NCBI GenBank assembly: GCA_964651655.1
Contig: CAZYVS010000002.1
Span: 29,471-93,470, forward strand
Source: an uncultured Candidatus Saccharibacteria bacterium
GTDB lineage: Bacteria; Patescibacteriota; Minisyncoccia; Phycocordibacterales; Zambryskibacteraceae
Length of the DNA: 64,000 nt
Direction of reading: 5' to 3'
Both the position numbers and the translations under genes were made by a program. Below the pieces are notes generated by a model. The model ran no database searches and had not been told where the DNA came from. It saw only the letters and a program-made list of their open reading frames with translations. Below, in pieces: positions 1-64,000 of this stretch (positions within the stretch are counted from its first letter, which is position 1; every line of letters starts with the position of its first letter).

Positions 1-924
1 GTCTTTTTCCCGCCTGTAGAGTCCAAACTTTTTGAATCCGATATCCGAGGCAATTTCGAAGGTGTGGGTATGGAAATAGTCGCTCAAGATGGCGCCATTA
101 CTGTTGTCGCTCCTCTCAAAAATTCCCCGGCTGACGAAGCCGGCATCATGGCAGGTGACAGAATTATCAAAATTAACAACAAAGAAACCGTCAGTCTCTC
201 TACCGAAGAAGCTGTGCAGATTATCCGAGGGCCCAAAGGCACAAAAGTGACTTTAACAATATTTAGAAACGGCATAAAAGAACCATTCGAGATAAAGGTG
301 GTCCGCGATGTCATAGATGTCCCGACTATCAATACTAAAGAATTACCGGGAGGAATCTTTGTTATTGAACTTTATAATTTCTCGGCTCAATCTCCTAACT
401 TCTTTCGTCTGGCTCTTCGTGAATTTATCCTTTCAAATAACGATAAGTTGATTCTTGATCTGCGCGGCAATCCGGGAGGATATCTGGAAGCGGCCATAGA
501 TATGGCCAGCTGGTTTCTGCCTTCCAGTAAAATAGTGGTTAAGGAAGATTTTGGCTCGTCAAAAGAAGAGAAAATCTACCGAAGCAAGGGTTATAACGTA
601 TTCAATGATAGTTTAAAAATGGTCATATTGGTAGATGGCGGATCCGCTTCCGCCTCTGAAATATTGGCCGGTGCCCTTTCTGAACACGGAATAGCCACTT
701 TAGTGGGGGATAAGACTTTTGGCAAAGGTTCCGTCCAAGAGCTCGTCAATATTACTTCGGACACATCTCTGAAAGTAACCATAGCCAGATGGCTGACTCC
801 CAATGGTTTGTCCATTTCCCAAAATGGCATTGAACCGGAATTTCTCGTAAAATACAACAGCGACAATAGGGAGGCTGGGCGCGACCCGCAACTTGAAAAG
901 GCGATTGAAATTTTAAAGCAGTGA
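1..924 (+). CDS. ctpA: C-terminal processing (tail-specific) peptidase, S41 family. Partial: the 5' end lies off the window, and the frame is open from nt 1.
   Basis: Contains a PDZ region and the S41 motif [14 protein letters not shown]. No stop occurs in this frame upstream of the ORF-track M at 64. Confidence 0.85.
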
Positions 925-1208
925 AAATAATTTTACTTAAAGATATCAAGGGAATAGGGAAGAGGTTTGAGGAAAAAAATGTTTCTGATGGCTACGCTAA
1001 TAATTTTTTAATCCCTAAGAACCTAGCGGTACCCGTCAGTCCGACTTCTTTAAACATGATTAAACAAATGAAAGAGCGGAGTGAGAAAAACAGAGCGGAA
1101 GAAGAAAAAGAAATAAATGAAAAAATATTAAAACGTAAGGAAAAACATGAGGCGCTTGAAAAGTTTAGACAGGCTAGCCTCGCCGCCGCAGAATTTAGGC
1201 GGGAATAA
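921..1208 (+). CDS. rplI: Ribosomal protein L9 (short form, N-terminal domain plus linker)
   Basis: [36 protein letters not shown] matches the L9 N-terminus. A GTG/ATG start overlaps the ctp stop. Confidence 0.8.
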
Positions 1209-1473
1209 CGTGCATCACCTTCTTTTTGACCACTTTATTGTTAAAATGAATTTTGCGCTTGTAACCAATAGAAACCAGACCGTCTCTAATAGCAAAGAGG
1301 GTGTGATCGCCGCCCATGGAAACATTTTTGCCGGCCAACACATCCGAACCTCGTTGACGCACCAAAACAGACCCGGCTTTGGCAGAACTTCCCGGGGAAA
1401 TCTTGACGCCGAGATATTTCGGGTTGGAATCTCGACCGTTTTTACTTGTACCCGCCGATTTTTTATGTGCCAT
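1195..1473 (-). CDS. rpmA: Ribosomal protein L27
   Basis: [24 protein letters not shown]...GGDHTLFA is the L27 signature. Confidence 0.9.
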
Positions 1474-1484
1474 AATTAAGTCGT

Positions 1485-1928
1485 ATGAGTTTACAGGATA
1501 TCTTAAATAAAATCAAGCCCCAATCTCAAGTCGAGATTGTTGAATTTAATGAGAAAGGGGAGATAGAATCTTTTCCTTTGTTTCGAAAACTTTTTTTATC
1601 CATCGTCATAATTTTGGTAGTCTCATTATCTTTTGGTATCGGACGATTATCGGTGATGGGGAAGAGGGAAGCGGTCAAAATCGAGTATGATCCAGAAATT
1701 TCTAATACCCCGCTCTTAACACCAAAGGAACAAATGGCCTCGGTTGTACAAGCGATATCCAAATCCAACAATGAGGTAATAACTTCTAAGAATGGCACCC
1801 GTTATCATTATTCGCATTGCCCAGGCGCCAAACAAATCAAAGAAGCCAATAAAATCGTTTTTGCAACACCGGCGGCGGCCGAAGCGGCCGGTTATACTCT
1901 GGCGGCCAATTGTTCACCCAAACCCTAA
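1485..1928 (+). CDS. Hypothetical membrane-anchored protein with a C-terminal Ada-like metal-binding motif
   Basis: One TM helix ([17 protein letters not shown]). The C-terminal YHYSHCPG...[11 protein letters not shown] resembles an Ada Zn-binding-like motif. Confidence 0.4.
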
Positions 1929-2192
1929 GGTCTAGGTTATCAATAATATGGCTTAGTAGAGCCATTCTGTAAATATTTCGCCATTTAAATTACTTGACTT
2001 CAAGAGTTGAATATGATAGTCTGTAGAGGAGTCAGCAGGTGCTGGCTTTTCGTTTAGGAGAGCTCTTACAGTTATGGCCACCTAAAATTAGAAATTTAAT
2101 TTACTGTTATTTTACAGCTTACGACCATTAGTCTTCTCTTAAGCTTCTCATCCGGAGCGTTTGCAGTATTACCCGCGATACCATCGCTCGTC

Positions 2193-2600
2193 ATGCCTAC
2201 GATCAGTCCGGAGGTAACGGTAGAGCCGGTGCCTAAAGAAGCCAGGGCCGAAGACTATCAGCCGATTACAGATTCGAGAAACGTCGAGAAATTCATTAAT
2301 GATTATTTCGCCGACATTCCTGTTCTCGCCCAAATTGCCAAATGCGAGTCGCGCTATCGCCAATTTAACTCAAAGGGCGAAGTGCTAAGAGGAGAAAAAA
2401 ACCGCTACGACAGAGGCGTGATGCAGATCAATGTTTTGTACCATGCTCAAACTGCCGAAGAATTGGGGTTGAACCTGCAAAACATAGACGACAACGTCGC
2501 TTATGCCCGTTATCTCTATGAGAGAGAAGGCGCCAAACCTTGGATGTCTTCATCAAAGTGTTGGGCCAAGTTCAATCAATCTGAAATCGCCAGGAGTTAA
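2193..2600 (+). CDS. Lysozyme-like/transglycosylase-like domain protein (start uncertain; the upstream in-frame stretch looks like a signal peptide but has no ATG/GTG)
   Basis: The CESRYRQF...GVMQIN motif resembles SLT/lysozyme-like folds. Confidence 0.4.
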   Translation: MPTISPEVTVEPVPKEARAEDYQPITDSRNVEKFINDYFADIPVLAQIAKCESRYRQFNSKGEVLRGEKNRYDRGVMQINVLYHAQTAEELGLNLQNIDDNVAYARYLYEREGAKPWMSSSKCWAKFNQSEIARS

Positions 2601-2604
2601 TCCT

Positions 2605-2648
2605 CAAACAACCCCCACCATAACCGGCGGGGGTTGTTTGTATTTTAT
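2605..2648 (+). terminator. Rho-independent terminator after the lysozyme-like gene
   Basis: AACAACCCCC...GGGGGTTGTT hairpin followed by TGTATTTTATT. Confidence 0.5.
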
Positions 2649-2932
2649 TGCAGGGTAGGGCACTTTTAGTTTATTGTAGGGTGTCGCACAATATATCTTT
2701 GCGACATTATGATCATCTCCAATAAGCTGAAACTGAACCACATTTATCACATTTATAATGTGCTATAGCATAAGTTAGATGTATCCCCTATCATGTATCA
2801 CACATCTTCACACTACAATTTAAAATCTAATTAAAATTTAAGTAGTAAAATTTTCTTATAAAAAATGACATTAAAAAAATACCCCCTCTCCCCCATTTTG
2901 ACCAATAGGGAAGTTTTAAGATTTTACCTGTG

Positions 2933-3847
2933 TTATGTGTTATGTAAAAAATATTTTAATAAAGCCATACGGACTATAAGTCCATATTTAGCCTGTTTAA
3001 AATACACAGCCTTGGGAGATATATCAACTTCAGAAGTAATTTCATCAATCCTGGGTAATGGATGCATAATGATACTCTTTGATTTCATTTTATTTGCTTC
3101 TTTCATGGTTAAAATATAACTGCCCTTATACTTGTTATACTTCTCAATTGTGTCGAATCTTTCTTTCTGAATTCTTGTCTGATACAAGACATCTATATCC
3201 GACAAAACATCATCGAACCTATTACACTCTCTGAAGGAAATTTTGTGTTTATTTAAATAATCCTTGATGTCATTTCCTATTGAGAGTTCTTGTGGTGAGA
3301 CGAGGAACATTTCTATGTCTTTATATTTACCCAACAAGTATGTTAAAGATCTTACGGTTCTACCGTTCTTAAGATCACCGACAAAAGCGATCTTAATTCC
3401 ATTAATCTTATTTAACTCGCATCTTATCGTGTATAGGTCAAGCAAGGCTTGGGTCGGATGCTGACCAGCCCCATCGCCTGCATTGATGATCGGAATACTT
3501 GAAACTCTAGCGGCTCTTTCTGAAGCGCCTTTTTCAGAATGCCTTAAAACAATAATATCAGCGTAATGATTAACGACTCTAATAGTATCTTCCAGAGTTT
3601 CTCCCTTTGCCGCCGAAGAAAATTCTTGAGCATTGTCGGTAGTGATAACATTACCTCCTAGACGAAGCATGGCTGATTCGAAGGAAAAACGTGTCCGAGT
3701 ACTTGGTTCATAGAAAAGAGAGGCCATAATCTTCCCTTCCAGACCACCTGTTTTATACCCATCATTTTTTAAGAAAGAGTCCGCAATTTTAAAAAGACCA
3801 TTGAGAATCTTGAGTTCAAATTGCTGAGATTCAACTAAATGCCTCAT
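2933..3847 (-). CDS. pyrB: Aspartate carbamoyltransferase catalytic subunit
   Basis: STRTRFSFE and HPTQALLD motifs. Start at MRHLV is likely; an extended -10 (TGGTAGAAT) lies immediately upstream. Confidence 0.85.
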   Translation of the reverse strand: MRHLVESQQFELKILNGLFKIADSFLKNDGYKTGGLEGKIMASLFYEPSTRTRFSFESAMLRLGGNVITTDNAQEFSSAAKGETLEDTIRVVNHYADIIVLRHSEKGASERAARVSSIPIINAGDGAGQHPTQALLDLYTIRCELNKINGIKIAFVGDLKNGRTVRSLTYLLGKYKDIEMFLVSPQELSIGNDIKDYLNKHKISFRECNRFDDVLSDIDVLYQTRIQKERFDTIEKYNKYKGSYILTMKEANKMKSKSIIMHPLPRIDEITSEVDISPKAVYFKQAKYGLIVRMALLKYFLHNT

Positions 3848-4013
3848 GTGGTTTCTGGGCATTCTACCACACAGGTCAATTCTCCCCTATTCTTTTATTT
3901 ATCCAAAAGGCCGGTCCACCATTTGAAAGTAAAGGTCATTAAAAGATAAGCCGGTAAATAAATGGGTATTAAAATGAAAAACAAAATTATTCGCAATGCT
4001 TTCATAAAAATTT

Positions 4014-4247
4014 TCATATAGATTGTCGAGTCGAGAACAATGCTAAAATCATTCGCCAAACATAGAGAGTGGGAATTTTCGCATAGGACCAGGTAACACT
4101 TAGTACGTCTTTTATGTAATTTATAGTATTTCTCCCCTGCTCTGAATTGGCCGCGTCAATAATAGACCAATTAAAAAAATATTTAAGGAGAGCTAGGGCG
4201 ATAACAACAAGTATCAACCAGCTGATAAAACCTTTACTTCTCGGCAT
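4014..4247 (-). CDS. Small hypothetical membrane protein
   Basis: 77-aa ORF with a hydrophobic N-terminus between the M23 peptidase gene and pyrB. Confidence 0.3.
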   Translation of the reverse strand: MPRSKGFISWLILVVIALALLKYFFNWSIIDAANSEQGRNTINYIKDVLSVTWSYAKIPTLYVWRMILALFSTRQSI

Positions 4248-4283
4248 AGTTATATTTTACCTCTCGACAAAGCTCGAGGCAAG

Positions 4284-5567
4284 TTAGAGAAGTGGCAGGT
4301 AGGCAAGAGGATCGAGATATGCGTCCCGGCCTTTTGCAATCGGAACAAAAACTTGCTTGCATCCGATGCTCGTCGTGAATTGTCTAATCTCCACACCTTG
4401 CGAGGCAAGAAGTCCAACATGAAGGTGCGGACCTTTAGAATATCCCGAACCATATGCGCCCGGTACTCCACCCGAATAGCCAATGATTTGTTTCGTTGTC
4501 ACCCTTTGGCCCTTTTGCACGAGCGAGGCGGAGAGATGGGCATAGATACTTGAAAGACCATTATCGTGTTTGACAAGTATCCAGCGTCCATACGAATAAC
4601 ATCCTCGCTGGTCGTCCGTATTGCCGGTACCTTCAACCACTCCGGAGAGCACAGAACGGATAGGAGTACCCATAGAAGCCCTTAAATCCAGACCGTTATG
4701 GAAACAGTCGGCGCCGCCATAAATGTTGCAATCCGACCTACCAAAACGTCCCGTAATAAAGACCTGATCCAAGGGCCAAGCAAGAATCCCCCGTTTGGGT
4801 TCCGGGAAAAGCGAAGGGTCAAGTGTGATACGCAATTCCTGTTCCAGTCTATATAGATCGGTTTCCGATTCTTTCTGCCGCGCCATGTTTTCTTGAATAA
4901 GCTTTTGATAAGCCGCTTCTTTATTTTTGGTCGCGGCCAGAAGCTTTTCTTTCGCTTTCTGATTCTCTTCCACAACCGATTTTTGGCCGCTCAACTGCCC
5001 GCGCAAACTCACTTGTTCTTCTTTAACTTTTTCTTTCTCCGCTTTTTCCTGATTGAGAATTCTGCGAGTTTCGCGCAGAGCGGAAATTTCTTCTTCCAAA
5101 CGAGTATTCAGACCGGCGAGTTGACTCCCGTCTCTCCAAATATCCGAGAGTTTGACGGAAGCCAGTAGTTGAAGTATCAATGGACGAGCGTCATATTCGG
5201 ACAAGGCCAAAATGGTGTCGGCAATGGCGGTTCGATATGTGATAATTTGTTGTTCTTTTTCGCTCATAGAATTCTCAAGCGAACGGATATTCAAATCGGT
5301 GGAAGTAATTTTCGATTGGGTAATGCTGATATCCTTGGCCAATTTCTTTTTGGTGGCGTCAAGCGATTTGACCGCGCTGCCGAGGGTCTGGCTCTCTTTA
5401 TTAATTTCATCCAGCTCGGACTGAAGCTTCTTTTGTTCTTCAACAAGCACTTCCCTATTTCTTCGAACTTTATCTATTTGTTGTTCTAATTCACTCGGAT
5501 TGGCGGCATTTAGAACAAACGGTATGATTAAAAAAATAATAAAAATGCTGATAAATCCCCCGTTCAT
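4284..5567 (-). CDS. M23-family peptidase with N-terminal coiled coil (EnvC-like murein hydrolase activator)
   Basis: Signal/TM segment, a long coiled coil, and a C-terminal LytM/M23 motif GPHLHVGL. Confidence 0.8.
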   Translation of the reverse strand: MNGGFISIFIIFLIIPFVLNAANPSELEQQIDKVRRNREVLVEEQKKLQSELDEINKESQTLGSAVKSLDATKKKLAKDISITQSKITSTDLNIRSLENSMSEKEQQIITYRTAIADTILALSEYDARPLILQLLASVKLSDIWRDGSQLAGLNTRLEEEISALRETRRILNQEKAEKEKVKEEQVSLRGQLSGQKSVVEENQKAKEKLLAATKNKEAAYQKLIQENMARQKESETDLYRLEQELRITLDPSLFPEPKRGILAWPLDQVFITGRFGRSDCNIYGGADCFHNGLDLRASMGTPIRSVLSGVVEGTGNTDDQRGCYSYGRWILVKHDNGLSSIYAHLSASLVQKGQRVTTKQIIGYSGGVPGAYGSGYSKGPHLHVGLLASQGVEIRQFTTSIGCKQVFVPIAKGRDAYLDPLAYLPLL

Positions 5568-6451
5568 TTAGTTCTTATTTTACCAAGATTGAAATGTTTC
5601 CGGTTCACCCAAGCCAGTTTTTTCTCATCAAAAATCGCACCCCCTTTATGAACTCTGGAGAAGTCAAAAACATTTATCAATTCATCAAGAGTAAAAATTT
5701 CCTGTTCCGTGCCGGGATTCCAGCCTAAAAGCGCGAGGTAATTGGTAATGGCTTCCGGCGAGTAGCCTTTACGGCGATAGTGATCAAGCGAAACCGACTC
5801 TCCGTGCTTGCGTTTGGAGAGTTTTGATCTGTCCGGAGCCAAAATCAGAGAGAGATGCGCGTACATTGGCCGCGGCGCGCCAATCGCTTCTTGGATTAAA
5901 ATTTGCCTGGGTGTGTTTGAGATGTGATCTTCGCCGCGAATGACATGTGTAATCCCCGATTCAAAATCATCGACTACAACAGCCAGATGATAAAGCGGTT
6001 CGTTAAGATTTCTGGCAATGATAAAATCTCCCAGTTCAGTGGTGTCAAACTCTACCTGACCACGAACTAAATCTTCAAAAACCACTTGTTTGTTAGGATT
6101 TCTAAAACGCACCACTTCCCTATTTTCACCTTCTATCTCCGTCGAAATATAAGCTTTGTCAGTTTGTATTAATTTATTCAAGTAAGACTTGTAAATGTCC
6201 GTGCGTTCAGACTGGTGCCAAAGCTCGCCATCCCATTCCAATTTAAGCCATTCGAGACTTTCAAAGATATCGCCTTCAAATTCTTTTTTTGATCTGGTCT
6301 TATCTGTGTCTTCCATTCTTAAAATAAATTTTCCATTATTTTTTCTAGCAAATAAAAAATTAAAAAGAGCCGTGCGCGCGCTACCAACGTGAAAACTGCC
6401 CGTCGGCGATGGCGCCATTCTTACTACTACTTTTTGATTATTGCCCGTCAT
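5564..6451 (-). CDS. Glutamyl-tRNA synthetase catalytic-domain paralog lacking the anticodon-binding domain (GluQ-like architecture)
   Basis: RMAPSPTGSFHVGSARTALFN (HIGH region), KLSKRKHG (KMSKS), VVVDDFESGITHVIRGEDH. Only 295 aa; 4-nt overlaps with murG and the M23 gene. Confidence 0.75.
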   Translation of the reverse strand: MTGNNQKVVVRMAPSPTGSFHVGSARTALFNFLFARKNNGKFILRMEDTDKTRSKKEFEGDIFESLEWLKLEWDGELWHQSERTDIYKSYLNKLIQTDKAYISTEIEGENREVVRFRNPNKQVVFEDLVRGQVEFDTTELGDFIIARNLNEPLYHLAVVVDDFESGITHVIRGEDHISNTPRQILIQEAIGAPRPMYAHLSLILAPDRSKLSKRKHGESVSLDHYRRKGYSPEAITNYLALLGWNPGTEQEIFTLDELINVFDFSRVHKGGAIFDEKKLAWVNRKHFNLGKIRTK

Positions 6452-7593
6452 TTCTCTATCTCGTGCTCAAGAGCAATTTTTAGGACCTCTTCGGCAATCA
6501 AGCGCGCGGCGTTGGGCTTATAAAATGCCTTGGCCGCCGCTTTCATTTTTTCCCGCTCCGCCTCATTTGTCATCAGACGTTCAATTTCTGACGCGAGAAT
6601 ATTGGCGGTAAGATTATTTTCTTCTATCACTTCACAAGCCCCGGCGCGAGCGTAGGCAAAAGCGTTAGAATGCTGGTCGCGGCTGACCTTCTCGTTAATC
6701 GGAATGATGATTGACGGCACACCCCAAGCCGCAATCTCAAAAATGGTTGAACCGGCGCGAGAAATGACCAAAGAAGCCACTCCGGCCGCTGTGCGCATGG
6801 TCACGACATTCAAATAATCGATGGCCTTATATCTATCTTTATGGAGTGAATCAAAAAGCACGGCTTCGCTTGTGGCTCTCACTTCAACAATATTATTCTT
6901 GCCGGCTTGATGAATAATATTGTATTTTTTCACTAGATTCTTAAGATCTTCTAAAATAACATCGTTAATTTTTTGAGCTCCTTGCGAGCCGCCAAGCACT
7001 AAAATAACGGGTGTATTTTCTTCAATCTTTAAAAACTCGCGAGCGCCGGAAGTTATCGGTATAGCTATCTCTTGGCGCACCGGCTGTCCGGTATAAGCAA
7101 CCGCATTGGGCGGGAAATATTTAGCCGCCTCCTTATAAGAAACCGCGATGATTTTGGCAAATTTACCGGCCCATAAGTTCACTCTTCCCGGGATAGTATC
7201 GGATTCGTGAATAACCACAGGAATACGCAAAAGACGCGCCGCCATTAATACCGGGAAACTCGCGTATCCTCCCTTGCCAAAAACAACGTCTGGATAAAGC
7301 TTATACACCATATAAAAAGACGAGAGAACGCCCCAGCTCGTTTTTAACAAATCCAAGAAATTCGGAAAAAAAATCAACCAGTTGGCGGAACGGCGAATTT
7401 TGCCGGCGCTATTTTTTTTATAAATAATGCCGTGTTCAAAAAGCACTCCGGGGTTATAGGGCGCGGGAGCTATATAAAAAAGCTCCAGTTCAAGAAGTTT
7501 TTTTTTCTTGGCGAGATTGTTAAGTTCTTCGGCTATGGAAACTATCGGGTAAAAATGTCCCCCGGTACCACCGCCGGTAAATAAAATGCGCAT
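6448..7593 (-). CDS. murG: UDP-GlcNAc:undecaprenyl-PP-MurNAc-pentapeptide GlcNAc transferase
   Basis: N-terminal MRILFTGGGTGGHFYPIVSIAEEL. Confidence 0.9.
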   Translation of the reverse strand: MRILFTGGGTGGHFYPIVSIAEELNNLAKKKKLLELELFYIAPAPYNPGVLFEHGIIYKKNSAGKIRRSANWLIFFPNFLDLLKTSWGVLSSFYMVYKLYPDVVFGKGGYASFPVLMAARLLRIPVVIHESDTIPGRVNLWAGKFAKIIAVSYKEAAKYFPPNAVAYTGQPVRQEIAIPITSGAREFLKIEENTPVILVLGGSQGAQKINDVILEDLKNLVKKYNIIHQAGKNNIVEVRATSEAVLFDSLHKDRYKAIDYLNVVTMRTAAGVASLVISRAGSTIFEIAAWGVPSIIIPINEKVSRDQHSNAFAYARAGACEVIEENNLTANILASEIERLMTNEAEREKMKAAAKAFYKPNAARLIAEEVLKIALEHEIEK

Positions 7594-7599
7594 TGTTTT

Positions 7600-7627
7600 T
7601 TATTTATAGTGAGCTTAGTCGAACTAA
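7600..7627 (-). promoter_or_regulatory. Conserved intercistronic motif, copy a (ftsW stop to murG start)
   Basis: Coding-strand sequence TAGTTCGACTAAGCTCACTATAAATAAAAAACA-ATG. TAG is the ftsW stop codon. Confidence 0.6.
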
Positions 7628-8733
7628 GACCCCTTGTTTTTGGAAATAGAGAGAATAATGCCCACTTCAATCAGAGTGACGAAGAGAGAGGTGCCGCCGT
7701 GACTGACAAAGGGTAAAGTAATGCCTGACAACGGAATGACCCCGAGCATGGCGCCGATATTGACGAATGCTTGGGACGTTATCATTATAACAATTCCGAT
7801 GACCGTGAGTCTAGCAAAAATATTTGTCGTCTCCGACGCAATTTTGAGGCCGCGGGCGGCAAAGAGAACAAACATTAACAGTAAAAAAACCGCGCCGACA
7901 AAACCAAACTCCTCTGCAGCGACAGCAAAAATCGAATCTCCGATCGGCTCGGGCAGATAAGTAAACTTCTGAACACTTTGGCCAAATCCACGGCCAAAGA
8001 GGCCGCCAGAACCAACCGCGATGAGGGCTTGCTGGACTTGATAGCTTGCCCCTTGGGCGTCCACTTGGGTATTTAAATATGTGGTAATGCGTTGCATGAT
8101 ATACGGCCGGGTAAAAGCCAGAAACGCTAAGCCAATACTCCCGGCCAGAATAACCATCCAGACGTAGCGCCATTTTCCCCCCGCTACGATAAACATAGCC
8201 ATGCCGGCAAAGATAATCAGAAGGAAATTATCAGTGTCAGGTTGGTTTAAAAGAAGCAGGGCCGAAATAATCAAGAGAATAAGAAGCGGTAAGAAACCCC
8301 ATCGGAAAGTTTTTATTTTCTCCTTCACTCCGGCAGCCCAAGCCGCAAAATAAATAATAAAAGCCAGCTTTAATATTTCAGAGGTCTGAAAAGAAATACC
8401 GCCAAGCACAATCCAGCGCCGAGCGCCAGCGTGTTCAAAACCGATTTCCGGCACCAATACCAAAATATTGAGGATAATAGCGGCCGCCAGAAGCCAGAAA
8501 GCGGATTTTTTCCAGAACTGAAAGTCTAAACGCGAAACAGTCGTCATCGCTATCGTGCCCAAAAATAAACCAAAAACAGTCTGTGAAAAAACAATGTTTG
8601 AATAGTTTGAATTTTCTTTTGCCAGAAGAGCGAGAGCGGCGGAACTGAAAATAAAAAAACCGGATATTATTAAAATGATGGAAATGAATAAAAACGATTT
8701 ATCAACTTTTCTGCGACTTACCATACTTACCAT
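7624..8733 (-). CDS. ftsW: SEDS-family cell division protein FtsW/RodA
   Basis: Polytopic membrane protein with SEDS motifs, located between mraY and murG. Confidence 0.85.
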   Translation of the reverse strand: MVSMVSRRKVDKSFLFISIILIISGFFIFSSAALALLAKENSNYSNIVFSQTVFGLFLGTIAMTTVSRLDFQFWKKSAFWLLAAAIILNILVLVPEIGFEHAGARRWIVLGGISFQTSEILKLAFIIYFAAWAAGVKEKIKTFRWGFLPLLILLIISALLLLNQPDTDNFLLIIFAGMAMFIVAGGKWRYVWMVILAGSIGLAFLAFTRPYIMQRITTYLNTQVDAQGASYQVQQALIAVGSGGLFGRGFGQSVQKFTYLPEPIGDSIFAVAAEEFGFVGAVFLLLMFVLFAARGLKIASETTNIFARLTVIGIVIMITSQAFVNIGAMLGVIPLSGITLPFVSHGGTSLFVTLIEVGIILSISKNKGS

Positions 8734-8735
8734 AA

Positions 8736-9782
8736 TTAACTAATGAGCGCCAGAATAACACCAGTAATGGCACTAATGACAGAGACTATCCAGTAGCGCA
8801 TCACCACTTTTTCCCTCGGCCAACCCAAAGCCTGAAAGTGGTGATGAAGAGGTGTCACTCTAAAAATTTTTCTCTTAAAAAATTTATAGAAAATGTAAAC
8901 TTGAATAATGACAGAGGCGGAAGTGGCCACCAACGGCAAGGCAATAATGGGCAAAAGAAGCACCGAATCTGTGAGAAAAGCGATGACTGAAAGCGCTACA
9001 GTCAGGGCCATCATCCCCGTCTCCCCCATATAGAAACGCGCCGGCGGCACATTGAACCATAAGAAAGCAAGGATGGCGCCGGCGATGGCGCCGGCAAGAG
9101 CGGAAATATCAATTTGATTATTGACGAAGGCAATAACGGCGAAAGCGGTAAAGACCGAAGCCAGAACTCCGCCGGCCAGGCCGTCAATACCGTCAATCAC
9201 GGAAGTTGAGAAGGTGGCCAGCATAACAATAATAAAGAAAGGTATGAACCAAATCCCTAAATACCAATCGCCGTTAAACGGAATGTGAACGGAATTAAAA
9301 TCAAGTTTATAGTAGAACCACAAACTGATAGCGAGCCCGATACCGATAACTGAAATAGTTTTAATTTTGCGGTAAATCAGAGCATCTTGAGCAAAACGAC
9401 CATGGCCGTAAATATGCACCAGATCGTCTGCCAATCCTATCAAAGCGGCCAAGAAAAAGGCCCCCAACGGCACCAGAGTTTGCGAACGGGAAAAGAAATT
9501 CAGTTTTAAGGTCAAATCGGACGGCATCATTAATGAAAGAAAATAAATGGCGCCAACGGTCAAAAGCACCGCGACCCAAATTATTATTCCGCCCACTTTT
9601 GGGACGCTAAGTTCATGTTCTGTATTATGAATATTTTTAAAAGCCTCGGAAGTGCCGGCGTTCGTCCTGGGCGACTTTTTCCACATTTTGTACCGATAAA
9701 AATATCTGGTAAAAAAAGGAGTAATAAGAACACCTATAAAAAAGGTAAGAACCGTTGGTAAAATGATTTTTAGAATATCCAT
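8736..9782 (-). CDS. mraY: Phospho-N-acetylmuramoyl-pentapeptide transferase
   Basis: GLADDL and IDGIDGLAGG motifs. Confidence 0.9.
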   Translation of the reverse strand: MDILKIILPTVLTFFIGVLITPFFTRYFYRYKMWKKSPRTNAGTSEAFKNIHNTEHELSVPKVGGIIIWVAVLLTVGAIYFLSLMMPSDLTLKLNFFSRSQTLVPLGAFFLAALIGLADDLVHIYGHGRFAQDALIYRKIKTISVIGIGLAISLWFYYKLDFNSVHIPFNGDWYLGIWFIPFFIIVMLATFSTSVIDGIDGLAGGVLASVFTAFAVIAFVNNQIDISALAGAIAGAILAFLWFNVPPARFYMGETGMMALTVALSVIAFLTDSVLLLPIIALPLVATSASVIIQVYIFYKFFKRKIFRVTPLHHHFQALGWPREKVVMRYWIVSVISAITGVILALIS

Positions 9783-11599
9783 TATGGTTTCTGGCCGGCA
9801 ATAAAGACATTGTACCAGATTGCCAACACCAAAAGGAGATAGATTTTCCTCGAATTATCATCGCGGCCGGAGAGATGATGATTGATAAGATTATTTATAT
9901 ACGGGATATTCATATGTTTTTGAATATATGGATTTTCCAGAATGGTATTATAAATGTCTTTGTTATTACCGGTAAACCAATCTCTGACCGGCGTCGGGAA
10001 ACCGAGTTTCTTCCTCCGACGCACCGACTTTGGCAATATTTGTTTGAACGCCTCACGCAAGAGATATTTGGTAACCCCGCGTTTCCATTTAAATCTATCT
10101 GGAAAACTTGAAACCAGGCGCGCCACTTCGATATCCAGAAATGGCACTCTCAATTCAAGCGAATGCGCCATGGTCATTTTGTCCGCTTTAGCCAAAATAT
10201 CTCCCACAAGCCAAGTGTGAATATCAATGTACTGCATCTTGGTAGAATCGCTGAAATATGGCGCTCTGGCGTAGATATCACCGATAGAAAATTTTTTCTC
10301 TAACTTTTCTTTCCAAAGAAATTTAACTTCAGCGTTACTAAAAATAGAAGCGTTGCCGATATACCAGTCTTCAAGTTTCTGACTTGCTCTGGTGGCATAA
10401 TTTTTACCTCTAAAATTAAAAGGTAAATTGCTAATAAATTTCAAAATAATATTGGGTATCCAAGAGATCCATCGACGGGCAAATGGCTCCAGATAAATAT
10501 TGTAACCGCCAAAGAGTTCGTCAGCACCTTCGCCGGAGAGCACCACTTTGACATGTTTGGCCGCTTCTCGAGCCAAAAAATACAATCCGAGAGCTGAAGG
10601 ATCGGCTACAGGCTCATCAAAGTGCCATATCGCCTTGGGTAGATTGACAAAATATTCTTGCGCGCCAATAATAATTTCACGATGGTCGGTATTAAGCCAG
10701 TTGACGGTTTCTAACGCTTCCCTACCCTCGCTTAGAGATTCAAAACCAACGGTAAAAGTTTTAATTTTTTGTCCCGATTTTGTTCTCAAAAGTGTCGTAA
10801 CGATGCTCGAATCTATGCCGCCTGAAAGAAAGGCGCCGACGGGCACATCGGCAATCATATGGTGGGAAACGGAATCCTCCATCGTCTCAAAAATTTTTTT
10901 CTTAGTCTCTTTTTCATTCAATAAATCATTCGGCTGAAATTCAAATTTCCAATATCGTTTTATATCCATCTCGCCGGTCTTGGCGTTTATTTGCATCCAG
11001 TGAGCCGGCGGGAGTTTAAAAATGTTTTTGAAGAAAGTTTCTTCCAAAGGATTATATTGAAACGAAAGATAGTTAAAAATCGCCGCGTCATTTGCTTCCG
11101 GCCTGAAATCAGGCAAGGCAATAAAACTTTTTATTTCTGAAGAGAAAGCGGTGACTTGATTTCCTTTTTTCCAATAATATAGCGGTTTGATGCCAAAGAA
11201 ATCTCGCGCGATAAAAATCTTCTTATCTCTGGTATCGTAGATAGAGAAAGCAAACATACCGCGCAGATGCGGCAAAACCTCTTCTCCCCACTTTAGAAAT
11301 CCGGCTAAAATTACTTCGGTATCGCTATCAGTTTTAAACTTGTAATCGCTCAATGCACTTTTTATCTCCCTGTAATTATAAATTTCTCCATTGAAAATAA
11401 TCACCCACCGGCCATCACTGGAGACAATTGGCTGCCGGCCTCCGGCCAGATCAATGATGGAGAGTCGTCTCATTCCTAAAGCGACATAGTCATCGGAAAA
11501 AAATCCTGCATCATCCGGTCCGCGATGAAAAATGGCCTCGGTCATGTTTTGAATGCGGTCTCTTTCTTTCGGTTTGATTATTCCCGCTATGCCACACAT
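9782..11599 (-). CDS. asnB: Asparagine synthetase (glutamine-hydrolysing) family amidotransferase
   Basis: N-terminal MCGIAGI nucleophile and SGGIDSS PP-loop. Embedded in the peptidoglycan operon. Confidence 0.85.
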   Translation of the reverse strand: MCGIAGIIKPKERDRIQNMTEAIFHRGPDDAGFFSDDYVALGMRRLSIIDLAGGRQPIVSSDGRWVIIFNGEIYNYREIKSALSDYKFKTDSDTEVILAGFLKWGEEVLPHLRGMFAFSIYDTRDKKIFIARDFFGIKPLYYWKKGNQVTAFSSEIKSFIALPDFRPEANDAAIFNYLSFQYNPLEETFFKNIFKLPPAHWMQINAKTGEMDIKRYWKFEFQPNDLLNEKETKKKIFETMEDSVSHHMIADVPVGAFLSGGIDSSIVTTLLRTKSGQKIKTFTVGFESLSEGREALETVNWLNTDHREIIIGAQEYFVNLPKAIWHFDEPVADPSALGLYFLAREAAKHVKVVLSGEGADELFGGYNIYLEPFARRWISWIPNIILKFISNLPFNFRGKNYATRASQKLEDWYIGNASIFSNAEVKFLWKEKLEKKFSIGDIYARAPYFSDSTKMQYIDIHTWLVGDILAKADKMTMAHSLELRVPFLDIEVARLVSSFPDRFKWKRGVTKYLLREAFKQILPKSVRRRKKLGFPTPVRDWFTGNNKDIYNTILENPYIQKHMNIPYINNLINHHLSGRDDNSRKIYLLLVLAIWYNVFIAGQKP

Positions 11600-11603
11600 A
11601 AAT

Positions 11604-12548
11604 TTAGTTGTTTATATACTGCATCACGGCATTAACAATAATGCGCGCATCGTCAAAACGGCCTTCTTCGGTAGAACCAAGGATGGAAACAATTATCAAC
11701 CGACCCAATTCCGGATCAAAAACAAACGCCAAATTGCCGCCGGCCGTATCGGTAAGGCCAGTTTTAGAGGCCATGAGTCCGGGAATTTCGGCAAATGCCA
11801 CATTAGTATTTTTACCAACATGCAAACGATTATCTAAAGATTGAAAAGTGGTGGCGGCCTCTTTTGTGGCTTCAAAAAATTCGGGATAACGTGCCAGAAT
11901 ATATTCCAAGAGGACGCTTATATCCTTAGCCGTGCCGTAAGCGCCACCCTTCATCTTGGATTCGTCCAGTCCGGTTTCATTCCAGAAGTAAGTGTTTTTA
12001 AGGTTTAATTCTCTGGCCTTGTTATTCATTTCTCCGACAAAATCGTTGACAATTTCGTCCGAAGTGGCATTTGCTTTTGATAAGGCGCCAAGCGAAAGAG
12101 CCACGGCGCGCATGCCGTCATTCGACGATGTCAATAAAGAAAAATCAAGAATATCTTTCAGTCTCCATTTTTCGTCTTTGTAAAAACCGCTATTGCCTTC
12201 CGCCTTCAAAGCTTCCTCGTTTATAGTCACAGTGCCATAAAGCGGGCTTAAATCTCTAGCCACTAAGGCCGACATAATCTTGGCCAGAGAAGCAAGCGAT
12301 AGACGAGTATTTTCATTTTTGGCAAATAAGACGGTCCGGGTTCTAACATCATAAACGTAAGCGGCCTTGGCCGTAATTATTATCGGAGGAAAAGAGTTAA
12401 GGACCGCTTCCGTCGGAACCGACTTGTCTTTTCTTTCCACTTTCGAGCTAAAAATAAAAGATATGATAAACAAACCAAAAAGAAATATCGCCAGAATTAG
12501 AAAAAATTTAATTTCAGTATCGCGAAATGCCGGAAGTTGATTACCCAT
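11604..12548 (-). CDS. D-alanyl-D-alanine carboxypeptidase (S11/PBP5 family)
   Basis: SxxK motif (ASLAKIM), SxN motif (TSSNDG), and an N-terminal TM anchor. Confidence 0.75.
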   Translation of the reverse strand: MGNQLPAFRDTEIKFFLILAIFLFGLFIISFIFSSKVERKDKSVPTEAVLNSFPPIIITAKAAYVYDVRTRTVLFAKNENTRLSLASLAKIMSALVARDLSPLYGTVTINEEALKAEGNSGFYKDEKWRLKDILDFSLLTSSNDGMRAVALSLGALSKANATSDEIVNDFVGEMNNKARELNLKNTYFWNETGLDESKMKGGAYGTAKDISVLLEYILARYPEFFEATKEAATTFQSLDNRLHVGKNTNVAFAEIPGLMASKTGLTDTAGGNLAFVFDPELGRLIIVSILGSTEEGRFDDARIIVNAVMQYINN

Positions 12549-13113
12549 TTTGGTTTACTGGTGAAGTGTTTTTAAATTCCTCTATTTTCTTGAAGGCCGT
12601 ATGATAGTCCGGTAAATCTTCACAACTGGTGGCACCTAAATGCTCCAAAAGTCTAATACTGGCTTTGTAACTATAACTTCTTCCTGCTCGGACCACTTCG
12701 TCAGCCGAGTATACCGTATCATCAGGACGTTCTATAAGCCCGCGGATCATTAGCGAGCGTAAAATAAAACTGGAATTAACTCCGCGGATATGATCAATTT
12801 CGCGGCGGGAAATCGGACCTTGATAGAGAATAATGGCGAGAGTTTCCAAACTGGCACGACTAAGTTCTCTGGAAAATTCTTCCTTTGCCACATTTTCAAT
12901 CAACGCGCTGGCATCCGGATGAGTGCCGAAGCTGATGTTTTCTCCGTCTGAAACAATCACAATGCCTCTGGTTTTATAAAATTCTCGGAGACTGCTTATG
13001 GATTTTTCAATCTCATTCTTTTCAGCGTTTAGAGTCCTCGCCAGTTCTTTAACCGAAACCGGTTCGTTTTTGAAAAAAAGTATTGATTCTATTTTAAATT
13101 CTAAACTAGACAT
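12541..13113 (-). CDS. scpB: Segregation and condensation protein B
   Basis: ScpB-like wHTH sequence; overlaps scpA. Confidence 0.8.
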   Translation of the reverse strand: MSSLEFKIESILFFKNEPVSVKELARTLNAEKNEIEKSISSLREFYKTRGIVIVSDGENISFGTHPDASALIENVAKEEFSRELSRASLETLAIILYQGPISRREIDHIRGVNSSFILRSLMIRGLIERPDDTVYSADEVVRAGRSYSYKASIRLLEHLGATSCEDLPDYHTAFKKIEEFKNTSPVNQNG

Positions 13114-13849
13114 AAATTGGGGTATTTACCGATTCGCTTTCTATCTCTAAATCTCCCCTACCTTCCTGCGTGACACGGATGGCACCACGTTTAACAAGTT
13201 CAAGCATCGCAAGAAAGCCAATGATTATTGAAACTTTTTTCTCATAAGTGAGCGCTCCTTTGGCGCCATGAAATTCTTTAAAGTTAAGTTTGCTTGTCTT
13301 GGTAATTTGTGCCGCGAGTTTTTTTATCATTTCTTCAAGACTTATAATTTTTTTGACTACCACTTGCGGCAGTGTTTCTTTCTTCGGCAATGATTCTATC
13401 ACTCTTTCGAGAGCCAGAAAAATATGTTCTGGGTCAGTTTTAGAATCCGGGGAGAAAATTATCATTTGATTTTTAGACGGCATTTTCTCAAAGATAATTC
13501 TTTTACCAAAAATATTTTTGAGAACCAGAGCTAGTTCCTTGACTCTGGCATAAACGGCGAGACGATTTTCCAAATCATGGATACTTTCTTCTTCCTCCTC
13601 TGTCAATCGAATCATCGGCAGGAGCGACCTGGATTTAATGAGCATCAGAGTTGAAGCCACAACAATAAATTCCGCCGACTCTCTTAACGGAAAATCTTCG
13701 TGTTCATCGATATATCGTATAAAATCGTCCGTCACTTGAGACAACGACACGTCATTCACAAAAAGTTTTCTTTTAGTCACCAGTTCAAGAAGAAGGTCCA
13801 GCGGACCTTCAAAAACCTCCGTTTTTACGGTATATGAGTTTCCTATCAC
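13106..13849 (-). CDS. scpA: Segregation and condensation protein A
   Basis: ScpA family (LDLLLELV...). Confidence 0.8.
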   Translation of the reverse strand: MIGNSYTVKTEVFEGPLDLLLELVTKRKLFVNDVSLSQVTDDFIRYIDEHEDFPLRESAEFIVVASTLMLIKSRSLLPMIRLTEEEEESIHDLENRLAVYARVKELALVLKNIFGKRIIFEKMPSKNQMIIFSPDSKTDPEHIFLALERVIESLPKKETLPQVVVKKIISLEEMIKKLAAQITKTSKLNFKEFHGAKGALTYEKKVSIIIGFLAMLELVKRGAIRVTQEGRGDLEIESESVNTPIYV

Positions 13850-13867
13850 CCCATCATTATAGCGTTT

Positions 13868-14452
13868 TCAGGTCTGATATCCAAGCAAAATATTAACTAT
13901 CTCGTCCCATGAATAAACTCTGCGAATAGGTGGTTTAACTTCACCTTGATTCCACGGCGCATCAAGGAGCAAGGCAGGTATACCGACACTAGCCACATCT
14001 TCCACATTATGCAGTGAATCGTCCACAAAAAATTCAATGCCTAAATTTTTACAAACTTCTCCCTTTGAACACTTTGGTCCATCTCCCTGAAAATGATTTG
14101 TAAAACGAACTCCGTCAAACATTTTTGGAAAATGTTTATCCAACCATTCTATTGTTCTGTTTTTCAATTCTTCAGGTTTAGCTGTAATTACATACAAATC
14201 GTGGTACCGTTTTAATTCCTTAATGCTTTCAACCGCTCCGTCTACTGGCAAAGCATTTAAATGTGCAAGGGAGGAGTAAAAATCAGACACTCTTTGTATT
14301 GCCTCTTCTCTTGTACAGCTCCACATTCCTTGTAGTTCATATGATTGTCTATGCCTCCTTTCGTGCTTTGTACCATAATTCATATTATGATAATGAAGAA
14401 GAATATCATTAAAATTTAACAACACATCATCAAGGTCAAAACCGATAGTCAT
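13868..14452 (-). CDS. 5'(3')-deoxyribonucleotidase-like HAD phosphatase
   Basis: N-terminal FDLDDVL (HAD motif I), NT5C-like. Confidence 0.6.
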   Translation of the reverse strand: MTIGFDLDDVLLNFNDILLHYHNMNYGTKHERRHRQSYELQGMWSCTREEAIQRVSDFYSSLAHLNALPVDGAVESIKELKRYHDLYVITAKPEELKNRTIEWLDKHFPKMFDGVRFTNHFQGDGPKCSKGEVCKNLGIEFFVDDSLHNVEDVASVGIPALLLDAPWNQGEVKPPIRRVYSWDEIVNILLGYQT

Positions 14453-15726
14453 GGGTTCAGTCTCTTAACGTCTCTTGGCAAATACGTGGCTTCGCGGACA
14501 TTTGGCAAGTCAATAATTTTCATAATAAAGCGACCTGGCCCAATGCCGGCCCCGCCATGCGGCGGACAGCCATAACGGAAGAAGTTTAAATAATCCTTCA
14601 GCAACTCAAGGTCCATATTTTTCTCTCTGGCCTGTTTTTCCAAAATTTCTACTCGGTGCTCGCGTTGAGCCAGAGTCGTGATTTCAATTCCTCGATAAAG
14701 CAAATCCGCTCTTCGACTTCTATCAGAATCCTCATCTAAACGCATATGGTAGAAAGCACTCTTGGATTTGTGATAATCAGTGATAAAGACAAATTCATGT
14801 TCGTGTTCTTTGAGAATATATTCCGAAATGGCCCGCTCTTCTTCCGGTGAAAGATCGTGCTCATCGGGCGAAGAAATACCAAGACTAGATAAAATCTTTT
14901 TTGTTTCCACTATTGTTATTCTTGGAAATGGTCGGGTTGGTATGGTGATATTTAAATCCGGAAAAGTTTTCAATAATTGTTCAAATCCACTGACAATCAT
15001 CCCCTCTTCTTCATCCATGACATCATAGTGGTCCTTGATGTAGGAAACCTCAAAATCCCAACCGGTAAATTCCGTAAGATGACGAGTGGTGAAAGACGGC
15101 TCGGCGCGAAACACGGGAGACACCATGAAAACCTTTTCGAAACCGGATGCCATAGCCATCTGCTTGTAAAACTGCGGTGACTGCGCCAGATACGCCTTGC
15201 GGTCGAAATAATTGACTTCAAAAACTTCCGCGCCAGATTCCGACGGTACAGACATCAGGGCCGGTGGATAGAGTTGGATGAAATTATTCTCGTCCCAATA
15301 TTTGCGCCAGCCCTTCTCAAATTCCGTCCAGACTTTGAAAATTTTTGCCTTCTCCGGTTTACGCAAATCAAGCCAACGATAATCAAAACGTATAGGCGCT
15401 TCCGTCTCCCCGCCCGAACGTGCCGAACCACGTTCGGTACGGGCGGGTTCTCCACTCTTAACCACAACCGGTATCGGTAATTCCGGTTCCGCCCGGCTCA
15501 ACACCTCAATCTTAATCGGATGCATTTCATGGCCACCGGGCGCCTGCGGAGCATCTATCATTTCCCCGGTCGCTCTGATAACCGACTCAAGTGTCAAATT
15601 CTTAGCGGCTTCAAATTCCGGATTATCCGTCGTCACCACCAGTTGAGTCAGGCCTTGTAAGTTACGAACAATAATAAAAATTATTTTCGATTGAACGCGC
15701 AAAGCATGTATAAACCCTTGAATCAT
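14449..15726 (-). CDS. aspS: Aspartyl-tRNA synthetase, archaeal/eukaryal type (class IIb)
   Basis: Motif 2 FRAEPSFTTRHLTEFTGWDFE matches the FRAEDSNTHRHLTEF type. Motif 3 is GGAGIGPGR. N-terminal OB fold; about 425 aa. Confidence 0.8.
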   Translation of the reverse strand: MIQGFIHALRVQSKIIFIIVRNLQGLTQLVVTTDNPEFEAAKNLTLESVIRATGEMIDAPQAPGGHEMHPIKIEVLSRAEPELPIPVVVKSGEPARTERGSARSGGETEAPIRFDYRWLDLRKPEKAKIFKVWTEFEKGWRKYWDENNFIQLYPPALMSVPSESGAEVFEVNYFDRKAYLAQSPQFYKQMAMASGFEKVFMVSPVFRAEPSFTTRHLTEFTGWDFEVSYIKDHYDVMDEEEGMIVSGFEQLLKTFPDLNITIPTRPFPRITIVETKKILSSLGISSPDEHDLSPEEERAISEYILKEHEHEFVFITDYHKSKSAFYHMRLDEDSDRSRRADLLYRGIEITTLAQREHRVEILEKQAREKNMDLELLKDYLNFFRYGCPPHGGAGIGPGRFIMKIIDLPNVREATYLPRDVKRLNP

Positions 15727-16712
15727 GATATTTTTAATCCAACTTTTTCTCTAATTATTTTCATTTTTTTCTCCGCCCTTTCTCGCGCGACTTGCCCGCC
15801 ATCCCGTAAAACTTCTAATACAATATTCCTATCTTTTTCCAATTGCTGTTTCTTCTCGCGCATAGGCCTGATGAAATTCTTAAGGTCTTCTATGAGCATC
15901 TCTTTCAATATTTTATATTTTCCTTTGTTTTCTTCATATAAATCATTGAGCGACTTTTTATCTTTAAGTAAGGCATGGATAGTATAAACGTTTTCCGGAC
16001 GATCACCTGATGAGTCAGTGACAATACTTATCACCGCCTTCTCTATCTCATCATCGCTCGCAAAAAGCGGAATAGTATTACCGTAACTTTTAGACATTTT
16101 TCTGCCATCCGTACCGCGCACCATCGCTGCTCCCTCCAAGATAAGCGGTTCCGGTAATTTAAAAGTCTCGCTTGCCCCGTCCTTGGCGGGGCCAAATATC
16201 CGATTGAATTTCTCTGCCGTATCGCGCGCAATTTCTACATGCTGTTTCTGGTCCTGTCCAACAGGCACCACATCGGCATCCTGAATAAGAATATCGGCGG
16301 CCATCAGCAATGGATAATCAAATAATCCGACGTTGGGTTCTTTATAGTTAGCTACGGCATCCTTATAAGCATGCGCCCGCATCAGATACGGCACAGTGGT
16401 CAAACAATTAAAAATCCAGCCGAGTTCGGTTACTTGAGGAACATCTGATTGAAGAAACAAAGTGGTTTTGTTTGGGTCTAATCCTATCGCAAGATATGTG
16501 GCGGCAACATCAAAAGTGTTTTCTTCTAAACCCTTCCTCTTTTCACCATCACTTGTTACCGCGTTGGTTAGAGCATGATAATTGGCTACAAAAACATAAC
16601 TCTGGTATTTATCTTGAAGCTCTACAAATTGCTTAAGAGCGCCAAAATAGTTACCTATGTGAGGTTTACCGGTTGGTTTTACTCCAGAGAGTAATATTTG
16701 CGTCGCCAACAT
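15723..16712 (-). CDS. trpS: Tryptophanyl-tRNA synthetase
   Basis: KPTGKPHIGNYFGAL (HIGH) and KMSKS motifs. Confidence 0.9.
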   Translation of the reverse strand: MLATQILLSGVKPTGKPHIGNYFGALKQFVELQDKYQSYVFVANYHALTNAVTSDGEKRKGLEENTFDVAATYLAIGLDPNKTTLFLQSDVPQVTELGWIFNCLTTVPYLMRAHAYKDAVANYKEPNVGLFDYPLLMAADILIQDADVVPVGQDQKQHVEIARDTAEKFNRIFGPAKDGASETFKLPEPLILEGAAMVRGTDGRKMSKSYGNTIPLFASDDEIEKAVISIVTDSSGDRPENVYTIHALLKDKKSLNDLYEENKGKYKILKEMLIEDLKNFIRPMREKKQQLEKDRNIVLEVLRDGGQVARERAEKKMKIIREKVGLKIS

Positions 16713-16727
16713 ATTAGCCCTATGGTA

Positions 16728-18362
16728 TCAGGAATTGACCGGTAATTCCATGAAAAAAGTGGAACCTTTATTTATTCCGGCGGACTCGGCCCAGACACGA
16801 CCATGATGCGCCTCTACAACATCTTTAACAAAAGAAAGACCGAAACCGGTAGAGTTTATATTTACTTTAAGTGAATTGTTATCCCGTCCGCCTTTAGTGA
16901 AAAGTTTAGGTTTGAGTTCATCCGAGATGCCTACTCCGGTATCCATAATCTTCAATAGAACTTTATCTTTGACTTTTGATATTTGAATTTTAACTTCCCC
17001 CTTCGGCGTATAACGAATAGAATTATCAATTAAATTTCTCACGGCTTGTTCCAGTTGAGCCTTGTCACCGTGCATATTATAGTCGCCCTCGTCCACATTA
17101 AATTTAAAAGATAACCCTTTTTCTTCCGCCACTCCTTTTTGCTTCTCTACCACATTCTGAACAAGCATACTCATATCAAACGACTGCATTTCATATTTAT
17201 AAGTCCCCTTCTCAATATTGGACGCGTTGAGAAAATCAGTCACGAAATCAACCCCTTCGGTCAAAGACTTAAATCCTTCATTTATCATCGGTTTAGCGGG
17301 CTCTGATATCGGTCCGTATTCCGGTTCGGTCAAGAGTTCGGAGAAAACGTTTCTTGCCTTGGCCAAATAACCCTTAATTTGATGATTGATAATATGTATC
17401 AAATTCGCCTGCCCCTCGTTAGCCACCTGTAACTCCCCCGCCAATTTTTCAATCTTTTCCTTCGCCTCAATTTCCCGTTTGACACTTCGTACAAGTTGGA
17501 TACCAAGCACTAAAATAATTATTGAAGTCAGAGAGACAATAATTCTTACATTTTCAATAGACCTCACAGCAAGAATTGAAACTACCAATATAAGTAGGGC
17601 ACCAACTAAAGCCTGCGTGCCAATCAACTTAATATTAAATGCCTTAAATTTGACTGTTGCATATACAAGAAACGTCACAAAGATAGGCATTCCAAATAAT
17701 CCAAATTGAGCTACTACCCAGTTGTCGTAATAACTACCGATTAGGTTTCCGTATATAAAAAACAAAAGAAATAGAGATATCCCCAAGCCCATCATTATAG
17801 TTTCCTTCCTTTTTACCGTATCATTTGATTTTCTATAAGTTTCCATTGAAACCACACTTATAACGAGAAGGAAAAGAGCTTCTAATATATAGCTATAATA
17901 TTTAGCAACACCATTTTCAATAGCCGTACAATCATAAAGATAAACTCCGATTAGATTATAATTAGTTGGTATTAAAATGATGAATGGCAACACGCCAATG
18001 AGTATTAAAATGTTTATCCAAAAGGAAGGGACTTTCCCTCTTTGGTAAGAGTAAATAAGATAAAACGAAAATAAAAACACTAAGATCTCAAGAAGTATTT
18101 GCAGAGACCAAAAGAAAATCGTGATATCTGGTCTATTTGTCGCCCATAAAATTAAATCGAAAATGTTCCATAGCGCAAAAAAACCAAAAATGGCTACAAG
18201 GGAATAAGTGCGAATATCGCGTTGGGCATTCAAAAAAACAAAAACACCCCAAAATAGTACTATTAAAAGAGCGGGAATATGAGAGTAATACAATAAGGAC
18301 GGAATATTGCTGGAATACATCCAAAAGTAAGTGGCGCCTTCCCAAGGGCAAAGAATTTCCAT
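16728..18362 (-). CDS. Sensor histidine kinase with a polytopic N-terminal sensor domain
   Basis: About 7 TM segments. C-terminal HATPase_c (NLIDNSIRYTPKGE...DTGVGI). No cognate response regulator adjacent. Confidence 0.75.
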   Translation of the reverse strand: MEILCPWEGATYFWMYSSNIPSLLYYSHIPALLIVLFWGVFVFLNAQRDIRTYSLVAIFGFFALWNIFDLILWATNRPDITIFFWSLQILLEILVFLFSFYLIYSYQRGKVPSFWINILILIGVLPFIILIPTNYNLIGVYLYDCTAIENGVAKYYSYILEALFLLVISVVSMETYRKSNDTVKRKETIMMGLGISLFLLFFIYGNLIGSYYDNWVVAQFGLFGMPIFVTFLVYATVKFKAFNIKLIGTQALVGALLILVVSILAVRSIENVRIIVSLTSIIILVLGIQLVRSVKREIEAKEKIEKLAGELQVANEGQANLIHIINHQIKGYLAKARNVFSELLTEPEYGPISEPAKPMINEGFKSLTEGVDFVTDFLNASNIEKGTYKYEMQSFDMSMLVQNVVEKQKGVAEEKGLSFKFNVDEGDYNMHGDKAQLEQAVRNLIDNSIRYTPKGEVKIQISKVKDKVLLKIMDTGVGISDELKPKLFTKGGRDNNSLKVNINSTGFGLSFVKDVVEAHHGRVWAESAGINKGSTFFMELPVNS

Positions 18363-18440
18363 ACGCCATTAATTATATTGGGGTTCGTTAGAATAGTCTA
18401 GTATATGTATAATTACTCAAAAATCTGCTATAATTTCGGT

Positions 18441-19481
18441 ATGCGAAAATCAAAAACAACAAAGAAATTTCTATCTAGGCCGGTAGAACATATAGATATT
18501 AAAAAACTTGATCTCACGAAGACAGTAAAAGCCATGTCTAAAATGTCCTTTTCTGCGAGAGATGCAGCCAACGCAGCAGAAATGTATGCTCGAATGGTTA
18601 AAGATAATGATTGCGTTAATATTTTAACACTTGCTGGTAGTACCAGTGCAGCTGGTTGTATGCAAATTTATACAGACATGGTAAGACACAAAATGATTGA
18701 TGTGGTCGTAGCCACGGGTGCAAGTATTGTAGATATGGATTTTTTTGAAGCATTAGGATTTAAACATTACCAAGGCAGCCCCATTGTCGACGACAAAATG
18801 TTACGTAGTTTATATATCGACAGAATTTATGACACGTACATCAATGAAAACGATCTGCAGAAATGCGATGCGGCAATTATGGAAATTGCTAACGGCCTGA
18901 AAACACATCCTTATTCATCACAAGAATTTATAAGAGAAATGGGCAGATATTTGACAAAACGTTCAAAAAAAGACGACTCTCTTATACAAGCCGCGTTCGA
19001 AATGGGTGTTCCAATATTTTGCCCGGCGTTCTCAGACAGCAGTGCCGGTTTTGGTCTCGTAATGCATCAAGTAAAAAATCCGAGAGACCATGTTTCTATT
19101 GATTCGGTCAAAGATTTCTATCAGCTGACCCAAATAAAAATCAAAGCTAAAAATACAGGTTTGCTCATGATAGGTGGAGGAGTGCCCAAAAACTTCGCTC
19201 AAGATACTGTGGTGTGCGCTGAAGTGTTGGGACACAATGTTCCCATGCATAAGTACGCTATACAAATAACTGTTGCCGATGTCAGAGATGGCGCATGTTC
19301 TAGTTCCACCTTAAGAGAAGCTAACTCCTGGGGTAAGGTTGATAGCTTATCAGAACAAATGGTGTATGCGGAAGCGACTACAGTATTACCAATGATTGCC
19401 AGTTATGTATATCACCAAAAAGATTGGAAAAGGCGAACAAAAAAAGATTTTAACTCTGTATTAATAAAATTGTCCAGTTAA
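18441..19481 (+). CDS. Deoxyhypusine synthase-like (DHS family) protein
   Basis: VVATGASIVDMDFFEALGFKHYQG matches the DHS family core. An extended -10 (TGCTATAAT) sits 6 nt before the ATG (leaderless). Confidence 0.6.
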   Translation: MRKSKTTKKFLSRPVEHIDIKKLDLTKTVKAMSKMSFSARDAANAAEMYARMVKDNDCVNILTLAGSTSAAGCMQIYTDMVRHKMIDVVVATGASIVDMDFFEALGFKHYQGSPIVDDKMLRSLYIDRIYDTYINENDLQKCDAAIMEIANGLKTHPYSSQEFIREMGRYLTKRSKKDDSLIQAAFEMGVPIFCPAFSDSSAGFGLVMHQVKNPRDHVSIDSVKDFYQLTQIKIKAKNTGLLMIGGGVPKNFAQDTVVCAEVLGHNVPMHKYAIQITVADVRDGACSSSTLREANSWGKVDSLSEQMVYAEATTVLPMIASYVYHQKDWKRRTKKDFNSVLIKLSS

Positions 19482-19489
19482 ATTTAAAT

Positions 19490-19615
19490 TTAATAGGGCT
19501 CTTCTTCGGAAACAATAGTAAAGTCCTTGGCTATGAAAGCCCTCTGATAAGTCAAATATATTGAAAAAATAGTAACTAAAAATATCAGTACAAAAACTAC
19601 AGTTGTTGATTTCAT
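19490..19615 (-). CDS. Possible 41-aa single-TM peptide
   Basis: MKSTTVVFVLIFLVTIFSIYLTY...; short ORF downstream of the transporter gene. Confidence 0.2.
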   Translation of the reverse strand: MKSTTVVFVLIFLVTIFSIYLTYQRAFIAKDFTIVSEEEPY

Positions 19616-19626
19616 ATAGCTATAAA

Positions 19627-20547
19627 TTAATAGTAGACGAATATGCTTCCAATTGCAATGACCGCAATTGCGAGAATTTTATGTACTAAATGTTGACCAG
19701 ATATTTTTTCAGTAGCTATTTTAGGAAAATATCTAGTGAGAAATATTCCCATAAGAAAAACAAATGCCGGTTGATATGCGTCAACCAGTAACACAAGAGC
19801 AATGGGTGCTAACAAAATGGCATAACTAAAAGAGAGAGTGGCTATTGTTTGCAAGAATTCATTAAACACATTGATGGATATAAATCTTTGACCATTTTCT
19901 TTTATTGTATTTATAAATCCGACCCTAAATTTTTTAATCAATAACAAGGTGGTGATTCCAAATACTCCATACCCAACCAGATTCCAGAATATGGACACTT
20001 TATATGAACCCTCTGATAAGGTTGTACTTTTGAAAATAACATCATTGAGCGCCAGAAGTAAACTCGCGGCAATCATTAGCAAGGTTGGTTTAAGTTTAAA
20101 ACGTAGACCAGCCTCCTCTTCAAACTCAAAAGATAAAATTGTGGCCCCTAGTATAACCACTAGACCTGCCAATATTTTAATTATTTCAATATTTTCTTTT
20201 AATATAGCCACGCCCAAGAAATAGCCAAAGATCGGGATCAACTGAAACATAGGCACAATTACCGATGTTTCTTCCTCTTCTAAAGCATAAAAATAAAATA
20301 CAAGAGAAAGAGCGCTCATTATTCCTGTTACAATTAAAATAAAAACATGCTCACTTGATATTGATATTAGATTACTCCTAATAAAAATTAAGAAAAATAC
20401 AACAACAATCAACGGGAAGAGAGTTGAAAACAAAACAAGAGATCCAACACCACCATGTTTAGAAAATTTATCTAAAAGAAATTTATCCGTATGATGAATA
20501 ATACTACACACAAACGGACTTATAAGCGCTATAAAAAACCAGTTCAT
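19627..20547 (-). CDS. EamA/DMT-superfamily transporter
   Basis: About 10 TM helices; duplicated EamA-like halves. Confidence 0.6.
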   Translation of the reverse strand: MNWFFIALISPFVCSIIHHTDKFLLDKFSKHGGVGSLVLFSTLFPLIVVVFFLIFIRSNLISISSEHVFILIVTGIMSALSLVFYFYALEEEETSVIVPMFQLIPIFGYFLGVAILKENIEIIKILAGLVVILGATILSFEFEEEAGLRFKLKPTLLMIAASLLLALNDVIFKSTTLSEGSYKVSIFWNLVGYGVFGITTLLLIKKFRVGFINTIKENGQRFISINVFNEFLQTIATLSFSYAILLAPIALVLLVDAYQPAFVFLMGIFLTRYFPKIATEKISGQHLVHKILAIAVIAIGSIFVYY

Positions 20548-20597
20548 TGTGTGATTATACGTTATATCTTATTGGAAAAAATCTCAATCTACAACTT

Positions 20598-20648
20598 CAA
20601 TAAAAATAAAAACAGGGGTAACCATCATATAAAACGATGGTTACCCCT
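20598..20648 (-). terminator. Rho-independent terminator after the lipoprotein gene
   Basis: 13-bp stem AGGGGTAACCATC/GATGGTTACCCCT followed on the minus strand by GTTTTTATTTTTATT. Confidence 0.6.
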
Positions 20649-20666
20649 CTTGGCCTCGGTTATTGT

Positions 20667-21152
20667 TTAGTTAACGCCGGCGGTTTTTTGCGCGCCGCAG
20701 TTATCTGCATGGTAGCCAGACGCCTGACTACCGCACACTCTCGTCTCCTCGAGAGTGTGCATGATATACCGACCACGGGGGTCAAACTGAACCATCAGCG
20801 TCTGAGATACCTTCTCCTGTTGAGTAAAGGCTCCCATAAGTCCAAACCATCCCACCGCGTGTTCCGAGCGATGTTGACTACCATCGTTGTAGGCATAGAC
20901 TGCTACACTTCCCCCGTCACTCATGGTGGTGGTCGTTACCGGAGACTTCTGCAGAAGCAGACTGACCTCGTTCTTAGTCATTCCTGACCTCAATCGGGTC
21001 AACTGATCACCGTCGATCTTTTTCGGTTTGGAAGCAAGAGAACTTTCCATTCCGGCGATGCCAGTCTCTATACCAGAAATGGCAAGTGACATGGCAAGTT
21101 GAGCACAACCCGGGAGAAAAACCGCCAATAGAACAAGAAGCAAAATATACAT
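20667..21152 (-). CDS. Lipoprotein with SmpA/OmlA (BamE)-like domain; higher GC than the surroundings
   Basis: Lipobox LPGC in the signal peptide. LTRLRSGMTKNEVSLLLQKSP resembles the SmpA/OmlA motif. Strong SD (AAAGGAGAG) upstream. Confidence 0.5.
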   Translation of the reverse strand: MYILLLVLLAVFLPGCAQLAMSLAISGIETGIAGMESSLASKPKKIDGDQLTRLRSGMTKNEVSLLLQKSPVTTTTMSDGGSVAVYAYNDGSQHRSEHAVGWFGLMGAFTQQEKVSQTLMVQFDPRGRYIMHTLEETRVCGSQASGYHADNCGAQKTAGVN

Positions 21153-21321
21153 AACACTCTCCTTTCACGGTTGGTGTAAAAAAACAGACTTTAAGAAACA
21201 TTGTCTAACATATATTATGCACAAATTATTCTATAAATCAATATGTGCAATACGGAGGCAACGCCTCCGTTACGTAATTGAGCAATCACAGAAATTAGAT
21301 AGTCCCGTGGCTTATCAAAAT

Positions 21322-21720
21322 TTAATCGTTAGCTATAGCTAAAACTCTCTTAAGGTAATTACCCTTTAAGTGGTGATCACCCTTAACTTCTAAATATTCA
21401 GCTCTTAATTTTTTGGCCATTTGTTTTGCATATTTTTTCATATGTGTATGTTCTCGATTACCATTTAAGACAAAGATATGACCCTTAGGTTGTTTATATC
21501 TTTGAACTATAGGTGGCGGAGAACATAGAATTAGTTTTTTTATAGGAGACTTATATGCTATCAAATAAGCTAAAACAGCTCCAATAGAAAACCCTATCAA
21601 GACAGAATCTTTAGGTAATTTAGGTAAATTAAAAACATCATCAATAGTAAGATGAAGATAGTACACATATTTAGGGAGTTTATATTTCTTCTCTCCCAAG
21701 CCGGGAATAATGTAAATCAT
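21322..21720 (-). CDS. Alpha/beta-hydrolase-like fragment (probably truncated)
   Basis: GFSIGA (GxSxG) and a C-terminal DHH. The likely start MIYIIPG sits directly after a terminator hairpin. Confidence 0.35.
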   Translation of the reverse strand: MIYIIPGLGEKKYKLPKYVYYLHLTIDDVFNLPKLPKDSVLIGFSIGAVLAYLIAYKSPIKKLILCSPPPIVQRYKQPKGHIFVLNGNREHTHMKKYAKQMAKKLRAEYLEVKGDHHLKGNYLKRVLAIAND

Positions 21721-21724
21721 ATTT

Positions 21725-21760
21725 GTAAAGAAAAGGAGGGGCTTTGTAGAGCCCCTCCCT
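21725..21760 (-). terminator. Terminator hairpin after the DUF397-like gene
   Basis: GGAGGGGC-N8-GCCCCTCC followed on the minus strand by TTTTCTTT. Confidence 0.5.
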
Positions 21761-21766
21761 TCCGCC

Positions 21767-21988
21767 TCACGTGAGACGTATGTCGACAGGGCCAATGGGG
21801 TTAAATTCTCCTTTCTTTACCCCATTAAGGAACGCTTGCCATTCATTGTTGTTGAAATGAAGAGTTGGACCATTAGGATCTTTGGAAGATCTAACAGCCA
21901 CGCCATTTTCATTGCGAGCAACCGCCACGCACCAGCAGCCCCATTTTTGGCTGTCATCTGCAACGTGGAAATCCTTATCTTCGAACAT
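21767..21988 (-). CDS. DUF397-like small protein
   Basis: WGCWCVAVA...VAVRSSKDPNGPTLHFNNNEWQAFLNGVKKGEF matches the DUF397 pattern (actinobacterial family). SD AGGAGGTGA lies 9 nt before the ATG. Confidence 0.6.
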   Translation of the reverse strand: MFEDKDFHVADDSQKWGCWCVAVARNENGVAVRSSKDPNGPTLHFNNNEWQAFLNGVKKGEFNPIGPVDIRLT

Positions 21989-22129
21989 ATTTTCTCACCT
22001 CCTTTCTGTTCTGAAGTCTAATCTTAATTTATACGAAACAGCTTAGATGTCAAGCCCACTTTTTCTTGAGATTAAAATAGCGTATATTCAATGAAACTTT
22101 ACCGAGGGGAGGACTCTACTACACAAGCA

Positions 22130-22235
22130 ATATACAAGCAAGAACGGTTCTTGCTTAAACTGTATTACATAATGAAATACGGAGGCATTGCCTCCGTTAC
22201 ACCAATGAAATACAGGGGGTGTTGCCCCTGTTATA
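22130..22235. repeat. Cluster of three short hairpin repeats (plus a fourth related copy at 21252-21270)
   Basis: AAGCAAGAAC/GTTCTTGCTT, ACGGAGGC-att-GCCTCCGT and ACAGGGGG-tgtt-GCCCCTGT share flanks (aatgaaatac ... gtta) and have compensatory stem changes. Confidence 0.5.
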
Positions 22236-22238
22236 TAA

Positions 22239-22568
22239 TTACTTTTTATCTAGCGATTTCAAATATTCAACAATTCCCTGTCGAATAAACCATGTGAAAT
22301 AAGTACTGAAATAAAAAAGCTCATTTTTTCTCTCCATCATCAGCTCTGCTCTTTCTTTGTACTTTTTTAAAGCAAAATCAAAATGAGCCCAACCTGCTTC
22401 AATTAATTTTTTCTTTGATACTCTCCTTGCCTTTTTATTTTTATAATATGCCTCGGCTATAGCTTCCACTAATGGTTTCAGATATTCTTTAAATTCATCT
22501 TTACTCTGCTCATCTTGCAAAGCATTTTCAATCATTTCTAATTCTTTTTCAAATCTTTTTCCAAGCAT
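22239..22568 (-). pseudogene. Truncated sigma-70 family fragment (regions 1.2 to 2.2 only)
   Basis: LIEAG...FYFSTYFTWFIRQGI matches sigma-70 region 2.1/2.2 (FSTYATWWIRQAI). The ORF stops where the hairpin repeat cluster begins. Confidence 0.5.
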
Positions 22569-22637
22569 AATTTTTATTTTTTAAGGGGCTAGCGAGAAAA
22601 CTCGCTAGCCCCTTAGTCTTTAACCCACATGTAGGCG

Positions 22638-22820
22638 CTACTCGAGTGGATCTTTGCTGGTCTCGACGGCTTCGTTGACATAGTCTAGCTCTGCTTGATT
22701 CTCACCGGATGAACCGCGAGATTCAGCCTGTCCCCGCTCGACATCGCGACCAGCCTGTTCATTGCTCGGAGGGCCAAATATGTCACCAAAAAACTCACCA
22801 AAGAACGATTTGCCGCCCAT
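22638..22820 (-). CDS. Small hypothetical acidic protein (60 aa)
   Basis: MGGKSFFGEFFGDIFG.... SD AGGAGGTGA lies 8 nt before the ATG. The 5'UTR/promoter is near-identical to that of the DUF397-like gene. Confidence 0.45.
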   Translation of the reverse strand: MGGKSFFGEFFGDIFGPPSNEQAGRDVERGQAESRGSSGENQAELDYVNEAVETSKDPLE

Positions 22821-22911
22821 ATTTCTCACCTCCTTTCTATGCTAAAGTCCGACCACAATATAGTACAAGTAACACTCCCATGTCAATCGATCACATTTAA
22901 GAATTTTGTCG

Positions 22912-22949
22912 ATACGTTAATGTAATGCGGTCGCATTAAAGTAACGTAT
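22912..22949. promoter_or_regulatory. 38-bp palindromic operator-like element, copy A
   Basis: ATACGTTAATGTAATGCG-GT-CGCATTAAAGTAACGTAT. Related to the copies at 34594-34631 and 35227-35264. Confidence 0.5.
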
Positions 22950-22994
22950 GTCTATAAACACTATGTTTGTGTTATAGTAGCAACGTTATTGACA

Positions 22995-23067
22995 GGGCTC
23001 ATAGTAAAGTGGTATTACACGGCATTCGCATTGCCGAGTCCCGGGTTCAATCCCCGGTGAGTCCACC
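22995..23067 (+). tRNA. tRNA-Ala (anticodon CGC)
   Basis: Manual fold: acceptor GGGCTCA/TGAGTCC with G3:U70, D stem GTAA/TTAC, anticodon stem CGGCA/TGCCG, loop TTCGCAT, T arm CCGGG-TTCAATC-CCCGG, discriminator A. Confidence 0.85.
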
Positions 23068-23114
23068 GACAGAACCGTCGATGATAAAATGTTCTCCAAA
23101 GCGCATTAAGAACA

Positions 23115-23978
23115 TTATAATCCCAACTTCTTTAATTCTTCAACAAATTTATACGCCTCTTTGGAAAGTTTTTCCGGAATCTGCACGGCGATGCGAATAT
23201 AAAGATCGCCGCGACCTCTGGCGCTAGTGCCATGAGGCACGCCCCGGCCTTTCACCCGCAGAATACTGCCGTGCTTGGTACCGGCCGAAATCTTTAGAGT
23301 AATTTCTCCGTCAAGAGTATGAATGACTTTTTCCGCGCCGAGAAGCGCTTCGGTCAATTTGACATCCAAATCCATTATCAAATTGTATCCTTCCTTGCGC
23401 AGATAGGGATGTTTCCTGACATGCACTTTGACATAAAGATCGCCGGGCACACCGCCTTCAAGAATCTCGCCTTGACCGTTCAGACGGATCATTTGACCAT
23501 CATCAATGCCGGGCGGCACACCGATTGATACTTCTTTTTGTTTGACAAATTTTGAATTGATCACTACCTTTCTCTCCGCGCCGAAAATTGATTCTTGGAA
23601 AGAAAGTTCAATATCCACCGCAATGTCGCGTCCGCGCCTAACTCTGCGTCCACCAAAGATGCTTGAGAGTATATCTCCCAAGTCTCCTGTATCAAAACCG
23701 GCAGAGTTGAAACCGGAGAAATCAAAACCGAAACCAGATGGGTCGAATCCTGCTTGTCCCGAGCCTGTCGAAGGGCCCGCCCCGAACGTATCATATTGAG
23801 CGCGCTTCTTTTTATCCGAGAGCACGGCGTAGGCCTCGCTCGCCTCTTTAAACTTTGCTTCGTTACCGCCGGATTTGTCCGGATGATGAACATGCGCCAG
23901 TTTGCGGAAGGCTTTTTTTATTTCCTCCTCGCTCGCGTTCTTATTGACCCCTAATATTTTATAGTAATCTTTACTCAT
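23115..23978 (-). CDS. dnaJ: DnaJ-family co-chaperone (J domain plus G/F region, no zinc finger; CbpA-like)
   Basis: [32 protein letters not shown] domain, then a Gly/Phe-rich linker. Confidence 0.8.
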
Positions 23979-25879
23979 TATTTAGTTTCAGCGTCTTTGA
24001 TATCTGGATTTTCCGGCGGTTTTTGTTGTTGATCGTCAGTTGTTTGTTGTTTATTAAGATATTCTCCGATTTTTTGTATTTCTGTCGAAAGAGCTTCGGT
24101 GGCAGACTTGATCGAATCAATTGTACCACTCTCTTTTTCTTTCTTGAGCCCCGTTATTTTCTCGTTGATCAGAGTCTTGATATCGTCCGGCACATTGGCG
24201 TTGTCTTTCAGAGATTTCTCGGCGGTATAGATGAGTTGTTCTGCCATATTTTTCGCATCAACCAAATCTTTTTTTTTCTGATCTTCCGCGGCGTTGGCTT
24301 CCGCGTCCTTTTGCATCTTTTCAATTTCGCCCTTCGATAGACCGGAGCTGGCTTCTATTCTGATGGATTGTTCTTTGCCTGTAGTTTTATCTTTCGCCTT
24401 CACATTCAAGATACCATTGGCGTCAACGTCAAAGGTCACTTCTATCTGCGGCATACCGCGCGGCGCGGGCGGTATGCCATCCAGAATGAATCGGCCAAGC
24501 GATTTGTTGTCGGCGGCCATGGCTCGTTCGCCTTGGACAATATGAATTTCCACAGAAGTTTGACTGTCGGCCGCGGTTGAAAATATCTGCGATTTCGCCG
24601 AAGGAATGGTGGTATTTTTCTCAATCAACTTGGTGGCCACTCCACCCATGGTTTCAATACCAAGCGAAAGCGGAATGACATCAAGCAAAAGCACGTCCTT
24701 AACATCACCGGCCAAAATTCCTCCTTGAATGGCGGCGCCGAGAGCCACCACTTCATCCGGGTTAATAGACTTGTTTGGTTCTTTGCCAAAAAATTTCTTA
24801 ACTGATTCCACTATCGCCGGCATGCGCGTCTGACCTCCCACCAAAATCACTTCATGCAAATCGCCAACTTTAAAAGGAGACGCTCCCATAGCGCGCTTGG
24901 TAATTTCCATCGCTCGGCTTAGAAATTCATTAGAAAGTTCTTCAAGCTTGGCTCTGGAAAGTTTCAAAAGCAGATGTCTGGGGCCGGATGCATCTGAGGT
25001 AATAAAAGGTATGTTAATTTCAGTTTCTGTCGCCGTGGAGAGCTCGATCTTGGCTTTCTCCGCGGCCTCATCGAGTCTTTGGAGCGCCAAGGCATCCGTC
25101 CTAACGTCAATGCCGGACTCCTTTTTAAATTCTTCCGCGATATAATTGAGAACTTTTTGATCTATATCTTTGCCTCCCAAATGCGAATCGCCATCGGTTG
25201 ACTTTACTTCAACCACATCATCCCCCACTTCAAGGATTGAGATATCAAAGGTGCCGCCGCCAAAGTCAAAGACGGCAATTTTTTCATTCTTCTTTTTATT
25301 AAAACCGTAAGCCAGAGCGGCGGCGGTCGGCTCATTGATAATGCGCTTAACATCCAAGCCGGCAATCTGACCGGCATCTTTGGTGGCCTGACGTTGAGAG
25401 TCGTTAAAGTAAGCCGGCACGGTAATAATGGCTTCCGTAATTTTTTCGCCCAACTTGGTTTCGGCATCTGTTTTCAATTTTTGAAGAATCATGGCGGAAA
25501 TTTCTTCGGGACGATAATCCTTATCAGACATCTTCACCAACACTCCGCCGGTAACGCCGGCCTTGACTTCAAAGGGCACGGTAGCTTTATCTTTTTGAAC
25601 CGCCGGGTCGGAGAAAGTGTGGCCTATAAATCGTTTAATGCCAAAAATCGTGTTTTTAGGATTAGTGACGGCCTGACGCTTGGCTAAAAGCCCCACTAGA
25701 CGATCGCCTGTTTTAGACACCGCAACAATGGAAGGTGTGGTACGCGCCCCTTCGGCATTTTCTATAATTCTCGGCTGGCCCGCTTCCATCACCGCTACCG
25801 CGGAGTTTGTAGTGCCAAGATCAATACCAATTATTTTTGCCATATATTTATGTAAATTAATTTGTAATAAACGCCCCAA
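23978..25879 (-). CDS. dnaK: Hsp70 chaperone DnaK
   Basis: [18 protein letters not shown]; full-length Hsp70. Confidence 0.95.
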
Positions 25880-26387
25880 CTTTCACTTTCGCCGGACGAA
25901 CTACTTTACCATTCAATTTATACCCTTTCTGTAAAACTTCCAAGACTTTATGATCCGTCTCGTCCGTATCTACGGGAATAGCGGCTAACGCCTCGTGTTC
26001 ATGTGGACTGAAAGTTTCATTTAGAGAATCTATCTCCTCCAGACCATTGGCCTTAAGCACCGCGAATAACTGATTGTATAAAGGCTCAAAGTCTTTATGG
26101 CCCTGGCTCAAGGCTATATTAAAACTATCAAGCACGGGAATCAATGCCTCAATCAGAGAGAGCTCGGCAAATTTGATAAACTCCGATTTTGCTTCTTCAT
26201 CGCGTCGGCGGAAATTGGCAAAATCCGCTTGCGCTCTTTGCCAACCATCAAGATACTCTTTGGCCTTGGCCTCCGCCTCCTTCAGACGTTCTCGGAGTTT
26301 CTTTATTAATATTTGAGCTGATTCTTCCTCTACTACGGAATCATCTAAATCAGACTTATCTATTTCAATATTATCTTCTTCTTTCAT
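25857..26387 (-). CDS. grpE: Nucleotide exchange factor GrpE
   Basis: GrpE coiled-coil and dimerisation region ([16 protein letters not shown]). Confidence 0.85.
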
Positions 26388-26396
26388 ACCAATTAC

Positions 26397-26795
26397 TTAA
26401 CGCTTACTCCACTTTGGGGCCTTGCGGGCTTTCTTGAGGCCGAATTTTCTGCGTTCTTTGGCGCGAGGGTCGCGTTTTAGAAATCCTTTAATCTTAAGCT
26501 TGGCACGCAGATCGGGATCAAAAGAAACAAGCGCTCGACCCAGACCATGCTTCAAGGCTTCAGCTTGCGAAGAAATACCCCCACCATTAAGTCTGGCCGT
26601 TACCTGGAACTTGTTTTCCGTGTTATCAAAAATAGATAAAACGGTTCTTTGGAGCATCGGTGTAGGAAAATATTTCTCCAAGTCTTTGCCATTTACAGAG
26701 ATGGAAACTTTTGAAGCGGGAGTCATACGTACTCTGGCCACAGAGGTCTTTCGTCTGCCAACCGCTTCGGTATATTTTTCTTTTTTTTCCATCAT
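26397..26795 (-). CDS. rpsI: Ribosomal protein S9
   Basis: GGGISSQAEALKHGLGRAL; C-terminal ...KARKAPKWSKR. Confidence 0.9.
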   Translation of the reverse strand: MMEKKEKYTEAVGRRKTSVARVRMTPASKVSISVNGKDLEKYFPTPMLQRTVLSIFDNTENKFQVTARLNGGGISSQAEALKHGLGRALVSFDPDLRAKLKIKGFLKRDPRAKERRKFGLKKARKAPKWSKR

Positions 26796-26796
26796 A

Positions 26797-26822
26797 TTAT
26801 TTATAGTGAGTTTGTCGAACTA
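26797..26822 (-). promoter_or_regulatory. Conserved intercistronic motif, copy b (rplM stop to rpsI start)
   Basis: Coding-strand TAGTTCGACAAACTCACTATAAATAAT-ATG. Confidence 0.6.
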
Positions 26823-27167
26823 GGCTTTTATGTTCAAATTCTTCATCATTTTGGCGCGTAATTTATTTTTCGGAAGCATACCGTATATTGCCCGACGCAA
26901 TACTTCTTGGGGCCCTTTCGTTTTGACTATATACTCTTGAGATCGTCTTTTGAGATTTCCTGGAAAACCGGAGTGACTGAAATAGCTTTTAGCTTTTAGC
27001 TTCTTAGCTTCTAGCTTCATGGATCCGGTATTCATAACTTCAACCAAGATATCTGGAATACGGTTTCTGGCGAAATCTGTTCTATTTTTACCCATCAGAA
27101 ACACGGCCGCTTCCGTTGCGACCCGGCCCGGCACTCTGCCTTTTGCGTCTATAATATGTTTTTTCAT
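26820..27167 (-). CDS. rplM: Ribosomal protein L13
   Basis: L13 family sequence. Confidence 0.9.
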   Translation of the reverse strand: MKKHIIDAKGRVPGRVATEAAVFLMGKNRTDFARNRIPDILVEVMNTGSMKLEAKKLKAKSYFSHSGFPGNLKRRSQEYIVKTKGPQEVLRRAIYGMLPKNKLRAKMMKNLNIKA

Positions 27168-27189
27168 TTATAGTGAGTTTATCGAACTA
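27166..27189 (-). promoter_or_regulatory. Conserved intercistronic motif, copy c (rplQ stop to rplM start; overlaps the ATG)
   Basis: Coding-strand TAGTTCGATAAACTCACTATAAATG. Confidence 0.6.
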
Positions 27190-27534
27190 TACAAATTCTA
27201 TAATCGCCATGGGACTGGCATCCGTCATCCGCGGTCCCATTTTAATGATACGAGTATAACCTCCGGTTCTATCTTTATACGCCACGGAGAGTTTCTCTGC
27301 AATCTTTTTTGCCGCCGCCGGGCCAATTCGACTTTCCAGAAGACGGCGAGAGGCGATAGTCTGCTTTTTACCCAAAGTAATAAGTTTCTCCATAAAAGGA
27401 CGAAGCGATTGGGCCTTGGGTTCTGTGGTTTTAATTTTATCCTTTAGAGTCAGCGAGCGAGCCAAAGATTTGAGCAAAGCATTTCTTTGATTTTTTTCAC
27501 GGCCAAATTTTCTATTAGCATTATGATGTCGCAT
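27187..27534 (-). CDS. rplQ: Ribosomal protein L17
   Basis: L17 family sequence. Confidence 0.9.
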   Translation of the reverse strand: MRHHNANRKFGREKNQRNALLKSLARSLTLKDKIKTTEPKAQSLRPFMEKLITLGKKQTIASRRLLESRIGPAAAKKIAEKLSVAYKDRTGGYTRIIKMGPRMTDASPMAIIEFV

Positions 27535-27544
27535 AATTTCCGAG

Positions 27545-28522
27545 TTATTTCAACGTAATGCCAAATTCTCCGAGCGCTTTCTTGATTTCTTGTATACCCT
27601 TGGCTCCAAGACCGTCAATATCAAGCAAATCTTTTTCTTTTTTGCGAGCCAAGCCTCCTACAGTGCGAATATTAGCCATAGAAAGCGCGCTTCGAGTACG
27701 AGAGGAAACGTCCAGAGATTCCACACGCGTCTTTAGAATTTCCGGGTCAACGGCCGATTTGACAACCGGGCCATGACTTTCGCGCACGCTCTTGTTTTCA
27801 GTCACGGGCTCGTCTTCTTTGAAACCGACAATGGCCTTGAGCTGATCTATCATAATGCCAATGGCGGCAGAGAGGGCGGCGGAAGGAGAAATGGTGCCGT
27901 CTGTTTCAATAAACATTTTCAGTTTATTGAAATCTGTTCTGTCTCCGACGCGCATGTTTTCAACTTCATAACTGGCTCGACGAATGGGAGTAAAAATGCC
28001 GTCGAGAGCCATAGTCCCGATATCAACGCGGGATTTTTCAATCATTTCTTTCGGCATAAAGCCGAGGCCCTTCTCCGCTTTAATTTCCATATCAAGCACG
28101 GTATTTTTCCCGATGATTGTGGCAATCACTTCATCGGGAGTGAGAATCTCCACCTGTCCGGGAACTTCCAAGTCGGAAGCCCGAACCACCTTCTCGCCTG
28201 CCTGCGTGGCCAAACCCTTAACCTTTAGGTAAAGAATTTGAGGTTCATCAGTGGTAAAACGCATACGAATTCTTTTAAGATTAAGCAGGATAGTAACCAC
28301 ATCTTCCTTTACCCCCTCTAAAACGGTAAACTCATGGTTAACACCGGCAATCTTGACCGAGGTAATGGCCACCCCGGGCAAAGAAGAGAGTATGATGCGG
28401 CGAAGACTGTTACCAAGGGTGTGTCCATATCCGGGATACAAACCTTCAATTTCAAAGACACCGCTTTCTCCTTCTTCAGATATTACTTTTGGTTGTGAGG
28501 GTAAAAGTATTGTGTAATCAGC
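27545..28522 (-). CDS. rpoA: DNA-directed RNA polymerase alpha subunit
   Basis: MADYTILLPSQPKVI...GNSLRRILLSS-type N-terminal domain plus alpha-CTD. Confidence 0.9.
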   Translation of the reverse strand, partial: ADYTILLPSQPKVISEEGESGVFEIEGLYPGYGHTLGNSLRRIILSSLPGVAITSVKIAGVNHEFTVLEGVKEDVVTILLNLKRIRMRFTTDEPQILYLKVKGLATQAGEKVVRASDLEVPGQVEILTPDEVIATIIGKNTVLDMEIKAEKGLGFMPKEMIEKSRVDIGTMALDGIFTPIRRASYEVENMRVGDRTDFNKLKMFIETDGTISPSAALSAAIGIMIDQLKAIVGFKEDEPVTENKSVRESHGPVVKSAVDPEILKTRVESLDVSSRTRSALSMANIRTVGGLARKKEKDLLDIDGLGAKGIQEIKKALGEFGITLK

Positions 28523-28557
28523 CATAAAAATATAAAAATTAAGGTTAAATTGTAACA

Positions 28558-29163
28558 CTATCTGTTATAGAATTCAATCACCACCCCGAGATCAAAGATA
28601 TTTTCCTTTGCTGCATAGACCGCTTGGCCCAAGACGGTGACTTGTCTCTTCTCCGGATCCGCTTTCAACCACACAGGCATAGCGATAGTTTTCATTCTCT
28701 CTTCAACCTCTCCAAAAAGAGGACTTGAAGCGGAACCGGCGCGCAGACCGACAACATCGCCTTTTGAGAGAAGGATAGAGGGTATGGTGACACGGGCATT
28801 ATTGACTATGATATGTCCATGGCTGGCGGCTTGACGGGCCTGCGCGCGTGTTTTGGCCAAACCGGAGCGATAGACGATATTATCCAACCGGCTCTCCAGA
28901 ATACTAAAAAGTTTTTGAATCGGATCTGAAGCGCGTAAAGCTTTGGCGACGTAGGTTCTAAATTGAGCTTCGCTTAAGCCATAGCTGTAACGAGTTTTTT
29001 GTTTTTCTATCAGTTCCTGGCCGAATTCACTTTTTGGCTTTCGGTGACCTTTATCATTTTTCTCCTTGCGCGCCAATGAAAGCACATACTTCGGGGTTTG
29101 AGTTTTTTCAAAAACTGGAGCCCCCAGACGCCTGGCTATTTTATATTTTGGTCCTATTCGCAT
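28558..29163 (-). CDS. rpsD: Ribosomal protein S4
   Basis: S4 family sequence. Confidence 0.9.
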   Translation of the reverse strand: MRIGPKYKIARRLGAPVFEKTQTPKYVLSLARKEKNDKGHRKPKSEFGQELIEKQKTRYSYGLSEAQFRTYVAKALRASDPIQKLFSILESRLDNIVYRSGLAKTRAQARQAASHGHIIVNNARVTIPSILLSKGDVVGLRAGSASSPLFGEVEERMKTIAMPVWLKADPEKRQVTVLGQAVYAAKENIFDLGVVIEFYNR

Positions 29164-29168
29164 AAAAA

Positions 29169-29195
29169 TTATTTATAGTGAGCATGGTCGAACTA
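29169..29195 (-). promoter_or_regulatory. Conserved intercistronic motif, copy d (rpsK stop to rpsD start)
   Basis: Coding-strand TAGTTCGACCATGCTCACTATAAATAATTTTT-ATG. Confidence 0.6.
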
Positions 29196-29633
29196 TGTTC
29201 TCCTTGGTTTGGGCGGTTTTGGTCCGTTGTGAGGCACGGCGGTTTTATCTTGAATAGCGGTTAAATTTATACCTTTGGAAATAAAGCCTCTGATAGCCGA
29301 TTCTCGGCCGGAACCAACGCCTTTAATGGCCACCTTGACTTCTTTGACGCCCAAGGCCTGCGCTTTAAGCGCTAAAGTCTCGCCTACCTTGGCAGCCGCA
29401 AACGGCGTACCTTTCTTGGCTCCTTTGAAGCCAAGACTGCCGCTTGAAGACCAGGCTAAAGTATTACCTTTGTTATCAGCCAACATTAGTTTAGTATTGT
29501 TATATGTAGACTCAACATAAAGAACACCCGAGTCGATACGCCTCTTACTTGATTTCTGTTCCTTAGCCGCCTCGGTGTCTGCCGATTTTTCTTCTATTTT
29601 GTCTCTGATTGTAGCTATTTTTTTCTTTCCCAT
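29193..29633 (-). CDS. rpsK: Ribosomal protein S11
   Basis: S11 C-terminal signature; start at MGKKKIATIR. Confidence 0.9.
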   Translation of the reverse strand: MGKKKIATIRDKIEEKSADTEAAKEQKSSKRRIDSGVLYVESTYNNTKLMLADNKGNTLAWSSSGSLGFKGAKKGTPFAAAKVGETLALKAQALGVKEVKVAIKGVGSGRESAIRGFISKGINLTAIQDKTAVPHNGPKPPKPRRT

Positions 29634-29640
29634 TGGATAA

Positions 29641-30018
29641 TTATTTCTTCTCGGCCACCTTGCGTCCCGTACCCATGGTTTTCCTCGCTCCTCGTTTTGT
29701 TCGGGCATTGGATTTGGTGCGCTGACCGTATACCGGAAGATTGCGCATATGGCGCAAGCCCTTATAAGACCTTATCTCTTTCAGTCGTTTAATATTGCCG
29801 GCCACTTCTCTCTTCAAATCACCCTCCAGGGTTAGGCCTTCAATAGCGGAACGAATTTTATTTTCCTCTTCTATGCTGACTTCTTTGGGCTTTTTCCCAA
29901 AAGGCACGCCCGCTTTTTCAAGAATAATTCTGGCTCTTGGACGGCCAATGCCAAAAAGCGTAGTCAGACCGATTTCAAGACGCTTTTCTTCCGGAAGAGT
30001 GATGCCGAGTATTCTCAT
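29641..30018 (-). CDS. rpsM: Ribosomal protein S13
   Basis: MRILGITLPEEKRLEIGLTTLFGIG. Confidence 0.9.
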   Translation of the reverse strand: MRILGITLPEEKRLEIGLTTLFGIGRPRARIILEKAGVPFGKKPKEVSIEEENKIRSAIEGLTLEGDLKREVAGNIKRLKEIRSYKGLRHMRNLPVYGQRTKSNARTKRGARKTMGTGRKVAEKK

Positions 30019-30135
30019 TTAACCTTGTCTTTGTTTATGTCGCGGGTTGGCTTTGCAAGTGACGTAAACATAGCCCCTTCTGCGGACTATCTGGCACTTA
30101 GCGCATAATTTTCTGACCGCCGCCTTGACTTTCAT
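30019..30135 (-). CDS. rpmJ: Ribosomal protein L36 (38 aa; not in the ORF track)
   Basis: Manual translation gives [38 protein letters not shown]. Confidence 0.8.
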
Positions 30136-30201
30136 AACAAGACTGCATTCTAACTCAACTCTGTTTTTCTGTCTACCCCACCAGACCCCGTCTGATTGGG
30201 T

Positions 30202-30423
30202 TTAGAGTCGTTTGATGATGCGGGCCTTGCCGCCATAAGGCTCCAGTTCTAAAAGCACTTTGTCCCCCACCAAAACTCTGATGCGATGTAGGCGCATTTT
30301 ACCAGAGAGATAAGAGAGAATTTCCTCCTCCGTTTGGTCAAGTTTAACGCGAAACATAATATTGGGTAGAGATTCAATCACAATTCCCGTTCTTTCCAAA
30401 TCAGAGGATTTACTTTGCGGCAT
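30202..30423 (-). CDS. infA: Translation initiation factor IF-1
   Basis: S1-like IF-1 sequence. Confidence 0.9.
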   Translation of the reverse strand: MPQSKSSDLERTGIVIESLPNIMFRVKLDQTEEEILSYLSGKMRLHRIRVLVGDKVLLELEPYGGKARIIKRL

Positions 30424-30426
30424 ATA

Positions 30427-31755
30427 TCATTTGACGGGAAGTTTCTTCAAGAAGATATCGGCGCCATTCTCGGGAAAAGAACTTTTCCAAAATGGTCTGA
30501 TGGTGGCGGTCGCCTTAGCAACAGTCGGATAATTATTAAGAATGGAAGGAAGATCCTGTTTACTTCTCCCCAATAAATCGGCTTTTAGGGCCACCTCGTC
30601 CACATTCCATTCTATCGTCGTCTCACCCCTAACGGAAAAACTGATTTTGTTTGAAGACAGCGGATTAATTGACGCGTTGTTTGTCAAAGCAAATTCAAGC
30701 GAGTCGAGTTTATCGATATTCAGCGATTCACCGGCCGCTAAAGTGACTTTGTCAACAACCAATTCACGAGACAGATCGCTTCTTTTGAACATAACTCCGG
30801 CCAAGTCAGCAGACATATTTATCATCACCCCTTCCCCGTTGGTTGGAACCGATTGAGGCAACTCTTTAAAAGTGACCGAGGAAAGAGACGGCAACAAGAT
30901 AAAGTCTTCCGGCACTTGAGCTTTGGCTTCGGAAATTAATCCTTCTTTGAGCGCGGTTTCAAGTTGCTCTCTGACTCGCGCCCCATCTTCACTTTTGATT
31001 ATCTTTTCCGTACCGGAAAAGCCGCCGGACATTTCGGTCTTAGAACGAGCATACACGGAGGCAAACAGCGAAGTGCCCTTAAGCCCGGGAAGAGTAAAAT
31101 CGGCAAACCCGATATTGAATCCTTGGCCGGGACGTTCGGCATAGACCACCACTTCCAGAGCGCCCAATTTTTCTTCACCGTTGACCAGTTTCTTGCCGGG
31201 AATAACAATGGCATCCGGGACTTGATAAATTTTACCGTCCGGGGTTTCAAAACGCGTCGTGGCCCTCAACCTCTGTTCAACGATACTGGCATTATAGACA
31301 ACAATGGTGCCGCTAGCTTTTCTTTCTACTTCCTGTTCTCCGGATGTGGACACTTCTTGACCTTTCTCCATAGAAAGTTTAACAATGCTAAAAAGAAGTC
31401 CGCTCTCGCCCTCCTTGCGCGCCTCATACAAGCCACCGTCAAAAGACACTGCTTGAGATTTAGGCACATAGGCCAACGTGGCGCCGCCAAATACGGAAAG
31501 TATAGGAAAAATGAGTATCAGGACGGCGATGCCGATTGCTATCCACTTGCGTCTGCCCCGGCTATTGGCGGAACTACCGCCGTTTGGCGGAAAATTGAAA
31601 CTATTATCAGGCGATGAATCATTAAACGAATAATTTTCTTTTGAAGTTTGGGGCATTTCGCGACGCTCGATTCTGCGACGTCCCTCGGGAATAGGAATGT
31701 CCCGAATGCTTCTTTTTCTCTCTGGCACGACTATGTCTTCAATATGTTTCGGCAT
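30427..31755 (-). CDS. Hypothetical membrane-anchored protein (442 aa) at the position usually held by secY/adk/map
   Basis: Basic N-terminus, one TM helix, and a large extracytoplasmic domain with no recognisable motifs. Confidence 0.5.
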   Translation of the reverse strand: MPKHIEDIVVPERKRSIRDIPIPEGRRRIERREMPQTSKENYSFNDSSPDNSFNFPPNGGSSANSRGRRKWIAIGIAVLILIFPILSVFGGATLAYVPKSQAVSFDGGLYEARKEGESGLLFSIVKLSMEKGQEVSTSGEQEVERKASGTIVVYNASIVEQRLRATTRFETPDGKIYQVPDAIVIPGKKLVNGEEKLGALEVVVYAERPGQGFNIGFADFTLPGLKGTSLFASVYARSKTEMSGGFSGTEKIIKSEDGARVREQLETALKEGLISEAKAQVPEDFILLPSLSSVTFKELPQSVPTNGEGVMINMSADLAGVMFKRSDLSRELVVDKVTLAAGESLNIDKLDSLEFALTNNASINPLSSNKISFSVRGETTIEWNVDEVALKADLLGRSKQDLPSILNNYPTVAKATATIRPFWKSSFPENGADIFLKKLPVK

Positions 31756-31770
31756 GTCAAAAATTATAAC

Positions 31771-31796
31771 TTATTTATAGTGAGCTTGTCGAATTA
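31771..31796 (-). promoter_or_regulatory. Conserved intercistronic motif, copy e (alaS stop to the hypothetical gene)
   Basis: Coding-strand TAATTCGACAAGCTCACTATAAATAA, then a second TTATAAT 7 nt before the ATG. Confidence 0.55.
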
Positions 31797-33068
31797 TTTT
31801 TTAAATTTACGCCTTCCACCGGAACGCGAGATAGTTTGGTGTTTGCTCATTTCTTTGTCAAAAGCGGCGCGGTCGATTTTTATGCCCTTCTCCCCGGCCA
31901 GCTCTTCAGTCAATTCTATCGGGAAACCATAACTTGTGAAGAGGATAAAAGGATCAACCCCCTTATCAAACTGTTTGAGGCCTGATTCCAAAGTTTTGCC
32001 GAATTTTTCAATTTCCGTTGAGATAATATCCGCTATCGCCGGATTAAAGACATAAAGTCCCTTATAACTTTCATGATTAGAAACGGCTTTTGCCAGAGAA
32101 TTTATTGTTTTTAGATCACCTCCTATTTTTCTAACATGAACATAAGCGCGGCGAAGAAGCCGTCGTAAAATGTAACCCCGGCCGGTATTTGACGGTAAAA
32201 CACCGTCGCTTAGCGCAAAGACCGATGTTCGTATATGGTCGGCGATAATTCGTTTAGATCGGGTGAGAACGGAATCAAAACCATCAAACACCGAAATAAG
32301 CGGCGCAAACAGATCGGTGTCAAAAATATTATTTTTATTTTGAAGCGCCATAGTTAAACGCTCCAGCCCGGCGCCCGTATCAACATTTTTTTGTGATAAT
32401 TTATTTGTAATTTTTCCGTCTTTCTTCTCATATTCCATAAAGACATCGTTCCAAACTTCTACTACTTTCTGTTCTTTATCGGCCCTTTCATATTCTTGTT
32501 TGGTTAAATTTCCCAAGCCTTCGAGAGTAACGTCATAAAACATTTCCGTGTCCGGTCCGCACGGTCCGCTTTCTCCCGCGCTCCACCAATTTGATTTGGC
32601 TCCCAAAAAAAAGATTCTGTTCTTCGGCATATACTTCTGCCAAATTTTAAAAGCTTCTTCATCTTTCGGGGCATTTTCATCTCCCTCAAACACAGTAACG
32701 TAGAGTCGTTTAGGATCCAGGCCAAATCCTTCCTCTTTGTTTGTCAATAATTCATAACTCCACTGAATTGCTTCTTCTTTAAAGTAATCACCTAGAGACC
32801 AGTTACCAAGCATCTCAAAAAAAGTATCGTGAGTATTATCACCGACTTCGTTAATATCTTGGGTGCGTACACACTTCTGAATATTTACCAAACGTCTGCC
32901 TTGCGGATGTTTCTTACCCATAAGATATGGCACTAGAGGTTGCATCCCGGCGGTGGTGAATAGAACTGAAGAGTCATTCTCCGGCACGAGCGAGGCCGAC
33001 GGGATAACTGTGTGTCCCCGGTTCTCGAAAAAAGTCAGGAATCGCCGCCGAATTTCTTCAGATTGCAT
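31794..33068 (-). CDS. alaS: Alanyl-tRNA synthetase, N-terminal catalytic plus tRNA-recognition domains only (no editing or C-Ala domains)
   Basis: EIRRRFLTFFENRGHTVIPSASLVPENDSSVLFTTAGM and ADHIRTSVFALSDGVLPSNTGRGYILRRLLRR align to AlaRS residues 1 to about 455. The ORF ends there. Confidence 0.8.
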   Translation of the reverse strand: MQSEEIRRRFLTFFENRGHTVIPSASLVPENDSSVLFTTAGMQPLVPYLMGKKHPQGRRLVNIQKCVRTQDINEVGDNTHDTFFEMLGNWSLGDYFKEEAIQWSYELLTNKEEGFGLDPKRLYVTVFEGDENAPKDEEAFKIWQKYMPKNRIFFLGAKSNWWSAGESGPCGPDTEMFYDVTLEGLGNLTKQEYERADKEQKVVEVWNDVFMEYEKKDGKITNKLSQKNVDTGAGLERLTMALQNKNNIFDTDLFAPLISVFDGFDSVLTRSKRIIADHIRTSVFALSDGVLPSNTGRGYILRRLLRRAYVHVRKIGGDLKTINSLAKAVSNHESYKGLYVFNPAIADIISTEIEKFGKTLESGLKQFDKGVDPFILFTSYGFPIELTEELAGEKGIKIDRAAFDKEMSKHQTISRSGGRRKFKK

Positions 33069-33086
33069 TAGATGAATATAACACAA

Positions 33087-33668
33087 TTAAACGAGAGTCT
33101 TAAGCACTTTGAAATCTTCTTTAAGAGTCTCGAGAAGATGCTGGTTATAAATGGCCGCCGCCGGATGATAGAAAGGCGTAAATTTAAAATCCTTCGCCTG
33201 AAATACTTTGCCATGTAGAGCGCTGATGGATGAAAGCTCATTTTCAAGACCGTAACGATTCATGACGTATTGCATGGAAAACCGGCCAAGCGTGGCTATA
33301 ACTTTCGGTTTAATGATTCCAATTTGACGATCCAGAAACGGGGCGTAAATCTCTATCTCGTCCGGATAGGGATCACGGTTTCCGGGCGGGCGGTCTTTGA
33401 CAACATTGGTTACGTAGACGTTTTTTCTTTCTATACCGACGTGAGCCAGAAGCAGATCAAGCACCTTCCCCGCCCGCCCGCAAAACGGCCTGCCGGTTTT
33501 GGCCTCATTTTCTCCCGGTGCCTCGCCGATAAACATCACTATCGCCGAATGATTGCCTTCCCCTATTACCGGGAAATATTTATTTTGCACCCGCTCGGCA
33601 TAAAGCGGCGAAGCCTTGAGGGCGACAACCTCATTCTTAATTTTTTTTAATTCCTCATCACAATTCAT
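33087..33668 (-). CDS. Uracil-DNA glycosylase, family 4
   Basis: GEAPGENEAKTGRPFCGRAGKVL motif. Confidence 0.8.
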   Translation of the reverse strand: MNCDEELKKIKNEVVALKASPLYAERVQNKYFPVIGEGNHSAIVMFIGEAPGENEAKTGRPFCGRAGKVLDLLLAHVGIERKNVYVTNVVKDRPPGNRDPYPDEIEIYAPFLDRQIGIIKPKVIATLGRFSMQYVMNRYGLENELSSISALHGKVFQAKDFKFTPFYHPAAAIYNQHLLETLKEDFKVLKTLV

Positions 33669-34497
33669 TTATTTCGTTCATGACCGGTTCAATATTAAAA
33701 TTCTTACCAAGAAATTCATTCAATAATTTAGGATGCTTCTTAACATCCGAACAGAGAACAATCCTCTTCTCAAGAAGCGTCTTCTTATCGGCAGTCGAAA
33801 GCGAAACCAGGCAAGTCACGGGATGAAGCGCTTCGTTTTCAATCATCTCTTGCAAACCGGCATTTTCCGGATAATTCCATCCTATCATGGTTAAATTATT
33901 ACAAAGACCATAATGAATGGCCGTACTTGAAAATTTGGTATTGGTGACAAGCCAGCAATCGGTAACGTGCCTATTAGAACCGCCATAATCAAAAACGTTG
34001 CCGCGTAAATCGTCAAACCTTGCCTTGATATAAAGAACCACTTTCAAATCGGACTTTGTACCCAGACCATTATGAAATTTTGCTTCAATCATAATAAGTT
34101 CTTTTTCATTGTAGGCCACCACGTCTACTTCGTGCGCCACACATTCGCCAAGCACGGTTTGACGAGTCTGACACTTATAACCTTTGGCTTCAAGCACTCT
34201 GGCGATAAAATCTTCAAACGGAAAGCCTGAAGGTCCGAGATCCATCACCGCCCGACGAAGAGAATAACTTCTGGCAATCGGCTTGCTTATTTTTTGCAGA
34301 ATGGAAAAGGCGTGTCTGTAGATATCATTGGTTGTCATGTCGTCATGGAGTTCCGGCAAAATATGAGACATCACCTGCTCTACAGCTTCCTCCGTTGCGC
34401 CGGCATGAAAAAGAGAGTATCGGAGTTTTTCTTCATCAAAAATTTCCCGCTCTCCATTTGCCTTGAGAATTGTTACTTGTTTGGTTAGTTGCACCAT
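33658..34497 (-). CDS. ATP-cone domain fused to a PD-(D/E)xK (Mrr-like) restriction-endonuclease-fold domain
   Basis: The N-terminus ILKANGEREIFDEEKLRYSL is ATP-cone-like. The central FEDFIARVLEAKGY...VDVVAY...IMIEAKF has a D...ExK core. TATAAT lies 6 nt before the ATG. Confidence 0.55.
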   Translation of the reverse strand: MVQLTKQVTILKANGEREIFDEEKLRYSLFHAGATEEAVEQVMSHILPELHDDMTTNDIYRHAFSILQKISKPIARSYSLRRAVMDLGPSGFPFEDFIARVLEAKGYKCQTRQTVLGECVAHEVDVVAYNEKELIMIEAKFHNGLGTKSDLKVVLYIKARFDDLRGNVFDYGGSNRHVTDCWLVTNTKFSSTAIHYGLCNNLTMIGWNYPENAGLQEMIENEALHPVTCLVSLSTADKKTLLEKRIVLCSDVKKHPKLLNEFLGKNFNIEPVMNEINEL

Positions 34498-34593
34498 TCT
34501 AGTATTATACCTCACGACAATATCTCATTCATCACTCCGCCACTGAAACAGATTTTTTCACACACTCACCCTCGTTCATAGTTAAAATATCAT

Positions 34594-34631
34594 ATACGTT
34601 ACTTTTATGCGACCGCATTATTTTAACGTAT
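34594..34631. promoter_or_regulatory. 38-bp palindromic operator-like element, copy B (upstream of the ATP-cone nuclease gene)
   Basis: ATACGTTACTTTTATGCG-AC-CGCATTATTTTAACGTAT. Confidence 0.5.
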
Positions 34632-34661
34632 ATGTAAATAGAAATGGCATAGGAATTTTAA

Positions 34662-35228
34662 TTAAATTAATCCGAACTCTTCTCGCAGATGTTTATCGTT
34701 TTCCAGTTCATCAACAATCATGTATAAAAGATACTTACCTATTCTGAAATCAGTTTTGAGTAGAGTAATAATGTCTTCACAATCATAAGGATATATCCAA
34801 ACACTGTTTTGAAGACGTCGAATACCGGTCTGTCTAAAGAGTATGGTTAAATCATCTCTTGCCTTCTTTTTCTTTTCTGGAATATCAAAAATAATCACTC
34901 TCCATTTCTTATCCCATCTTTTGGGTTTTTGCAATTGGAAATCAGCGAATTGCCAACGGCGCAAGAGACTTTCCCCTTTTAAAGTCAGTTGATATCTCTT
35001 GCCGTCGTAGAAAAGTAATCCACGCTTAACAAGTTTACTGGCCGAGGAACCAATATACTCTTTTTGTCTCTTGTTTGGAAGAATGCCAAGCTTGGCAAGC
35101 GCTCCTATGACATTTGGAGCAACCAGAGCCACACTCAACATGCCCGCGACTGCCACAGTTTGCAAAATTACGTGTTGCAAATTTTTACGCTTTGATTTCT
35201 TACGGCTTTTATTCTCTAATTTACCCAT
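34662..35228 (-). CDS. wHTH plus Cas2/VapD-like fold protein (PaaX-like architecture); putative regulator
   Basis: The C-terminal half WRVIIFDIPEKKKKARDDLTILFRQTGIRRLQNSVWIYP resembles Cas2 or the PaaX C-terminus. The N-terminal half is wHTH-like. The gene is flanked by palindromic elements. Confidence 0.5.
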   Translation of the reverse strand: MGKLENKSRKKSKRKNLQHVILQTVAVAGMLSVALVAPNVIGALAKLGILPNKRQKEYIGSSASKLVKRGLLFYDGKRYQLTLKGESLLRRWQFADFQLQKPKRWDKKWRVIIFDIPEKKKKARDDLTILFRQTGIRRLQNSVWIYPYDCEDIITLLKTDFRIGKYLLYMIVDELENDKHLREEFGLI

Positions 35229-35264
35229 ACGTCACTTTTATGCGACCGCTTTATTATAACGTAT
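35227..35264. promoter_or_regulatory. 38-bp palindromic operator-like element, copy C (abuts the regulator's start codon and contains TATAAT)
   Basis: ATACGTCACTTTTATGCG-AC-CGCTTTATTATAACGTAT. Confidence 0.5.
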
Positions 35265-35289
35265 TATCCATAATTCTATTTACAGAGTT

Positions 35290-36417
35290 TTATTCCAAAA
35301 CCTTATCCATCACTCCGCCACCGAGACATGTCTCGGCATCATAAAATACTATTGATTGACCGAGTGAGAGTCCGCGTATCGGTTTCTTGAACTTCACCTC
35401 CACCCTGTTAAACACTCGGTGTTTAACATTTATGGGAAGTTTTTCACCTCGATGTCGTATCCGAGCAAACAATCGGGTTGTCTTTGGTTTGTTGATCCAA
35501 TTCACACTCTTGACCATAATTCGTGTTGGCGAATGTGATATTATCTCCGGTTTTTCATTTGAAACAGTAATAGTATTTGCCTTAATATCTTTGGACAAGA
35601 CATAAAAAGCTTTATCTTTCGGTAATTTCTTAGTGATTTCAAAACCGTGCCTTTCCCCTATGGTATATAGAAGAGCACCCTTGTGAGTACCTACAATGTT
35701 ACCGTGGGTATTTAATACTTTGCCTGGTTTGGTTGAAATAAAATGGGAAAGAAATTCATCCATCGGCACTTCGCCGATAAAACAGATTCCCTGGCTATCT
35801 TTCTTCTCAGAAACCGGCAAACGGTATTGGCGCGCCAACCTTCGCACCTCGCTCTTTTTCAAATCACCAATAGGAAAAATGGCATGGGAGAGATCATTTT
35901 GAGTTAGAGTCCATAGAAAATAGCTTTGATCTTTTTCTTTATCTTTTCCCTCCAACAACCGATAGCACAGAGGTTTAACCTTTGTAGATTCCCGAAGGTT
36001 AAACCTCTGTGCTGAAGCATAATGCCCAGTAGCAATATAATCCGCTCCCATTTTCTCGGCCTCTCTCCAGAACGTACCAAATTTAATTTCTCTATTGCAA
36101 AGCACATCTGGATTTGGTGTCCGGCCAAACTTGTATTCTGATATCATTTTATCTACTACACCACTCTTATACTCAGCTTCGAAATCAAAAAAGAGAAACG
36201 GGATGTCCAGTGCAATTGCCACTTTCATCGCATCGCGTCTTTCGTCTCTCCAACTGCAAGGTAAAAAATCCGGTTGCCAGACCTTTATAAATACACCCGT
36301 CACATCATGGCCAGTCTTTTTCAAAAGCGCGGCGCTCACCGCGGAATCCACTCCCCCAGAAAGACCAACAAAAACTTTGCGACTAGAGATATTGGGCGAT
36401 ATTTTTTTTATGTTCAT
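35290..36417 (-). CDS. mnmA: tRNA-specific 2-thiouridylase
   Basis: VFVGLSGGVDSAVSAALL PP-loop and MnmA family sequence throughout. Confidence 0.85.
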   Translation of the reverse strand: MNIKKISPNISSRKVFVGLSGGVDSAVSAALLKKTGHDVTGVFIKVWQPDFLPCSWRDERRDAMKVAIALDIPFLFFDFEAEYKSGVVDKMISEYKFGRTPNPDVLCNREIKFGTFWREAEKMGADYIATGHYASAQRFNLRESTKVKPLCYRLLEGKDKEKDQSYFLWTLTQNDLSHAIFPIGDLKKSEVRRLARQYRLPVSEKKDSQGICFIGEVPMDEFLSHFISTKPGKVLNTHGNIVGTHKGALLYTIGERHGFEITKKLPKDKAFYVLSKDIKANTITVSNEKPEIISHSPTRIMVKSVNWINKPKTTRLFARIRHRGEKLPINVKHRVFNRVEVKFKKPIRGLSLGQSIVFYDAETCLGGGVMDKVLE

Positions 36418-37243
36418 CAAAGGTTTTGGCATAATGCATTTTTCCATCCTTGCCTGTCAAGAAATACAAATAGGGTGTCGGGGTCGGATGAAGCGCCGCT
36501 TTAATCGAGACTAATCCGGGATTGTTGATGGGATTTTTGGGCAGACCGACAAATTTGTAAGTGCTGGTTTCCGAATCCACCTGCAAGGGCATCCCCATGT
36601 CAAGCCGTTTCCAGAGAATATCCGAGGCCATTTCCCGATCCTCTTTAGTTTGGGTTTCCGCTTCAAGAAGCGAGGCGATGATAATAATTTCTTCCAGGAT
36701 CCGACCCGAAGATTTTATTTCGGGCAAAGTTGAAGAAATTTTGCGAGTAAAATTATCGTTCATCAATTTAATGGTCGAAGAAGCCGTGGCGGTCACGGGT
36801 ATAAAGTAAGTATCGGGGAAAAGATACCCTTCCGGGGCCAAGGCCACAAAATTCTCGCGATCAAAGAATTTAAATCTATCGTCAAAAAGTGAAGAAATTT
36901 TTAGAACGTTGAAACCTTCCGGAATAGTTAGTTTAATTGTCTCCACATCATAATCTCCGCGGAAAATCCGCCAAGCAATGGTAAAAACGTTTTGCGGGCC
37001 AGACATTAAATATTGACCAGCTTTCATGGCGCGTTCGCCGCCGAGCAGAATCGCCGTTGCTCGAAACCAGAATGGAGAACGTATCGCTCTTTCCTCCCGT
37101 AATTTCTCCGCGAGAGAATAAAGTTCGGTCCCTTCCGGAACGGTAATCATGGCGCCTGAAGGAAATGCCAGGGGAGGAGTAGTAAAGAATGAGGCGACAA
37201 TAAACAGTATTATTCCCGCTAAAAGAGAAAGAATCTTTAGCAT
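36383..37243 (-). CDS. mltG: Endolytic murein transglycosylase (YceG-like)
   Basis: N-terminal TM and the PEGYLFPDTYF signature. Confidence 0.8.
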   Translation of the reverse strand: MLKILSLLAGIILFIVASFFTTPPLAFPSGAMITVPEGTELYSLAEKLREERAIRSPFWFRATAILLGGERAMKAGQYLMSGPQNVFTIAWRIFRGDYDVETIKLTIPEGFNVLKISSLFDDRFKFFDRENFVALAPEGYLFPDTYFIPVTATASSTIKLMNDNFTRKISSTLPEIKSSGRILEEIIIIASLLEAETQTKEDREMASDILWKRLDMGMPLQVDSETSTYKFVGLPKNPINNPGLVSIKAALHPTPTPYLYFLTGKDGKMHYAKTFDEHKKNIAQYL

Positions 37244-38508
37244 TAGACCGGTAAATTTGACGGCGCTTCCGCTTTCTTGGAAGACACGCGAACCAGAGTC
37301 GGAGTGGTGGCAGTGGCACCCGGGAAATGAAAGATGGTGGCCAATTCCTCGGTCGTTAAGACGTACGGTTTGCCGAAAACATTTTTGAATGGAGGATTGA
37401 AGACAGAACGTCTTTTATACGCTTCAAGCAACGTTTTTTGCCTATATATTCTCTTGATATCAAAAACGTCTTCCCAGGGATAAACAATGCCCGGAATAAA
37501 TCTGTGTGGCCGAATGCCGTTTAGAAGCGTTCTCGAACCTAGTTGACGCATGGCGCCAATTATTCCAACAGTTCTACTCACTGATATTTCTTTAGGAGCT
37601 ACATAGACCATTCTGAACATAGTATTAAATGCCAGCTTGGCCGCGTTTCGCTCGATTGCATTAATCGTCTCATTTTGAGTTTTAGTAAGGTTTAAGAGAC
37701 TGGGAGGTTTACCTTTTTCGGCTTCAATAAAACTTTCCTTTTTAATGAATTTTTCTATTTCATCCTTGATATTTTCCTTCCAGTCAGGTTTAGTAAATAA
37801 ACGAATATCTTGAAAACTTTCTTTGCGATGACCTTGAATCAAAATCTGAATCCATTGATTTTCTCCCGGCTTGAGAGTGCCAAGATATTCAAGAATGGGA
37901 GTAAGCGGATCAATTATCTGTTCTTGCTCTTTGTCTGTCTTATCAAGACCGAAATCAACATAGGTTTTTATCGGGTAGATATCCGGTTTCGTTAATCGGG
38001 TCGTTATGCCGGATAAATTCATTGTCTTGGGGTCAAAGATAATTTTAGTGGCATAGTCTTCCGCTTCTACCACTTCAGCGCCCGGATAGTGATTATAAAT
38101 TCTCGACTCAATGACATGTTTCCATTTAGGAAAGGCCCAAATAAAGAATTTTACTTGCCCGCCAATCGATGCTATCTCAAGAGAAAAAACATCTCTCGCA
38201 TGGCCGTATAAATATGCTCCGGTAATAGAACTTATGACATCTTCCCAAATACCGTCAAGCACCATCTCCATGGCGGCAGGCGATTTCTCCGTATTTTGAG
38301 GAATTCTGATTTCTAAAAGAATATAGCCGGTCTTCTTTAACCAGTCGCGCCTCTTATAATTAATCCAGGTATGCATAAAAAGCCAAAGAAAAAACATTGG
38401 CGACCAAAGAGGCCAAGTTGAAGCGACAATCCGCCAGACTTCTCGATAGAAATCCGTTTGGAAAAGAGAAAGAAAATCACTGATAATCATGACCTTAATT
38501 CTACACAA
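37243..38508 (-). CDS. Hypothetical protein (421 aa)
   Basis: Intact ORF packed tightly with its neighbours; no recognisable motifs. Confidence 0.5.
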   Translation of the reverse strand: MCRIKVMIISDFLSLFQTDFYREVWRIVASTWPLWSPMFFLWLFMHTWINYKRRDWLKKTGYILLEIRIPQNTEKSPAAMEMVLDGIWEDVISSITGAYLYGHARDVFSLEIASIGGQVKFFIWAFPKWKHVIESRIYNHYPGAEVVEAEDYATKIIFDPKTMNLSGITTRLTKPDIYPIKTYVDFGLDKTDKEQEQIIDPLTPILEYLGTLKPGENQWIQILIQGHRKESFQDIRLFTKPDWKENIKDEIEKFIKKESFIEAEKGKPPSLLNLTKTQNETINAIERNAAKLAFNTMFRMVYVAPKEISVSRTVGIIGAMRQLGSRTLLNGIRPHRFIPGIVYPWEDVFDIKRIYRQKTLLEAYKRRSVFNPPFKNVFGKPYVLTTEELATIFHFPGATATTPTLVRVSSKKAEAPSNLPV

Positions 38509-38511
38509 AAT

Positions 38512-39570
38512 TTAGACGTTGTGGTAGCGGCCGGAAGAGTCTTTCTTAAAGTATTTCGGATTCTGAAGGTTCACTAAGATAGTATTCTCTTTAACGTAAC
38601 GCTCTTTGAGCACTTTCTCTATAATTTTATCTTTTGCCAGAGGGCCTTCCTTTTCTAAAATTTTTTTGATGACATCTTTAACCACACCGGATATATATCC
38701 CCATTCGGAGAGAGCGTAAAGGCCGCGCCCCACCAAAACGAATCTTGGGTCCTTGATCAGCTCATTGTGCGTGGTGGCCACATGCGCCTTTTTATTGAAG
38801 TACAGAGTGATCGCCTTTGCCACTTCTTTGAAATGGATTGGAGAACCATGCTTTCTAATGACTAAAAAGGCGTAGTCACGCATGCCTTTCGCATTGACAT
38901 TCGAGGAAGAGGCGCGACCCCATTCGCCCAAAGGATTCTTGCCGATTTTGTGAGAGATGGAAAACCAACGTTTGACCACTTCTTCATTCTTATATTTCTC
39001 GTTTAAATCTTTGACTTCTTCAAGAAAAGAACTAATAAGATCACTCTCAATTACGAGTTCATCATCAGACAACGAGGCGTATAGTTTGCGAAGCGCGGAT
39101 TTAATCTTATCCGCTAACTCCCGATCCACATGCCAGTGATGTTTAAATTCTTCATCGGCCTGCTCGCGTTTAAATTCCTCACCGATAATCAATAAAAAAT
39201 AGAAATGGTTCTGAACGCTTGGATCCTTGCTTAAATGTCTTAACAAATCCTTCTCAGATAGAATACCTCCCAGACCAAGAATAATTTCTTTCAATTCAAT
39301 AAAAACGGACTCAAGATCTTTGTAAATCTTTGATTTGCGAACAGTCAAAAGGGAATGATTTTCTATTTGACGCACTCGCTCTCTGGTAATGCCGTATTTT
39401 TTGCCGATAGCATCTAGGGTAAACTTGGCAGCTTTGGACCCCAGTCCGTATCGACTAACGATAATATCCTGACCGCGTTTGGTTAAAACTGATAATAACC
39501 GTTTGGTGACCTCTTTGGGCTTAAAACTTATAGCAATCTTCTCACTCATGGTTTCTCTTATTTGTATCAC
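38512..39570 (-). CDS. Protein with an N-terminal sigma-70 region-4-like HTH
   Basis: DIIVSRYGLGSKAAKFTLDAIGKKYGITRERVRQIENHSL resembles sigma70_r4. The rest is unassigned. Confidence 0.5.
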   Translation of the reverse strand: MIQIRETMSEKIAISFKPKEVTKRLLSVLTKRGQDIIVSRYGLGSKAAKFTLDAIGKKYGITRERVRQIENHSLLTVRKSKIYKDLESVFIELKEIILGLGGILSEKDLLRHLSKDPSVQNHFYFLLIIGEEFKREQADEEFKHHWHVDRELADKIKSALRKLYASLSDDELVIESDLISSFLEEVKDLNEKYKNEEVVKRWFSISHKIGKNPLGEWGRASSSNVNAKGMRDYAFLVIRKHGSPIHFKEVAKAITLYFNKKAHVATTHNELIKDPRFVLVGRGLYALSEWGYISGVVKDVIKKILEKEGPLAKDKIIEKVLKERYVKENTILVNLQNPKYFKKDSSGRYHNV

Positions 39571-39602
39571 CCGAACAAAGAAGTGTCAAGACGAGCTAAA
39601 AA

Positions 39603-41810
39603 TCAAGTAGCAATGCTGATAATCTTATTGGGCACAATAATTATTTTTTTAGGCTCTTTGTTTTTCAACCATTTTTGAACTTCCGGCAGAGCCAGAGCGT
39701 TCGTTTTAATTTCTTCCTCACTCTGACCACGAATAACAAGTAAATCGGCTCTTACTCTGCCATCAATTTGAATAGCTACAGTGATTTCATTTTTGACCAA
39801 TCGTTTTGAATCGTAAGTCGGCCAACTTTGAATATGAACGGAGTCCTTGTGTCCAAGAGAAGCCCACAATTCTTCGGTAATATGCGGAGCAAGAGGCGCA
39901 AGAAGCAAAATTAGAGTCTCAAATTCTTTTTGGGAAATTTCTTTTTGTTTATCCAGAGTGTTGACATAAATCATCAGGGCGGATACGGCAGTGTTGAATC
40001 CCATGGTTTCTATATCATCAGATACTTTCTTTATTGTCTGATACATCAAAGTCTCGCTCTTTAAGGTCTGACCTTTCAAAACCTTGGATTGTAACCTCCA
40101 CACTTTTTCCAAAAACCGGCGCGGCCCAACAAGCGCGTCCTCGCTCCAGGCGATAGTGTGTTCAAAGGGCCCCATAAACATCTCGTAGAGCCGCAGGGTG
40201 TCCGCGCCAAAACGTTCTACTATCGTATCGGGGTTAATGACATTACCCCTTGATTTGCTCATCTTCTCTCCCCCTTCGGCCAGAATCAGTCCGTGTGAAG
40301 TGCGCTTTTTATACGGTTCGCTTGTGGAAACAAGTTTCAAATCGTAGAGAAATTTATTCCAAAACCGCGAATATAATAGATGGAGCACGGTGTGCTCCAT
40401 ACCACCGTTATACCAGTCGACAGGCATAAAATGCTTGAAATTTTCAATTTGTAATTTCCAATTTTCAATAGAAACGGAATGTATAAATCCTACCTTATCA
40501 AAAAGATACGCGAGAAAATACCAAGAAGAGCCGGCCCAATTGGGCATAACATCAGTTTCTCTTTTAGCTCTTCCACCACACTTTGGACATATCACATTCA
40601 CCCATGCATCAATGTTCGCTAACGGTGATTCCCCATCCTCTCTCGGTTGATATTTTTCAACTTGAGGCAGTTCTACCGGCAAATCTTTCTCCGGCACCGG
40701 CACCACGCCGCATTTACCGCAATGAATGACCGGTATCGGTTCACCCCAATAACGCTGACGTGAAAAAATCCAATCACGTAGTTTGTATTTGGTGACTCTT
40801 TTACCAAAATCTTCAAATCCGGCTCTTTTGTATTCATCGATAATTGATAGATTGTGCTTTTTGGCAAACACCATATCGCGTTCGTCATCAGCTGGCACAC
40901 CCATAATCGCGCCAGTACCATAATCGGACATCACATATTCTGCTTCCCAAACCGGAATTTTTTCTTTCGTGGCAGGATTAATGGCATATTCTCCAGTGAA
41001 TTTGTCCTCCTTACCCGCCTTAACTAAGAAAGTAGCTCCGAAAATAGTGTCGGGTCGTGTGGTAAACACTTTTATAGGTTCAAGCTGTAAGCTGTTAGCT
41101 GAAAGCTGAAAGCTGATTTCTACTCCTTCGCTTCTACCGATCCAATTTTTCTGTTGAGTTTTGACCCGTTCCGGATAATCTACATCGTCTAAATCTTTTT
41201 CAAGTCTTTCCGCATATTTGGTAATGGCAAGCATCCATTGTTCTTTCTCTTTTTGCTCAACAGATGCGCCACAGCGTTCGCACCCATTGTCAATTACTTC
41301 TTCGTTGGCTAAACCAATTTTACAGTTCGAACACCAATTGATAGGAATCTTGGCCTTGTACGCCAAACCATTTTCAAGAAATTTTAAAAATATCCATTGC
41401 GTCCATTTATAATACTTTGGATCGGTTGTATTTATTTCCCGTGACCAATCAAAAGAAAGCCCGAGAGACTGAATTTGTCGGCGAAAAGTATCCGTATTTT
41501 CTTTTGTCACTACTTTAGGGTCCTTGCCGGTCTTGAGAGCATAATTTTCCGTCGGCAAACCAAAGGCATCCCAACCGATGGGATATAAAACATTAAACCC
41601 TTCCATTCGGCGTTTGCGAGAGACAATATCCATCGCTGTATAACTCCTGATATGCCCGACATGCAGACCGTCTCCGGATGGATAAGGAAATTCTATTAGC
41701 GTGTAATATTTTGGTTTCTTAGAAGAATCCTGTGCTTGGTAGACGCCAGATTTCTCCCACTCCTTTTGCCATTTCCCTTCAATTTCTTTAGGATTGTACT
41801 CCTTAGCCAT
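39603..41810 (-). CDS. leuS: Leucyl-tRNA synthetase lacking most of the CP1 editing domain
   Basis: HVGHIRSYTAMD (HIGH) and KMSKS. Only about 60 aa separate TTRPDT from GTGAIMGVPADDERD, versus about 180 in canonical LeuRS. The protein is 735 aa in total. Confidence 0.9.
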   Translation of the reverse strand: MAKEYNPKEIEGKWQKEWEKSGVYQAQDSSKKPKYYTLIEFPYPSGDGLHVGHIRSYTAMDIVSRKRRMEGFNVLYPIGWDAFGLPTENYALKTGKDPKVVTKENTDTFRRQIQSLGLSFDWSREINTTDPKYYKWTQWIFLKFLENGLAYKAKIPINWCSNCKIGLANEEVIDNGCERCGASVEQKEKEQWMLAITKYAERLEKDLDDVDYPERVKTQQKNWIGRSEGVEISFQLSANSLQLEPIKVFTTRPDTIFGATFLVKAGKEDKFTGEYAINPATKEKIPVWEAEYVMSDYGTGAIMGVPADDERDMVFAKKHNLSIIDEYKRAGFEDFGKRVTKYKLRDWIFSRQRYWGEPIPVIHCGKCGVVPVPEKDLPVELPQVEKYQPREDGESPLANIDAWVNVICPKCGGRAKRETDVMPNWAGSSWYFLAYLFDKVGFIHSVSIENWKLQIENFKHFMPVDWYNGGMEHTVLHLLYSRFWNKFLYDLKLVSTSEPYKKRTSHGLILAEGGEKMSKSRGNVINPDTIVERFGADTLRLYEMFMGPFEHTIAWSEDALVGPRRFLEKVWRLQSKVLKGQTLKSETLMYQTIKKVSDDIETMGFNTAVSALMIYVNTLDKQKEISQKEFETLILLLAPLAPHITEELWASLGHKDSVHIQSWPTYDSKRLVKNEITVAIQIDGRVRADLLVIRGQSEEEIKTNALALPEVQKWLKNKEPKKIIIVPNKIISIAT

Positions 41811-41832
41811 ATTGGCTAGTATACCAAAAAGT

Positions 41833-42783
41833 CTATTGTTTCAGTCTTACAGGATAAAGTTCTGGATCAATGGTACGAGAGAAACACTGACGACCGGTTT
41901 CGTGTTGCCAATTTTCATTAATTTTACCCATCGGTTCTGGATAAATTATTCGTGCCGTAGATTCAACATTATTTTGCGACGCCTTATTGAATTCCGCACA
42001 AAGATTGAAGGATAAGGCTCCAGTCCTCTCATATTCATAAGAATTCTTTGTCTGCGGATCAACCGGAGTAATAAATCCGGATATTGGATCTTCCAAGTCA
42101 GCAAGCGTCGCGGGTAGTGTCTCCTTTTGTTGCCAGTAATTCACAATCTGCCACTGAATATTTTGTAAATCAGAAATTTTTTGCGAATCATAACGAAGCA
42201 TGCGTTGACTCTGCGGAGTTCCCAACACGCCAAAACCGGCGGCAATAGAACCGATGACAAGAACCGTTCCCACCAACCTCCAGATATTTCTGCGAGCGCC
42301 TGCCAACCTATCCTTCAAGTCGTCCATAAAGTAACCAAAGATGCATCCGGCCACTATCAAGACGGAAAGGATTTTTAAAAGAAACGCAGTTGTCATCTCT
42401 TGGCCATCAAGGAAGTAGTAGAGAAGAGTTACTAAATCGCCAGCCAACACTCCTCCGGCCAGAAAGAGAGTGATATAGATAAGCCATTTGCGGACAGGAT
42501 AGTCCTTGCGACTCGGATCTTCCGCATATCCTTTTCGAACTATATTTGTCAAAAAAAGAAAAAGTGGAAAGACCACAATAAGCGCTGCCACCGGCAAAGA
42601 AATAAAGGTGGAACTGTAATAAGTATATTGATTGACCTGCGGAAAAGCGGCGTTGATGACACGAAACAAAATGTTTAATAAGGCCACTGTGCCTGCGTAC
42701 AAAAGCGCAATGATAGCAATGTGTAAAAAGAAATCCTTGGCGGTGATTTTGGTATTCATAGTTTTAATTATATCAAATATCAA
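41833..42783 (-). CDS. Polytopic membrane protein with a C-terminal pseudopilin (GspG)-like domain
   Basis: C-terminal LQNIQWQIVNYWQQKETLPATLADL...PVDPQTKNSYEY resembles the T2SS/T4P pilin globular domain. Confidence 0.4.
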   Translation of the reverse strand: MIFDIIKTMNTKITAKDFFLHIAIIALLYAGTVALLNILFRVINAAFPQVNQYTYYSSTFISLPVAALIVVFPLFLFLTNIVRKGYAEDPSRKDYPVRKWLIYITLFLAGGVLAGDLVTLLYYFLDGQEMTTAFLLKILSVLIVAGCIFGYFMDDLKDRLAGARRNIWRLVGTVLVIGSIAAGFGVLGTPQSQRMLRYDSQKISDLQNIQWQIVNYWQQKETLPATLADLEDPISGFITPVDPQTKNSYEYERTGALSFNLCAEFNKASQNNVESTARIIYPEPMGKINENWQHETGRQCFSRTIDPELYPVRLKQ

Positions 42784-42875
42784 ACTCTAAAACATCTGTC
42801 TTTATATTACCAAATTATTATGATAATCTAATAGCAGACCTTAAACTCACTAACTGACAGAAAAAGGGGGTTAAT

Positions 42876-43145
42876 ATGAGTACACCACAGGCTGTGGCGG
42901 ATTTGATTCCGTCCGCTTATGGCTGGTCGAAGCCTAAATTTGCATTCATCGATCACGGCTCGGTTTTCTACAAAACCAGCGCATCGAGCAATGCAGGTGG
43001 GAGCTCACATACTGTATGCTTCCCCGTTAATGTTAACGAAAGGACTCTGCGTGCTGAGGAATCGTGGGAAAGCTTAACGGACGATGTGGTACTGGCCATC
43101 CGGAGTGGAAAGATTCGTTGCGGTGGATTCACTAGTGACCACTAG
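42876..43145 (+). CDS. Small hypothetical protein (89 aa), GC-richer, with a strong SD
   Basis: AAAGGGGG lies 7 nt before the ATG, and a terminator follows immediately downstream. Confidence 0.45.
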   Translation: MSTPQAVADLIPSAYGWSKPKFAFIDHGSVFYKTSASSNAGGSSHTVCFPVNVNERTLRAEESWESLTDDVVLAIRSGKIRCGGFTSDH

Positions 43146-43177
43146 GCCACCAAACAGCTTCTATTTGTCACGCGATA

Positions 43178-43209
43178 AGCCCCGTTGAAAGCGGGGTTTA
43201 TTTTCATTT
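43178..43209 (+). terminator. Rho-independent terminator
   Basis: AAGCCCCG-ttgaaa-GCGGGGTTT followed by a T-tract. Confidence 0.6.
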
Positions 43210-44039
43210 CAAATCAAAAACTCAATAACATCTCCGTCTTGGACTACATATTCTTTACCCTCGGTTCGGAGCCAACCCTTCTCACGCGCTTTTGCCAGAG
43301 AACCAGCTTCCATAAGTTTGTCATAATGAATCACTTCGGCCCGAATAAATTTTTCTTGGAAATCGGAGTGGATTGATTTGCCCGCCTCCGGTGCCTTCGC
43401 GTTTCGGCGCGTTGTCCAAGCTCGAGACTCGTCTTCCCCAGTTGTAAAGAAAGTTATGAGATCTAGTAACTTATAAGCCTCCACGATAAGCTTATCTAAA
43501 CCTGTGCCGAAGATGGGATCAACCTCGAGATATGGTCCGGGAAAAGGTTCGACCTTAGATTTTGATTCCCAAGGTCGAACCTTGGGGAGGGCTTCCGAAG
43601 TATTCAAAACATAAAGTGTCGGCTTCTTAATTCCCGCGGCTTCAAGTTCCATATTTATAATCTCAATATCAAAGAGCGGATCAACTTTTTCGTGCACATG
43701 AACGATATCAGGGTCTTCAAAAGTTCGTACCACTTCGATAATAGCATCCACTTCGCGAATATGAGAAAGGAATTTGTTACCAAGTCCTTCCCCTTCCGAG
43801 GCGCCTTTCACAAGTCCGGCAATATCTACAAACTCAACAACAGCTGGAATAGTTTTTTTTGATTTAGACAGGGTAGAAAGTTTCTCCAATCGTTCGTCCG
43901 GCACAGGCACAATACCAACCGAAGGGTCAATGGTGCAGAAAGGATAATTTTCCGCTGGTACAGCCTGCTTCGTCAACGCGTTAAAAAGCGTGGATTTACC
44001 CACATTCGGCAGACCCACGATACCGATTTTTAAGGACAT
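43209..44039 (-). CDS. ychF: Ribosome-binding ATPase YchF (short form)
   Basis: GIVGLPNVGKSTLFNALT G1 motif and a C-terminal TGS domain (GKEYVVQDGDVIEF). Confidence 0.85.
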   Translation of the reverse strand: MSLKIGIVGLPNVGKSTLFNALTKQAVPAENYPFCTIDPSVGIVPVPDERLEKLSTLSKSKKTIPAVVEFVDIAGLVKGASEGEGLGNKFLSHIREVDAIIEVVRTFEDPDIVHVHEKVDPLFDIEIINMELEAAGIKKPTLYVLNTSEALPKVRPWESKSKVEPFPGPYLEVDPIFGTGLDKLIVEAYKLLDLITFFTTGEDESRAWTTRRNAKAPEAGKSIHSDFQEKFIRAEVIHYDKLMEAGSLAKAREKGWLRTEGKEYVVQDGDVIEFLI

Positions 44040-44148
44040 GGCGTTACATTATCACAGACTTTCTAAAAAGACTTTTTGTTGACATATTATTATTTGAGAG
44101 TAATTTAAATGGCGGAAAGAATTGAAAGTAAAAAGAAAGGAGTCGAAA

Positions 44149-44379
44149 ATGCTTTTCGAGAATGTGACTGCGTCTTGGGCAGGATATCAACATGTGGAGG
44201 GATTCCCTCTCTTGCCAAAAATTCTTCCCACCCAGAGTTCCTACAAGAACGGTGGAGTTCAAATCACTAAAACTAAGTGGTTGAAAACAGTAAGGTGGGC
44301 TCGTGTATGGCGAAGAGTAGGTCGAGATTCAGCAGGAAAACACATCTGGAAATGGAAGGATGCATACTGGATTGAATAA
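44149..44379 (+). CDS. Small hypothetical basic, Trp-rich protein (76 aa)
   Basis: AAAGGAG SD before the ATG; a terminator follows. Confidence 0.4.
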   Translation: MLFENVTASWAGYQHVEGFPLLPKILPTQSSYKNGGVQITKTKWLKTVRWARVWRRVGRDSAGKHIWKWKDAYWIE

Positions 44380-44400
44380 CGGTTAAATACACACGAGTCT

Positions 44401-44442
44401 GGGGTCAGGCTAACTACCTGACCCTTTTCGTTTTATTTTTTT
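44401..44442 (+). terminator. Rho-independent terminator
   Basis: GGGGTCAGG-ctaactac-CTGACCC followed by TTTTCGTTTTATTTTTTT. Confidence 0.65.
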
Positions 44443-44475
44443 AAATAACTTTATAGATTTTTTGAAATTACTTTC

Positions 44476-45903
44476 TTAGATATATGTTTCTATTATTTCC
44501 CTTAAATAAGCCAGAAACACATCAATATTCATACTCCACCTTAAATAAGTGCCTCTTAGAAAACCGTATTTCTTTTCTTTAATTGGTTGTGAATAATTAA
44601 AAGTTTTGACGCCAAAACCGCCAAAATATTTTCGGACGTAATAATTTAATCCGGCCTCCACTCTGTATTTATATTTAAAGTAATACGGCAATTTCTCCCA
44701 CACTTCCCGTGTCAGTGCGCGCTCCCCGGAATTTATGGCAAATAAATGCACGGTTTTTTGCATTATATTTCCACGCAATCCTATAAACATAGAAAACTTG
44801 CCGTCTATTACTGGTGTAATTATGTCTTGAATAATTTCCTTGGTTATATTTATCAAATCAGCATCGCAAAAAAAGAGGATACTAGCATTAGTCGATCGGA
44901 CTCCCCTTTCCATTGATTCCGCCTTGCCGATATTTTTGTCGTTGCGTAAATATTTTACATCTTTGAATTTTTTGACTATTTCTTCCGTACTATCAATCGA
45001 CCCATCATCCACAACTATAATCTCATCTATAACATTTACTTTTGTGATAACTTCAAGAACATTTCCAATCCGTGGCGCTTCATTGTAAGAAGGAACGATG
45101 GCGACAACTCTTTTCGGCTGTTGGATTAGATTGGAAAAAAGACTGTTAGATTCGACAAAATTTATTATTTCTTCATAGATCTCGCTTTCCGCTTCGGAGA
45201 AAAAAATATTATGCGAAAGAAAATTATGTTGCCTGGTGGAAAATCGTCTCTTCTTCTTTATGATTGAACCCAGATTATTATGCAAAATATCCAAAGAATC
45301 CCGACGGCTTATACTATCGGTGTTTGAACTGATTGAAATTGTCGGGCAGATAACATTAGATATATTCTTTTGCAATTCATTACTTGCTCGTTTTAAAATA
45401 CTTAGCCCATTTCCATGTATGTATGAGTAACTAAATAATCCCTCGCGCATCTCTCTTTTTCTCGCGGATATATTTAATTTTTTCCAATACTTAATATGTT
45501 TTCCCGCCAGAGCCAGCCCTTTTGAATTAAAAGGAAACTTGAGTACATATGGAGAATATATGTTAAAAAGACCATTCACTGAATATTTTGAAGCTAGTAG
45601 TAAAGCAAAAAGTCCTCCCAAACTGACACCGCCTATCACTATCTCGCGTCCCAGTTTTATATCTTTTTCCAATTCTACAGTAAGTGCATTAATCAGGTCT
45701 TCATACGTCACATCATCCAGATCTTCAACTTTTGTCCCATGTCCGGGTAATAATATTATTCGCACGTTAGCATCAAACTTTTGATTTAAGAGATAAGGCA
45801 ATTTCTTAAAATCGGTTGGACTTCCCGTATAACCATGAACTAAAAAGAATTCTCTGTTTGAATCCGTTTTTAATTCGATTGAGGTGATGTTTTTTGTAAC
45901 CAT
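44476..45903 (-). CDS. Alpha/beta-hydrolase fused to a family-2 glycosyltransferase
   Basis: The N-terminus has HGYTGSPTDF...GGVSLGG (a/b hydrolase). The C-terminus has VAIVPSYNEAPRIGNVLE...VVDDGSIDST (GT2, DPM1-like). Confidence 0.7.
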   Translation of the reverse strand: MVTKNITSIELKTDSNREFFLVHGYTGSPTDFKKLPYLLNQKFDANVRIILLPGHGTKVEDLDDVTYEDLINALTVELEKDIKLGREIVIGGVSLGGLFALLLASKYSVNGLFNIYSPYVLKFPFNSKGLALAGKHIKYWKKLNISARKREMREGLFSYSYIHGNGLSILKRASNELQKNISNVICPTISISSNTDSISRRDSLDILHNNLGSIIKKKRRFSTRQHNFLSHNIFFSEAESEIYEEIINFVESNSLFSNLIQQPKRVVAIVPSYNEAPRIGNVLEVITKVNVIDEIIVVDDGSIDSTEEIVKKFKDVKYLRNDKNIGKAESMERGVRSTNASILFFCDADLINITKEIIQDIITPVIDGKFSMFIGLRGNIMQKTVHLFAINSGERALTREVWEKLPYYFKYKYRVEAGLNYYVRKYFGGFGVKTFNYSQPIKEKKYGFLRGTYLRWSMNIDVFLAYLREIIETYI

Positions 45904-46490
45904 TTTTTGACTCGTATCGATGCCACTCTCATTATGACCATAAACAGAACCAGAACAACACCGACCAAAAAAACTTCTAGAGTAATATTGCCAGAAAAAT
46001 AAGTAACGGTCTTTATACCCTTGCCCGTGGCCCACCCTAACGCTGAAATAAAGCCGACCCAAACAAAATTAGAAAGTAACGAGTATTTGAAGAAATCTCT
46101 AAAAGATAAACGCTCTCTGGCTAGATACATGATGGTCGCTATTCGAAAGCCATAAAAAAATTTTGTCATAAAAAGAGCCTGAAAATCATTTTTCCGCGTG
46201 GTGACATCCAATAATCTCCCCCAATGTTCGTAAGCTGAAGAAATAAATTTTAACCTTATCAACCAAGCAAAGATTCTGGACTTACCAAGCATATACCAAA
46301 GCGTATCTGAAACCATAATACCTAAGTAAAAAAATATTAAGATGTATGCTAAATTTAAAGTACCTGCCACAGAATATATAGAAAGTAACACCAGAACCTC
46401 TTCACCGCCAATAATTGCACCTAAAAAAGAAACAATGGGCGTATTCTCGCCGAAAAAAATTAATAACCGAGAGACCAGATCCATACTCAT
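45870..46490 (-). CDS. DedA/SNARE-associated family membrane protein
   Basis: DedA-like topology and motifs. Confidence 0.7.
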   Translation of the reverse strand: MSMDLVSRLLIFFGENTPIVSFLGAIIGGEEVLVLLSIYSVAGTLNLAYILIFFYLGIMVSDTLWYMLGKSRIFAWLIRLKFISSAYEHWGRLLDVTTRKNDFQALFMTKFFYGFRIATIMYLARERLSFRDFFKYSLLSNFVWVGFISALGWATGKGIKTVTYFSGNITLEVFLVGVVLVLFMVIMRVASIRVKKWLQKTSPQSN

Positions 46491-46526
46491 ATACAGTATC
46501 AGATTCTATCTGCTTTGTATCAAATA

Positions 46527-47123
46527 TTATTTTGCCCTTCGGCCGAGATTGTAAACCTTGCGTTTGATGCGTTCGCGACGAGCAATAGAGCCGAAGTGTT
46601 TAAGATAACCAAATTTGCGAACATAAATAGGTCCAAATCCCGCAAACCATAAAATCCCCTTCCTTAATTCGTTAGTGGTATCGCCGAAAATGAGTCGCTG
46701 GGCAAAGGGAATGGTATCGGAAGTCACGAACATGGTAGCGCTTCTGCCTTTCAAAAGTTTTGCCCAAGAGAACTCACTGGTAAATTTATAGGCAAAATTT
46801 GGCAACCACGCTCTGTCAAAAACACCTTTCAAAAGAGCCGGCATAGTGGACCACCATGAGGGATAAAAAATAACAAAATGGTCGCACCAGCGTACGTTAT
46901 CTTGAAAGGCAAGCAAATCCGGTTCAAGTTCTTGCTTTAATCTGTAGCCGTGATGTAACACCGGGTCAAATTGCATTTCATCAATATTGATACGACGCAC
47001 CTCATGCATAGCCTCTTCCGCTCCCCTCTGATATTCGTCCGCTAAAGTGCAATTGAAACTATCTTTGTCCGGATGACCAACTAGAATAAAAATTTTTTTC
47101 TTCTTATTTCCAAATACAGACAT
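46527..47123 (-). CDS. Flavodoxin-like-fold NAD(P)H dehydrogenase (quinone) family protein
   Basis: KIFILVGHPDKDSFNCTLADEY...FVIFYPSWWSTMPALLKGVFDR. Confidence 0.6.
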   Translation of the reverse strand: MSVFGNKKKKIFILVGHPDKDSFNCTLADEYQRGAEEAMHEVRRINIDEMQFDPVLHHGYRLKQELEPDLLAFQDNVRWCDHFVIFYPSWWSTMPALLKGVFDRAWLPNFAYKFTSEFSWAKLLKGRSATMFVTSDTIPFAQRLIFGDTTNELRKGILWFAGFGPIYVRKFGYLKHFGSIARRERIKRKVYNLGRRAK

Positions 47124-47147
47124 TTTATTTATAATAAGTTTATTGAA

Positions 47148-47396
47148 TTATTTCATTAATTTCTGTAATTCAGCCTGATACTCGCGCATCACCACCATAG
47201 TAGCCGCCATCTCACTCTGACCGGCTTCCACTCTTTTTTGCACCTCGTCTCCAATTTTCTTAAAAAAGTCCGGATGTTTCTCCATAAGTCCAAGAATAAG
47301 ATCGCGTTCCGCTGCCGGCGCATCTTTCATTTTCGCCTTCATGGCTTGCCGGAGAAAAAAGTTTTTGATCTTTCCCATACAGTTTAAGTATACCAA
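47148..47396 (-). CDS. Hypothetical small protein (82 aa)
   Basis: Intact ORF between the flavodoxin-like and metalloprotease genes. Confidence 0.3.
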   Translation of the reverse strand: MVYLNCMGKIKNFFLRQAMKAKMKDAPAAERDLILGLMEKHPDFFKKIGDEVQKRVEAGQSEMAATMVVMREYQAELQKLMK

Positions 47397-47405
47397 ATTA
47401 ATCCG

Positions 47406-48320
47406 TTACTTGATGCCACAGAGTGTTTGTAATTTAACAAGTTCGGTTTTTGATAAGATTCCGGCTTCGCTTTCATTCAAGCGATACATTATGGCCTCCG
47501 AATCATCGACGTGCTCAAGGCCGAGAGCATGTCCGAATTCGTGCGCCAAGACTCGCACCAATTTATCCCGACTACTGAACTCGTAAACGTTAATTTCCTG
47601 CGCCCTTTCATCACTATGATAGATTCCTCCGACAAATGTCTCGCCGCGCGAGGCGCCGATCGTGTTATAAGTTTCCACGTTTAGATTGAGCGAGCGGGCC
47701 AGATTATTGAGCGTTTCCACGAGAGGATTGATCTCCCCGACCAGTTCGTTAAGTTGCGCTTCTAGGGATTTTAATTCTAATATTTCCCGCTCGAGAGCCG
47801 TTCTTTGCGCCTCCAACTGGTCAAATTGTTTCCGAGAAGTTCTCTGTCCCTTATTCCAAGATTCAACCTGTTTTTGATAGACTGCGTTTTTTTCGTTTAA
47901 CGTCTCAACGCGCGCATCATAGATATTTTTAGTATTATTGTATTTTTCTTTCAGGTCAAGATATTTCGCTCGCAATATTTGATACGCTGTCTCATTTTTT
48001 GCCACAACATTCTCAAGATTAGAAAGGGTGCCTGTTGTTTCTTGCCTGTAATCATAGACAAGATTGACTGCCAACTCGCTGTTTTCCGGAGAGTATACGA
48101 AAAGCTCTTTTCCAATTGGCTTTTCCCAAATTGCTTCGGCTTCTGTAAGCGCACTCAAAAAAGTTTGATACGAGATACCAAATTTTCTGTCAAAAGTACC
48201 AACGTTGTAGGCAATCGGTTTTTCACACGCGAGAAAAACTTCAATGGACCTTGGATAACTCCACACGATTATGCCAATTCCGAAAACAAGAATCACAAGC
48301 GCCGCCATTTTAAAGTTCAT
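47406..48320 (-). CDS. Membrane-anchored metzincin (matrixin-like) zinc metalloprotease with a coiled-coil region
   Basis: HEFGHALGLEHVDDSEAIMY (HExxHxxGxxH plus Met-turn) and an N-terminal TM. Confidence 0.7.
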   Translation of the reverse strand: MNFKMAALVILVFGIGIIVWSYPRSIEVFLACEKPIAYNVGTFDRKFGISYQTFLSALTEAEAIWEKPIGKELFVYSPENSELAVNLVYDYRQETTGTLSNLENVVAKNETAYQILRAKYLDLKEKYNNTKNIYDARVETLNEKNAVYQKQVESWNKGQRTSRKQFDQLEAQRTALEREILELKSLEAQLNELVGEINPLVETLNNLARSLNLNVETYNTIGASRGETFVGGIYHSDERAQEINVYEFSSRDKLVRVLAHEFGHALGLEHVDDSEAIMYRLNESEAGILSKTELVKLQTLCGIK

Positions 48321-48324
48321 AAAT

Positions 48325-48897
48325 TTATTTTACTGAATTTTTCAATTCTTTATAGCGAAAGCAGGATTGAATATGGTCGTTAATCATGCCAACCGCCTGC
48401 ATGTGCGCGTAAATAACAGTCGGACCGAGAAATTTGAAACCGCGTTTCTTCAAATCCTTGGCCAGCGCGATCGACTCTTTGGTGATGGCTGGCAAATCTT
48501 CCGAACTTCGGCATTTACCGTCTAGCGGTTGGCCTTTTACAAAACTCCACATATATTTGCTGAAAGTGCCAAACTCCTTTTGCACTTCCAGAAATCTTCC
48601 GGCATTATTAATGGCCGCTTCAATCTTTAATCGGTTTCTGACAATGTTGGCGTTTTTGATGAGTTTAACAATTTTTCCAGCGTCAAACTGCGCCACTAGG
48701 CGCGGTTCAAAACCAGCGAAAGCCTGCCGGTAACCTTCTCTTTTATTCAAGATTGTGAGCCAAGAGAGCCCGGCTTGCGCGCTCTCAAGAATCAGAAACT
48801 CAAAAATCTTTCTGTCGCTCTTCACCGGTTTGCCCCACTCTTGGTCGTGGTATCTTACCATCAAAGGATTGCCCTTTGGCCACGAACAAGTGCCCAC
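48325..48897 (-). CDS. tag: DNA-3-methyladenine glycosylase I
   Basis: CSWPKGNPLMVRYHDQEWGKPV...LESAQAGLSW. Confidence 0.85.
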   Translation of the reverse strand: MGTCSWPKGNPLMVRYHDQEWGKPVKSDRKIFEFLILESAQAGLSWLTILNKREGYRQAFAGFEPRLVAQFDAGKIVKLIKNANIVRNRLKIEAAINNAGRFLEVQKEFGTFSKYMWSFVKGQPLDGKCRSSEDLPAITKESIALAKDLKKRGFKFLGPTVIYAHMQAVGMINDHIQSCFRYKELKNSVK

Positions 48898-48901
48898 GGA
48901 G

Positions 48902-49081
48902 TTATTTCTTATTATCTGTTTTTTTATTTTTACCGGGAAGAATACGGTACATACCCGTACCGCAAACTGGGCACTTGCCCTTGGCGGCCGGACGGCCGGG
49001 TTTTATCTCAACTTTCTTCGCATCCTTCATCTCGCGCTTTGTTTTACACTTCACACAATATCCAATGACTTTTTCGTCCAT
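48902..49081 (-). CDS. Small zinc-ribbon protein (59 aa; not in the ORF track)
   Basis: Manual translation gives MDEKVIGYCVKCKTKREMKDAKKVEIKPGRPAAKGKCPVCGTGMYRILPGKNKKTDNKK, with CxxC...CxxC. Confidence 0.5.
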   Translation of the reverse strand: MDEKVIGYCVKCKTKREMKDAKKVEIKPGRPAAKGKCPVCGTGMYRILPGKNKKTDNKK

Positions 49082-49128
49082 AAATTATATATAAATGATT
49101 AAATATGGTACCGGTTGTTATTATATCA

Positions 49129-49179
49129 TAGGAAAAGCCCCGCGCCACGACCTGTAAAGACAGGTCCGGCGCGGGGCTT
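49129..49179 (-). terminator. Strong Rho-independent terminator after the REC gene
   Basis: AAGCCCCGCGCC...GGCGCGGGGCTT long stem followed on the minus strand by TTTTCC. Confidence 0.65.
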
Positions 49180-49184
49180 ATAGA

Positions 49185-49571
49185 CTAGGAACTGCCGGCA
49201 TCCGAGAGCAGAGCGACTAGACCGTTCACCGAGAACGGCTTTGACAAAAAGCATGCATCATACTTGACGCACATTTCCTCCAGCTCTTCTTGGCCACCCC
49301 CACTCATGAGAATGAACGGGGTTTGAGCAATGGGTCTAGGGTCGTTACGGATGTTAAGCAACAACCCAATTCCATTCATCTCCGGCATGTTGTAGTCCGA
49401 GATGATGATGTCAAACTTCTCTCCTCGATTAAGAAGTTCCCACGCCTCTTTGCCGTCGCTGGCTGTTACAACATCGTAACAGCCATCGTCTAGTATGGTC
49501 GCGATCGACACCAAGACACTCTCGGTGTCATCCACCACCAAAATTCTTGTCTTAGCTTTCATAGCTTTCAT
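49185..49571 (-). CDS. Stand-alone response-regulator receiver (CheY-like) protein
   Basis: RILVVDDTESV...DIIISDYNMPEMNG...LMSGGG. Confidence 0.8.
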   Translation of the reverse strand: MKAMKAKTRILVVDDTESVLVSIATILDDGCYDVVTASDGKEAWELLNRGEKFDIIISDYNMPEMNGIGLLLNIRNDPRPIAQTPFILMSGGGQEELEEMCVKYDACFLSKPFSVNGLVALLSDAGSS

Positions 49572-49641
49572 ACGGCCTCCATTTCTGTTGTTAGACTAAA
49601 ACTCTGTCTAGTGATGAGATTACCACGGTTATATAAGAAAG

Positions 49642-50115
49642 TCAAATAGATGAAAATAAGGTGATTATTCCCATAGTCGTCAGAACCACTATCACTCCGG
49701 CTATTACCACACCGAGAAATATCAGAGGAACCGCCTTACGAAAGGGGATGCCAAATACATACGCCACGAGAGAAGCCGTCCAGACGCCGGTAAATGGCAG
49801 GGGTATTGCCACCAGTACCACAAGAGTAAATTCTTTTAATCTTGCAAATTTCTGTTCATGATTATTTCTAGTTCTACTTAAAAAGGAGGAGAAAGTTTTT
49901 CTAAATAAATCAGATTTTTCTGAAAGAAAATCGCCGATCGCGCCGATTAGCGGCACTAGAAAAAAAGCCGGGACCATATTACCGATAACCGCTACGAAAA
50001 AAGCCATCCAAGCAGAAAAGCCGTAAACCGTCATGGCAACAGGAATCGCTCCTCTAAGTTCCACGACCGGCAACATGGAGATGATGAGAATATATATTAT
50101 CTCGGATATCATCAT
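49642..50115 (-). CDS. Small multidrug-export-like membrane protein (PF06695-like)
   Basis: ELRGAIP signature near the N-terminus and 4 TM segments. Confidence 0.6.
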   Translation of the reverse strand: MMISEIIYILIISMLPVVELRGAIPVAMTVYGFSAWMAFFVAVIGNMVPAFFLVPLIGAIGDFLSEKSDLFRKTFSSFLSRTRNNHEQKFARLKEFTLVVLVAIPLPFTGVWTASLVAYVFGIPFRKAVPLIFLGVVIAGVIVVLTTMGIITLFSSI

Positions 50116-50237
50116 GTTATCTTATCAGATTTAAATTATTACCCCTATTTATTAATTTACAATGATATTATTTTTTTATACATAATAATAACGCTATAGC
50201 TTTTTTATTATGTATATTGGATATGTATCTTATTAAA

Positions 50238-50279
50238 TTTTATAAAAAAGAAGGCGGCGCGATCGGAAGATCGCGCCGC
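50238..50279 (-). terminator. Rho-independent terminator after the hypothetical gene 50310-50909
   Basis: GCGGCGCGATC-gga-GATCGCGCCGC followed on the minus strand by TTCTTTTTTATAAAATTT. Confidence 0.65.
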
Positions 50280-50309
50280 TACATTCGCAACCAACGGGGA
50301 GGAATGAGC

Positions 50310-50909
50310 TTATCCCGTTGCCAGCATGGCGGGATGTGCATATGGCATCTCACTCGCACACGGCAAACTCTTGATTGCTCTCAAGAGTTTGCCGAGTTGA
50401 TCCGATTCATATATCTCGGGCACCCCCACACAGACCTTGAGAAATCCGTTGTCAGCCAAATGGACGAGAATCGCCCAATTTGGGCCGAAGGTTGAGCGAG
50501 GGGTTGAAGTCGGCGCTTCGGTAATCAGGTATTTCTCCCGACTGCCATCCCATTGTGATTTAATAGGACTTAACACCCAATTACCTATCACATTCCACAA
50601 TGGTTCATGTTCTAAAAAATGCATCCTTATGATACCCCTCGACCACCCTTTACTGATGAGAATCTTGATAATCGGATCAAGTGTTGGATCATCCTTGCCC
50701 ATGGATTTGGCACACACATTGAGATCATAAGCACCAAAACCTCTGTATTTGTAAGAAACTACAACTAAACCTTCTGTCAATGCTATATGCCACGGGGCAC
50801 CGAGATTATCGACACAAAGTACATACTGACCACGATCCCATTGTTCAGCCACCATTACAAAACTAGGTTCGCGAAAATGATGATGAACAGCTTTCACATT
50901 TATTAACAT
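50310..50909 (-). CDS. Hypothetical protein (199 aa), GC-richer, with a strong SD (GGGAGG)
   Basis: Intact ORF with a strong RBS and its own terminator; no recognisable motifs. Confidence 0.45.
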   Translation of the reverse strand: MLINVKAVHHHFREPSFVMVAEQWDRGQYVLCVDNLGAPWHIALTEGLVVVSYKYRGFGAYDLNVCAKSMGKDDPTLDPIIKILISKGWSRGIIRMHFLEHEPLWNVIGNWVLSPIKSQWDGSREKYLITEAPTSTPRSTFGPNWAILVHLADNGFLKVCVGVPEIYESDQLGKLLRAIKSLPCASEMPYAHPAMLATG

Positions 50910-51040
50910 AGAAACCTCCCATAATTAGGTTCATTTATTTGTCCAATCTAAAGAACTTAATATCATAAAATAACACAAATCACAAATCACAAATCCAGGA
51001 TGTATTAAATTTGTCTCATAAAATGGCAGTTCAAGCACTT

Positions 51041-51116
51041 TGGTGGACCGTGGGAGATTCGAACTCCCGACCTCCACATTGCAAATGTGGCGCTCTACCA
51101 ACTAAGCTAACGGCCC
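51041..51116 (-). tRNA. tRNA-Ala (anticodon TGC), with CCA encoded
   Basis: Reverse complement: GGGCCGT-TA-GCTTAGTTGGTAGAGC-G-CCACA-TTTGCAA-TGTGG-AGGTC-GGGAG-TTCGAAT-CTCCC-ACGGTCC-A-CCA, with G3:U70. Confidence 0.85.
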
Positions 51117-51194
51117 ACCGCAATGCTCGATAATTTTCAATTCGCAATAATACTAGACAAACCACCTAAAATCAATCAAAATAATGAAAAACTT

Positions 51195-51267
51195 GGGCCT
51201 GTAGCTCAATTGGTAGAGCGCAGCTATGGCATAGCTGAGGTAAGGGGATCGTAGCCCCTCAGGTCCA
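51195..51267 (+). tRNA. tRNA-Ala (anticodon GGC) with an atypical T-loop
   Basis: GGGCCTG-TA-GCTCAATTGGTAGAGC-G-CAGCT-ATGGCAT-AGCTG-AGGTA-AGGGG-ATCGTAG-CCCCT-CAGGTCC-A, with G3:U70. The T-loop has A54/T58 where T54/A58 is usual. Confidence 0.7.
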
Positions 51268-51268
51268 C

Positions 51269-51916
51269 ATGAAAATGAATACGAGTAACCTTTCGCATCT
51301 CATCGCCACGATTCTCTCCATTGTCGGTTTATCTTCGCTGGTAACATTGGCCGCTATCAAAGCAACAACAATTTACGTAGTAGCATTTTCTGTTTTTGGT
51401 GCAGGTCTTATTCTGTTATATCTCGCAAGCACGATCTACCATTTCATTCCTCACGAACACCCCCGCAAAGATTTTTTCAAAATACTTGATCGTTCAATGA
51501 TTTACGTTCTTATCGCCGGTTCATATACTCCTCTAGCGCTTCTTGTTCTTCCTCCGGCGTGGGGATGGAGCATCTTTGGCACAATCTGGGGACTCGCGGT
51601 TATCGGCATATCTTTGAAAATTTTTCGCGTGCGAACACCGAGATGGTTACCAACGTTTATGTATCTTCTCATGGGTTGGCTGATCGTTATCGCCTTAGCA
51701 CCGCTTCGCGCATTGCTCCCTGCGACTGGAATGTTTTGGCTTGTGGCAGGTGGAATTTTTTATACTATCGGAACTATATTCTTTGCCATTTCCTCTCATA
51801 AAAACTACCAACCGAGATATAAGTGGTTCACATTCCATGACGCCTTTCATGTGCTGGCGATGGGCGGTAGCATAAGCCATTTCTGGCTTATGTTTCATTT
51901 CATACTACCAGGATAG
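51269..51916 (+). CDS. Hemolysin-III/PAQR family membrane protein
   Basis: 7-TM protein with the ...HDAFHVLAMGGSISHF motif. Confidence 0.8.
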   Translation: MKMNTSNLSHLIATILSIVGLSSLVTLAAIKATTIYVVAFSVFGAGLILLYLASTIYHFIPHEHPRKDFFKILDRSMIYVLIAGSYTPLALLVLPPAWGWSIFGTIWGLAVIGISLKIFRVRTPRWLPTFMYLLMGWLIVIALAPLRALLPATGMFWLVAGGIFYTIGTIFFAISSHKNYQPRYKWFTFHDAFHVLAMGGSISHFWLMFHFILPG

Positions 51917-52001
51917 AAAATTATGATTGACACACAGTCGTATTAATGCCAGTATACTGTCCAGACTTAATCGAATTGTTGGGGTAGAAAGGAGAATACC
52001 G

Positions 52002-52451
52002 ATGCAGAGAGAACATAAGCAGACAAAACTAGGAAGGATTTTTCGAGCACGTAGAAAAGAACTCGGCCTCACGCTTGAAAGATGTGCCGAGAAATTAGGT
52101 TTCAGTTCTAGACAAGCAATAAGTCAGATGGAGTTGGGATTAAATCGGTTCGGTAATAACCAAAGACTCGAATGTCTCGCCCAATTTCTCGGACTCAATG
52201 TTGATAGTCTACGAGCTGTTAGGCCTAAAAGAAGACTATGTCAGAAAAAGAGAGGGACTCCGTTGGGTGATTTCCTAACAAAACAACGGCTGAAAAACCA
52301 TCTCACTCAAGAGAAGGTGGTTAAAAGGGCCGGGATCGGAAAATTTTTATCGGATATAGAGCGGGGAAAAGCGCATCCAAAGCGTTCAACCCTACAGAAA
52401 GTTGCCTGGGCTCTGGAATGTAAAATTCCAGAGAAACTCATGACCAGATGA
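52002..52451 (+). CDS. XRE-family transcriptional regulator with two HTH_3 domains
   Basis: LGRIFRARRKELGLTLERCAEKLGFSSRQAISQMELG and LGDFLTKQRLKNHLTQEKVVKRAGI...IERGK. SD AAAGGAG upstream. Confidence 0.7.
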   Translation: MQREHKQTKLGRIFRARRKELGLTLERCAEKLGFSSRQAISQMELGLNRFGNNQRLECLAQFLGLNVDSLRAVRPKRRLCQKKRGTPLGDFLTKQRLKNHLTQEKVVKRAGIGKFLSDIERGKAHPKRSTLQKVAWALECKIPEKLMTR

Positions 52452-52459
52452 AATTTTGA

Positions 52460-52500
52460 GGGCCCGCAACTCCTTCGGGGTTGCGGGCCCCTTTTGTTTT
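52460..52500 (+). terminator. Rho-independent terminator
   Basis: GGGCCCGCAACCCC-ttcg-GGGGTTGCGGGCCC followed by CTTTTGTTTT. Confidence 0.7.
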
Positions 52501-52504
52501 CCTA

Positions 52505-53407
52505 TCACATCGCGAGTTTAATAACATGGTCAACAAAATCGCGAGAACGCCAACCGGTGGCGCGCAGCGAATGATACATCAAAGAGTCTCCGTGTAGCGC
52601 CGGCAACGGATCGGTCTTTAGTATATAGATTTTCTTCTTGGGTGAAATGATAAAATCGGAACTGGAGTAATGAGAAAGTCCCAATATTTCGTGCGCCCGC
52701 TTCGCCATCTTTTCTATTTCCTTGCTTAGCGATCCGTCTAGGCGGCGGGTCGGCGAAGCGGGTAAAAGCGCGTAGATTTTTTCCCCTCTGGCATTTTCTA
52801 TTATCGTGCAATTCGCATCTTCGCCCTTGATAAATTCTTCAACCAGTACTCGCGGTGAAAAAGTAAAGGCTTTTTTAATTGATTCTTTAAGTTCGTTGAA
52901 CGTATACGCCAAAGAGATTTCATGAACATGGCGAACCGGTTTGACTACTATTGGCGGGAGCTGGTTTCTAAAAATATTAATCAATTTGGTGTCATTTAAA
53001 GTGTTTTCGGTGAGAAGTTCATGCGCTGGAGTAAGCAGAGAATATTTTCTGTACAAATGTTTAGCCATATCTCGATTCATAGCAAGAGATGAAGTTACAG
53101 CGCTTGAACCAGTGAATGGAATCCTAAGTCTGTCAAAAATTTTTTGCACTTGATTGCCCGCTTCGTAGAAACCATGAAGCGCATTCCAAACGACATCAAC
53201 ATATCGGAGCGCGCGATGCGGTTCATAAACTAATCCTTCGCGATGCCATTCACCGTCTTTGGAAATAAAAACATCCAGCGGTTCATAGGTTTCCGACATG
53301 TCCCGTAATGCCGAAAGAATGTGTTCGCCCATCTTTAGAGAAGCATCATATCCATCCGACAAACCGCCGCGCAAGACAGCCACTCTAATCTTAGAAGAAA
53401 GATTCAT
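52505..53407 (-). CDS. ddl: D-alanine--D-alanine ligase (ATP-grasp)
   Basis: IRVAVLRGGLSDGYDASLKMG at the N-terminus and an ATP-grasp C-terminus; about 300 aa. Confidence 0.7.
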   Translation of the reverse strand: MNLSSKIRVAVLRGGLSDGYDASLKMGEHILSALRDMSETYEPLDVFISKDGEWHREGLVYEPHRALRYVDVVWNALHGFYEAGNQVQKIFDRLRIPFTGSSAVTSSLAMNRDMAKHLYRKYSLLTPAHELLTENTLNDTKLINIFRNQLPPIVVKPVRHVHEISLAYTFNELKESIKKAFTFSPRVLVEEFIKGEDANCTIIENARGEKIYALLPASPTRRLDGSLSKEIEKMAKRAHEILGLSHYSSSDFIISPKKKIYILKTDPLPALHGDSLMYHSLRATGWRSRDFVDHVIKLAM

Positions 53408-53415
53408 GAGTTAAA

Positions 53416-54621
53416 TTATACCCCAAATTTTTTTCCGCGTAATTTTCTATGATAACCGATGGCAAATCGATGCGCTTCGGCATTAGCAAGTAAAATCAAC
53501 TTGGTCAAAGCTCGGCTTTGACCATTTCCAAGAATTTCTCGGGCTTTGTGTCTTTCATCTTTGATTACGGACACTACGTGTATGTCTAAGTTGGCCTTTT
53601 TTATCACTTTTTGGGCGATATTTATCTGACTCTTTCCGCCATCTACCACAATTAGATTGGGTAATGGCCACTCTTGATGAGCAAGTCTCCTTGTTAGTAA
53701 TTCCTTCAGATTGGCAATATCATTATTACTGTCTAGTCGAATTTTAAATTTTCTATACTGATTTTTATTTAACTCGCCATCTTCCACTACCGTCATCGCT
53801 CCCACCGTATGTGTGCCGGAGATATGCGCGATATCGTAGGCTTCGATCCTGAATTTGGTTGTTGGTTGTTTGTTGTTAGTTGTTAAGTTTTGTTTTATAA
53901 GCGCAATATCCTGAATGTGTTGAAGGGCAAAAATTTGTTTCTTTACTTTCCCCGCTTTTTCAAATTTGTGTTCTTTGGCCAAAATTTTCATCTCCCTTTC
54001 CAGCGACCTTATGAGCTTAAGTTTCTTGCCTTCAAAGAAAAGTTTAATATGTCTGATAATTTTCCGATACTCCGTTTCGGAAACCGAACCGGCACAGACG
54101 CCCGGGCATAGGCCGAGTTGGGCATTAAAACACGGTTTATTCCGCCCGGGTTTGCATTTATCTCTGTATGGAAAAATTTTTCTAACAATCTTAAGCGCCT
54201 CTTTTAATTCTCCCCCATAAGGAAAAGGGCCATAATGACCAGAGCCACGAGTAATAACTACTTTTGGAAAATCTTCTTTAGTAAAGGTGATGTAGTTGTA
54301 ACTCTTATCATCTTTTGCTTTAGAATTGTAGATTGGCTGATGTTTTTTAATCTCACTTGCCTCTAGAATTAACGCCTCAAGTACCGAATCTGTCTTAATA
54401 AATTCAATTTTTTTAGCTTCTTCAAGCATCTTAATAATAAGCGGTCCCCGAGTGTCAAAGATCGTCTTTGACATATAGCTTTTGACTCTATCTTTGAGAC
54501 TTGTCGCCTTACCAATATAGAGAATGTTTCGGTCGCCTCCGCTTAGCTTCGGCGTACCAAGGAAAAAATATACTCCGGGAGAGTCGGGTAATTTATATTT
54601 CTTGATATCTATACTTTTCAT
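53416..54621 (-). CDS. uvrC: Excinuclease ABC subunit C (short; no C-terminal HhH domain)
   Basis: GIY-YIG (GVYFFLG...ILYIGKATSLKDRVKSY), a UVR motif, and the RNase-H-like VVDGGKSQ region. Confidence 0.8.
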   Translation of the reverse strand: MKSIDIKKYKLPDSPGVYFFLGTPKLSGGDRNILYIGKATSLKDRVKSYMSKTIFDTRGPLIIKMLEEAKKIEFIKTDSVLEALILEASEIKKHQPIYNSKAKDDKSYNYITFTKEDFPKVVITRGSGHYGPFPYGGELKEALKIVRKIFPYRDKCKPGRNKPCFNAQLGLCPGVCAGSVSETEYRKIIRHIKLFFEGKKLKLIRSLEREMKILAKEHKFEKAGKVKKQIFALQHIQDIALIKQNLTTNNKQPTTKFRIEAYDIAHISGTHTVGAMTVVEDGELNKNQYRKFKIRLDSNNDIANLKELLTRRLAHQEWPLPNLIVVDGGKSQINIAQKVIKKANLDIHVVSVIKDERHKAREILGNGQSRALTKLILLANAEAHRFAIGYHRKLRGKKFGV

Positions 54622-54622
54622 T

Positions 54623-57202
54623 TTATTTTTTGCGTAGAACTTTGCGCAAATATTTCCCCGTATGCGTATCGGTATTCGCTACTTCTTCCGGAGTACCTTG
54701 AGCCACTAGTTGGCCTCCTTCATCGCCAGCCTCCGGACCAATATCGAGAATATGGTCTGCGCTTTTTATGAAGTCGAGGTTGTGCTCGATCACCACGACA
54801 GTATGACCTTTGTCCACTAGCTTCTGGAGAATTTCTATCAACTTTTTAACATCTTCATAATGAAGACCGATGGTCGGCTCATCAAGAAGATAAATTGTTT
54901 TTTGCAAATGCGGACGATAAAGTTCTGAAGCAATTTTGACCCTTTGCGCTTCCCCGCCGGAAAGTGTGGTGGCGGACTGGCCGAGACACAGATAACCTAA
55001 ACCGACATCATTTAGACTTTTAAGTCTATCGTAAATCGCCGGAATATCTTCAAAAAACGCAAGCGCTTCCTCTATAGTCATTTCAAGAATATCGTAGATA
55101 TTTTTGTGTTTATATTTCACTTCCAGAGTTTCTTTCATGAAGCGTTTACCGTTACAAACATCGCACGGCACATAAACAGTCGGTAGAAAATGCATTTCCA
55201 CTTCAATCATACCGTTACCCTGACAAGTCTCGCATCTACCCCCTTTCACGTTGAAAGAAAATCTATTGGCTCTCCAGCCGCGTGCGCGAGCTTCCACAGT
55301 TTCAGCAAAAAGTTCACGGATAAAAGTAAAAGCCCCAGTGTAGGTGGCCGGATTTGAACGCGGGGTTCGGCCAATTGGTGATTGATCTATTAATATTGAA
55401 CGACCTAAATATTCTGCACCCTCAAAGGATTGGCAGTTATACGTATCGGTGCTTCGATAACGCCGGTCAAATCGAGCTTGGAGATTTTTGTGGAGAATCT
55501 CGTAGACAAAAGAAGATTTACCGGAACCCGAAACACCAGTCACCGCTATCAGTCGGCCAAGCGGAATATCAACATTGAGATGCTTGATATTAAATATAGC
55601 ACCGGCGCGAATGGACAGTTTGCCCTTCTCCGCCTTTCTGCGTTTATCCGGAATTTCAATACTTTTTTCGCTACGTAAATAGGAAAGAGTTAAGGATTGG
55701 CTTTCATTTTTCCCCGCCTGCCGGGCCTGGCGGGCAGGTTTGCTAAAAAGTAAATCTTCTAGGTATCCAGATGCAACAATATGCCCGCCGTGAATACCAG
55801 CCCCAGGACCGATATCCACCAGAAAGTCGGATGAATAAATGGTCTCTTCGTCATGTTCAACCACAATAATAGTATTGCCTAGGTCACGTAAATTCAGAAG
55901 TGTTTTGATTAAACGAGCATTGTCGCGAGCATGAAGACCGATAGTCGGCTCATCAAGCACATAAAGCGCGCCAACGAGACCAGAACCGAGTTGCGAAGCG
56001 AGGCGGATACGCTGAGCTTCCCCGCCGGAGAGTGTGTGAGCTCTGCGATCAAGCGAGAGGTACTCAATACCGACATTAAGCATGAAAGAGAGACGCGCTT
56101 CTATTTCTTTCGTCACTACTTTGGAGATATTTTTTTCGCGGATAGTCAGTTTCAGTTTTTTGAAAAATTCATCGCAATCTTTGATAGACAAAGAGGTTAG
56201 TTCCACGACATTTTTGCCTCCCACCAAAACACTCAATGCTTCCTTTCGAAGCCGCTTACCAAAACAGACTTCACACGGTTCGGTACCAAAAAAATATTTA
56301 GTACCGAGACCGTTGCATTCCGGACACGCGCCATAGGGAGAGTTGAAAGAAAATAACCGCGGTTCTATTTCTGGGAAGGAAAAGCCGTCTCTCGGACAAG
56401 CCCATTTTGCTGACATAAGAAATTCCTCGTCTTTAAATTTAGCAACAAGCAGTTCATCCGATTCGTCGAGCGCTTTTTCTATAGCCTCTACCAAGCGTTC
56501 GTTGACATTTTTCTCATCTGTTTGAAATTCAGACAGTTTTATAGTGTCTATCAGAACGGAGATTTCGTGTTTCTTGGTCTTAGTCAAAATAATTCTTTCT
56601 CGAAGTGATTTTTTGACACCATCAACCAAAACCTCGCTATAACCCTTGCCCAACAAATCATAGAGAAGCTGGTAATATTCTCCTTTCCTCCCTCGAACTA
56701 CGGGAGAAAAGATTTCGATCTGGCTTTTGGGATAATTTTCTTGCTTTTCGTCAATCTTTTCCAAAACAAAGTTCTTGATCTCTTCATTCGAAAGTTTTTT
56801 TATTTCATGGCCACAAACCAAACAATGCGGTCTGCCAATACGCGCGTAGAGAATGCGCAGATAATCATAAATTTCCGTGATAGTTGCCACTGTTGAACGC
56901 GGATTATTAGAGCGAGATTTCTGGTCAATCGAGATGGCCGGCGAAAGACCGGAGATTTCATCAACATCGGGCTTTTGCATCTGGCGCAGAAATTGTCTGG
57001 CATAAGAAGAAAGCGATTCCACATAACGTCTCTGTCCTTCGGCAAAAATAGTGTCGAAAGCAAGCGAAGACTTGCCTGAACCGGAAAGACCGGTAAAAAC
57101 GATCATCTTGTTGCGCGGCATCTCCACAGTAATGTTTTTTAAATTATGCGTCCGCGCGCCCCTAACAATGATTAAATCTTCTTTTGAATGTTTTTTATCC
57201 AT
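54623..57202 (-). CDS. uvrA: Excinuclease ABC subunit A
   Basis: Tandem ABC ATPase domains with zinc fingers (GLSGSGKSSLAFDT...). Confidence 0.9.
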   Translation of the reverse strand: MDKKHSKEDLIIVRGARTHNLKNITVEMPRNKMIVFTGLSGSGKSSLAFDTIFAEGQRRYVESLSSYARQFLRQMQKPDVDEISGLSPAISIDQKSRSNNPRSTVATITEIYDYLRILYARIGRPHCLVCGHEIKKLSNEEIKNFVLEKIDEKQENYPKSQIEIFSPVVRGRKGEYYQLLYDLLGKGYSEVLVDGVKKSLRERIILTKTKKHEISVLIDTIKLSEFQTDEKNVNERLVEAIEKALDESDELLVAKFKDEEFLMSAKWACPRDGFSFPEIEPRLFSFNSPYGACPECNGLGTKYFFGTEPCEVCFGKRLRKEALSVLVGGKNVVELTSLSIKDCDEFFKKLKLTIREKNISKVVTKEIEARLSFMLNVGIEYLSLDRRAHTLSGGEAQRIRLASQLGSGLVGALYVLDEPTIGLHARDNARLIKTLLNLRDLGNTIIVVEHDEETIYSSDFLVDIGPGAGIHGGHIVASGYLEDLLFSKPARQARQAGKNESQSLTLSYLRSEKSIEIPDKRRKAEKGKLSIRAGAIFNIKHLNVDIPLGRLIAVTGVSGSGKSSFVYEILHKNLQARFDRRYRSTDTYNCQSFEGAEYLGRSILIDQSPIGRTPRSNPATYTGAFTFIRELFAETVEARARGWRANRFSFNVKGGRCETCQGNGMIEVEMHFLPTVYVPCDVCNGKRFMKETLEVKYKHKNIYDILEMTIEEALAFFEDIPAIYDRLKSLNDVGLGYLCLGQSATTLSGGEAQRVKIASELYRPHLQKTIYLLDEPTIGLHYEDVKKLIEILQKLVDKGHTVVVIEHNLDFIKSADHILDIGPEAGDEGGQLVAQGTPEEVANTDTHTGKYLRKVLRKK

Positions 57203-57310
57203 AATAAATAAATAGAAAGACGCCCTAAGTTGACCCATAGGGTGAAGATACCCATGCTATCACATCCAGAAGTGCTCTCCAAACTCAAAATCTAAAAATT
57301 AATAATTAAT

Positions 57311-57342
57311 AACATAACATACGATATATCGTATGTTATGTT
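57311..57342. promoter_or_regulatory. Perfect 32-bp palindrome between uvrA and the TrpR-like gene
   Basis: AACATAACATACGATAT|ATATCGTATGTTATGTT. A half-site-like copy (ATATCGTATGTTAT) lies at 57775-57788, upstream of the TrpR-like gene. Confidence 0.55.
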
Positions 57343-57767
57343 TTGAGTAATTTTTGGTCGTAAATCAACTTGTCAAATTTCCTCCAACGTTTGCCGCCTA
57401 CCCTAGGCGGTATGAATCCACCGATAGTTAAAATGTCGTTCACAATTTCCCAAATATCTTTTATACCCAAAGCATACTTGATAATGGCCTTATATTTGCC
57501 ACGTTCATATTTTAGAAACATTCTTTCAACAGTTGACGGGCTCATATGAAGCGCGTCGGCTATCGTGTAATTTGAAACACCGCGAGAAAGCATGGCTATC
57601 ACTGTCAAACGCTTAGCCAGCATTGCTCGTTCGGTGTAGGTAAAAAATTCATAAAACACCGGTTTGGTCTCACTTTTTTTAAATGATCTTTCCAGAGATC
57701 TAATAAGTTCCAACACTAGCTTATTGAAATATTTCTTACTTAACTTTCGTTTAGAAATATGGGGCAT
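57336..57767 (-). CDS. TrpR/YerC-YecD family DNA-binding protein
   Basis: LAKRLTVIAMLSRGVSNYTIADALHMSPSTVER helix-turn-helix. TATATAAT lies 5 nt before the ATG. Confidence 0.6.
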   Translation of the reverse strand: MPHISKRKLSKKYFNKLVLELIRSLERSFKKSETKPVFYEFFTYTERAMLAKRLTVIAMLSRGVSNYTIADALHMSPSTVERMFLKYERGKYKAIIKYALGIKDIWEIVNDILTIGGFIPPRVGGKRWRKFDKLIYDQKLLKT

Positions 57768-57878
57768 AACTTATTATATATCGTATGTTATTAGTTGTAT
57801 ACGCACTTGACGGTCTATAATTATTTAAGTATCCTGTCAAGAGATAGAAGCATAAATATAAAAGAAAGGAGGCCACAC

Positions 57879-58193
57879 ATGTCTAATGAAATCGTCGTGG
57901 TAGAACCGGTAGTTGGCATGCCTGTCACTTGGATTGACCCATCTTCAGACCCGATAAATAAGCGTTTTATTGAAACGTGTCAAATCAAAGAATATGGTAA
58001 GGAAGGGCTCAAAATCAGATCAATCAAAGACCATGGAGAGGGGTTTAACGGAAAGGATCGTTGGCTAGTCACATTGGAAAGAGGGGGTCAACCACTCATG
58101 CACCAATGGAATCAAGAGCTGGGTCCCATGCCAAGAAGCTTTGAGCCATCAGTCCTTCAATTCTCATGGCATTATCTTCGGCCCCTGAGTTGA
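57879..58193 (+). CDS. Small hypothetical protein (104 aa), GC-richer, with a strong SD
   Basis: AAAGGAGG lies 6 nt before the ATG, and a terminator hairpin follows. Confidence 0.45.
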   Translation: MSNEIVVVEPVVGMPVTWIDPSSDPINKRFIETCQIKEYGKEGLKIRSIKDHGEGFNGKDRWLVTLERGGQPLMHQWNQELGPMPRSFEPSVLQFSWHYLRPLS

Positions 58194-58215
58194 TACCGTC
58201 ATCGAGAGAACTCCT

Positions 58216-58256
58216 CGGCGACCACCTCTGTGTGGTCGCCGAACTATTTATTTTTA
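58216..58256 (+). terminator. Rho-independent terminator (convergent with the uvrB 3' end)
   Basis: CGGCGACCAC-ctctgt-GTGGTCGCCG followed by AACTATTTATTTTTAT. Confidence 0.6.
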
Positions 58257-60259
58257 TGGCCTTCTAATATTTTTATTTCGTCGCGGAGAATAGCGGCAGT
58301 TTCAAAATCGAGATTTTTGACGGCTTCTTCCATTTCTTTCTTTTTGCCTTTAATAAGTTTCTTGGGACTTTTGACAAAAAGTTTCTCGTCTGTCTCAAGC
58401 AACAAATCAACCGCGGAGCGATGTGCGCGTTCGAGCGTGTCGGTAATGTCTTTTATTTTTTTGATAATTGTTTTAGGGGTAATCCCGTGTTTTTCGTTGT
58501 AGGCTACTTGAATCGCGCGCCGACGAGCAGTCTCGCCTAACGCTTTTTCCATCGAACCGGTCATGGTATCGGCATAGAGAATTACTCGACCCGAAACATT
58601 TCTGGCCGCCCGCCCGATAATCTGAATGAGTGAAGTATCACTCCGCAAAAAACCTTCCTTGTCGGCATCTAAAACTCCGATAAGAGTCACCTCCGGCAAA
58701 TCCAACCCTTCCCTCAAGAGATTAACTCCTACCACACAATCAAATTCTCCCCGACGAAAAGCGGTAAGTATTTCAATCCTTTCAATAGTCTTGATCTCGC
58801 TGTGTAAATATCGAGCATTAATATTTTTCCCTTTTAAAAACTCGGACAGATCTTCCGCCATCTTTTTGGTCAAAGTGGTGGCAAGCACTCGTCCGCCCCT
58901 TTCAATTGCTCTTGTCGCTTCTTCTATAAAATCGTAAACCTGCCCCTTGTATTGTCCTTTGGATTGAATCGGTTTAACTGAAACTTCAGGATCAACTAAC
59001 CCCGTTGGCCGTATAACTTGTTCCACTACTTGCAAACTGTGTTCTTTTTCATAATGTGCGGGGGTGGCGCTGGTAAAAATAATTTGTCCGACTTTCGTTT
59101 CAAATTCTTCAAACTTTAACGGTCGATTATCTCGAGCGCTTGGCAGACGAAAACCGTGCTCAATCAAGACATCCTTGCGTGATTTGTCCCCGGCATACAT
59201 GCCACCTATCTGCGGTACAGTGACGTGTGATTCATCTATAATAGTTAAGAAATCGTGGGTTCCGTCAGATTTCTTGGGAAAATAATCAAGGAGTGTAAAC
59301 GGCGCCTCGCCGGGCAACTTACCGGAGAAATGTCTGGAATAATTCTCAATACCGTTGGTATAACCCACTTCTCTGATCATCGCCAAATCATAAGTCGTGC
59401 GTCTCTTTAATCTTTCGGCTTCCAATAATTTCCCTTCCTTCTGAAATTTTGCCAATTGTTCATTAAGTTCCTGTTTAATATTCACAAGCGCGCGTTTCGA
59501 ATCTTCGTCGGCGGTGATAAAATGTTTGGCGGGGAAAAGATAGAAAGCTTCCATCTCTTTGAGGATAATTCGAGAAACCGCGTCTATTTTAAAAATCTTT
59601 CCGACCCTTTCGCCGTCTATCTCTATCCTATAAATGGTGCGTTCCGAAACCGGCATAATTTCAATCGCGTTGCCGAGCGCGCGAAATGTCCCTGACTTCA
59701 CATCGGAATTGGTGCGAGAATAGTGGATGTTGATAAGCGCGCGGATGAAATCCGCGCGCGCAATATTCTGCCCTCTTTCTACTTTAATGTTTACCTTTTC
59801 ATACTCCTCCGGATTACCAAGACCGTAGATACAGGAAACGGAAGCCACAATAATTACATCTTTTCTGGTCAGAAGTGCTTGGGTAGAAGCATGACGCAGA
59901 CGTTCAATTTCTTCGTTAATCATCGCTTCCTTTTCAATATAAGTATCCGTGACCGGCAAATAAGCTTCCGGCTGATAATAGTCGTAGTAGGAAACAAAAT
60001 AGTGAACGGCGTTGTCGGGAAAAAATTCCCTATACTCTTGCGCTAATTGTGCCGCTAGAGTTTTGTTGTGAGCAATAACCAAGGTTGGTTTCCCTATCTT
60101 TTCTATAACATTGGCAACGGTGAAAGTCTTCCCCGATCCAGTCACGCCTAAAAGGGTCTGATATCTTAAGTTTTGCTTGATCCCGTTTATCAGCTCTTTA
60201 ATAGCCTTAGGTTGATCCCCCGCCGGCTTGAACTCTCTGTGTATTTTAAAAACTGACAT
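58244..60259 (-). CDS. uvrB: Excinuclease ABC subunit B
   Basis: UvrB helicase motifs and a C-terminal UVR domain. Confidence 0.9.
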   Translation of the reverse strand: MSVFKIHREFKPAGDQPKAIKELINGIKQNLRYQTLLGVTGSGKTFTVANVIEKIGKPTLVIAHNKTLAAQLAQEYREFFPDNAVHYFVSYYDYYQPEAYLPVTDTYIEKEAMINEEIERLRHASTQALLTRKDVIIVASVSCIYGLGNPEEYEKVNIKVERGQNIARADFIRALINIHYSRTNSDVKSGTFRALGNAIEIMPVSERTIYRIEIDGERVGKIFKIDAVSRIILKEMEAFYLFPAKHFITADEDSKRALVNIKQELNEQLAKFQKEGKLLEAERLKRRTTYDLAMIREVGYTNGIENYSRHFSGKLPGEAPFTLLDYFPKKSDGTHDFLTIIDESHVTVPQIGGMYAGDKSRKDVLIEHGFRLPSARDNRPLKFEEFETKVGQIIFTSATPAHYEKEHSLQVVEQVIRPTGLVDPEVSVKPIQSKGQYKGQVYDFIEEATRAIERGGRVLATTLTKKMAEDLSEFLKGKNINARYLHSEIKTIERIEILTAFRRGEFDCVVGVNLLREGLDLPEVTLIGVLDADKEGFLRSDTSLIQIIGRAARNVSGRVILYADTMTGSMEKALGETARRRAIQVAYNEKHGITPKTIIKKIKDITDTLERAHRSAVDLLLETDEKLFVKSPKKLIKGKKKEMEEAVKNLDFETAAILRDEIKILEGHKNK

Positions 60260-61498
60260 CTAGCTATGATACTCCTTTAGAAATTCTTTTTTAAATGCGA
60301 GAAAAGTGTCATTTAAAATACCCTCACGCATACGTTTGACCAAATTAATGATGAAGTAGAGATTGTGCATCGAACCGAGCGTGCCGCCGAGCATTTCGTG
60401 CGCCCGGTAAAGATGACAAAGATAAGCACGCGAATAATTTTTACACACTTCACATTCACATTTTGAATCAAGTGGCCCCATATCTTCTCTAAATTCTGCG
60501 TTTCTGATATTTATTTTACCTTTAGACGTGTAGAGAGTGCCGCCGCGACCATTGCGGGTCGGCGCCACACAATCAAAGAGGTCCACGCCATTCTCTACCC
60601 CCATAAACAAATCCTCCGGTTCGCCTATTCCCAAAAGATGCCTCGGCTTCTCTTTCGGTAAAATTTCATTGACCCACTTGACCGCAGTTTCCATATCTTT
60701 TTTGGCAAACGAACCGCCGATGCCAAAACCGTCAAAATCAAGCTTACCGATAAACTCCGCCGATTTTTTGCGAAGCGCTTCTTCCCTGCCTCCTTGCACA
60801 ATGCCAAACAAAGCCGGCACAGAGGCTAAACCTTTGGAATGTTTAAGGTTTAACCTCTGATGATATGCCAAACTTCTTTCGGCCCAACGATGAGTACGTG
60901 CCAATGCTTCTTCTTGATATTGATAATCCTCCGCCGGAGAAGTACACTCGTCGAAGGCAAAAATTATATCGGCGCCGAGGTCATGTTGAATCTCGATAGA
61001 CTTCTCCGGTGTAATGTAATGAAGAGAACCGTCAATGTGGGAACGAAAGGAAACTCCATCTTCGGATATTTTAACTAAAAAGGGAGTAGTATCAAAAAAA
61101 TCCTCGTCGCGTCGGAGCCCGCCACTTGCGGGTAAAGCGCGAGGATTTTTTTGATCTGCAACCTTAGAAATTCCCTTACCATACGCCGCCCCGAGGGAAA
61201 AAACTTGAAAACCGCCGGAATCGGTCATCAAGGGTCCGGACCAATTCATAAACTTGTGTAACCCGCCGAAACTTTTGACACGTTCCGCACCCGGTTCAAG
61301 ATAAAGATGATAAGTGTTTGCTAAAACCACTTCGGCGCCAATAGATTTGACCTGCTCCGGCATCAGCGCTTTGACTGTGGCTTTTGTCCCTACCGACACA
61401 AAAGCGGGCGTGTGAATGATTCCATGCGAAGTTTCCAAAATCCCCGCCCGTCCCAGCCTTTTCTCAAGTCTCTTTTCTTTAGAAAATTTTATAGCCAC
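60260..61498 (-). CDS. tgt: Queuine/preQ1 tRNA-ribosyltransferase
   Basis: VLANTYHLYLEPG and the zinc site CECEVCKNYSRAYLCHL. Confidence 0.9.
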   Translation of the reverse strand: MAIKFSKEKRLEKRLGRAGILETSHGIIHTPAFVSVGTKATVKALMPEQVKSIGAEVVLANTYHLYLEPGAERVKSFGGLHKFMNWSGPLMTDSGGFQVFSLGAAYGKGISKVADQKNPRALPASGGLRRDEDFFDTTPFLVKISEDGVSFRSHIDGSLHYITPEKSIEIQHDLGADIIFAFDECTSPAEDYQYQEEALARTHRWAERSLAYHQRLNLKHSKGLASVPALFGIVQGGREEALRKKSAEFIGKLDFDGFGIGGSFAKKDMETAVKWVNEILPKEKPRHLLGIGEPEDLFMGVENGVDLFDCVAPTRNGRGGTLYTSKGKINIRNAEFREDMGPLDSKCECEVCKNYSRAYLCHLYRAHEMLGGTLGSMHNLYFIINLVKRMREGILNDTFLAFKKEFLKEYHS

Positions 61499-62499
61499 TA
61501 TCTCTTAGTAATAATAGATTTTTTGTAAACATCGAGATGCTCTAACGCCACACCGGTGCCTTTGGCGACGCAGAAATACGCGTCCTTAGCCATGACGGCC
61601 TTCACACCGGTACGACGAAACATCAGTTCGGGAAAATTTCGCAGTTGAGAAGAACCGCCGGTCATAATAATGCCGCGGTCGATAATGTCGGAAGAAAGTT
61701 CCGGCGGAGTATCTTGCAAAACTTCTTTGACTGCCTTGACCATCTCACGCAATTCTTTTGAAATGGCTCTGACTATTTCATTGGTCTTTATCTCAACGGT
61801 GCGCGGCAAACCGAGCACGAAATCTCGCCCCTTTACCATCATCGATAATTCTTCATCAAGCGGTATGGCCGAACCGATAGTGATCTTGATATCTTCGGCC
61901 GTTTTGTCTCCGATGACCAAGTTATAATTCTTTTTAATATAATCGGCGATAGCGGTATCAATCTTGTTTCCTGCCACCTTGACCGAAGTGGAAGCTACAA
62001 TACCCCCAAGAGAAATAACCGCCACATCAGTAGTGCCACCGCCGATATCAACAATCATGTGGCCGGCCGCTTCTTGAATAGGAATGCCGGCGCCGATGGC
62101 GGCCAGAATCGGCTCCTTGACAACATAAGCATTTTTAGCCCCGGCCTTGATGGCCGCTTCTATCACGGCTCGCCGTTCGGTGGAAGTGACACCGGCCGGC
62201 ACCGAGATCAAGACATCCGGCTTGAAAAAATTCCATTTGCCAAGCGCCTTGTCTATATAGTAGCGAAGCATCGCTTCCGTCACCCGATAATCCGCGATGA
62301 CGCCATCTTTCATCGGCCGATAAGCAATAATGCTCTCCGGCGTCCGCCCGATCATATTTTTTGCCTCCGTGCCAATGGCAAGAATTTTATTATCTTCAGA
62401 AACCGCCACTACCGACGGTTCATTAAGCGTAATACCTTTGCCCGGTACGAAAACCAGAATGTTGGTGGTGCCAAGATCAATGCCGAGCTTATTTGCCAT
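61498..62499 (-). CDS. mreB: Rod-shape-determining protein MreB
   Basis: [18 protein letters not shown]...; actin-like ATPase. Confidence 0.9.
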   Translation of the reverse strand: MANKLGIDLGTTNILVFVPGKGITLNEPSVVAVSEDNKILAIGTEAKNMIGRTPESIIAYRPMKDGVIADYRVTEAMLRYYIDKALGKWNFFKPDVLISVPAGVTSTERRAVIEAAIKAGAKNAYVVKEPILAAIGAGIPIQEAAGHMIVDIGGGTTDVAVISLGGIVASTSVKVAGNKIDTAIADYIKKNYNLVIGDKTAEDIKITIGSAIPLDEELSMMVKGRDFVLGLPRTVEIKTNEIVRAISKELREMVKAVKEVLQDTPPELSSDIIDRGIIMTGGSSQLRNFPELMFRRTGVKAVMAKDAYFCVAKGTGVALEHLDVYKKSIITKR

Positions 62500-62826
62500 A
62501 ATGAAAGATGAAAAGTATGCTTTCAGCACGTATGATACTATAATTCCATAATAGGATGAAATCTCTGAATGAAAGTTTAAACAGCCGTAACCTCAAAGAG
62601 TTTCTCAAACATCCGCGCTTGAAAATGCTTGATGAATTCCACAAACGTATAAACGCCGAAAGAAAAGCCTCTGACATGAAAGCGTTACCCGTCAGGGCAA
62701 TAGCGGTCAAAACATCTCATCTGTCCGTTGAGGACTTGGCGTATTTGTTGAAAAAGTGTTCCCAGAGTTCCAATTTTTCTCGCTGTTTTTTTGGTATGCT
62801 AAAAGTTCGAATAGATAAATAATCGA

Positions 62827-63207
62827 ATGCAACGAATAACTACAAATAAGAATGTGATTTATTCAGAACTATCATACAAAATTACAGGTATTTTATTTGA
62901 AATACATAATGAATTAGGAAGATTTGCTAGAGAAAAACAATATGGTGATTTATTAGAAAAAAGACTGAAGGCAGAAAATATTAAATATCAAAGAGAGCAT
63001 CGCATCGGTGATTATGGCAACATTATAGATTTCTTAATAGAAGGAGATGAGGAAATACTGCTAGAATTAAAGACGGTTAGATTTTTAACCAGAGACCACT
63101 TCCGCCAGATGCAGAACTATTTACAGCAAACTCGGATAAAACTAGGTCTTCTTATAAATTTCAGCGATAAGTACCTTAGTCCCAAGAGAGTCCTTCTTAT
63201 AAAATGA
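62827..63207 (+). CDS. GxxExxY family (PD-(D/E)xK-like) protein
   Basis: [18 protein letters not shown] matches the GxxExxY motif. Confidence 0.65.
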
Positions 63208-63386
63208 AGTATCCTGGTGACCAAAAAGAATACACCGTAATTCCAATAAAAGAAGCCCTTGAATTAATGCGACACGAGAATCCTAATACTAGAGCTATAC
63301 AGCTAGAGAATTGTAATCATGATTTTGAGAATTGCGAAGAAAAATTGTCTGACATAGTATTGGGATTCATTCGTAGTAATTCGTAG
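63204..63386 (+). CDS. Small hypothetical protein (60 aa), ATGA-coupled to the upstream gene
   Basis: 4-nt overlap with the GxxExxY gene. Confidence 0.3.
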
Positions 63387-63414
63387 ATTCGTATACAATG
63401 GCCTATTCGCACTT

Positions 63415-64000
63415 ATGACTGAAATTCTACAAAAAGACGCTTCGGTGCTTAGAAAACGCGCTCTGGACGTGTCGATTAAAAGTATCGGTTCCAAGAAAAT
63501 TCGGACTATTTTAAACAGAATGAAAAAGGCGTTGAACGCCGAAGAAGACGGCGTGGCTATCGCCGCGCCGCAGATCGGAGAAAGTCTCCGAATTTTCATA
63601 GTCTCCGGCAAAGTGTTAAATCTCATTAAGAAACCGAAAGAGGCGGACGCGGGCAAGGTGCCCAAAGATATTATTTTCATTAATCCGGAGATAATCAAAT
63701 TTTCTAAAAAGATGAAAAAAAAAGAGGAAGGATGTCTGTCTATACGTTACCTCTATGGACAAGTCAAGAGAAGTGACAAGGTAATCATCCGGGCTTATGA
63801 CGAAACTGGCAAATTCTTTGAGCGAGGAGCGTCCGGACTTCTGGCTCAAATTTTTCAACATGAAACAGACCATTTAAACGGCATTCTTTTTATCGATAAG
63901 GCGGAAAATATCAGAGATATGCCACCTGCGAAGAAAATAAAATTTGTTTTTTTTGGTTCCTCTCAGATCTCTCATTATGTACTAGAGGAATTGGAAAAGA
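63415..64000 (+). CDS. def: Peptide deformylase continuing in frame into a methionyl-tRNA formyltransferase-like N-terminus (3' partial; runs off the window)
   Basis: GVAIAAPQIGESLRIF, EGCLS and QHETDHLNGILF are the Def motifs. No stop follows. The last 25 codons read KKIKFVFFGSSQISHYVLEELEK, an Fmt N-terminal signature. Confidence 0.8.
   Translation, partial: MTEILQKDASVLRKRALDVSIKSIGSKKIRTILNRMKKALNAEEDGVAIAAPQIGESLRIFIVSGKVLNLIKKPKEADAGKVPKDIIFINPEIIKFSKKMKKKEEGCLSIRYLYGQVKRSDKVIIRAYDETGKFFERGASGLLAQIFQHETDHLNGILFIDKAENIRDMPPAKKIKFVFFGSSQISHYVLEELEK

What the first reader, a model, noticed from the sequence alone, without database searches (positions are those of the whole stretch)
5564..6451. 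GluRS catalytic-domain-only paralog translationally coupled inside the mraY-ftsW-murG-EnvC operon
The 295-aa protein has the HIGH and KMSKS motifs and aligns to GluRS residues 1 to about 320. It lacks the anticodon-binding domain. This is the domain architecture of Glu-Q-RS, which glutamylates queuosine on tRNA-Asp. A tgt gene is present at 60260-61498, which is consistent with queuosine metabolism. The gene overlaps murG and the M23 peptidase gene by 4 nt (ATGA) at each end, so it is co-expressed with cell-wall genes. It could alternatively be an aminoacyl donor for a cell-wall modification.
Basis: partly seen in the sequence, partly recalled or inferred. Interest (0 to 1): 0.55.

Follow-up and report, generated by a model that had tools for sequence, protein, structure and literature searches.

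The report
GluRS lacking its anticodon-binding domain
This gene is the ordinary glutamyl-tRNA synthetase gene of a group of ultra-small groundwater bacteria (Parcubacteria), in its usual place in the cell-wall operon, but it has lost the whole domain that normally reads the tRNA anticodon. It is not a queuosine-modifying paralog.

Summary
A 295-aa ORF (5564..6451, minus strand) has HIGH (HVGS) and KMSKS (KLSKR) motifs, only the class-I E/Q catalytic domain, and ATGA overlaps with murG and an M23/EnvC-like peptidase gene. The interpretation as a Glu-Q-RS-type paralog does not hold. The protein passes NCBI's gltX equivalog cutoff and fails all five GluQRS models. It is 49% identical to E. coli GltX and 33% to GluQ, and its AlphaFold model matches 42 GluRS chains before any GluQRS. 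In 80 Parcubacteria species the order murG-gltX-M23 is conserved whether gltX is full-length (385-533 aa, with anticodon-binding domain) or truncated (285-323 aa), so the window gene is the positional ortholog of the housekeeping gltX. Truncation at the same domain boundary arose at least twice. Both clades are under strong purifying selection (dN/dS 0.05-0.12) and show no rate acceleration. I found no anticodon-binding domain coding sequence in the window or near any truncated locus. AlaRS in the same genomes has also lost its editing domain. The most likely reading is a natural minimal GluRS that charges tRNA without reading the anticodon. I could not test whether another GluRS exists elsewhere in the genome.

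The parts
5564..6451 (-). gltX ortholog encoding a 295-aa GluRS. It has the Rossmann catalytic fold, a shortened connective peptide, the stem-contact domain and an 8-residue basic tail (NLGKIRTK). It has no anticodon-binding domain.
6448..6451 (-). ATGA overlap of the murG stop codon and the gltX start codon
5564..5567 (-). ATGA overlap of the gltX stop codon and the M23 peptidase start codon. It leaves no room for a downstream ABD remnant.
6448..7593 (-). murG (381 aa), the conserved upstream neighbour of gltX in this class
4284..5567 (-). M23 peptidase with an N-terminal coiled coil (EnvC-like, 427 aa), the conserved downstream neighbour
7624..8733 (-). ftsW/rodA family gene
8736..9782 (-). 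mraY (Glycos_transf_4)
9782..11599 (-). Glutamine-hydrolysing asparagine synthase (asnB-like), at the head of the conserved cluster in close relatives
31794..33086 (-). AlaRS catalytic core only (430 aa, no editing domain). This is a parallel distal-domain loss in the same genome and supports a reductive-evolution reading.
It is real, but no other queuosine gene is in the window.

Best explanation
The gene is the housekeeping gltX of a Zambryskibacteria-like member of the Parcubacteria (Patescibacteria/CPR). A deletion has removed the entire alpha-helical anticodon-binding domain, GluRS domains 4-5.

What remains is the Rossmann catalytic fold, a connective peptide already shortened in the whole class, and the stem-contact domain. 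The protein ends about 8 residues after the W-V-N-x-x-H motif in a short Lys/Arg-rich tail.

I propose that it still works as a glutamyl-tRNA synthetase for translation. It would bind the acceptor stem and the augmented D-helix of tRNA-Glu with domains 1-3, activate glutamate on the tRNA-bound enzyme, and esterify A76. It would never contact the anticodon. Without anticodon reading it would probably also charge tRNA-Gln as a non-discriminating enzyme feeding GatCAB. It is probably the only GluRS of the cell.

Shown: domain content, family assignment, positional orthology, recurrent loss, purifying selection, and parallel loss of the AlaRS editing domain.

Inferred: catalytic activity, tRNA substrates, sole-copy status, and non-discrimination.
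For: 1. Family. gltX_bact TIGR00464 scores 386.7 bits against a cutoff of 289.95, although only model positions up to 317 of 470 can match. All GluQRS models fall below their cutoffs. The best PDB sequence hits are T. maritima GluRS1/2 at 264-267 bits, against 113 bits for YadB. Identity is 49% to E. coli GltX and 33% to GluQ.

2. Structure. The AF2 model has pLDDT 92.5 and pTM 0.90. The top 42 Foldseek hits are bacterial GluRS chains.

3. Positional orthology. murG lies upstream in 78 of 80 GTDB species loci and M23 downstream in 74 of 80. This holds for truncated (285-323 aa), partial-ABD (385-412 aa) and full (426-533 aa) forms alike. Metagenome contigs with 429-aa and 393-aa forms show the same order.

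4. One locus per assembly. The 80 best loci come from 80 different assemblies down to 56% identity. No truncated-type assembly shows a second family member.

5. Not decay. 75 of the 120 best 90%-identity clusters are truncated and share the same end. dN/dS is 0.05-0.12 in both clades. Distance to E. coli GltX is the same for truncated and full-length forms, 0.501 vs 0.515. Only 2 clade-specific residue changes were found.

6. Recurrent loss. Clade B is monophyletic in 100 of 100 bootstraps. Clades A and B are never monophyletic together (0 of 100). Clade A groups with full-length forms to the exclusion of B in 95 of 100. Both clades end at the same domain boundary.

7. No ABD in cis or nearby.

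8. Apparent free-standing ABDs are artefacts. All 3 checked on long contigs are frameshift fragments in error-prone assemblies.

9. Same trend in other translation parts. AlaRS is core-only in the window, and also on the same contig as the truncated GluRS P0002. Ribosomal protein L9 has only its N-domain.

10. Precedent. A C-truncated E. coli GluRS stays specific for tRNA-Glu (Dubois et al. 2009, as cited and summarised in PMC2777447). E. coli tRNA-Glu has major determinants in the D-arm (PMC9976931).

11. tRNA features. A Parcubacteria tRNA-Glu(UUC) carries U11-A24, U13-G22, A46 and a 4-nt variable loop (my reading of the sequence).
Against: - I could not test whether another GluRS exists elsewhere in the genome, for example a divergent or archaeal-type one acquired by transfer. 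Only 64 kb of the genome was available, and the single genome-collection scan finds close relatives only.
- In E. coli the anticodon bases U34, U35, C36 and A37 are strong identity determinants. By my recollection of Dubois 2009, the engineered truncated enzyme is far less efficient, so a sole ABD-less GluRS would need compensation.
- No compensating charge gain is evident. Net charge of the core is -2.6 in truncated forms and -4.0 in full-length forms.
- No tRNA-Glu, tRNA-Gln or gatCAB from a truncated-type genome could be examined.
- A Tgt gene is present, so a Q34-related role is not excluded by the absence of the queuosine pathway.
Confidence: 0.6

Rival explanations
1. It is a functional analogue of Glu-Q-RS that arose by convergence. 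After a second GluRS took over translation, the truncated gltX was re-purposed to glutamylate queuosine (or another nucleoside) in the anticodon loop of tRNA-Asp.
For: It has the same gross architecture as YadB, a catalytic core without ABD. A genuine tgt is in the window. GluQRS is the only characterised natural ABD-less GluRS relative (PMC3927822).
Against: - It scores below all five GluQRS model cutoffs.
- It lacks the Cys-rich segment present in E. coli GluQ.
- It shows no rate acceleration and only 2 clade-specific substitutions relative to full-length orthologs.
- It is the positional ortholog of gltX.
- No second family member was seen in any truncated-type assembly.
- No queA, queG or queH is in the window. 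The ORF next to tgt is mreB.
- The parallel AlaRS truncation argues for general domain shedding rather than a specific new function.
Confidence: 0.12
2. It is still the translational GluRS but works as a two-piece enzyme. Anticodon or core tRNA binding would be supplied in trans by a separately encoded ABD or by another tRNA-binding partner, such as GatCAB in a transamidosome or a YqeY/Trbp-like protein.
For: Free ABD stimulates C-truncated E. coli GluRS in trans (the title of Dubois 2009, cited). Many PF19269-only proteins appear in the ABD profile search.
Against: - The three PF19269-only proteins checked on long contigs are frameshift fragments lying directly after a catalytic fragment at the murG locus, in assemblies where ftsW and murG are also broken.
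- No ABD-like sequence occurs within 10 kb of 15 truncated loci or in the 64 kb window.
- No recognisable tRNA-binding accessory protein was found among the annotated window ORFs.
Confidence: 0.13
3. It is an aminoacyl donor, or a Glu-AMP or Glu-tRNA supplier, for a cell-wall modification. This would explain why it sits between murG and the M23 peptidase.
For: The junctions are tight ATGA overlaps. The linkage to mraY-ftsW-murG is conserved in 78 of 80 species.
Against: The same linkage holds for full-length, ABD-containing gltX across the class, so it is not specific to the truncated form. No Fem-type or other aminoacyl-tRNA transferase was detected in the window. Operons that mix unrelated genes are common in compact genomes (general knowledge).
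Confidence: 0.05
4. It is an inactive remnant (pseudogene) on its way out.
For: An entire functional domain is missing.
Against: dN/dS is 0.05-0.12. There are 75 distinct truncated clusters with intact ORFs and identical ends, from independent assemblies. All catalytic motifs are invariant. The model is confident.
Confidence: 0.03

Closest known systems
Bacterial glutamyl-tRNA synthetase (GltX; e.g. T. maritima GluRS1/2, T. elongatus non-discriminating GluRS, E. coli GltX)
   Same: It has the same catalytic core, HIGH and KMSKS motifs and stem-contact domain. Identity is 42-49%. The TM-score is 0.84-0.90 over the whole query. It passes the gltX equivalog model. It sits at the same genomic locus as full-length orthologs.
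   Different: The alpha-helical anticodon-binding domain (PF19269, about 150 aa) is missing entirely. About 30 aa of the Cys-rich connective-peptide insertion are also missing, but the full-length Parcubacteria forms lack that segment too.
Glu-Q-RS / YadB (glutamyl-queuosine tRNA-Asp synthetase)
   Same: It is a catalytic core without ABD, of similar length (295 vs 308 aa).
   Different: Identity is only 33%. It scores below all GluQRS HMM cutoffs and ranks 43-44 in the fold search. The window protein keeps GluRS-type domain-3 motifs (GYxPEAxxNYLALLGW...FDxxKLxWxN) that GluQ lacks. It lacks the C-x-C...C segment of GluQ. It is an ortholog of gltX, not a paralog.
Engineered C-truncated E. coli GluRS (Dubois, Blais, Huot and Lapointe, Biochemistry 2009; also Dasgupta et al., FEBS Lett 2009)
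   Same: It has the same cut point at the boundary between the catalytic half and the ABD. The engineered enzyme remains specific for tRNA-Glu (as summarised in PMC2777447).
   Different: That protein is a laboratory construct with reduced efficiency, and it coexists with no natural counterpart. Here the truncation is natural, fixed and conserved across many species, and it arose at least twice.
H. pylori GluRS2
   Same: Its tRNA selection rests on acceptor-stem elements, which makes the ABD 'useless' for discrimination (PMC2777447).
   Different: GluRS2 still carries an ABD and is a second copy dedicated to tRNA-Gln.
small-AlaRS / mini-AlaRS (bioRxiv 10.1101/2023.05.29.542759)
   Same: It is a precedent for CPR and viral aaRS that shed distal domains. 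The window's own AlaRS goes further and keeps the core only.
   Different: It is a different enzyme. It is relevant only as a parallel trend.

Membership tests
Bacterial GluRS (GltX) | Class I catalytic core with HIGH and KMSKS motifs and the Glu/ATP-binding residues | tested here: met
   HVGS at 21-24 and KLSKR at 210-214. R11, S15, E47, Y154, D161-D162 and R172 are invariant or nearly invariant across GltX, GluQ and 68 relatives.
Bacterial GluRS (GltX) | Scores above the curated equivalog model for gltX | tested here: met
   TIGR00464 scores 386.7 bits against a cutoff of 289.95, with the match ending at model position 317 of 470.
Bacterial GluRS (GltX) | C-terminal alpha-helical anticodon-binding domain (PF19269) | tested here: not met
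   No PF19269 hit. No ABD-like sequence in any frame in the window.
Bacterial GluRS (GltX) | Orthology to the housekeeping gene (same locus and same clade as full-length gltX of relatives) | tested here: met
   murG-gltX-M23 is conserved in 74-78 of 80 species. Identity to full-length forms is 72-82%.
Bacterial GluRS (GltX) | [quoted passage not shown] | not testable with these tools
   This needs an aminoacylation assay or complementation.
Glu-Q-RS (YadB/GluQ) | Scores above the curated GluQRS models | tested here: not met
   NF004314 scores 221.7 (cutoff 256), TIGR03838 216.9 (276.7), NF004315 209 (250), NF004313 160.8 (380) and NF004312 140.4 (453).
Glu-Q-RS (YadB/GluQ) | Catalytic core without anticodon-binding domain | tested here: met
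Glu-Q-RS (YadB/GluQ) | Cys-rich (zinc-binding, from my memory of the YadB structure papers) segment in the connective peptide | tested here: not met
   There is a 29-31 residue gap in the window protein where E. coli GluQ has CTCTRARIQSI...GHCR.
Glu-Q-RS (YadB/GluQ) | Paralog that coexists with a canonical GluRS in the same genome | not testable with these tools
   Only 64 kb of the genome was available. No second copy is in the window or among the 80 best GTDB loci. A divergent copy elsewhere cannot be excluded.
Glu-Q-RS (YadB/GluQ) | Substrate present: queuosine at position 34 of tRNA-Asp (needs tgt plus queA plus queG/H) | tested here: inconclusive
   tgt is present. No queA, queG or queH is in the window. 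The rest of the genome was not seen.

The most novel reading that the evidence does not exclude
A whole branch of Parcubacteria decodes Glu codons, and Gln codons through GatCAB, with a synthetase that never touches the anticodon. tRNA identity would rest on the acceptor stem and D-arm alone. This would be a living version of the hypothesised 'proto-GluRS'. The state evolved at least twice and may have spread by recombination of the 3' gene module. It would be part of a coordinated stripping of distal domains from the translation apparatus, including AlaRS without its editing domain and L9 without its C-domain. That implies either relaxed fidelity or unknown trans-acting factors.
Probability: 0.5. 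Interest if true: 0.75.

Novelty: new variant of a known kind. Interest (0 to 1): 0.6.

Why it matters
GluRS is a textbook case of an aminoacyl-tRNA synthetase whose tRNA selection depends strongly on the anticodon. The idea that the ancestral enzyme was the catalytic half alone has so far been tested only with engineered E. coli truncations.

A natural ABD-less ortholog that is conserved and has evolved repeatedly would provide a ready-made experimental system. [quoted passage not shown] It could also show how far reductive evolution can pare the translation machinery in CPR bacteria.

There is a practical consequence for annotation. These proteins should not be transferred to the GluQRS family on domain architecture alone. 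NCBI currently calls them 'glutamate--tRNA ligase family protein'.

Tried and rejected
- **Frameshift or split gene in cis: rejected.** The next gene starts within the stop codon. tblastn with 42 ABD queries finds nothing in the window or within 10 kb of 15 truncated loci.
- **Free-standing ABD genes: no support.** A profile search returned many PF19269-only proteins. The three checked on long contigs are frameshift fragments in assemblies where neighbouring genes are also broken. Most others sit on 1-3 kb contigs, so they are probably partial genes.
- **tRNA genes near gltX: uninformative.** I scanned 60 related loci for tRNA-Glu, tRNA-Gln and tRNA-Asp. I found one tRNA-Glu, and it comes from a genome with a full-length gltX. 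The window holds only three tRNA-Ala genes.
- **Second GluRS in the same genome: not resolved.** It cannot detect a divergent second copy.
- **Literature: nothing found.** Five full-text searches found no description of an ABD-less GluRS ortholog in CPR or Patescibacteria. The AARS Online classification does not list one. Dubois 2009 itself is not held.
- **The 442-aa ORF after the AlaRS core as the missing AlaRS half: rejected.** It has no similarity to the AlaRS C-terminal profile and carries a predicted membrane helix.
- **Compensatory gain of positive charge in the truncated core: not seen**.
- **The first NJ tree rooted on E. coli** was too poorly resolved to read an order of events. I replaced it with a bootstrap test of specific splits.
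Full report
**1. The observation**

The window holds an ORF at 5564..6451 on the minus strand that encodes 295 aa. Its start codon overlaps the stop codon of the upstream ORF 6448..7593 in the tetranucleotide ATGA. Its stop codon overlaps the start of the downstream ORF 4284..5567 in the same way.

Pfam assigns the three ORFs as follows:
- the upstream ORF is MurG (PF03033 plus PF04101);
- the 295-aa ORF has the class-I Glu/Gln catalytic domain only (PF00749, E 1.1e-88);
- the downstream ORF is an M23 peptidase with an N-terminal coiled coil.

FtsW, MraY and an AsnB-type amidotransferase lie further upstream. HIGH is HVGS and KMSKS is KLSKR. Alignment to solved GluRS structures stops at T. thermophilus residue ~318. 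That is the 322/323 boundary between the catalytic and anticodon-binding halves used in the GluRS literature (PMC3927822). The ORF at 60260..61498 is a genuine bacterial Tgt.

**2. Which family**

The protein reaches 386.7 bits on NCBI's gltX_bact equivalog model (cutoff 289.95) although a third of the model cannot match. It stays below the cutoff of all five GluQRS models.

Against PDB sequences it scores 264-267 bits to T. maritima GluRS1/2 and 113 bits to E. coli YadB. Using E. coli genes fetched as references, it is 49% identical to GltX and 33% to GluQ.

The alignment also shows that it keeps the GluRS-type stem-contact domain up to the W-x-N-x-x-H motif. GluQ has diverged beyond recognition in that region. 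The window protein lacks the Cys-rich segment that both E. coli proteins carry.

An AlphaFold2 model built on 68 homologs is confident (pLDDT 92.5, pTM 0.90). Its 42 best Foldseek matches in the PDB are bacterial GluRS chains (TM 0.84-0.90). GluQRS comes at ranks 43-44 (TM 0.73-0.79). By every membership test I could run, this is a GluRS without an anticodon-binding domain (ABD), not a member of the GluQRS family.

**3. Relatives and synteny**

The protein belongs to a large Patescibacteria/Parcubacteria family. Among the best 120 clusters, 75 are 276-311 aa with PF00749 only. The other 45 are 393-458 aa with PF00749 plus the PF19269 ABD, at 71-76% identity.

Contigs carrying a 429-aa form (on a 507 kb contig), a 393-aa form and a 292-aa form all show the same gene order: asnB-mraY-(ftsW)-murG-gltX-M23.

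A scan of one genome per GTDB species returned 80 loci from 80 different assemblies, at 56-80% identity. In these loci:
- murG lies directly upstream in 78 and the M23 gene directly downstream in 74; several of the exceptions are cut by a contig end;
- the gltX ORF is 285-323 aa in 11, 385-412 aa in 3, and 426-533 aa in nearly all the rest.

The window gene is therefore the positional ortholog of the lineage's ordinary gltX. Its place in the cell-wall cluster is a class-wide property of gltX and is not a feature of the truncated form. This removes the basis for calling it a paralog. It also removes most of the basis for a cell-wall-specific role.

**4. How the truncated forms evolved**

*Clade A.* All close relatives of the window protein end in the same way...KGGAIFDEKKLAWVNRKHFN followed by a 6-8 residue Lys/Arg-rich tail. 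The tail of some members (HFNKLLTG) lines up with the natural continuation in full-length forms (HVKLLSPE). This suggests that the coding sequence was simply cut a few codons into the ABD (inference).

*Clade B.* A second group (L036, L049, L071, L085) ends ...KLNWLNRQYLKKK... at the same boundary. It is only ~62% identical to clade A and 67-69% to its nearest full-length relatives.

*Bootstrap test.* In 100 NJ bootstraps clade B is monophyletic 100 times. Clades A and B together are never monophyletic. Clade A groups with some full-length sequences to the exclusion of clade B 95 times. The ABD was therefore lost at least twice.

*Mosaicism.* Clade A itself is recovered as monophyletic in only 16 of 100 replicates. 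Segment-wise identities explain this:
- The last 58 residues are of a shared 'truncated type' in all clade A members (81-93% to each other, 64-78% to full-length forms).
- The first 60 residues of L004 are 91% identical to the full-length L003.
- The first 60 residues of the window protein are 84% identical to L012 but only 61% to L004.

The genes are mosaics. Recombination between lineages may have moved the ABD-less 3' module around. This is an inference and was not formally tested.

*Gradual erosion.* The 385-412 aa forms lack roughly the first 55 residues of the ABD and keep the strongly conserved C-terminal GKGNVLWPLRYALSGKEKSPDPFTL module. The family therefore shows a series of about 456, 430, 393-412 and 285-296 aa.

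**5. Is it functional?**

Where synonymous sites are not saturated, dN/dS is 0.05-0.08 in clade A and 0.07-0.12 in clade B.

Truncated and full-length forms are equally distant from E. coli GltX (p-distance 0.501 vs 0.515). Neither is closer to GluQ (0.666 vs 0.659). Only two positions, 231 and 285, distinguish the groups consistently.

There is no sign of decay and no sign of the rate acceleration expected after a change of function.

**6. Is the ABD supplied from elsewhere?**

- tblastn with 42 ABD sequences found nothing at E<=1 in the 64 kb window or within 10 kb of 15 truncated loci, apart from three noise hits at E 0.2-0.7.
- No second GluRS, GluQRS or ABD homolog is in the window.
- A profile of ten Parcubacteria ABDs retrieved many short PF19269-only proteins.
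- The three I inspected on long contigs lie immediately after a catalytic-domain fragment at the murG locus. They come from assemblies in which ftsW, murG and the M23 gene are also broken into pieces, so they are indel artefacts.

I found no genuine free-standing ABD. The test is not exhaustive.

**7. What I could not test**

I could not determine whether a divergent second GluRS is encoded elsewhere in these genomes. One possibility is an archaeal-type enzyme. This lineage already uses an archaeal-type non-discriminating AspRS, and CPR bacteria use the archaeal GlyRS. The tools give no access to whole assemblies, and the single genome-collection scan finds close relatives only.

**8. Context that bears on the mechanism**

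The same genome carries an AlaRS of 430 aa that matches only positions 1-429 of the 847-position alaS model and has no editing domain.

Its relatives split in the same way as GluRS. Most are ~580 aa with the PF07973 editing domain. A subset is 396-435 aa without it. One such AlaRS core (P0395) lies on the very contig that carries the truncated GluRS P0002.

The ORF downstream of the AlaRS core is a conserved membrane protein and is not the missing half. Ribosomal protein L9 is reduced to its N-domain here and in relatives.

The organism is thus shedding distal RNA-binding and proofreading domains from several translation components. This favours the view that the GluRS core is the working enzyme rather than a re-purposed spare.

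Experimental precedent exists. The truncated catalytic half of E. coli GluRS still prefers tRNA-Glu over tRNA-Gln (Dubois et al. 2009, as summarised in PMC2777447). H. pylori GluRS2 selects its tRNA through the acceptor stem. [quoted passage not shown]

The one Parcubacteria tRNA-Glu I could retrieve has exactly these features. It comes from a genome with a full-length gltX, so it is only indirect support.

The window also encodes MnmA, the U34 thiolase for tRNA-Glu, tRNA-Gln and tRNA-Lys.

**9. Most likely mechanism**

The 295-aa enzyme binds the acceptor arm and D-arm of tRNA-Glu through domains 1-3. It activates glutamate in the tRNA-bound state, as all GluRS do (established knowledge). It then transfers glutamate to A76.

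Without an ABD it cannot read position 36. It would therefore also charge tRNA-Gln, consistent with an indirect GatCAB route. That route is inferred from the non-discriminating AspRS. I did not see GatCAB itself.

The basic tail may add non-specific RNA affinity (speculation).

I put 0.6 on this reading. The rivals are:
- 0.12 on a convergent GluQRS-like modifier backed by another GluRS;
- 0.13 on a two-piece enzyme with a trans-acting tRNA-binding partner;
- 0.05 on a cell-wall-related role;
- 0.03 on a dead gene.

**10. Novelty and verdict**

Five literature searches and the AARS Online classification gave no description of a natural ABD-less GluRS ortholog. Public annotation only calls these proteins 'glutamate--tRNA ligase family protein'.

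This is a new variant of a known kind. It is interesting to aaRS and CPR specialists because it offers a natural test of the 'catalytic core first' hypothesis and of anticodon-independent Glu/Gln identity.

Noticed in passing
window 31794..33086 (-); relatives P0391-P0510; L093 5001..6275: AlaRS is a 430-aa catalytic core with no editing (PF07973) or C-Ala domain. It scores just below the alaS equivalog cutoff (429.9 vs 457). Most Parcubacteria relatives are ~580 aa with the editing domain. A subset of 396-435 aa lacks it, including one on the same contig as a truncated GluRS.
   Followed up: partly
window 30427..31755 (-); L093 6291..7616: A conserved 442-aa orphan ORF lies immediately downstream of the AlaRS core. 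It is 65% identical in a relative and has no Pfam, NCBIfam or PDB hit. It has a predicted N-terminal membrane helix. It is not the missing AlaRS half.
   Followed up: partly
window 921..1208 (+); L004 15720..16028; L006 15951..16217; compare L003 18124..18570: Ribosomal protein L9 has only its N-terminal domain (88-102 aa) in the window and in two relatives. The relative with the 429-aa GluRS has both domains (148 aa).
   Followed up: partly
80 loci L010-L089; window 4284..11599: gltX is embedded between murG and an EnvC-like M23 peptidase gene in essentially every sampled Parcubacteria species, down to 56% identity. This class-wide linkage of an aaRS gene to the division/cell-wall cluster is unexplained.
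   Followed up: partly
window 5564..6451 vs L004, L012, L003: The gltX genes are mosaics. The N-terminal 60 residues and the C-terminal 58 residues have different nearest relatives. This suggests homologous recombination between lineages, possibly spreading the ABD-less 3' module.
   Followed up: partly
L036, L049, L071, L085: A second clade of ABD-less GluRS appears to be independent. Its members end ...WLNRQYLKKK..., with L085 at 323 aa. L085 also has a 40-residue GluRS N-terminal fragment about 800 nt upstream (5026..5145).
   Followed up: partly
window 14449..15726 (-): AspRS is the archaeal-type non-discriminating aspartate--tRNA(Asn) ligase (NF003483, 412 bits, cutoff 353). This implies an indirect Asn pathway, yet a glutamine-hydrolysing asparagine synthase is also present at 9782..11599.
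   Followed up: no
window 18405..19481 (+): There is a strong deoxyhypusine synthase homolog (PF01916, E 2e-94) in a bacterial genome. It is on the opposite strand to almost all its neighbours.
   Followed up: no
window 22995..23067 (+), 51041..51116 (-), 51195..51268 (+): The only tRNA genes in 64 kb are three tRNA-Ala genes covering anticodons CGC, UGC and GGC. They are in the same window as the core-only AlaRS.
   Followed up: no
window 39603..41810 (-): LeuRS is only 735 aa, and its editing-domain match is split into two short stretches. It may be another slimmed-down synthetase.
   Followed up: no
L090, L091 (ENA ERZ1286166), L092 (JGI 3300056827): Long contigs from these assemblies have many genes broken by frameshifts (ftsW, murG, gltX, M23). 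The protein databases therefore contain spurious 'stand-alone' anticodon-binding-domain proteins.
   Followed up: yes
window 60260..62529 (-): tgt is directly followed by mreB with a 1-nt overlap, not by queA. No other queuosine-pathway gene is in the window.
   Followed up: partly
window 37243..38508 (-), 50310..50909 (-), 2193..2600 (+), 1485..1928 (+), 21322..21795 (-), 27019..27447 (+), 63303..63698 (-): Several ORFs of 131-421 aa have no Pfam family at E<=0.001.
   Followed up: no

Follow-up and report, generated by a model that had tools for sequence, protein, structure and literature searches.

The question raised by this locus is why five spacers between different pairs of genes should be almost the same sequence. 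The window, a stretch of 64,000 nucleotides from a Parcubacteria/Zambryskibacteria-like MAG, contains five intact copies and one decayed copy of the form TAG-TTCGAY-N3-4-CTCACTATAAATAAT, all on the minus strand and all at stop|start junctions (Table 1). The five near-identical spacers described in the first-pass annotation were all found where it had placed them on that strand, and the leading TAG or TAA is, as it had stated, the stop codon of the upstream gene in all five (TAA in the alaS copy). Pfam searches identified the flanking genes as FtsW|MurG, L13|S9, L17|L13, S11|S4 and AlaS (430 aa) followed by a 442-aa protein, for which no Pfam match was obtained. None of the five intact copies has a Shine-Dalgarno (SD) sequence (GGAGG), again as reported, and the end of TATAAAT lies -2, 3, 7, 8 or 17 nt from the downstream ATG. 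The 12-mer CTCACTATAAAT occurs five times in the window against 0.36 expected, and none of 100 shuffled sequences reached five, which is far beyond chance and agrees with the earlier view of a real element at stop-to-start junctions. The two-block form TTCGAY-N3-4-CTCACTATA matches the five intact copies only. The claim that the motif is missing from all other intergenic regions is correct for intact copies, but overlooked the decayed one. The five spacers are thus confirmed as true copies of a repeat of 27-28 bases.

Table 1. Copies of the repeat in the window and their neighbouring start and stop codons.
Feature	Position	Strand	Sequence	Remarks
Copy 1, ftsW/murG junction	7600..7626	-	TAGTTCGAC-TAAG-CTCACTATAAATAA	TAG 7626-7624 is the ftsW stop; murG ATG at 7593, 8 nt past TATAAAT
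Copy 2, rplM(L13)/rpsI(S9) junction	26796..26822	-	TAGTTCGAC-AAA-CTCACTATAAATAAT	ATGATG immediately 3'; S9 start at 26795
Copy 3, rplQ(L17)/rplM(L13) junction	27165..27189	-	TAGTTCGAT-AAA-CTCACTATAAATG	Motif end overlapped by the L13 ATG (27167-27165)
Copy 4, rpsK(S11)/rpsD(S4) junction	29168..29195	-	TAGTTCGAC-CATG-CTCACTATAAATAAT	Followed by TTTT, then ATG at 29163
Copy 5, alaS (430 aa)/442-aa membrane protein	31771..31796	-	TAATTCGAC-AAG-CTCACTATAAATAA	alaS stop is TAA
Stretch from copy 5 to ATG	31756..31770	-	GTTATAATTTTTGAC	ATG at 31755
Copy 6, decayed	47124..47150	-	TAATTCAAT-AAA-CTTATTATAAATAAA, then ATG; whole: TAATTCAATAAACTTATTATAAATAAA-ATG	4 mismatches; upstream, 76-aa ORF with stop at 47150-47148; downstream, flavodoxin-like gene at 46527-47123

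Metagenome and phage contigs were scanned with a pattern from which the stop codon had been omitted, which revealed 139 distinct copies on more than 120 contigs. The 5' neighbour is TAG in 116 of these, TAA in 4, and TAG plus one nucleotide in 9 more. As the pattern left it out, its presence in 116 of 139 copies indicates that the TAG is part of the motif; 88 copies have it as the stop of an upstream ORF of at least 50 codons. The consensus is TAG-TTCGAC-AAG-CTCACTATAAATAAT, 27-28 bp long and non-palindromic. TATAAAT is followed by A (90%), A (86%) and T (59%), and the unit first described therefore had the correct core but extends on to TATAAATAAT. The spacer, originally called variable, does vary in length (N3-4), but a few types dominate (CAAG n=33, TAAA n=14, plus others), and these few subfamilies recur across junctions and genomes. 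In one variant subfamily TATAAATA is replaced by (T/C)ACAAGTA (CTCAC(T/C)ACAAGTA) and TATA is absent. The information content of the site is 44 bits; the exact-match scan exaggerates its invariance, imperfect copies outnumbering perfect ones among additional unselected copies at the same loci. The repeat was absent from the literature searched. It is well supported that it constitutes a clade-specific interspersed family in a subgroup of Parcubacteria, ultra-small groundwater bacteria.

More than 40 junction types are occupied, about half of them in ribosomal-protein operons, and the flanking genes represent 65 Pfam families downstream and 62 upstream. Ribosomal junctions include S8|L6 (11-12 copies), L13|S9 (6), and S19|L22, L23|L2 and S11|S4 (4 each), and among the non-ribosomal ones are pilB|pilC, ftsW|murG and a split transketolase. 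Overall, a copy occurs about once in 11-20 kb. Most copies lie in co-directional gaps of at most 12 nt, although such gaps make up only about 1.4% of non-coding DNA; long intergenic regions (>90% of non-coding DNA) are avoided, and the element is almost absent from operon 5' ends behind such regions. Nearly all sense copies have an ATG within 17 nt downstream, most commonly right after ...AAT, and at a single junction, S8|L6, the distance ranges from 3 to 11 nt. The element is never found inside genes because its stops close all three reading frames with a 3-nt spacer and two of three with a 4-nt spacer.

Sense placement at stop|start junctions, as first described, holds for 88 copies, against 13 inverted ones (87% point at the downstream gene). 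The inverted copies (13 of the 139) mostly form a separate spacer subfamily with the ATG of the downstream gene fused on, and are located in operon interiors (n=10) or divergent regions; one inverted pair (L113/L196) consists of conserved orthologues. In L187 a pair in antisense orientation is located in a 16S-tRNA spacer, beside a hairpin. Tandem arrays occur in L123 (four copies), L185 and L187, copies are followed by a terminator hairpin in L121 and L123 and by a convergent gene in L174, and in the true intergenic settings of L090, L118 and L180 an SD-led gene begins 14-27 nt after the element. It is also carried by at least two contigs that appear to be phage, one being a clear tailed-phage structural module, and one copy (L206) lies inside a phage structural operon; phage contigs hold one copy each.

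Comparison of relatives revealed gain or loss of whole blocks. L016 and L017, which are 89% identical, differ by a 21-nt indel at the element, with substitutions; L012 and L015 differ by an exact 23-nt indel, the empty site of L015 still having the TAG; and for L019 (GATTAATATG) versus L011 the empty site equals the filled site minus the element. Lineages L004, L013 and L014 have decayed copies only. Absence from orthologous junctions in close relatives, the test that the first-pass annotation had set for its motif, was found in many cases, so that a fixed junction feature can no longer be maintained; the repeat behaves as a dispensable sequence dispersed at these junctions. Convergence cannot have made 22 bases identical at over 40 junctions that are unrelated, so the sequence was copied. 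At both S11|S4 and L13|S9, the two blocks are 100% identical in four orthologous copies, next to third codon positions that are 35-47% identical (saturated). Perfect blocks beside saturated third positions point to a dispersed copy-and-paste element under sequence-specific constraint. The window and L003 also have the rare spacer CCATG/CCACT in common, which argues for vertical descent.

The explanation that we tentatively prefer is that of a portable stop/restart cassette, perhaps an internal transcription start, carried on a dispersed repeat under constraint. Each copy supplies a TAG stop to the upstream gene, shuts at least one further reading frame and leaves the next ATG with an open, A/T-rich, SD-less leader without structure; both blocks are kept fixed by a sequence-specific reader, and the spacer drifts. 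The upstream cistron would stop at the TAG of the element and expression of the downstream cistron would restart from the element. Our confidence in the mechanism of this restart, which we infer, is low. Most likely it would be transcriptional, from a compact high-information internal promoter running in the direction TTCGAC to TATAAATA and read by a putative factor, giving transcripts with very short SD-less leaders in hosts already using leaderless-type starts. In the window, TGnTAnAAT stands 6-8 nt ahead of the ATG of many first genes, a leaderless-type layout, and the canonical promoters of this organism resemble TGnTAnAAT-N6-8-ATG. The spacer length differs by one base, which we count as promoter-like, as promoter spacers vary in this way. 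The copy-and-paste spread would have produced the inverted copies, the arrays and the copies ahead of terminators as by-products.

Several observations weigh against this cassette. A sigma-70 promoter was rejected, as the -35-like TCGACA and the internal -10-like TATAAA are just 7-9 nt apart, whereas sigma-70 promoters have TTGACA-like and TATAAT-like hexamers, with -11A and -7T, at a distance of 16-18 bp. A promoter scan of 26300-33200 (copies 2-5) paired block 1 with a good external -10 in copy 5 only, where a canonical promoter has its TATAAT between element and ATG, 7 nt before the latter (TCGACA as -35, 18-nt spacer, 11/12 match); in the pairing of copy 2 (10/12) the -10 coincides with the start codon of S9. 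Spacing from the ATG is kept neither in the window (-2 to 17 nt) nor at S8|L6 (3-11 nt), and the suggested promoter for leaderless mRNA does not fit if its start is fixed. The subfamily CTCAC(T/C)ACAAGTA has no TATA, and the ten inverted operon-internal copies would fire antisense, the pair L113/L196 being conserved. Further difficulties are the copies before terminator hairpins or a convergent gene, the antisense pair in the 16S-tRNA spacer, the arrays, the scarcity at operon 5' ends and the overstated invariance. No cognate polymerase or sigma factor was found, tblastn with T7 RNAP giving nothing in 2.1 Mb.

The fused stop codon could instead be read in RNA. In polycistronic mRNA, UAG-UUCGAC...CUCACUAUAAAUAAU might be bound by a specific protein or cut by an RNase, which would set stable processed ends and/or hold the region open for SD-less re-initiation of terminating ribosomes at the next AUG; we consider this rather unlikely. 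The stop codon fused in 88 copies with an AUG close behind, the strong sense bias and the A/U-rich 3' part without SD are consistent with such a signal in an SD-poor host, some motif-bearing lineages being without the CCUCC anti-SD in 16S. Copies in 3' UTRs before terminators, and the arrays, would suit an RNA-stability element. The RNA is unstructured as well, with a dG of -0.8 kcal/mol compared to -1.3 for shuffles and MFE values of -0.8 to -2.1 without any hairpin. By contrast, the RNA from inverted copies is not the same, and still these copies make up a separate and seemingly maintained subfamily; a plain open spacer needs no 22 fixed bases, and no binding protein is known. The best duplex with the 16S region of L116 falls on a stray, incomplete copy that lies inverted in the leader of the pre-rRNA, not on mature rRNA. 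A Shine-Dalgarno or rRNA-pairing signal was rejected: there is no GGAGG, no mature 16S complementarity beyond chance, and the 16S 3' tails differ among motif-bearing lineages. An intrinsic terminator was likewise rejected, with no hairpin and no minus (coding)-strand terminator site at the copies in a scan of 26300-33200, which did show one weak plus-strand (antisense) stem at 29180-29200 overlapping copy 4. Rfam searches of the window at the gathering threshold returned three tRNAs and nothing else, and no family matched the motif sites in 14 loci. The roles first proposed, a promoter, a re-initiation signal and a regulator or RNase site, are all conceivable.

It is also doubtful, though conceivable, that the element is a selfish mini-repeat, putatively mobilised by an enzyme in trans and kept only where harmless. 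It would be tolerated at stop|start junctions since the stop is restored and an open A/T-rich leader is left, and its conservation would stem from recent insertion, from turnover and from what the mobilising enzyme requires, with no function for the host. Patchy presence with clean 21-23 nt indels among close relatives speaks for this, as do spacer subfamilies common to several junctions and genomes, both orientations, tandem arrays, copies on phage contigs and in an rRNA spacer, and genomes with decayed copies alone, like an extinct family. The unit has TA at both ends, and some empty sites, as in L019 against L011, are the filled site without the element. However, terminal inverted repeats and hairpin are both absent, target duplication is inconsistent (indels of 21 and 23 nt, with TAG kept in the empty site of L015), the orientation bias is 88:13, and the seemingly vertical copy of the window and L003 kept perfect blocks despite saturated synonymous sites. 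Moreover, we know of no transposition mechanism for a 27-bp non-palindromic unit.

A double-stranded DNA site unrelated to expression, such as an uptake or recombination signal or a nucleoid-protein site, is improbable. It would act independently of orientation, and transformation together with recombination via conserved flanking genes would carry it from one species to another, in line with the occurrence of both orientations, the conserved inverted orthologous pair, one sequence common to many species and the enrichment between highly conserved genes, whose flanks favour interspecies recombination. Six copies are found in a type IV pilus operon and others adjoin dprA and ligA; according to one report, Saccharibacteria, which belong to the CPR (candidate phyla radiation) as do Parcubacteria, are naturally competent (PMC10187176). 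Against such a site stand the avoidance of long intergenic regions, the 88:13 bias, a density far below that of known uptake sequences and 44 bits, well beyond what a binding site requires. For uptake signals an origin by point mutation is assumed, not one in blocks of 23 nt.

The likeness to phage promoters is stronger than first noted. Against the T7 class III consensus, TAATACGACTCACTATAGGGAGA, block 2 (TCACTATA) equals positions -8..-1 in 8/8 bases, and block 1 (TAGTTCGAC) agrees with positions -17..-9 (TAATACGAC) in 7/9, although the halves are parted by 4-5 extra bases (N3-4 plus C) in every case. A contiguous T7 promoter of about 23 bp (-17 to +6), with fixed spacing between the recognition regions -17..-12 and -11..-5, was rejected for this reason. 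TATAAATA is also the T4 late -10. It is highly improbable that Parcubacteria transcribe their own ribosomal-protein, cell-division and pilus operons with a phage-type system of high specificity, either a diverged single-subunit RNA polymerase or a novel factor of equal specificity, for which the repeat would be the promoter, in cassettes spread by copy-and-paste; such a system, if real, would correspond in bacteria to the phage-type polymerases that the nucleus encodes for organelles. The chance that it is a true phage-type promoter, read by a host- or phage-encoded single-subunit T7-like RNA polymerase for housekeeping internal starts, is smaller still: 15/17 positions of the T7 consensus with order and orientation preserved, near-identical cassettes of high information like those of T7-like phages, the 87% of copies aimed at the downstream gene and the presence on phage contigs favour it, but the 4-5 extra bp would break the fixed contact geometry between T7 RNAP and promoter, the initiating bases are AAT and not GGG, one subfamily has no TATA, and phage contigs carry a single copy, not a promoter set. 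The search for a phage-type polymerase gene, which the first-pass annotation had proposed, gave no T7 RNAP homologue in the window and 207 related loci (tblastn, 2.1 Mb of partial genomes, best E=0.66). Literature searches returned no single-subunit RNA polymerase in CPR genomes, nor do we know of any such report.

Among known systems, T7-group promoters (class III) share with the element TCACTATA (8/8) and TAnTnCGAC (7/9) in order and direction, and both are near-identical, high-information cassettes between genes. They differ in that the halves of the element are 4-5 bases apart, AAT instead of GGG follows TATA, the host is a bacterium and not a phage genome, inverted copies and arrays occur, and no single-subunit polymerase was found. 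T4 late promoters require an 8-mer alone, read by gp55. The element has the exact TATAAATA, tight junctions and no -35 at canonical distance, but also 14 more fixed bases, a variable ATG distance, a subfamily with (T/C)ACAAGTA and no known factor like gp55.

DNA uptake sequences (Neisseria DUS, Pasteurellaceae USS) are likewise identical clade-wide, present in both orientations, shared across species and near conserved genes. They have cores of 9-12 bp at about 1/kb, many of them intragenic, whereas the 27-bp element is sparse (1 per 11-20 kb), biased 88:13, never intragenic and confined by preference to tight junctions, and this assignment was rejected. Correia elements and other MITEs (IS630/Tc1-like) resemble it as dispersed small elements that are gene-adjacent and co-transcribed, and are known to carry promoter and processing signals; the element too begins and ends with TA, and its ...CACTATA recalls the Correia terminus. 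MITEs measure 80-300 bp, have terminal inverted repeats and clearly duplicate their TA target. The element, at 27 bp, is without such repeats, its left end TAGTTCGAC being unrelated to the right end in reverse complement, ATTTATAGTGAG, and shows no consistent duplication: the L019/L011 pair fits a TA duplication, the 21 nt of L016/L017 come with substitutions, and the empty site of L015 retains the TAG.

In enterobacteria and pseudomonads, the REP/BIME sequences that RAYT transposases mobilise are also short (REP about 35 bp) and highly repeated. Like them, the element is restricted to transcribed intergenic or operon-end space, lies in either orientation, forms clusters and is patchy among relatives. 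REPs are imperfect hairpin palindromes, whereas the element is unstructured (MFE no better than shuffles), fused to a stop codon and strongly biased in orientation. Finally, PPR10-type chloroplast footprints are immobile and few per genome; for the element a PPR-like reader is not known, and in inverted orientation it would not function in this way. The footprints are nevertheless conserved intercistronic sequences of about 20-25 nt in polycistronic ribosomal and other operons, as the element is, and a role in setting mRNA ends and making the next start site accessible has been proposed for them.

On the coding (minus) strand, all five copies of the element read TA(G/A)-TTCGA(C/T)-N3-4-CTCACTATAAAT(A/G)A after re-orientation, that is, a stop codon, block 1 (TTCGAC), a spacer of three or four bases and block 2. 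Their neighbours by Pfam are FtsW/MurG, L13/S9, L17/L13, S11/S4 and AlaS (430 aa)/442-aa protein. The 12-mer CTCACTATAAAT occurs five times in the window, where 0.36 would be expected, and no shuffle out of 100 contained five or more, ruling out a chance origin. Direct reading, counts and neighbours thus bear out the five copies reported in the first-pass annotation. Its statement that no other intergenic region carries the motif holds for the intact two-block form, found in the window only at these five places, but a mismatch-tolerant scan recovered a decayed sixth copy. The uvrB stop reads TAGTTCGGCGACC, a block 1 match without block 2, which may be a remnant or chance. No strain-level polymorphism was found in the source population.

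Related loci (L001–L207, about 2.1 Mb of metagenome and viral contigs) were collected for comparison, some of them (L083, L085 and others) stemming from Hainich or other groundwater sites. Among 80 loci gathered by RpoA similarity alone, the motif reached relatives down to ~70% RpoA identity and none beyond. Scanning metagenome and viral contigs with the pattern ATTTATAGTGAG-N3-4-RTCGAA, from which the stop codon was left out, gave at least 120 metagenome loci and 7 viral loci. The matches listed and the copies already collected amount to at least 139 distinct copies; the preceding triplet is TAG in 116 of the 139 and TAA in 4, and 9 of the 19 others among the matches listed have TAG, one base and then TTCGA. 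These counts, obtained with a stop-free pattern, make TAG part of the motif. Among the matches listed, it ends an ORF of 50 or more codons in 88 copies, and the genes beside the element represent 65 Pfam families downstream and 62 upstream. About half of these flanks are ribosomal (S8/L6, L13/S9, S19/L22, L23/L2, S11/S4), the others including pilB/pilC, minor pilins, ftsW/murG, a split transketolase and CsoR/P-type ATPase. Most copies sit in co-directional gaps of up to 12 nt, although such gaps account for only ~1.4% of non-coding DNA when the window and L001–L019 are taken together. Two apparent phage contigs each have a single sense copy, placed between genes; one of the two (L206) is clearly a structural module of a tailed phage. 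Identity of ~22 bases across over 40 unrelated junctions excludes convergence, so the sequence has spread by copying.

In sense copies, pointing at the downstream gene, the ATG lies -2 to 17 nt after TATAAAT (mode 3), and the consensus continues to TATAAATAAT; in the commonest case the ATG therefore abuts a 27-nt unit. Inverted copies number 13 among the matches listed, 10 of them within operons (e.g. map/infA, ftsL/ftsI). In these, the TAG end and the downstream ATG are fused (...GTCGAACTATG), and the TAG inside ATTTATAGTGAG often serves as the upstream stop. They mostly form their own spacer subfamily (TTCG/TTTG), and the orthologous pair in L113 and L196 is conserved. Four-fold-site skews, used for element orientation relative to replication, were too noisy. 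We tentatively favour the reading that the element is a portable stop/restart cassette, whose restart would most likely be a compact internal promoter for a high-specificity reader. Anatomy, dispersal, indels, constraint and orientation bias are observed directly, and all that is said about the reader is inferred.

Downstream of some copies lies a terminator hairpin (L121, L123) or a convergent gene (L174), and in L121 a foreign gene is inserted after the element. An antisense pair adjoins a hairpin in the 16S-tRNA spacer of L187. Tandem arrays were found in three loci (Table); that of L123 has three 23-nt units TAGTTCGACAGGCTCACCACAAG, then one complete copy, and ends in a terminator hairpin. 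In a variant subfamily TATAAATA becomes TACAAGTA or CACAAGTA, again changing T-AA-A to C-AA-G. Three loci have a sub-variant TAG-G-TTCGAC-AGG-CTCACTATAAAT, after which comes a series of TGGGTT(T/C)G units. The L29-S17 pair is duplicated in L091, where the first L29 ORF is extended and contains a variant copy; either a misassembly or a duplication mediated by the repeat may account for this. Two degenerate copies ~50 nt apart, one inverted (ATGAGCTTGTCGAA) and one forward-like (CTCGACTACGCTCGGGGTAAAAT), lie ~60-120 nt upstream of 16S in the pre-rRNA leader of L116.

At orthologous junctions in relatives, where absence was named in the first-pass annotation as a refuting outcome, the element is patchy and missing from many. 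The S11/S4 junction is filled in L003, L009 and L016 as in the window, but decayed in L004, L010, L013 and L014, and only 5-10 nt long in L001, L002, L007 and L018. Other genomes have the element at S13/S11 or L13/S9 instead. Filled L016 and empty L017, 89% identical, differ by a 21-nt indel, and L012 and L015 by an exact 23-nt indel; TA-duplicating transposition found no consistent support in filled and empty sites. Both blocks are 100% identical in four orthologous copies each at S11/S4 and L13/S9, where identity at the third codon positions on either side is 35-47%, and the rare spacer CCATG/CCACT is common to the window and L003. This argues for vertical descent of the window/L003 copy, with the blocks apparently under purifying selection. 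Exact-match scanning exaggerates the invariance: where these loci contain further copies that the scan had not selected, more of them are imperfect than perfect. Intact copies occur in the window genome, L003, L009, L016 and L085, among others, and none in L020-L080. Certain genomes (L004, L013, L014) have decayed copies alone, as expected if a trans-acting reader had been lost. A purely selfish mini-repeat seems to us unlikely, and equally so an RNA-level role as a protein-binding or RNase site or a re-initiation aid.

The base after TTCGA covaries with the base before CTCAC (C..G 80, T..A 24, C..A 8, T..G 2, C..T 2; Fisher p = 1e-11 for 3-nt spacers). A GC-content artefact was rejected as the source (0.432 vs 0.417, p=0.39), as was a hairpin, the covarying bases being too close together. 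The covariation analysis suggested earlier for RNA structure came out negative: the RNA is unstructured, with no stable hairpin, and the TAGT/ACTA stem is uncompensated in variants. The element has no Rfam match and no complementarity to 16S rRNA, and a tRNA T-arm mimic (GTTCGA) is rejected because the closing stem is impossible at the required positions. UAG read-through fusions were also discarded: of the 61 copies with 3-nt spacers, 33 have the downstream gene in frame, those with 4-nt spacers do not, and some spacers contain stops.

That the element acts at the DNA level, for instance as a signal for uptake or recombination, is improbable; clade-wide identity is shared with DNA uptake sequences, but the element lacks their density and gene tolerance. 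The likeness to a T7 promoter is stronger than first claimed, with block 2 matching 8/8 and block 1 7/9 of the consensus, in the same order and direction; TATAAATA is also the T4 late -10. Sequence is shared with these phage promoters, whereas geometry and polymerase are not. A true single-subunit-polymerase promoter is very improbable, because the halves are split by 4-5 extra bases, AAT follows, a TATA-less subfamily exists, and the suggested search for a phage-type polymerase found no T7 RNAP homologue in the 2.1 Mb collected.

The host has conventional signals too. By its RpoA relatives, the window falls within Parcubacteria (Paceibacteria), close to Candidatus Zambryskibacteria, and its S4 protein was found in GCA_016185455.1 (contig JACPNM010000011.1). 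Canonical -10 elements are present. TGnTAnAAT stands 6-8 nt before the ATG, without a Shine-Dalgarno sequence, at many operon-first genes, suggesting that leaderless mRNAs are widespread; internal genes are mostly tightly coupled, and a minority of small ORFs have strong AAAGGAGG sites. At S4/rpoA the S4 stop is directly followed by TGTTACAAT (TAGTGTTATAAT in relatives; seen also in L001-L010). This conserved extended -10, fused to the TAG stop, is read as a canonical internal promoter for rpoA, which probably starts at ATG 28525, not GTG 28558. The element itself was rejected as an internal sigma-70 promoter, its -35-like TCGACA lying only 7-9 nt from any -10-like hexamer; among copies 2-5, scanned over 26300-33200, block 1 has a real TATAAT as partner in copy 5 alone, where this hexamer follows after 18 nt and precedes the ATG by 7 nt. 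In three motif-bearing contigs (L116, L175, L187) the 16S rRNA ends ...GGAGTAATTCAATTT or ...GGAATATTTCAAGG, not GGATCACCTCCTTT; these tails lack the CCUCC anti-Shine-Dalgarno and vary by lineage. The window also encodes a deoxyhypusine synthase homologue, in a bacterium, and an asparagine synthase within the mraY-ftsW-murG cluster.

AlaS, of ~425-430 aa, matches positions 1-432 of 552 of tRNA-synt_2c, comprising the catalytic and tRNA-recognition part without editing or C-Ala domains; more distant relatives have space for a longer gene. GluRS is a catalytic domain alone (295 aa). The 442-aa protein is basic at its N-terminus, has a single transmembrane helix and includes a large domain without Pfam match, and in all relatives its gene is directly upstream of infA, a place usual for secY-adk-map. 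A split alaS was rejected: 430 and 442 aa add up to full AlaRS size, but the second protein has no AlaRS domains, is conserved and membrane-anchored, and adjoins infA even where alaS is 2 kb off. A 352-aa protein combines sigma-70 region 4 (residues 25-79) with HARE-HTH (230-290) and lacks region 2. This unusual, transcription-related architecture makes it a speculative candidate reader of TCGACA; among the collected loci it recurs in one other, at the locus edge.

Coordinates of features in the window and in related loci (rc, reverse complement)
Feature	Sequence	Position	Strand
Decayed copy 6	window	47124-47150	-
uvrB stop	window	58230-58246	-
S4/rpoA junction	window	28526-28560	-
TGnTAnAAT	window	41811-41830	-
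TGnTAnAAT	window	42760-42783	-
TGnTAnAAT	window	44040-44056	-
TGnTAnAAT	window	53408-53424	-
TGnTAnAAT	window	34498-34514	-
TGnTAnAAT	window	33069-33086	-
Small ORF, AAAGGAGG	window	21767-21988	
Small ORF, AAAGGAGG	window	57879-58193	
Small ORF, AAAGGAGG	window	44149-44379	
AlaS	window	31794-33086	-
442-aa protein	window	30427-31755	-
352-aa protein	window	38512-39570	-
Deoxyhypusine synthase	window	18405-19481	+
GluRS	window	5564-6451	-
Asparagine synthase	window	9782-11599	-
Tandem array	L123	rc 252-347	
Tandem array, antisense pair	L187	~930-985	
Tandem array	L185	7196-7245	
Sub-variant	L117	3531	
Sub-variant	L130	5705	
Sub-variant	L137	873	
L29-S17 duplication	L091	530-1504	
16S end	L116	rc ~2940-3000	
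16S end	L175		
16S end	L187	612-662	

Parcubacteria are uncultivated, with tiny genomes, long operons and essentially unmapped gene-expression signals. Here each genome has dozens of gene boundaries at which a letter-perfect 27-bp sequence is constrained, and the sequence is common to many species and some phages. We infer that specific machinery must read the element, be it a polymerase or factor, an RNA-binding protein or a mobilising enzyme. Once found, the reader would reveal a new expression signal for Shine-Dalgarno-poor, leaderless-prone bacteria or a new mode of movement of very short DNA. The motif can serve as a clade marker in metagenomes and a flag for operon junctions, and sister genomes with filled or empty alleles offer natural experiments. 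If the element is a strong portable promoter or restart signal, it would be of use in building the CPR genetic tools that are still missing.

No description of the element was found in the literature, searched also with the sequence itself as query. We class it with the bacterial short interspersed intergenic repeats, where it matches no described family in the literature searched. It lacks the inverted repeats and size of Correia-type MITEs, but has TA ends and a CACTATA terminus in common with them. Furthermore, although without the palindrome of REP/BIME elements, it has the same distribution, occupying transcribed intergenic space in both orientations, in clusters and patchily.

Follow-up and report, generated by a model that had tools for sequence, protein, structure and literature searches.

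A two-cassette module of small genes in an integrase-free variable region beside dnaJ in a CPR bacterium

Introduction

A segment of 2.4 kb (20550-22990) in the 64,000-nucleotide stretch of DNA analysed here, referred to as the window, raises the question of whether the small genes beside tRNA-Ala(cgc) are foreign and decaying, as the first-pass annotation had proposed, or form part of the variable gene content of their host, an uncultured groundwater bacterium represented by a Candidatus Zambryskibacteria MAG. As a genomic island the locus is ordinary, being a variable junction between housekeeping genes. CPR/Patescibacteria have small genomes and few known regulators, and it is the content of the islet that merits attention: a free-standing sigma domain-2 protein whose acidic partner is constant, together with DUF397 paired with a hydrolase, both sets being conserved across divergent lineages and arranged in a very regular expression design.

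Setting of the locus

We observed that the segment is only the right-hand 2.4 kb of an integrase-free variable region at the junction of dnaJ and a Trp/Tyr-type synthetase gene in Zambryskibacteria-type (CPR) genomes. The flanks and the other occupants of this gap are as follows.

15723-16712, left flank of the gap: Trp/Tyr-type class I aminoacyl-tRNA synthetase gene (Pfam PF00579)
16713-23114, no strand: full variable region (gap), from synthetase stop to dnaJ stop
16728-18362, minus: multi-TM histidine kinase (HATPase_c, Pfam)
18405-20547, no strand: AT-rich left part of the gap, without counterpart in relatives
18405-19481, plus: deoxyhypusine-synthase-like gene (DS; Pfam; GC z -1.4)
19490-19615, minus: 41-aa TM ORF in the left part of the gap
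19627-20547, minus: EamA/DMT transporter gene (Pfam; GC z -3.0)
22995-23067, plus: tRNA-Ala(cgc) (ARAGORN and Rfam)
23115-23978, right flank of the gap: dnaJ (Pfam DnaJ)

Synteny was compared in 80 related species-representative genomes, the related loci being mostly metagenome contigs of unverified taxonomy. The backbone GrpE-DnaK-DnaJ-gap-synthetase, together with genes downstream, is kept in the 80 related loci, and the gap between dnaJ and the synthetase gene ranges from 7 bp to more than 9 kb with differing inserts, so that conserved core flanks enclose inserts that differ among relatives, as in a variable hot spot. DNA homology to the nearest relatives ends at about 23070 and picks up again at about 17487. 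The DS, EamA, hydrolase, DUF397 and small-protein genes are all absent at this locus in the 80 genomes, and homologues of the left part (18405-20547) were sought in the 80 loci with none found. The histidine kinase is a common, not constant, occupant, present in the gap of many relatives, and one relative (L068) carries an IS-type transposase at the junction.

The tRNA gene had been regarded as a classic integration site. Tested against this locus, a tRNA-targeted genomic island or integrative element was rejected on all three of its marks. No integrase or recombinase domain was detected among the ORFs of the gap (16713-23114), which are all accounted for as histidine kinase, DS, 41-aa TM ORF, EamA, lipoprotein, hydrolase, DUF397, sigma-2-like and small protein; no exact match to tRNA-Ala of at least 11 nt, including a 3' repeat at the far border, occurs on either strand within 15000-24500. 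Both absences had already been reported in the first-pass annotation. Elements targeted to tRNA genes are located 3' of the tRNA gene, and this islet lies at lower coordinates than a plus-strand tRNA, that is, on its 5' side, only 48 nt separating the tRNA 3' end from the dnaJ stop. Like tRNA-linked islands, the locus presents accessory genes of atypical composition beside a tRNA gene; it differs from them in having no integrase, no att-type direct repeat and genes on the wrong side, and also in that the tRNA itself belongs to the variable content, adjoining dnaJ only in the three closest relatives (L006, L012 and L068).

Composition and Shine-Dalgarno usage

Though the segment had been described as a higher-GC islet, its GC content (0.399) is below that of the whole window (0.420) and exceeds only that of the adjacent, atypically AT-rich 17.5-20.5 kb (0.347). 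Within it, GC-richer genes (0.46-0.53) with strong Shine-Dalgarno (SD) sequences alternate with AT-rich genes (0.30-0.31) without SD. Measured against 55 genes outside the gap (mean 0.430, sd 0.034), the GC z-scores are +2.9 for the small-protein gene, +2.3 for the lipoprotein gene and +1.0 for the DUF397 gene, against -3.7 for the 109-aa gene, -3.5 for the hydrolase gene and -3.0 for EamA; the AT-rich genes are the stronger outliers because their scores run from -3.0 to -3.7 against +1.0 to +2.9. Alanine codon use in the GC-richer genes resembles that of the core. The statement that the core is nearly SD-free held: strong SDs among 63 genes are nearly confined to the lipoprotein, DUF397 and small-protein genes.

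The same contrast is conserved in the gene families, at 0.42-0.53 for the small gene against 0.23-0.35 for the 109-aa gene, and at 0.45-0.59 for DUF397 against 0.27-0.42 for the hydrolase. This difference of 20 points between neighbours persists in hosts of 31-48% GC, and GC contrast and strong SDs are unreliable signs of foreign origin in these genomes.

The lipoprotein unit

Between the EamA/DMT gene and tRNA-Ala(cgc) we found five minus-strand ORFs; the four items listed by the first-pass annotation are all present, and the fifth ORF encodes a small acidic protein. The ORF nearest to EamA forms a third, single-gene unit of a style similar to that of the two cassettes described below.

20614-21241, minus: lipoprotein cassette, with a promoter-like site at 21241-21214 and a canonical terminator at 20648-20614
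20667-21152, minus: lipoprotein CDS, 161 aa, LPGC lipobox, GC 0.51, SD GAAAGGAG

The higher GC, the strong SD and the lipobox that had been noted are all present, while the match to BamE/SmpA_OmlA (PF04355) is weak (19.5 bits against a cutoff of 23.2); among homologues at 58-66% identity, four carry a precomputed PF04355 annotation and the match in L118 is weak. A foreign origin found no support for this gene, as homologues occupy the same dnaJ-proximal region in close relatives (L012, L117 and L118), of which it is typical. Its dN/dS is 0.11.

A conserved module of two bicistronic cassettes

The core of the segment (21322-22886) is a conserved module made up of two bicistronic cassettes, A and B. 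Their layout is the same. A consensus sigma-70-type promoter precedes an unstructured leader with a 13-nt SD and a GC-richer gene 1; then come a strong hairpin, a gene 2 that is AT-rich and has no SD, and a terminator.

22912-22949, no strand: palindrome, 38 bp (ATACGTTA-N5-ATGCG-NN-CGCAT-N5-TAACGTAT), candidate operator between the tRNA and the small-protein promoter
22821-22886, minus: cassette A promoter and leader, TTGACA-18-TATATT at 22886-22857, leader unstructured
22638-22820, minus: small acidic protein, cassette A gene 1, 60 aa, pI 4.2, GC 0.53
22582-22615, minus: intercistronic hairpin, perfect 15 bp, -33.5 kcal/mol (72-nt stretch folded)
22239-22568, minus: 109-aa sigma domain-2-like protein, cassette A gene 2, regions 1.2-2.3, GC 0.30
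22135-22231, minus: three terminator-like hairpins in tandem downstream of the 109-aa gene, of which 22179-22197 is the central one
21989-22053, minus: cassette B promoter and leader, TTGACA-16-TAAATT at 22053-22026, duplicate of the cassette A leader
21767-21988, minus: DUF397 (BldB-family) protein, cassette B gene 1, 73 aa, GC 0.46
21732-21761, minus: GC-rich hairpin and U-tract at the DUF397/hydrolase junction, -28.5 kcal/mol (50-nt stretch folded)
21322-21720, minus: minimal alpha/beta hydrolase, cassette B gene 2, 132 aa, GC 0.31
21252-21270, minus: hairpin ACGGAGGCGTTGCCTCCGT, terminator-like, downstream of the hydrolase gene and repeated at 22179-22197

The two leaders are near-duplicates in each genome examined. 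In the window, cassettes A and B share a duplicated promoter/5'UTR (41 nt, 78%), and exactly two copies of the 17-mer AGAAAGGAGGTGAGAAA were found where 0.02 would be expected, one as an SD block at 21991-22007 in cassette B and the other at 22822-22838 in cassette A, where it contains the 13-nt SD AGAAAGGAGGTGA. Duplication of the leader within one genome was likewise detected in L086 (49 nt, 78%) and L108 (27 nt), giving three lineages. Leaders are less structured than shuffled controls, and SDs are limited to gene 1 positions. Strong hairpins follow each gene (z -2.8 to -6.7), and the hairpin ATACGGAGGCAnnGCCTCCGTTA, shared by 21252-21270 and 22179-22197, is repeated with none expected; both the hairpins and the duplicated promoter/5'UTR had thus been described correctly. 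The intercistronic hairpins were seen in every lineage tested: equivalents of 22582-22615 occur in L086, L091, L098 and L108, and of 21732-21761 in L086, L108, L114 and L115. The former lacks a U-tract, is followed by the A-rich, SD-less leader of gene 2 and may serve as a terminator or stabiliser; the hydrolase ATG lies 8 nt past the U-tract of the latter.

The palindrome belongs to a 34-nt family, with none expected, of which one copy lies at 22914-22947, as had been noted; the other two, at 34596 and 35229, stand on either side of the gene for a PaaX-like regulator (34662-35228). It is conserved in L068 and in L012, where it stands upstream of the lipoprotein promoter.

With regard to recurrence, the small gene is upstream of and adjacent to the 109-aa gene in 10 of 13 lineages, and the 109-aa gene occurs without it in the other three; a histidine kinase lies at most 5 kb from the 109-aa gene in five of the 13. 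The DUF397-then-hydrolase pair was found in six lineages (the window, L086, L104, L108, L114 and L115); apart from these, DUF397 does not occur in the 80 dnaJ loci. Cassette pairs A and B occur at most 3 kb apart in four different arrangements, yet the four-gene linkage is facultative, because the 109-aa gene can stand without the small gene and the DUF397-hydrolase pair without cassette A (L114 and L115). In L108 a 116-nt direct repeat (93%) brackets the module, L086 has a 165-nt direct repeat, and in L094 the unit is tandemly duplicated. The small-protein, lipoprotein and 109-aa genes are under purifying selection (dN/dS 0.03-0.12). In the sister genome L006, this position still holds the promoter/5'UTR (85% identity of the cassette A promoter/leader to L006 12053-12124) and, as a remnant of the 109-aa gene, its C-terminal 27 aa, the cassette being interrupted by a peptidase gene. 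This points to ancestral presence followed by loss and not to recent import.

The small acidic protein (charge about -8.5, dN/dS 0.03) has no match in Pfam or PDB and belongs to no known family; its own family consists of acidic, disordered-looking proteins of 50-67 aa without sigma similarity. The DUF397 assignment was borne out by its profile (PF04149, E 1.6e-12, 47.8 bits against a cutoff of 24). Its relatives number 1623 at E<=1e-3, the nearest being other CPR-type proteins at 59-52% identity and the next Actinomadura. The hydrolase, which had been called truncated, is shorter than its homologues (132 aa against 160-252 aa) and is the only islet gene that looks shortened; its Pfam matches are sub-threshold in this copy (E 0.005-0.1), while the 252-aa homologue passes Abhydrolase_1 (37.9 bits against 25.8). 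It keeps GFSIG (G-x-S-x-G) and a C-terminal His, the acid position (usually G-D/E) being Asn, with a conserved Glu two residues on.

DUF397/BldB proteins do not bind DNA and they oligomerise, and in Streptomyces they occur with WhiJ (XRE) and AbaA (HATPase_c) paralogues (PMC10294661). The present protein shares with them the Pfam domain, a small non-enzymatic nature and a location within a compact, conserved group of genes associated with the control of transcription. It differs in that no XRE-family HTH gene (WhiJ) adjoins it, HTH_XRE giving no match, and its gene lies between those of the 109-aa protein and of the minimal alpha/beta hydrolase, the latter constant and also adjoining DUF397 in related CPR loci. 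Moreover, XRE-DUF397 pairs are considered Actinobacteria-specific, whereas the host here is a CPR bacterium of about 42% GC.

Sigma relationship of the 109-aa protein

What had been taken for a sigma-70 fragment does resemble sigma factors, but it is no fragment. Judged from its sequences, the 109-aa protein is a member of a conserved, free-standing sigma domain-2-like family, comprising 20 sequences with intact proteins of 97-130 aa and a dN/dS of about 0.12, which indicates purifying selection. Compared with PDB, the family profile gave sigma factors as 59 of the 60 top matches (best E 2.5e-4, a modest value), and the PHROG match was also sigma (E 1.5e-4). The AF2 model (pLDDT 89) retrieved almost exclusively sigma domain 2 among the top Foldseek matches, e.g. 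5h6x (TM 0.65/0.74). The Pfam profile Sigma70_r2 (PF04542) did not match the window protein at E<=1 and gave sub-threshold matches in only four of the 20 members (best E 0.029). No viral matches to the family were found, and the family is chromosomal.

The region 2.3 motif FSTYATWWIRQ and the domain-2 helical fold are present, with F87, Y90, F91, W93 and Q97 invariant in the family. The QEGN of region 2.2, which in sigma-70 contacts the beta' clamp helices, is replaced by AGW (invariant in A2 and near-invariant in A3), and therefore binding of the 109-aa protein to RNA polymerase is not assured. The protein ends right after region 2.3 without the conserved acidic clamp-helix contacts, and no partner with sigma region 4 or an HTH recurs near its gene in the 13 lineages; two marks of a functional sigma factor are thus missing, the region 2.2 contacts and region 4, which serves -35 recognition and flap binding. 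The protein most likely acts on RNA polymerase or melted promoter DNA, where its role would be that of a minimal specificity subunit or of a mimic or competitor of sigma.

The closest comparison is with T4 gp55, a sigma-family protein with the region 2 homology domain only, which binds the beta' clamp helices and reads a -10-like element (PMC7892883). Both are small, all-helical homologues of sigma region 2 without region 4. The phage-encoded protein carries an additional helix-loop-helix and a tail that binds the sliding clamp, and gp33 and gp45 are its working partners (PMC7892883), whereas members of the 109-aa family are encoded on chromosomes, stop after region 2.3 and are paired with the small acidic protein. 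A second comparison is with the Bacillus subtilis SigO-RsoA two-subunit sigma factor (PMC10141391). The likeness is that two small adjacent gene products split sigma functions; the difference is that the partner here is a disordered-looking acidic protein of 50-67 aa without sigma similarity. Both SigO and RsoA, whose mechanism was reportedly described by MacLellan et al., are said to bear recognisable sigma regions, including the DNA-binding region 4.

Discussion

We consider it reasonably probable that the locus as a whole is best explained by an integrase-free hotspot holding a conserved two-cassette module, with a partner/effector type of regulation, and the function of this conserved set of small genes is probably regulatory. 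With this design, gene 1 would greatly exceed gene 2 in abundance, and duplication of the leader would bring both cassettes under co-regulation. The products of gene 1 probably serve as binding partners of the gene 2 effectors or as their inhibitors, in line with the non-DNA-binding, oligomerising nature of DUF397/BldB and the strong negative charge of the small protein. One of the effectors probably acts on RNA polymerase, as the aromatic motif kept in region 2.3 would suggest RNA polymerase or melted promoter DNA as the target. The content of the gap may change by recombination, with the repeated regulatory sequences and the conserved flanks as substrates, and not by tRNA-site integration; the direct repeats in L108 and L086, the tandem unit in L094 and the interrupted cassette in L006 would fit this.

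That the segment was instead acquired, integrated beside tRNA-Ala and is now decaying, with a hydrolase cut short, a pseudogene remnant of a sigma factor and a DUF397 of actinobacterial origin, appears quite unlikely to us. Locus content missing from the 80 related genomes, composition deviating from the core in both directions, a hydrolase that is the shortest of its family, an Actinomadura protein among the top matches of a domain described as Actinobacteria-specific (PMC2701414), and a public MAG contig that breaks within the islet would all agree with it, and the locus is indeed accessory and variable. Nevertheless, integration at the tRNA site is largely refuted by the missing integrase and tRNA repeat and by the 5' position, the lipoprotein is native to the region, the remnants of cassette A in L006 speak for ancestral presence, and no plasmid or phage matches were found. 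The segment is not a piece of foreign DNA that entered at a tRNA gene and decayed; this earlier headline fails because the four genes form a module that recurs, with its GC pattern, in divergent lineages and because the sigma family is intact and under purifying selection. An artefact of assembly or binning, in which a chimeric contig of reads from different organisms produces the GC mosaic, is hardly credible: the abrupt GC switches every few hundred bases and the breaks of several assemblies within the region would fit, but an NCBI MAG and four independent Logan assemblies from different runs all show this gene order, their proteins being 100% identical, and the same alternation appears in unrelated contigs from other sites.

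The cassettes might also be toxin-antitoxin-like or defence modules residing selfishly in the hotspot, a labile, acidic and abundant gene 1 product neutralising a harmful gene 2 product (a sigma mimic blocking transcription, or the hydrolase), which we regard as rather improbable. The two-gene layout with its built-in excess of gene 1, the patchy distribution with duplications and flanking repeats, and a RelE/ParE-type pair in the same gap of L111 (judged from translated sequences) argue for this, as does the published prediction of XRE-DUF397 pairs as toxin-antitoxin systems (PMC2701414). In that prediction, though, DUF397 was the toxin and XRE the antitoxin (PMC2701414), and later work describes such pairs as acting as regulators (PMC10364602, PMC6262351). 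Moreover, neither partner has a DNA-binding antitoxin domain, the cassette proteins have no real match to a known toxin, antitoxin or defence family, PADLOC giving only weak, spurious matches between Cas12a models and the 109-aa protein (E 0.003-0.005), and the module has resided long at the same chromosomal junction in several lineages, with no plasmid or phage copies.

Within the preferred regulatory reading, we tentatively suggest, as a possibility well short of an even chance, that the small acidic and 109-aa proteins are an undescribed two-protein system targeting RNA polymerase in CPR, in which a sigma domain 2 keeping the promoter-melting motif would be held back or delivered by an abundant acidic partner acting like region 1.1 in trans, co-regulated via the shared leader with DUF397 and the hydrolase. 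If so, this would give the first functional context for DUF397 outside Actinobacteria. Should the 109-aa protein bind RNA polymerase, it would be a cellular counterpart of the phage sigma-2-only factors and a testable handle on transcription control in unculturable organisms.

As for the region itself, a comparable case is the integrase-free hypervariable hot spot lmo0443-lmo0449 of Listeria monocytogenes with its stress survival islets (PMC5541211). Both appear to have conserved housekeeping flanks, alternative inserts of varying size and content and mostly no mobility genes. The present region differs in that its inserts come from a pool of small cassettes that recur and whose promoters, leaders and terminators are repeated, and in a junction that carries a tRNA gene and a candidate operator and, in L068, the IS-type transposase.

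Gene content and composition

The features reported in the first-pass annotation of the segment at 20550-22990 exist, but its higher-GC label and its account of tRNA integration and decay do not hold. Where four items had been counted, five ORFs, all on the minus strand, were found between the EamA/DMT gene and tRNA-Ala(cgc), and dnaJ-dnaK-grpE lie beyond the tRNA, on the opposite side from these ORFs.

Genes of the segment and its borders
19627-20547, EamA/DMT gene
20667-21152, minus strand, lipoprotein gene
21322-21720, minus strand, gene for a small alpha/beta-hydrolase-like protein
21767-21988, minus strand, DUF397 protein gene
22239-22568, minus strand, gene for a 109-aa protein
22638-22820, minus strand, gene for a 60-aa acidic protein
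22995-23067, plus strand, tRNA-Ala(cgc)

The small acidic protein (gene 1) and the 109-aa protein (gene 2) form cassette A, DUF397 (gene 1) and the hydrolase (gene 2) form cassette B, and the two together are called the module. The window's host is a Candidatus Zambryskibacteria MAG; proteins identical to those of the window were detected in GCA_016185455.1 (contig JACPNM010000011.1) and in four Logan assemblies.

The GC content of the supposed higher-GC islet (0.399) is below that of the window (0.420), and only the adjoining 17.5-20.5 kb is lower still (0.347). GC-richer genes (z +1.0 to +2.9) alternate inside the segment with AT-rich genes (z -3.5 and -3.7), and alanine codon use is core-like in the former and not in the latter. 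Across lineages, GC ranges from 0.42 to 0.53 in the small protein gene versus 0.23 to 0.35 in the 109-aa gene, and from 0.45 to 0.59 in the DUF397 gene versus 0.27 to 0.42 in the hydrolase gene. This contrast is conserved in hosts whose loci have 31-48% GC and is therefore a family trait, not a sign of several separate acquisitions. We infer that it reflects high expression of gene 1 versus low expression of gene 2.

A module conserved across lineages

Homologues of the 109-aa protein are intact (97-130 aa) and represent about 13 independent lineages, which were collected by looking up the genomic locus of one homologue and by scanning metagenome contigs with the family profile. In 10 of the 13 lineages the gene directly upstream, on the same strand, encodes a homologue of the small acidic protein, and in four lineages DUF397 followed by a small alpha/beta hydrolase is found within 3 kb of the 109-aa gene, in four arrangements.

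Arrangements of the module
Window: small protein, 109-aa protein, DUF397, hydrolase
L086 group of related loci: the window's order with an intervening opposite-strand gene
L108 group of related loci: DUF397, hydrolase, then small protein, 109-aa protein
L104, a further related locus: the two pairs divergent

The DUF397-hydrolase pair also occurs without cassette A, in a Paceibacteria metagenome-assembled genome (L114) and in the comparison loci L115 and L116. The genes had been taken as decayed, a view contradicted by the intact families, by the recurrence of the module and by low dN/dS values of 0.12 (109-aa gene), 0.03 (small gene) and 0.11 (lipoprotein gene), synonymous sites being saturated. 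Judging from these ratios, all three genes are maintained by selection.

Changes at the locus were also observed. In L108 the entire module lies between the copies of a 116-nt direct repeat (93%), and a 165-nt repeat in L086 brackets the unit that is tandemly duplicated in the comparison locus L094. In the close relative L006, the cassette A promoter and leader (85% identical) now stand before a 20-codon ORF and a hairpin, followed by a prolyl-oligopeptidase-like gene (judged from sequence) and then by a 27-aa remnant of the C-terminus of the 109-aa gene. These changes point to genes that were present ancestrally and then disrupted and lost, with repeated regulatory sequences recombining among themselves. 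The public contig JACPNM010000011.1 breaks off within the hydrolase gene, 118 bp beyond DUF397, and several Logan contigs (L002-L005) begin within the small gene or terminate within the hydrolase gene; repeats or strain variation at these points could account for such contig ends.

Two copies of the small/109-aa pair were noticed in L091 (2687-3258 and 7754-8324), as old paralogues of ~32% identity, and in L094 (3774-4339 and 6172-6737), as an identical tandem duplication. In the dnaJ-proximal gap of L111, 2 kb from its small/109-aa pair, a two-gene pair (5417-5891) resembles, as judged from sequence, a ribbon-helix-helix antitoxin and a RelE/ParE-type toxin.

The encoded proteins

The 109-aa protein had been read as a sigma-70 fragment; the resemblance stands, and the broken gene is replaced by a stable family of free-standing domain-2 proteins. 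Searched singly, the sequence matches sigma factors at E ~0.5 only, over the motif FSTYFTWFIRQ, and it scores too low for membership of Pfam Sigma70_r2. With a 12-sequence profile, positions 8-100 align to regions 1.2-2.3 of Thermus/Taq sigma-A (E 0.004). A 20-sequence profile against the PDB gave sigma factors as 59 of the 60 best matches (best E 2.5e-4), and PHROG 351 (sigma factor) matches at E 1.5e-4. The AlphaFold model (pLDDT 89, five helices) has best structural matches that are almost all sigma domain 2, such as a region 1.2-2 fragment of Legionella RpoS (TM 0.65/0.74) and domain 2 of M. tuberculosis SigA. The aromatic residues and the Gln of region 2.3 are invariant in the family, a near-invariant AGW in region 2.2 takes the place of the residues contacting the beta' clamp helices, and region 4 is absent.

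The small protein family (pI ~4.1) carries an N-terminal MG-x-x-S-D-F-F-G and a central D-Y-x-x-E-A-x-E-T-G-x-D-P, and matches nothing known. The DUF397 call was borne out, exceeding the Pfam threshold in an HMM search; in an exhaustive homologue search the nearest relatives were CPR-type proteins (59-52% identity), with actinobacterial proteins next at similar scores. The hydrolase, at 132 aa the shortest of a 160-252-aa family, keeps GFSIG and the C-terminal His. A first MAFFT alignment suggested loss of the acid-His segment, and by-eye re-reading against the homologues in L114 and L108 disagrees, locating what is missing ahead of and immediately behind the nucleophile; the hydrolase is therefore not called inactive, and may be either minimal or damaged.

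The lipoprotein carries an LPGC lipobox and matches BamE below threshold. Its homologues (53-81% identity) share the dnaJ-proximal region, promoter, SD and terminator; they were found in L012 and in L118 (dnaJ, AdoMet decarboxylase, lipoprotein, TM protein), while L117 shares the downstream genes on a short contig from which dnaJ is absent. By its homologues, the lipoprotein is native to the dnaJ-proximal region.

Expression design

Each cassette displays the same order: a promoter, an unstructured leader with SD, a GC-richer gene 1, a strong hairpin, and a gene 2 without SD. The promoters are near-consensus (TTGACA-18-TATATT in A, TTGACA-16-TAAATT in B). Both leaders carry AGAAAGGAGGTGA, which would be complementary over 13 nt to the canonical 16S rRNA 3' end; the host's own rRNA lies outside the window. 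The hairpin between the genes is present in every lineage folded, with varying sequence. Start-stop overlaps of DUF397 and hydrolase annotated in L086 and L115 are probably mis-called starts: the two genes are separated by a hairpin, beyond which the homologous domain starts.

Several earlier observations were confirmed here, namely the repeated terminator hairpin, the strong hairpins (z -5.8 to -6.7 in four of five folded regions, -2.8 after the hydrolase gene), the duplicated promoter and leader (41 nt, 78%; a 17-mer occurs exactly twice versus 0.02 expected) and the SD-less core, in which almost none of 63 genes has an SD and many have a TATAAAT-like box right before the ATG. Exceptions are the lipoprotein, DUF397 and small-protein genes, with the SD GAAAGGAG(G). 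Cassette leaders are near-duplicates within a genome (the window; L086, 49 nt, 78%; L108, 27 nt) and differ between genomes, a pattern which suggests co-regulation or gene conversion. Among the 80 loci around DnaJ homologues, GAAAGGAGG with a start codon occurs three times in the gap versus three times outside, numbers too small to judge enrichment, and AAGGAGG with a start codon shows no gap enrichment (0.104 vs 0.116 per kb). A structured regulatory RNA was set aside as an explanation: Rfam returned only three tRNAs in the window, so no known riboswitch or leader is present, and the two leaders fold with less structure than shuffled controls.

Many core genes without SD have a CACTATAAATA-like box 0-10 nt before the ATG, for example upstream of 6448-7593, 26397-26795, 28558-29163 and 46527-47123, suggesting that mRNAs in this organism are mostly leaderless or very-short-leader. 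A single-gene unit of cassette style (57806-58240, plus strand) lies between a 143-aa gene and uvrB, with TTGACG-17-TATCCT, the SD AGAAAGGAGG, a 104-aa ORF from 57880 (MSNEIVVVEP...) and a terminator hairpin near 58210-58235. At 49185-49571 (minus strand) stands a lone response-regulator receiver gene (PF00072); it is preceded by a GGAGG SD, and its GC3 (0.60) is the window's highest.

The variable junction beside dnaJ

Eighty loci around DnaJ homologues from species-representative genomes share the order GrpE-DnaK-DnaJ-[gap]-Trp/Tyr-type class I synthetase-class II synthetase and onward, with gaps from 7-10 bp (L032, L015, L050) up to >9 kb. Besides the five genes of the segment, the gap of the window (16713-23114) contains genes for a multi-TM histidine kinase, a deoxyhypusine-synthase-like protein and EamA, and a 41-aa ORF. 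None of the 80 loci has the deoxyhypusine-synthase-like gene, EamA, DUF397, the small protein or an intact 109-aa gene, family HMMs included. Of the relatives, just the closest three (L006, L012 and L068) have tRNA-Ala(cgc) beside dnaJ, with an AdoMet-decarboxylase-like gene, named from PF02675 in L118, between the two. With conserved flanks and differing gap content and tRNA presence, this locus has long been a variable junction, ordinary in itself, and the tRNA is part of its variable content.

Integration at the tRNA had been proposed, and each defining feature fails: no integrase was found in the gap, the direct-repeat search put forward as a check gave no tRNA repeat of at least 11 nt, and the islet lies 5' of the tRNA. 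The only mobility gene among the gaps read is a 353-aa transposase-like ORF (13474-14535) in L068, the closest relative, of IS/integrase-core type as judged from sequence.

The window lacks the AdoMet-decarboxylase-like gene of its closest relatives and has the deoxyhypusine-synthase-like gene (18405-19481, plus strand); this may be a functional swap, both being polyamine-related. A 174-177-aa multi-TM family without Pfam match recurs in gaps of close relatives, sometimes twice, each copy with its own TTGACA promoter and AAAGAAAGGAGGT leader.

Recurrent genes in relatives
AdoMet-decarboxylase-like gene: L006 10861-11256; L012 10894-11280; L068 10420-10806; L118 1947-2333
Multi-TM genes of 174-177 aa: L012 11628-12161 and 13083-13616; L006 14488-15012; L068 14618-15145; 174-aa genes in L117/L118

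Two further alanine tRNA genes (tgc and ggc; 51041-51268) are divergent, 78 nt apart.

Possible function of the cassettes

On the best-supported reading of the sequences, each cassette would be a partner-and-effector pair with an excess of the gene 1 product, and the two would be co-regulated. DUF397 proteins of the BldB family are small, oligomerising and non-DNA-binding, and are active within transcription-factor networks (PMC10294661). As T4 gp55 shows, a protein with no sigma region other than 2 is able to attach to the clamp helices and to recognise a -10-like element (PMC7892883). The 109-aa protein might act as gp55 does, or might compete with sigma; its altered region 2.2 surface calls for caution. 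A toxin-antitoxin-like nature also fits, agreeing with the architecture and the patchy distribution of the cassettes, but known families lend it no support, with no real matches in PADLOC, and neither do mobile-element copies. Viral contigs scanned with the 109-aa family profile, phage genomes searched with the 109-aa protein by tblastn and plasmids searched with the islet by blastn gave no match, and a phage or plasmid remnant is therefore not supported. The module is a conserved small-gene set, apparently undescribed.

The putative palindromic operator family and a PaaX-like regulator

The palindrome family is present as claimed, and 1.56 Mb of loci yielded it in no genome beyond the window's own, L012 and L068. 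Two further 34-nt copies (34596-34629 and 35229-35262) flank a minus-strand gene at 34662-35228, whose 188-aa product matches the PaaX central domain (PF20803, E 4e-18) and, weakly, a winged helix; this PaaX-like protein is likely an autoregulated repressor. The putative operator also lies between tRNA-Ala and the small-protein promoter in the window, and upstream of the lipoprotein promoter in L012.
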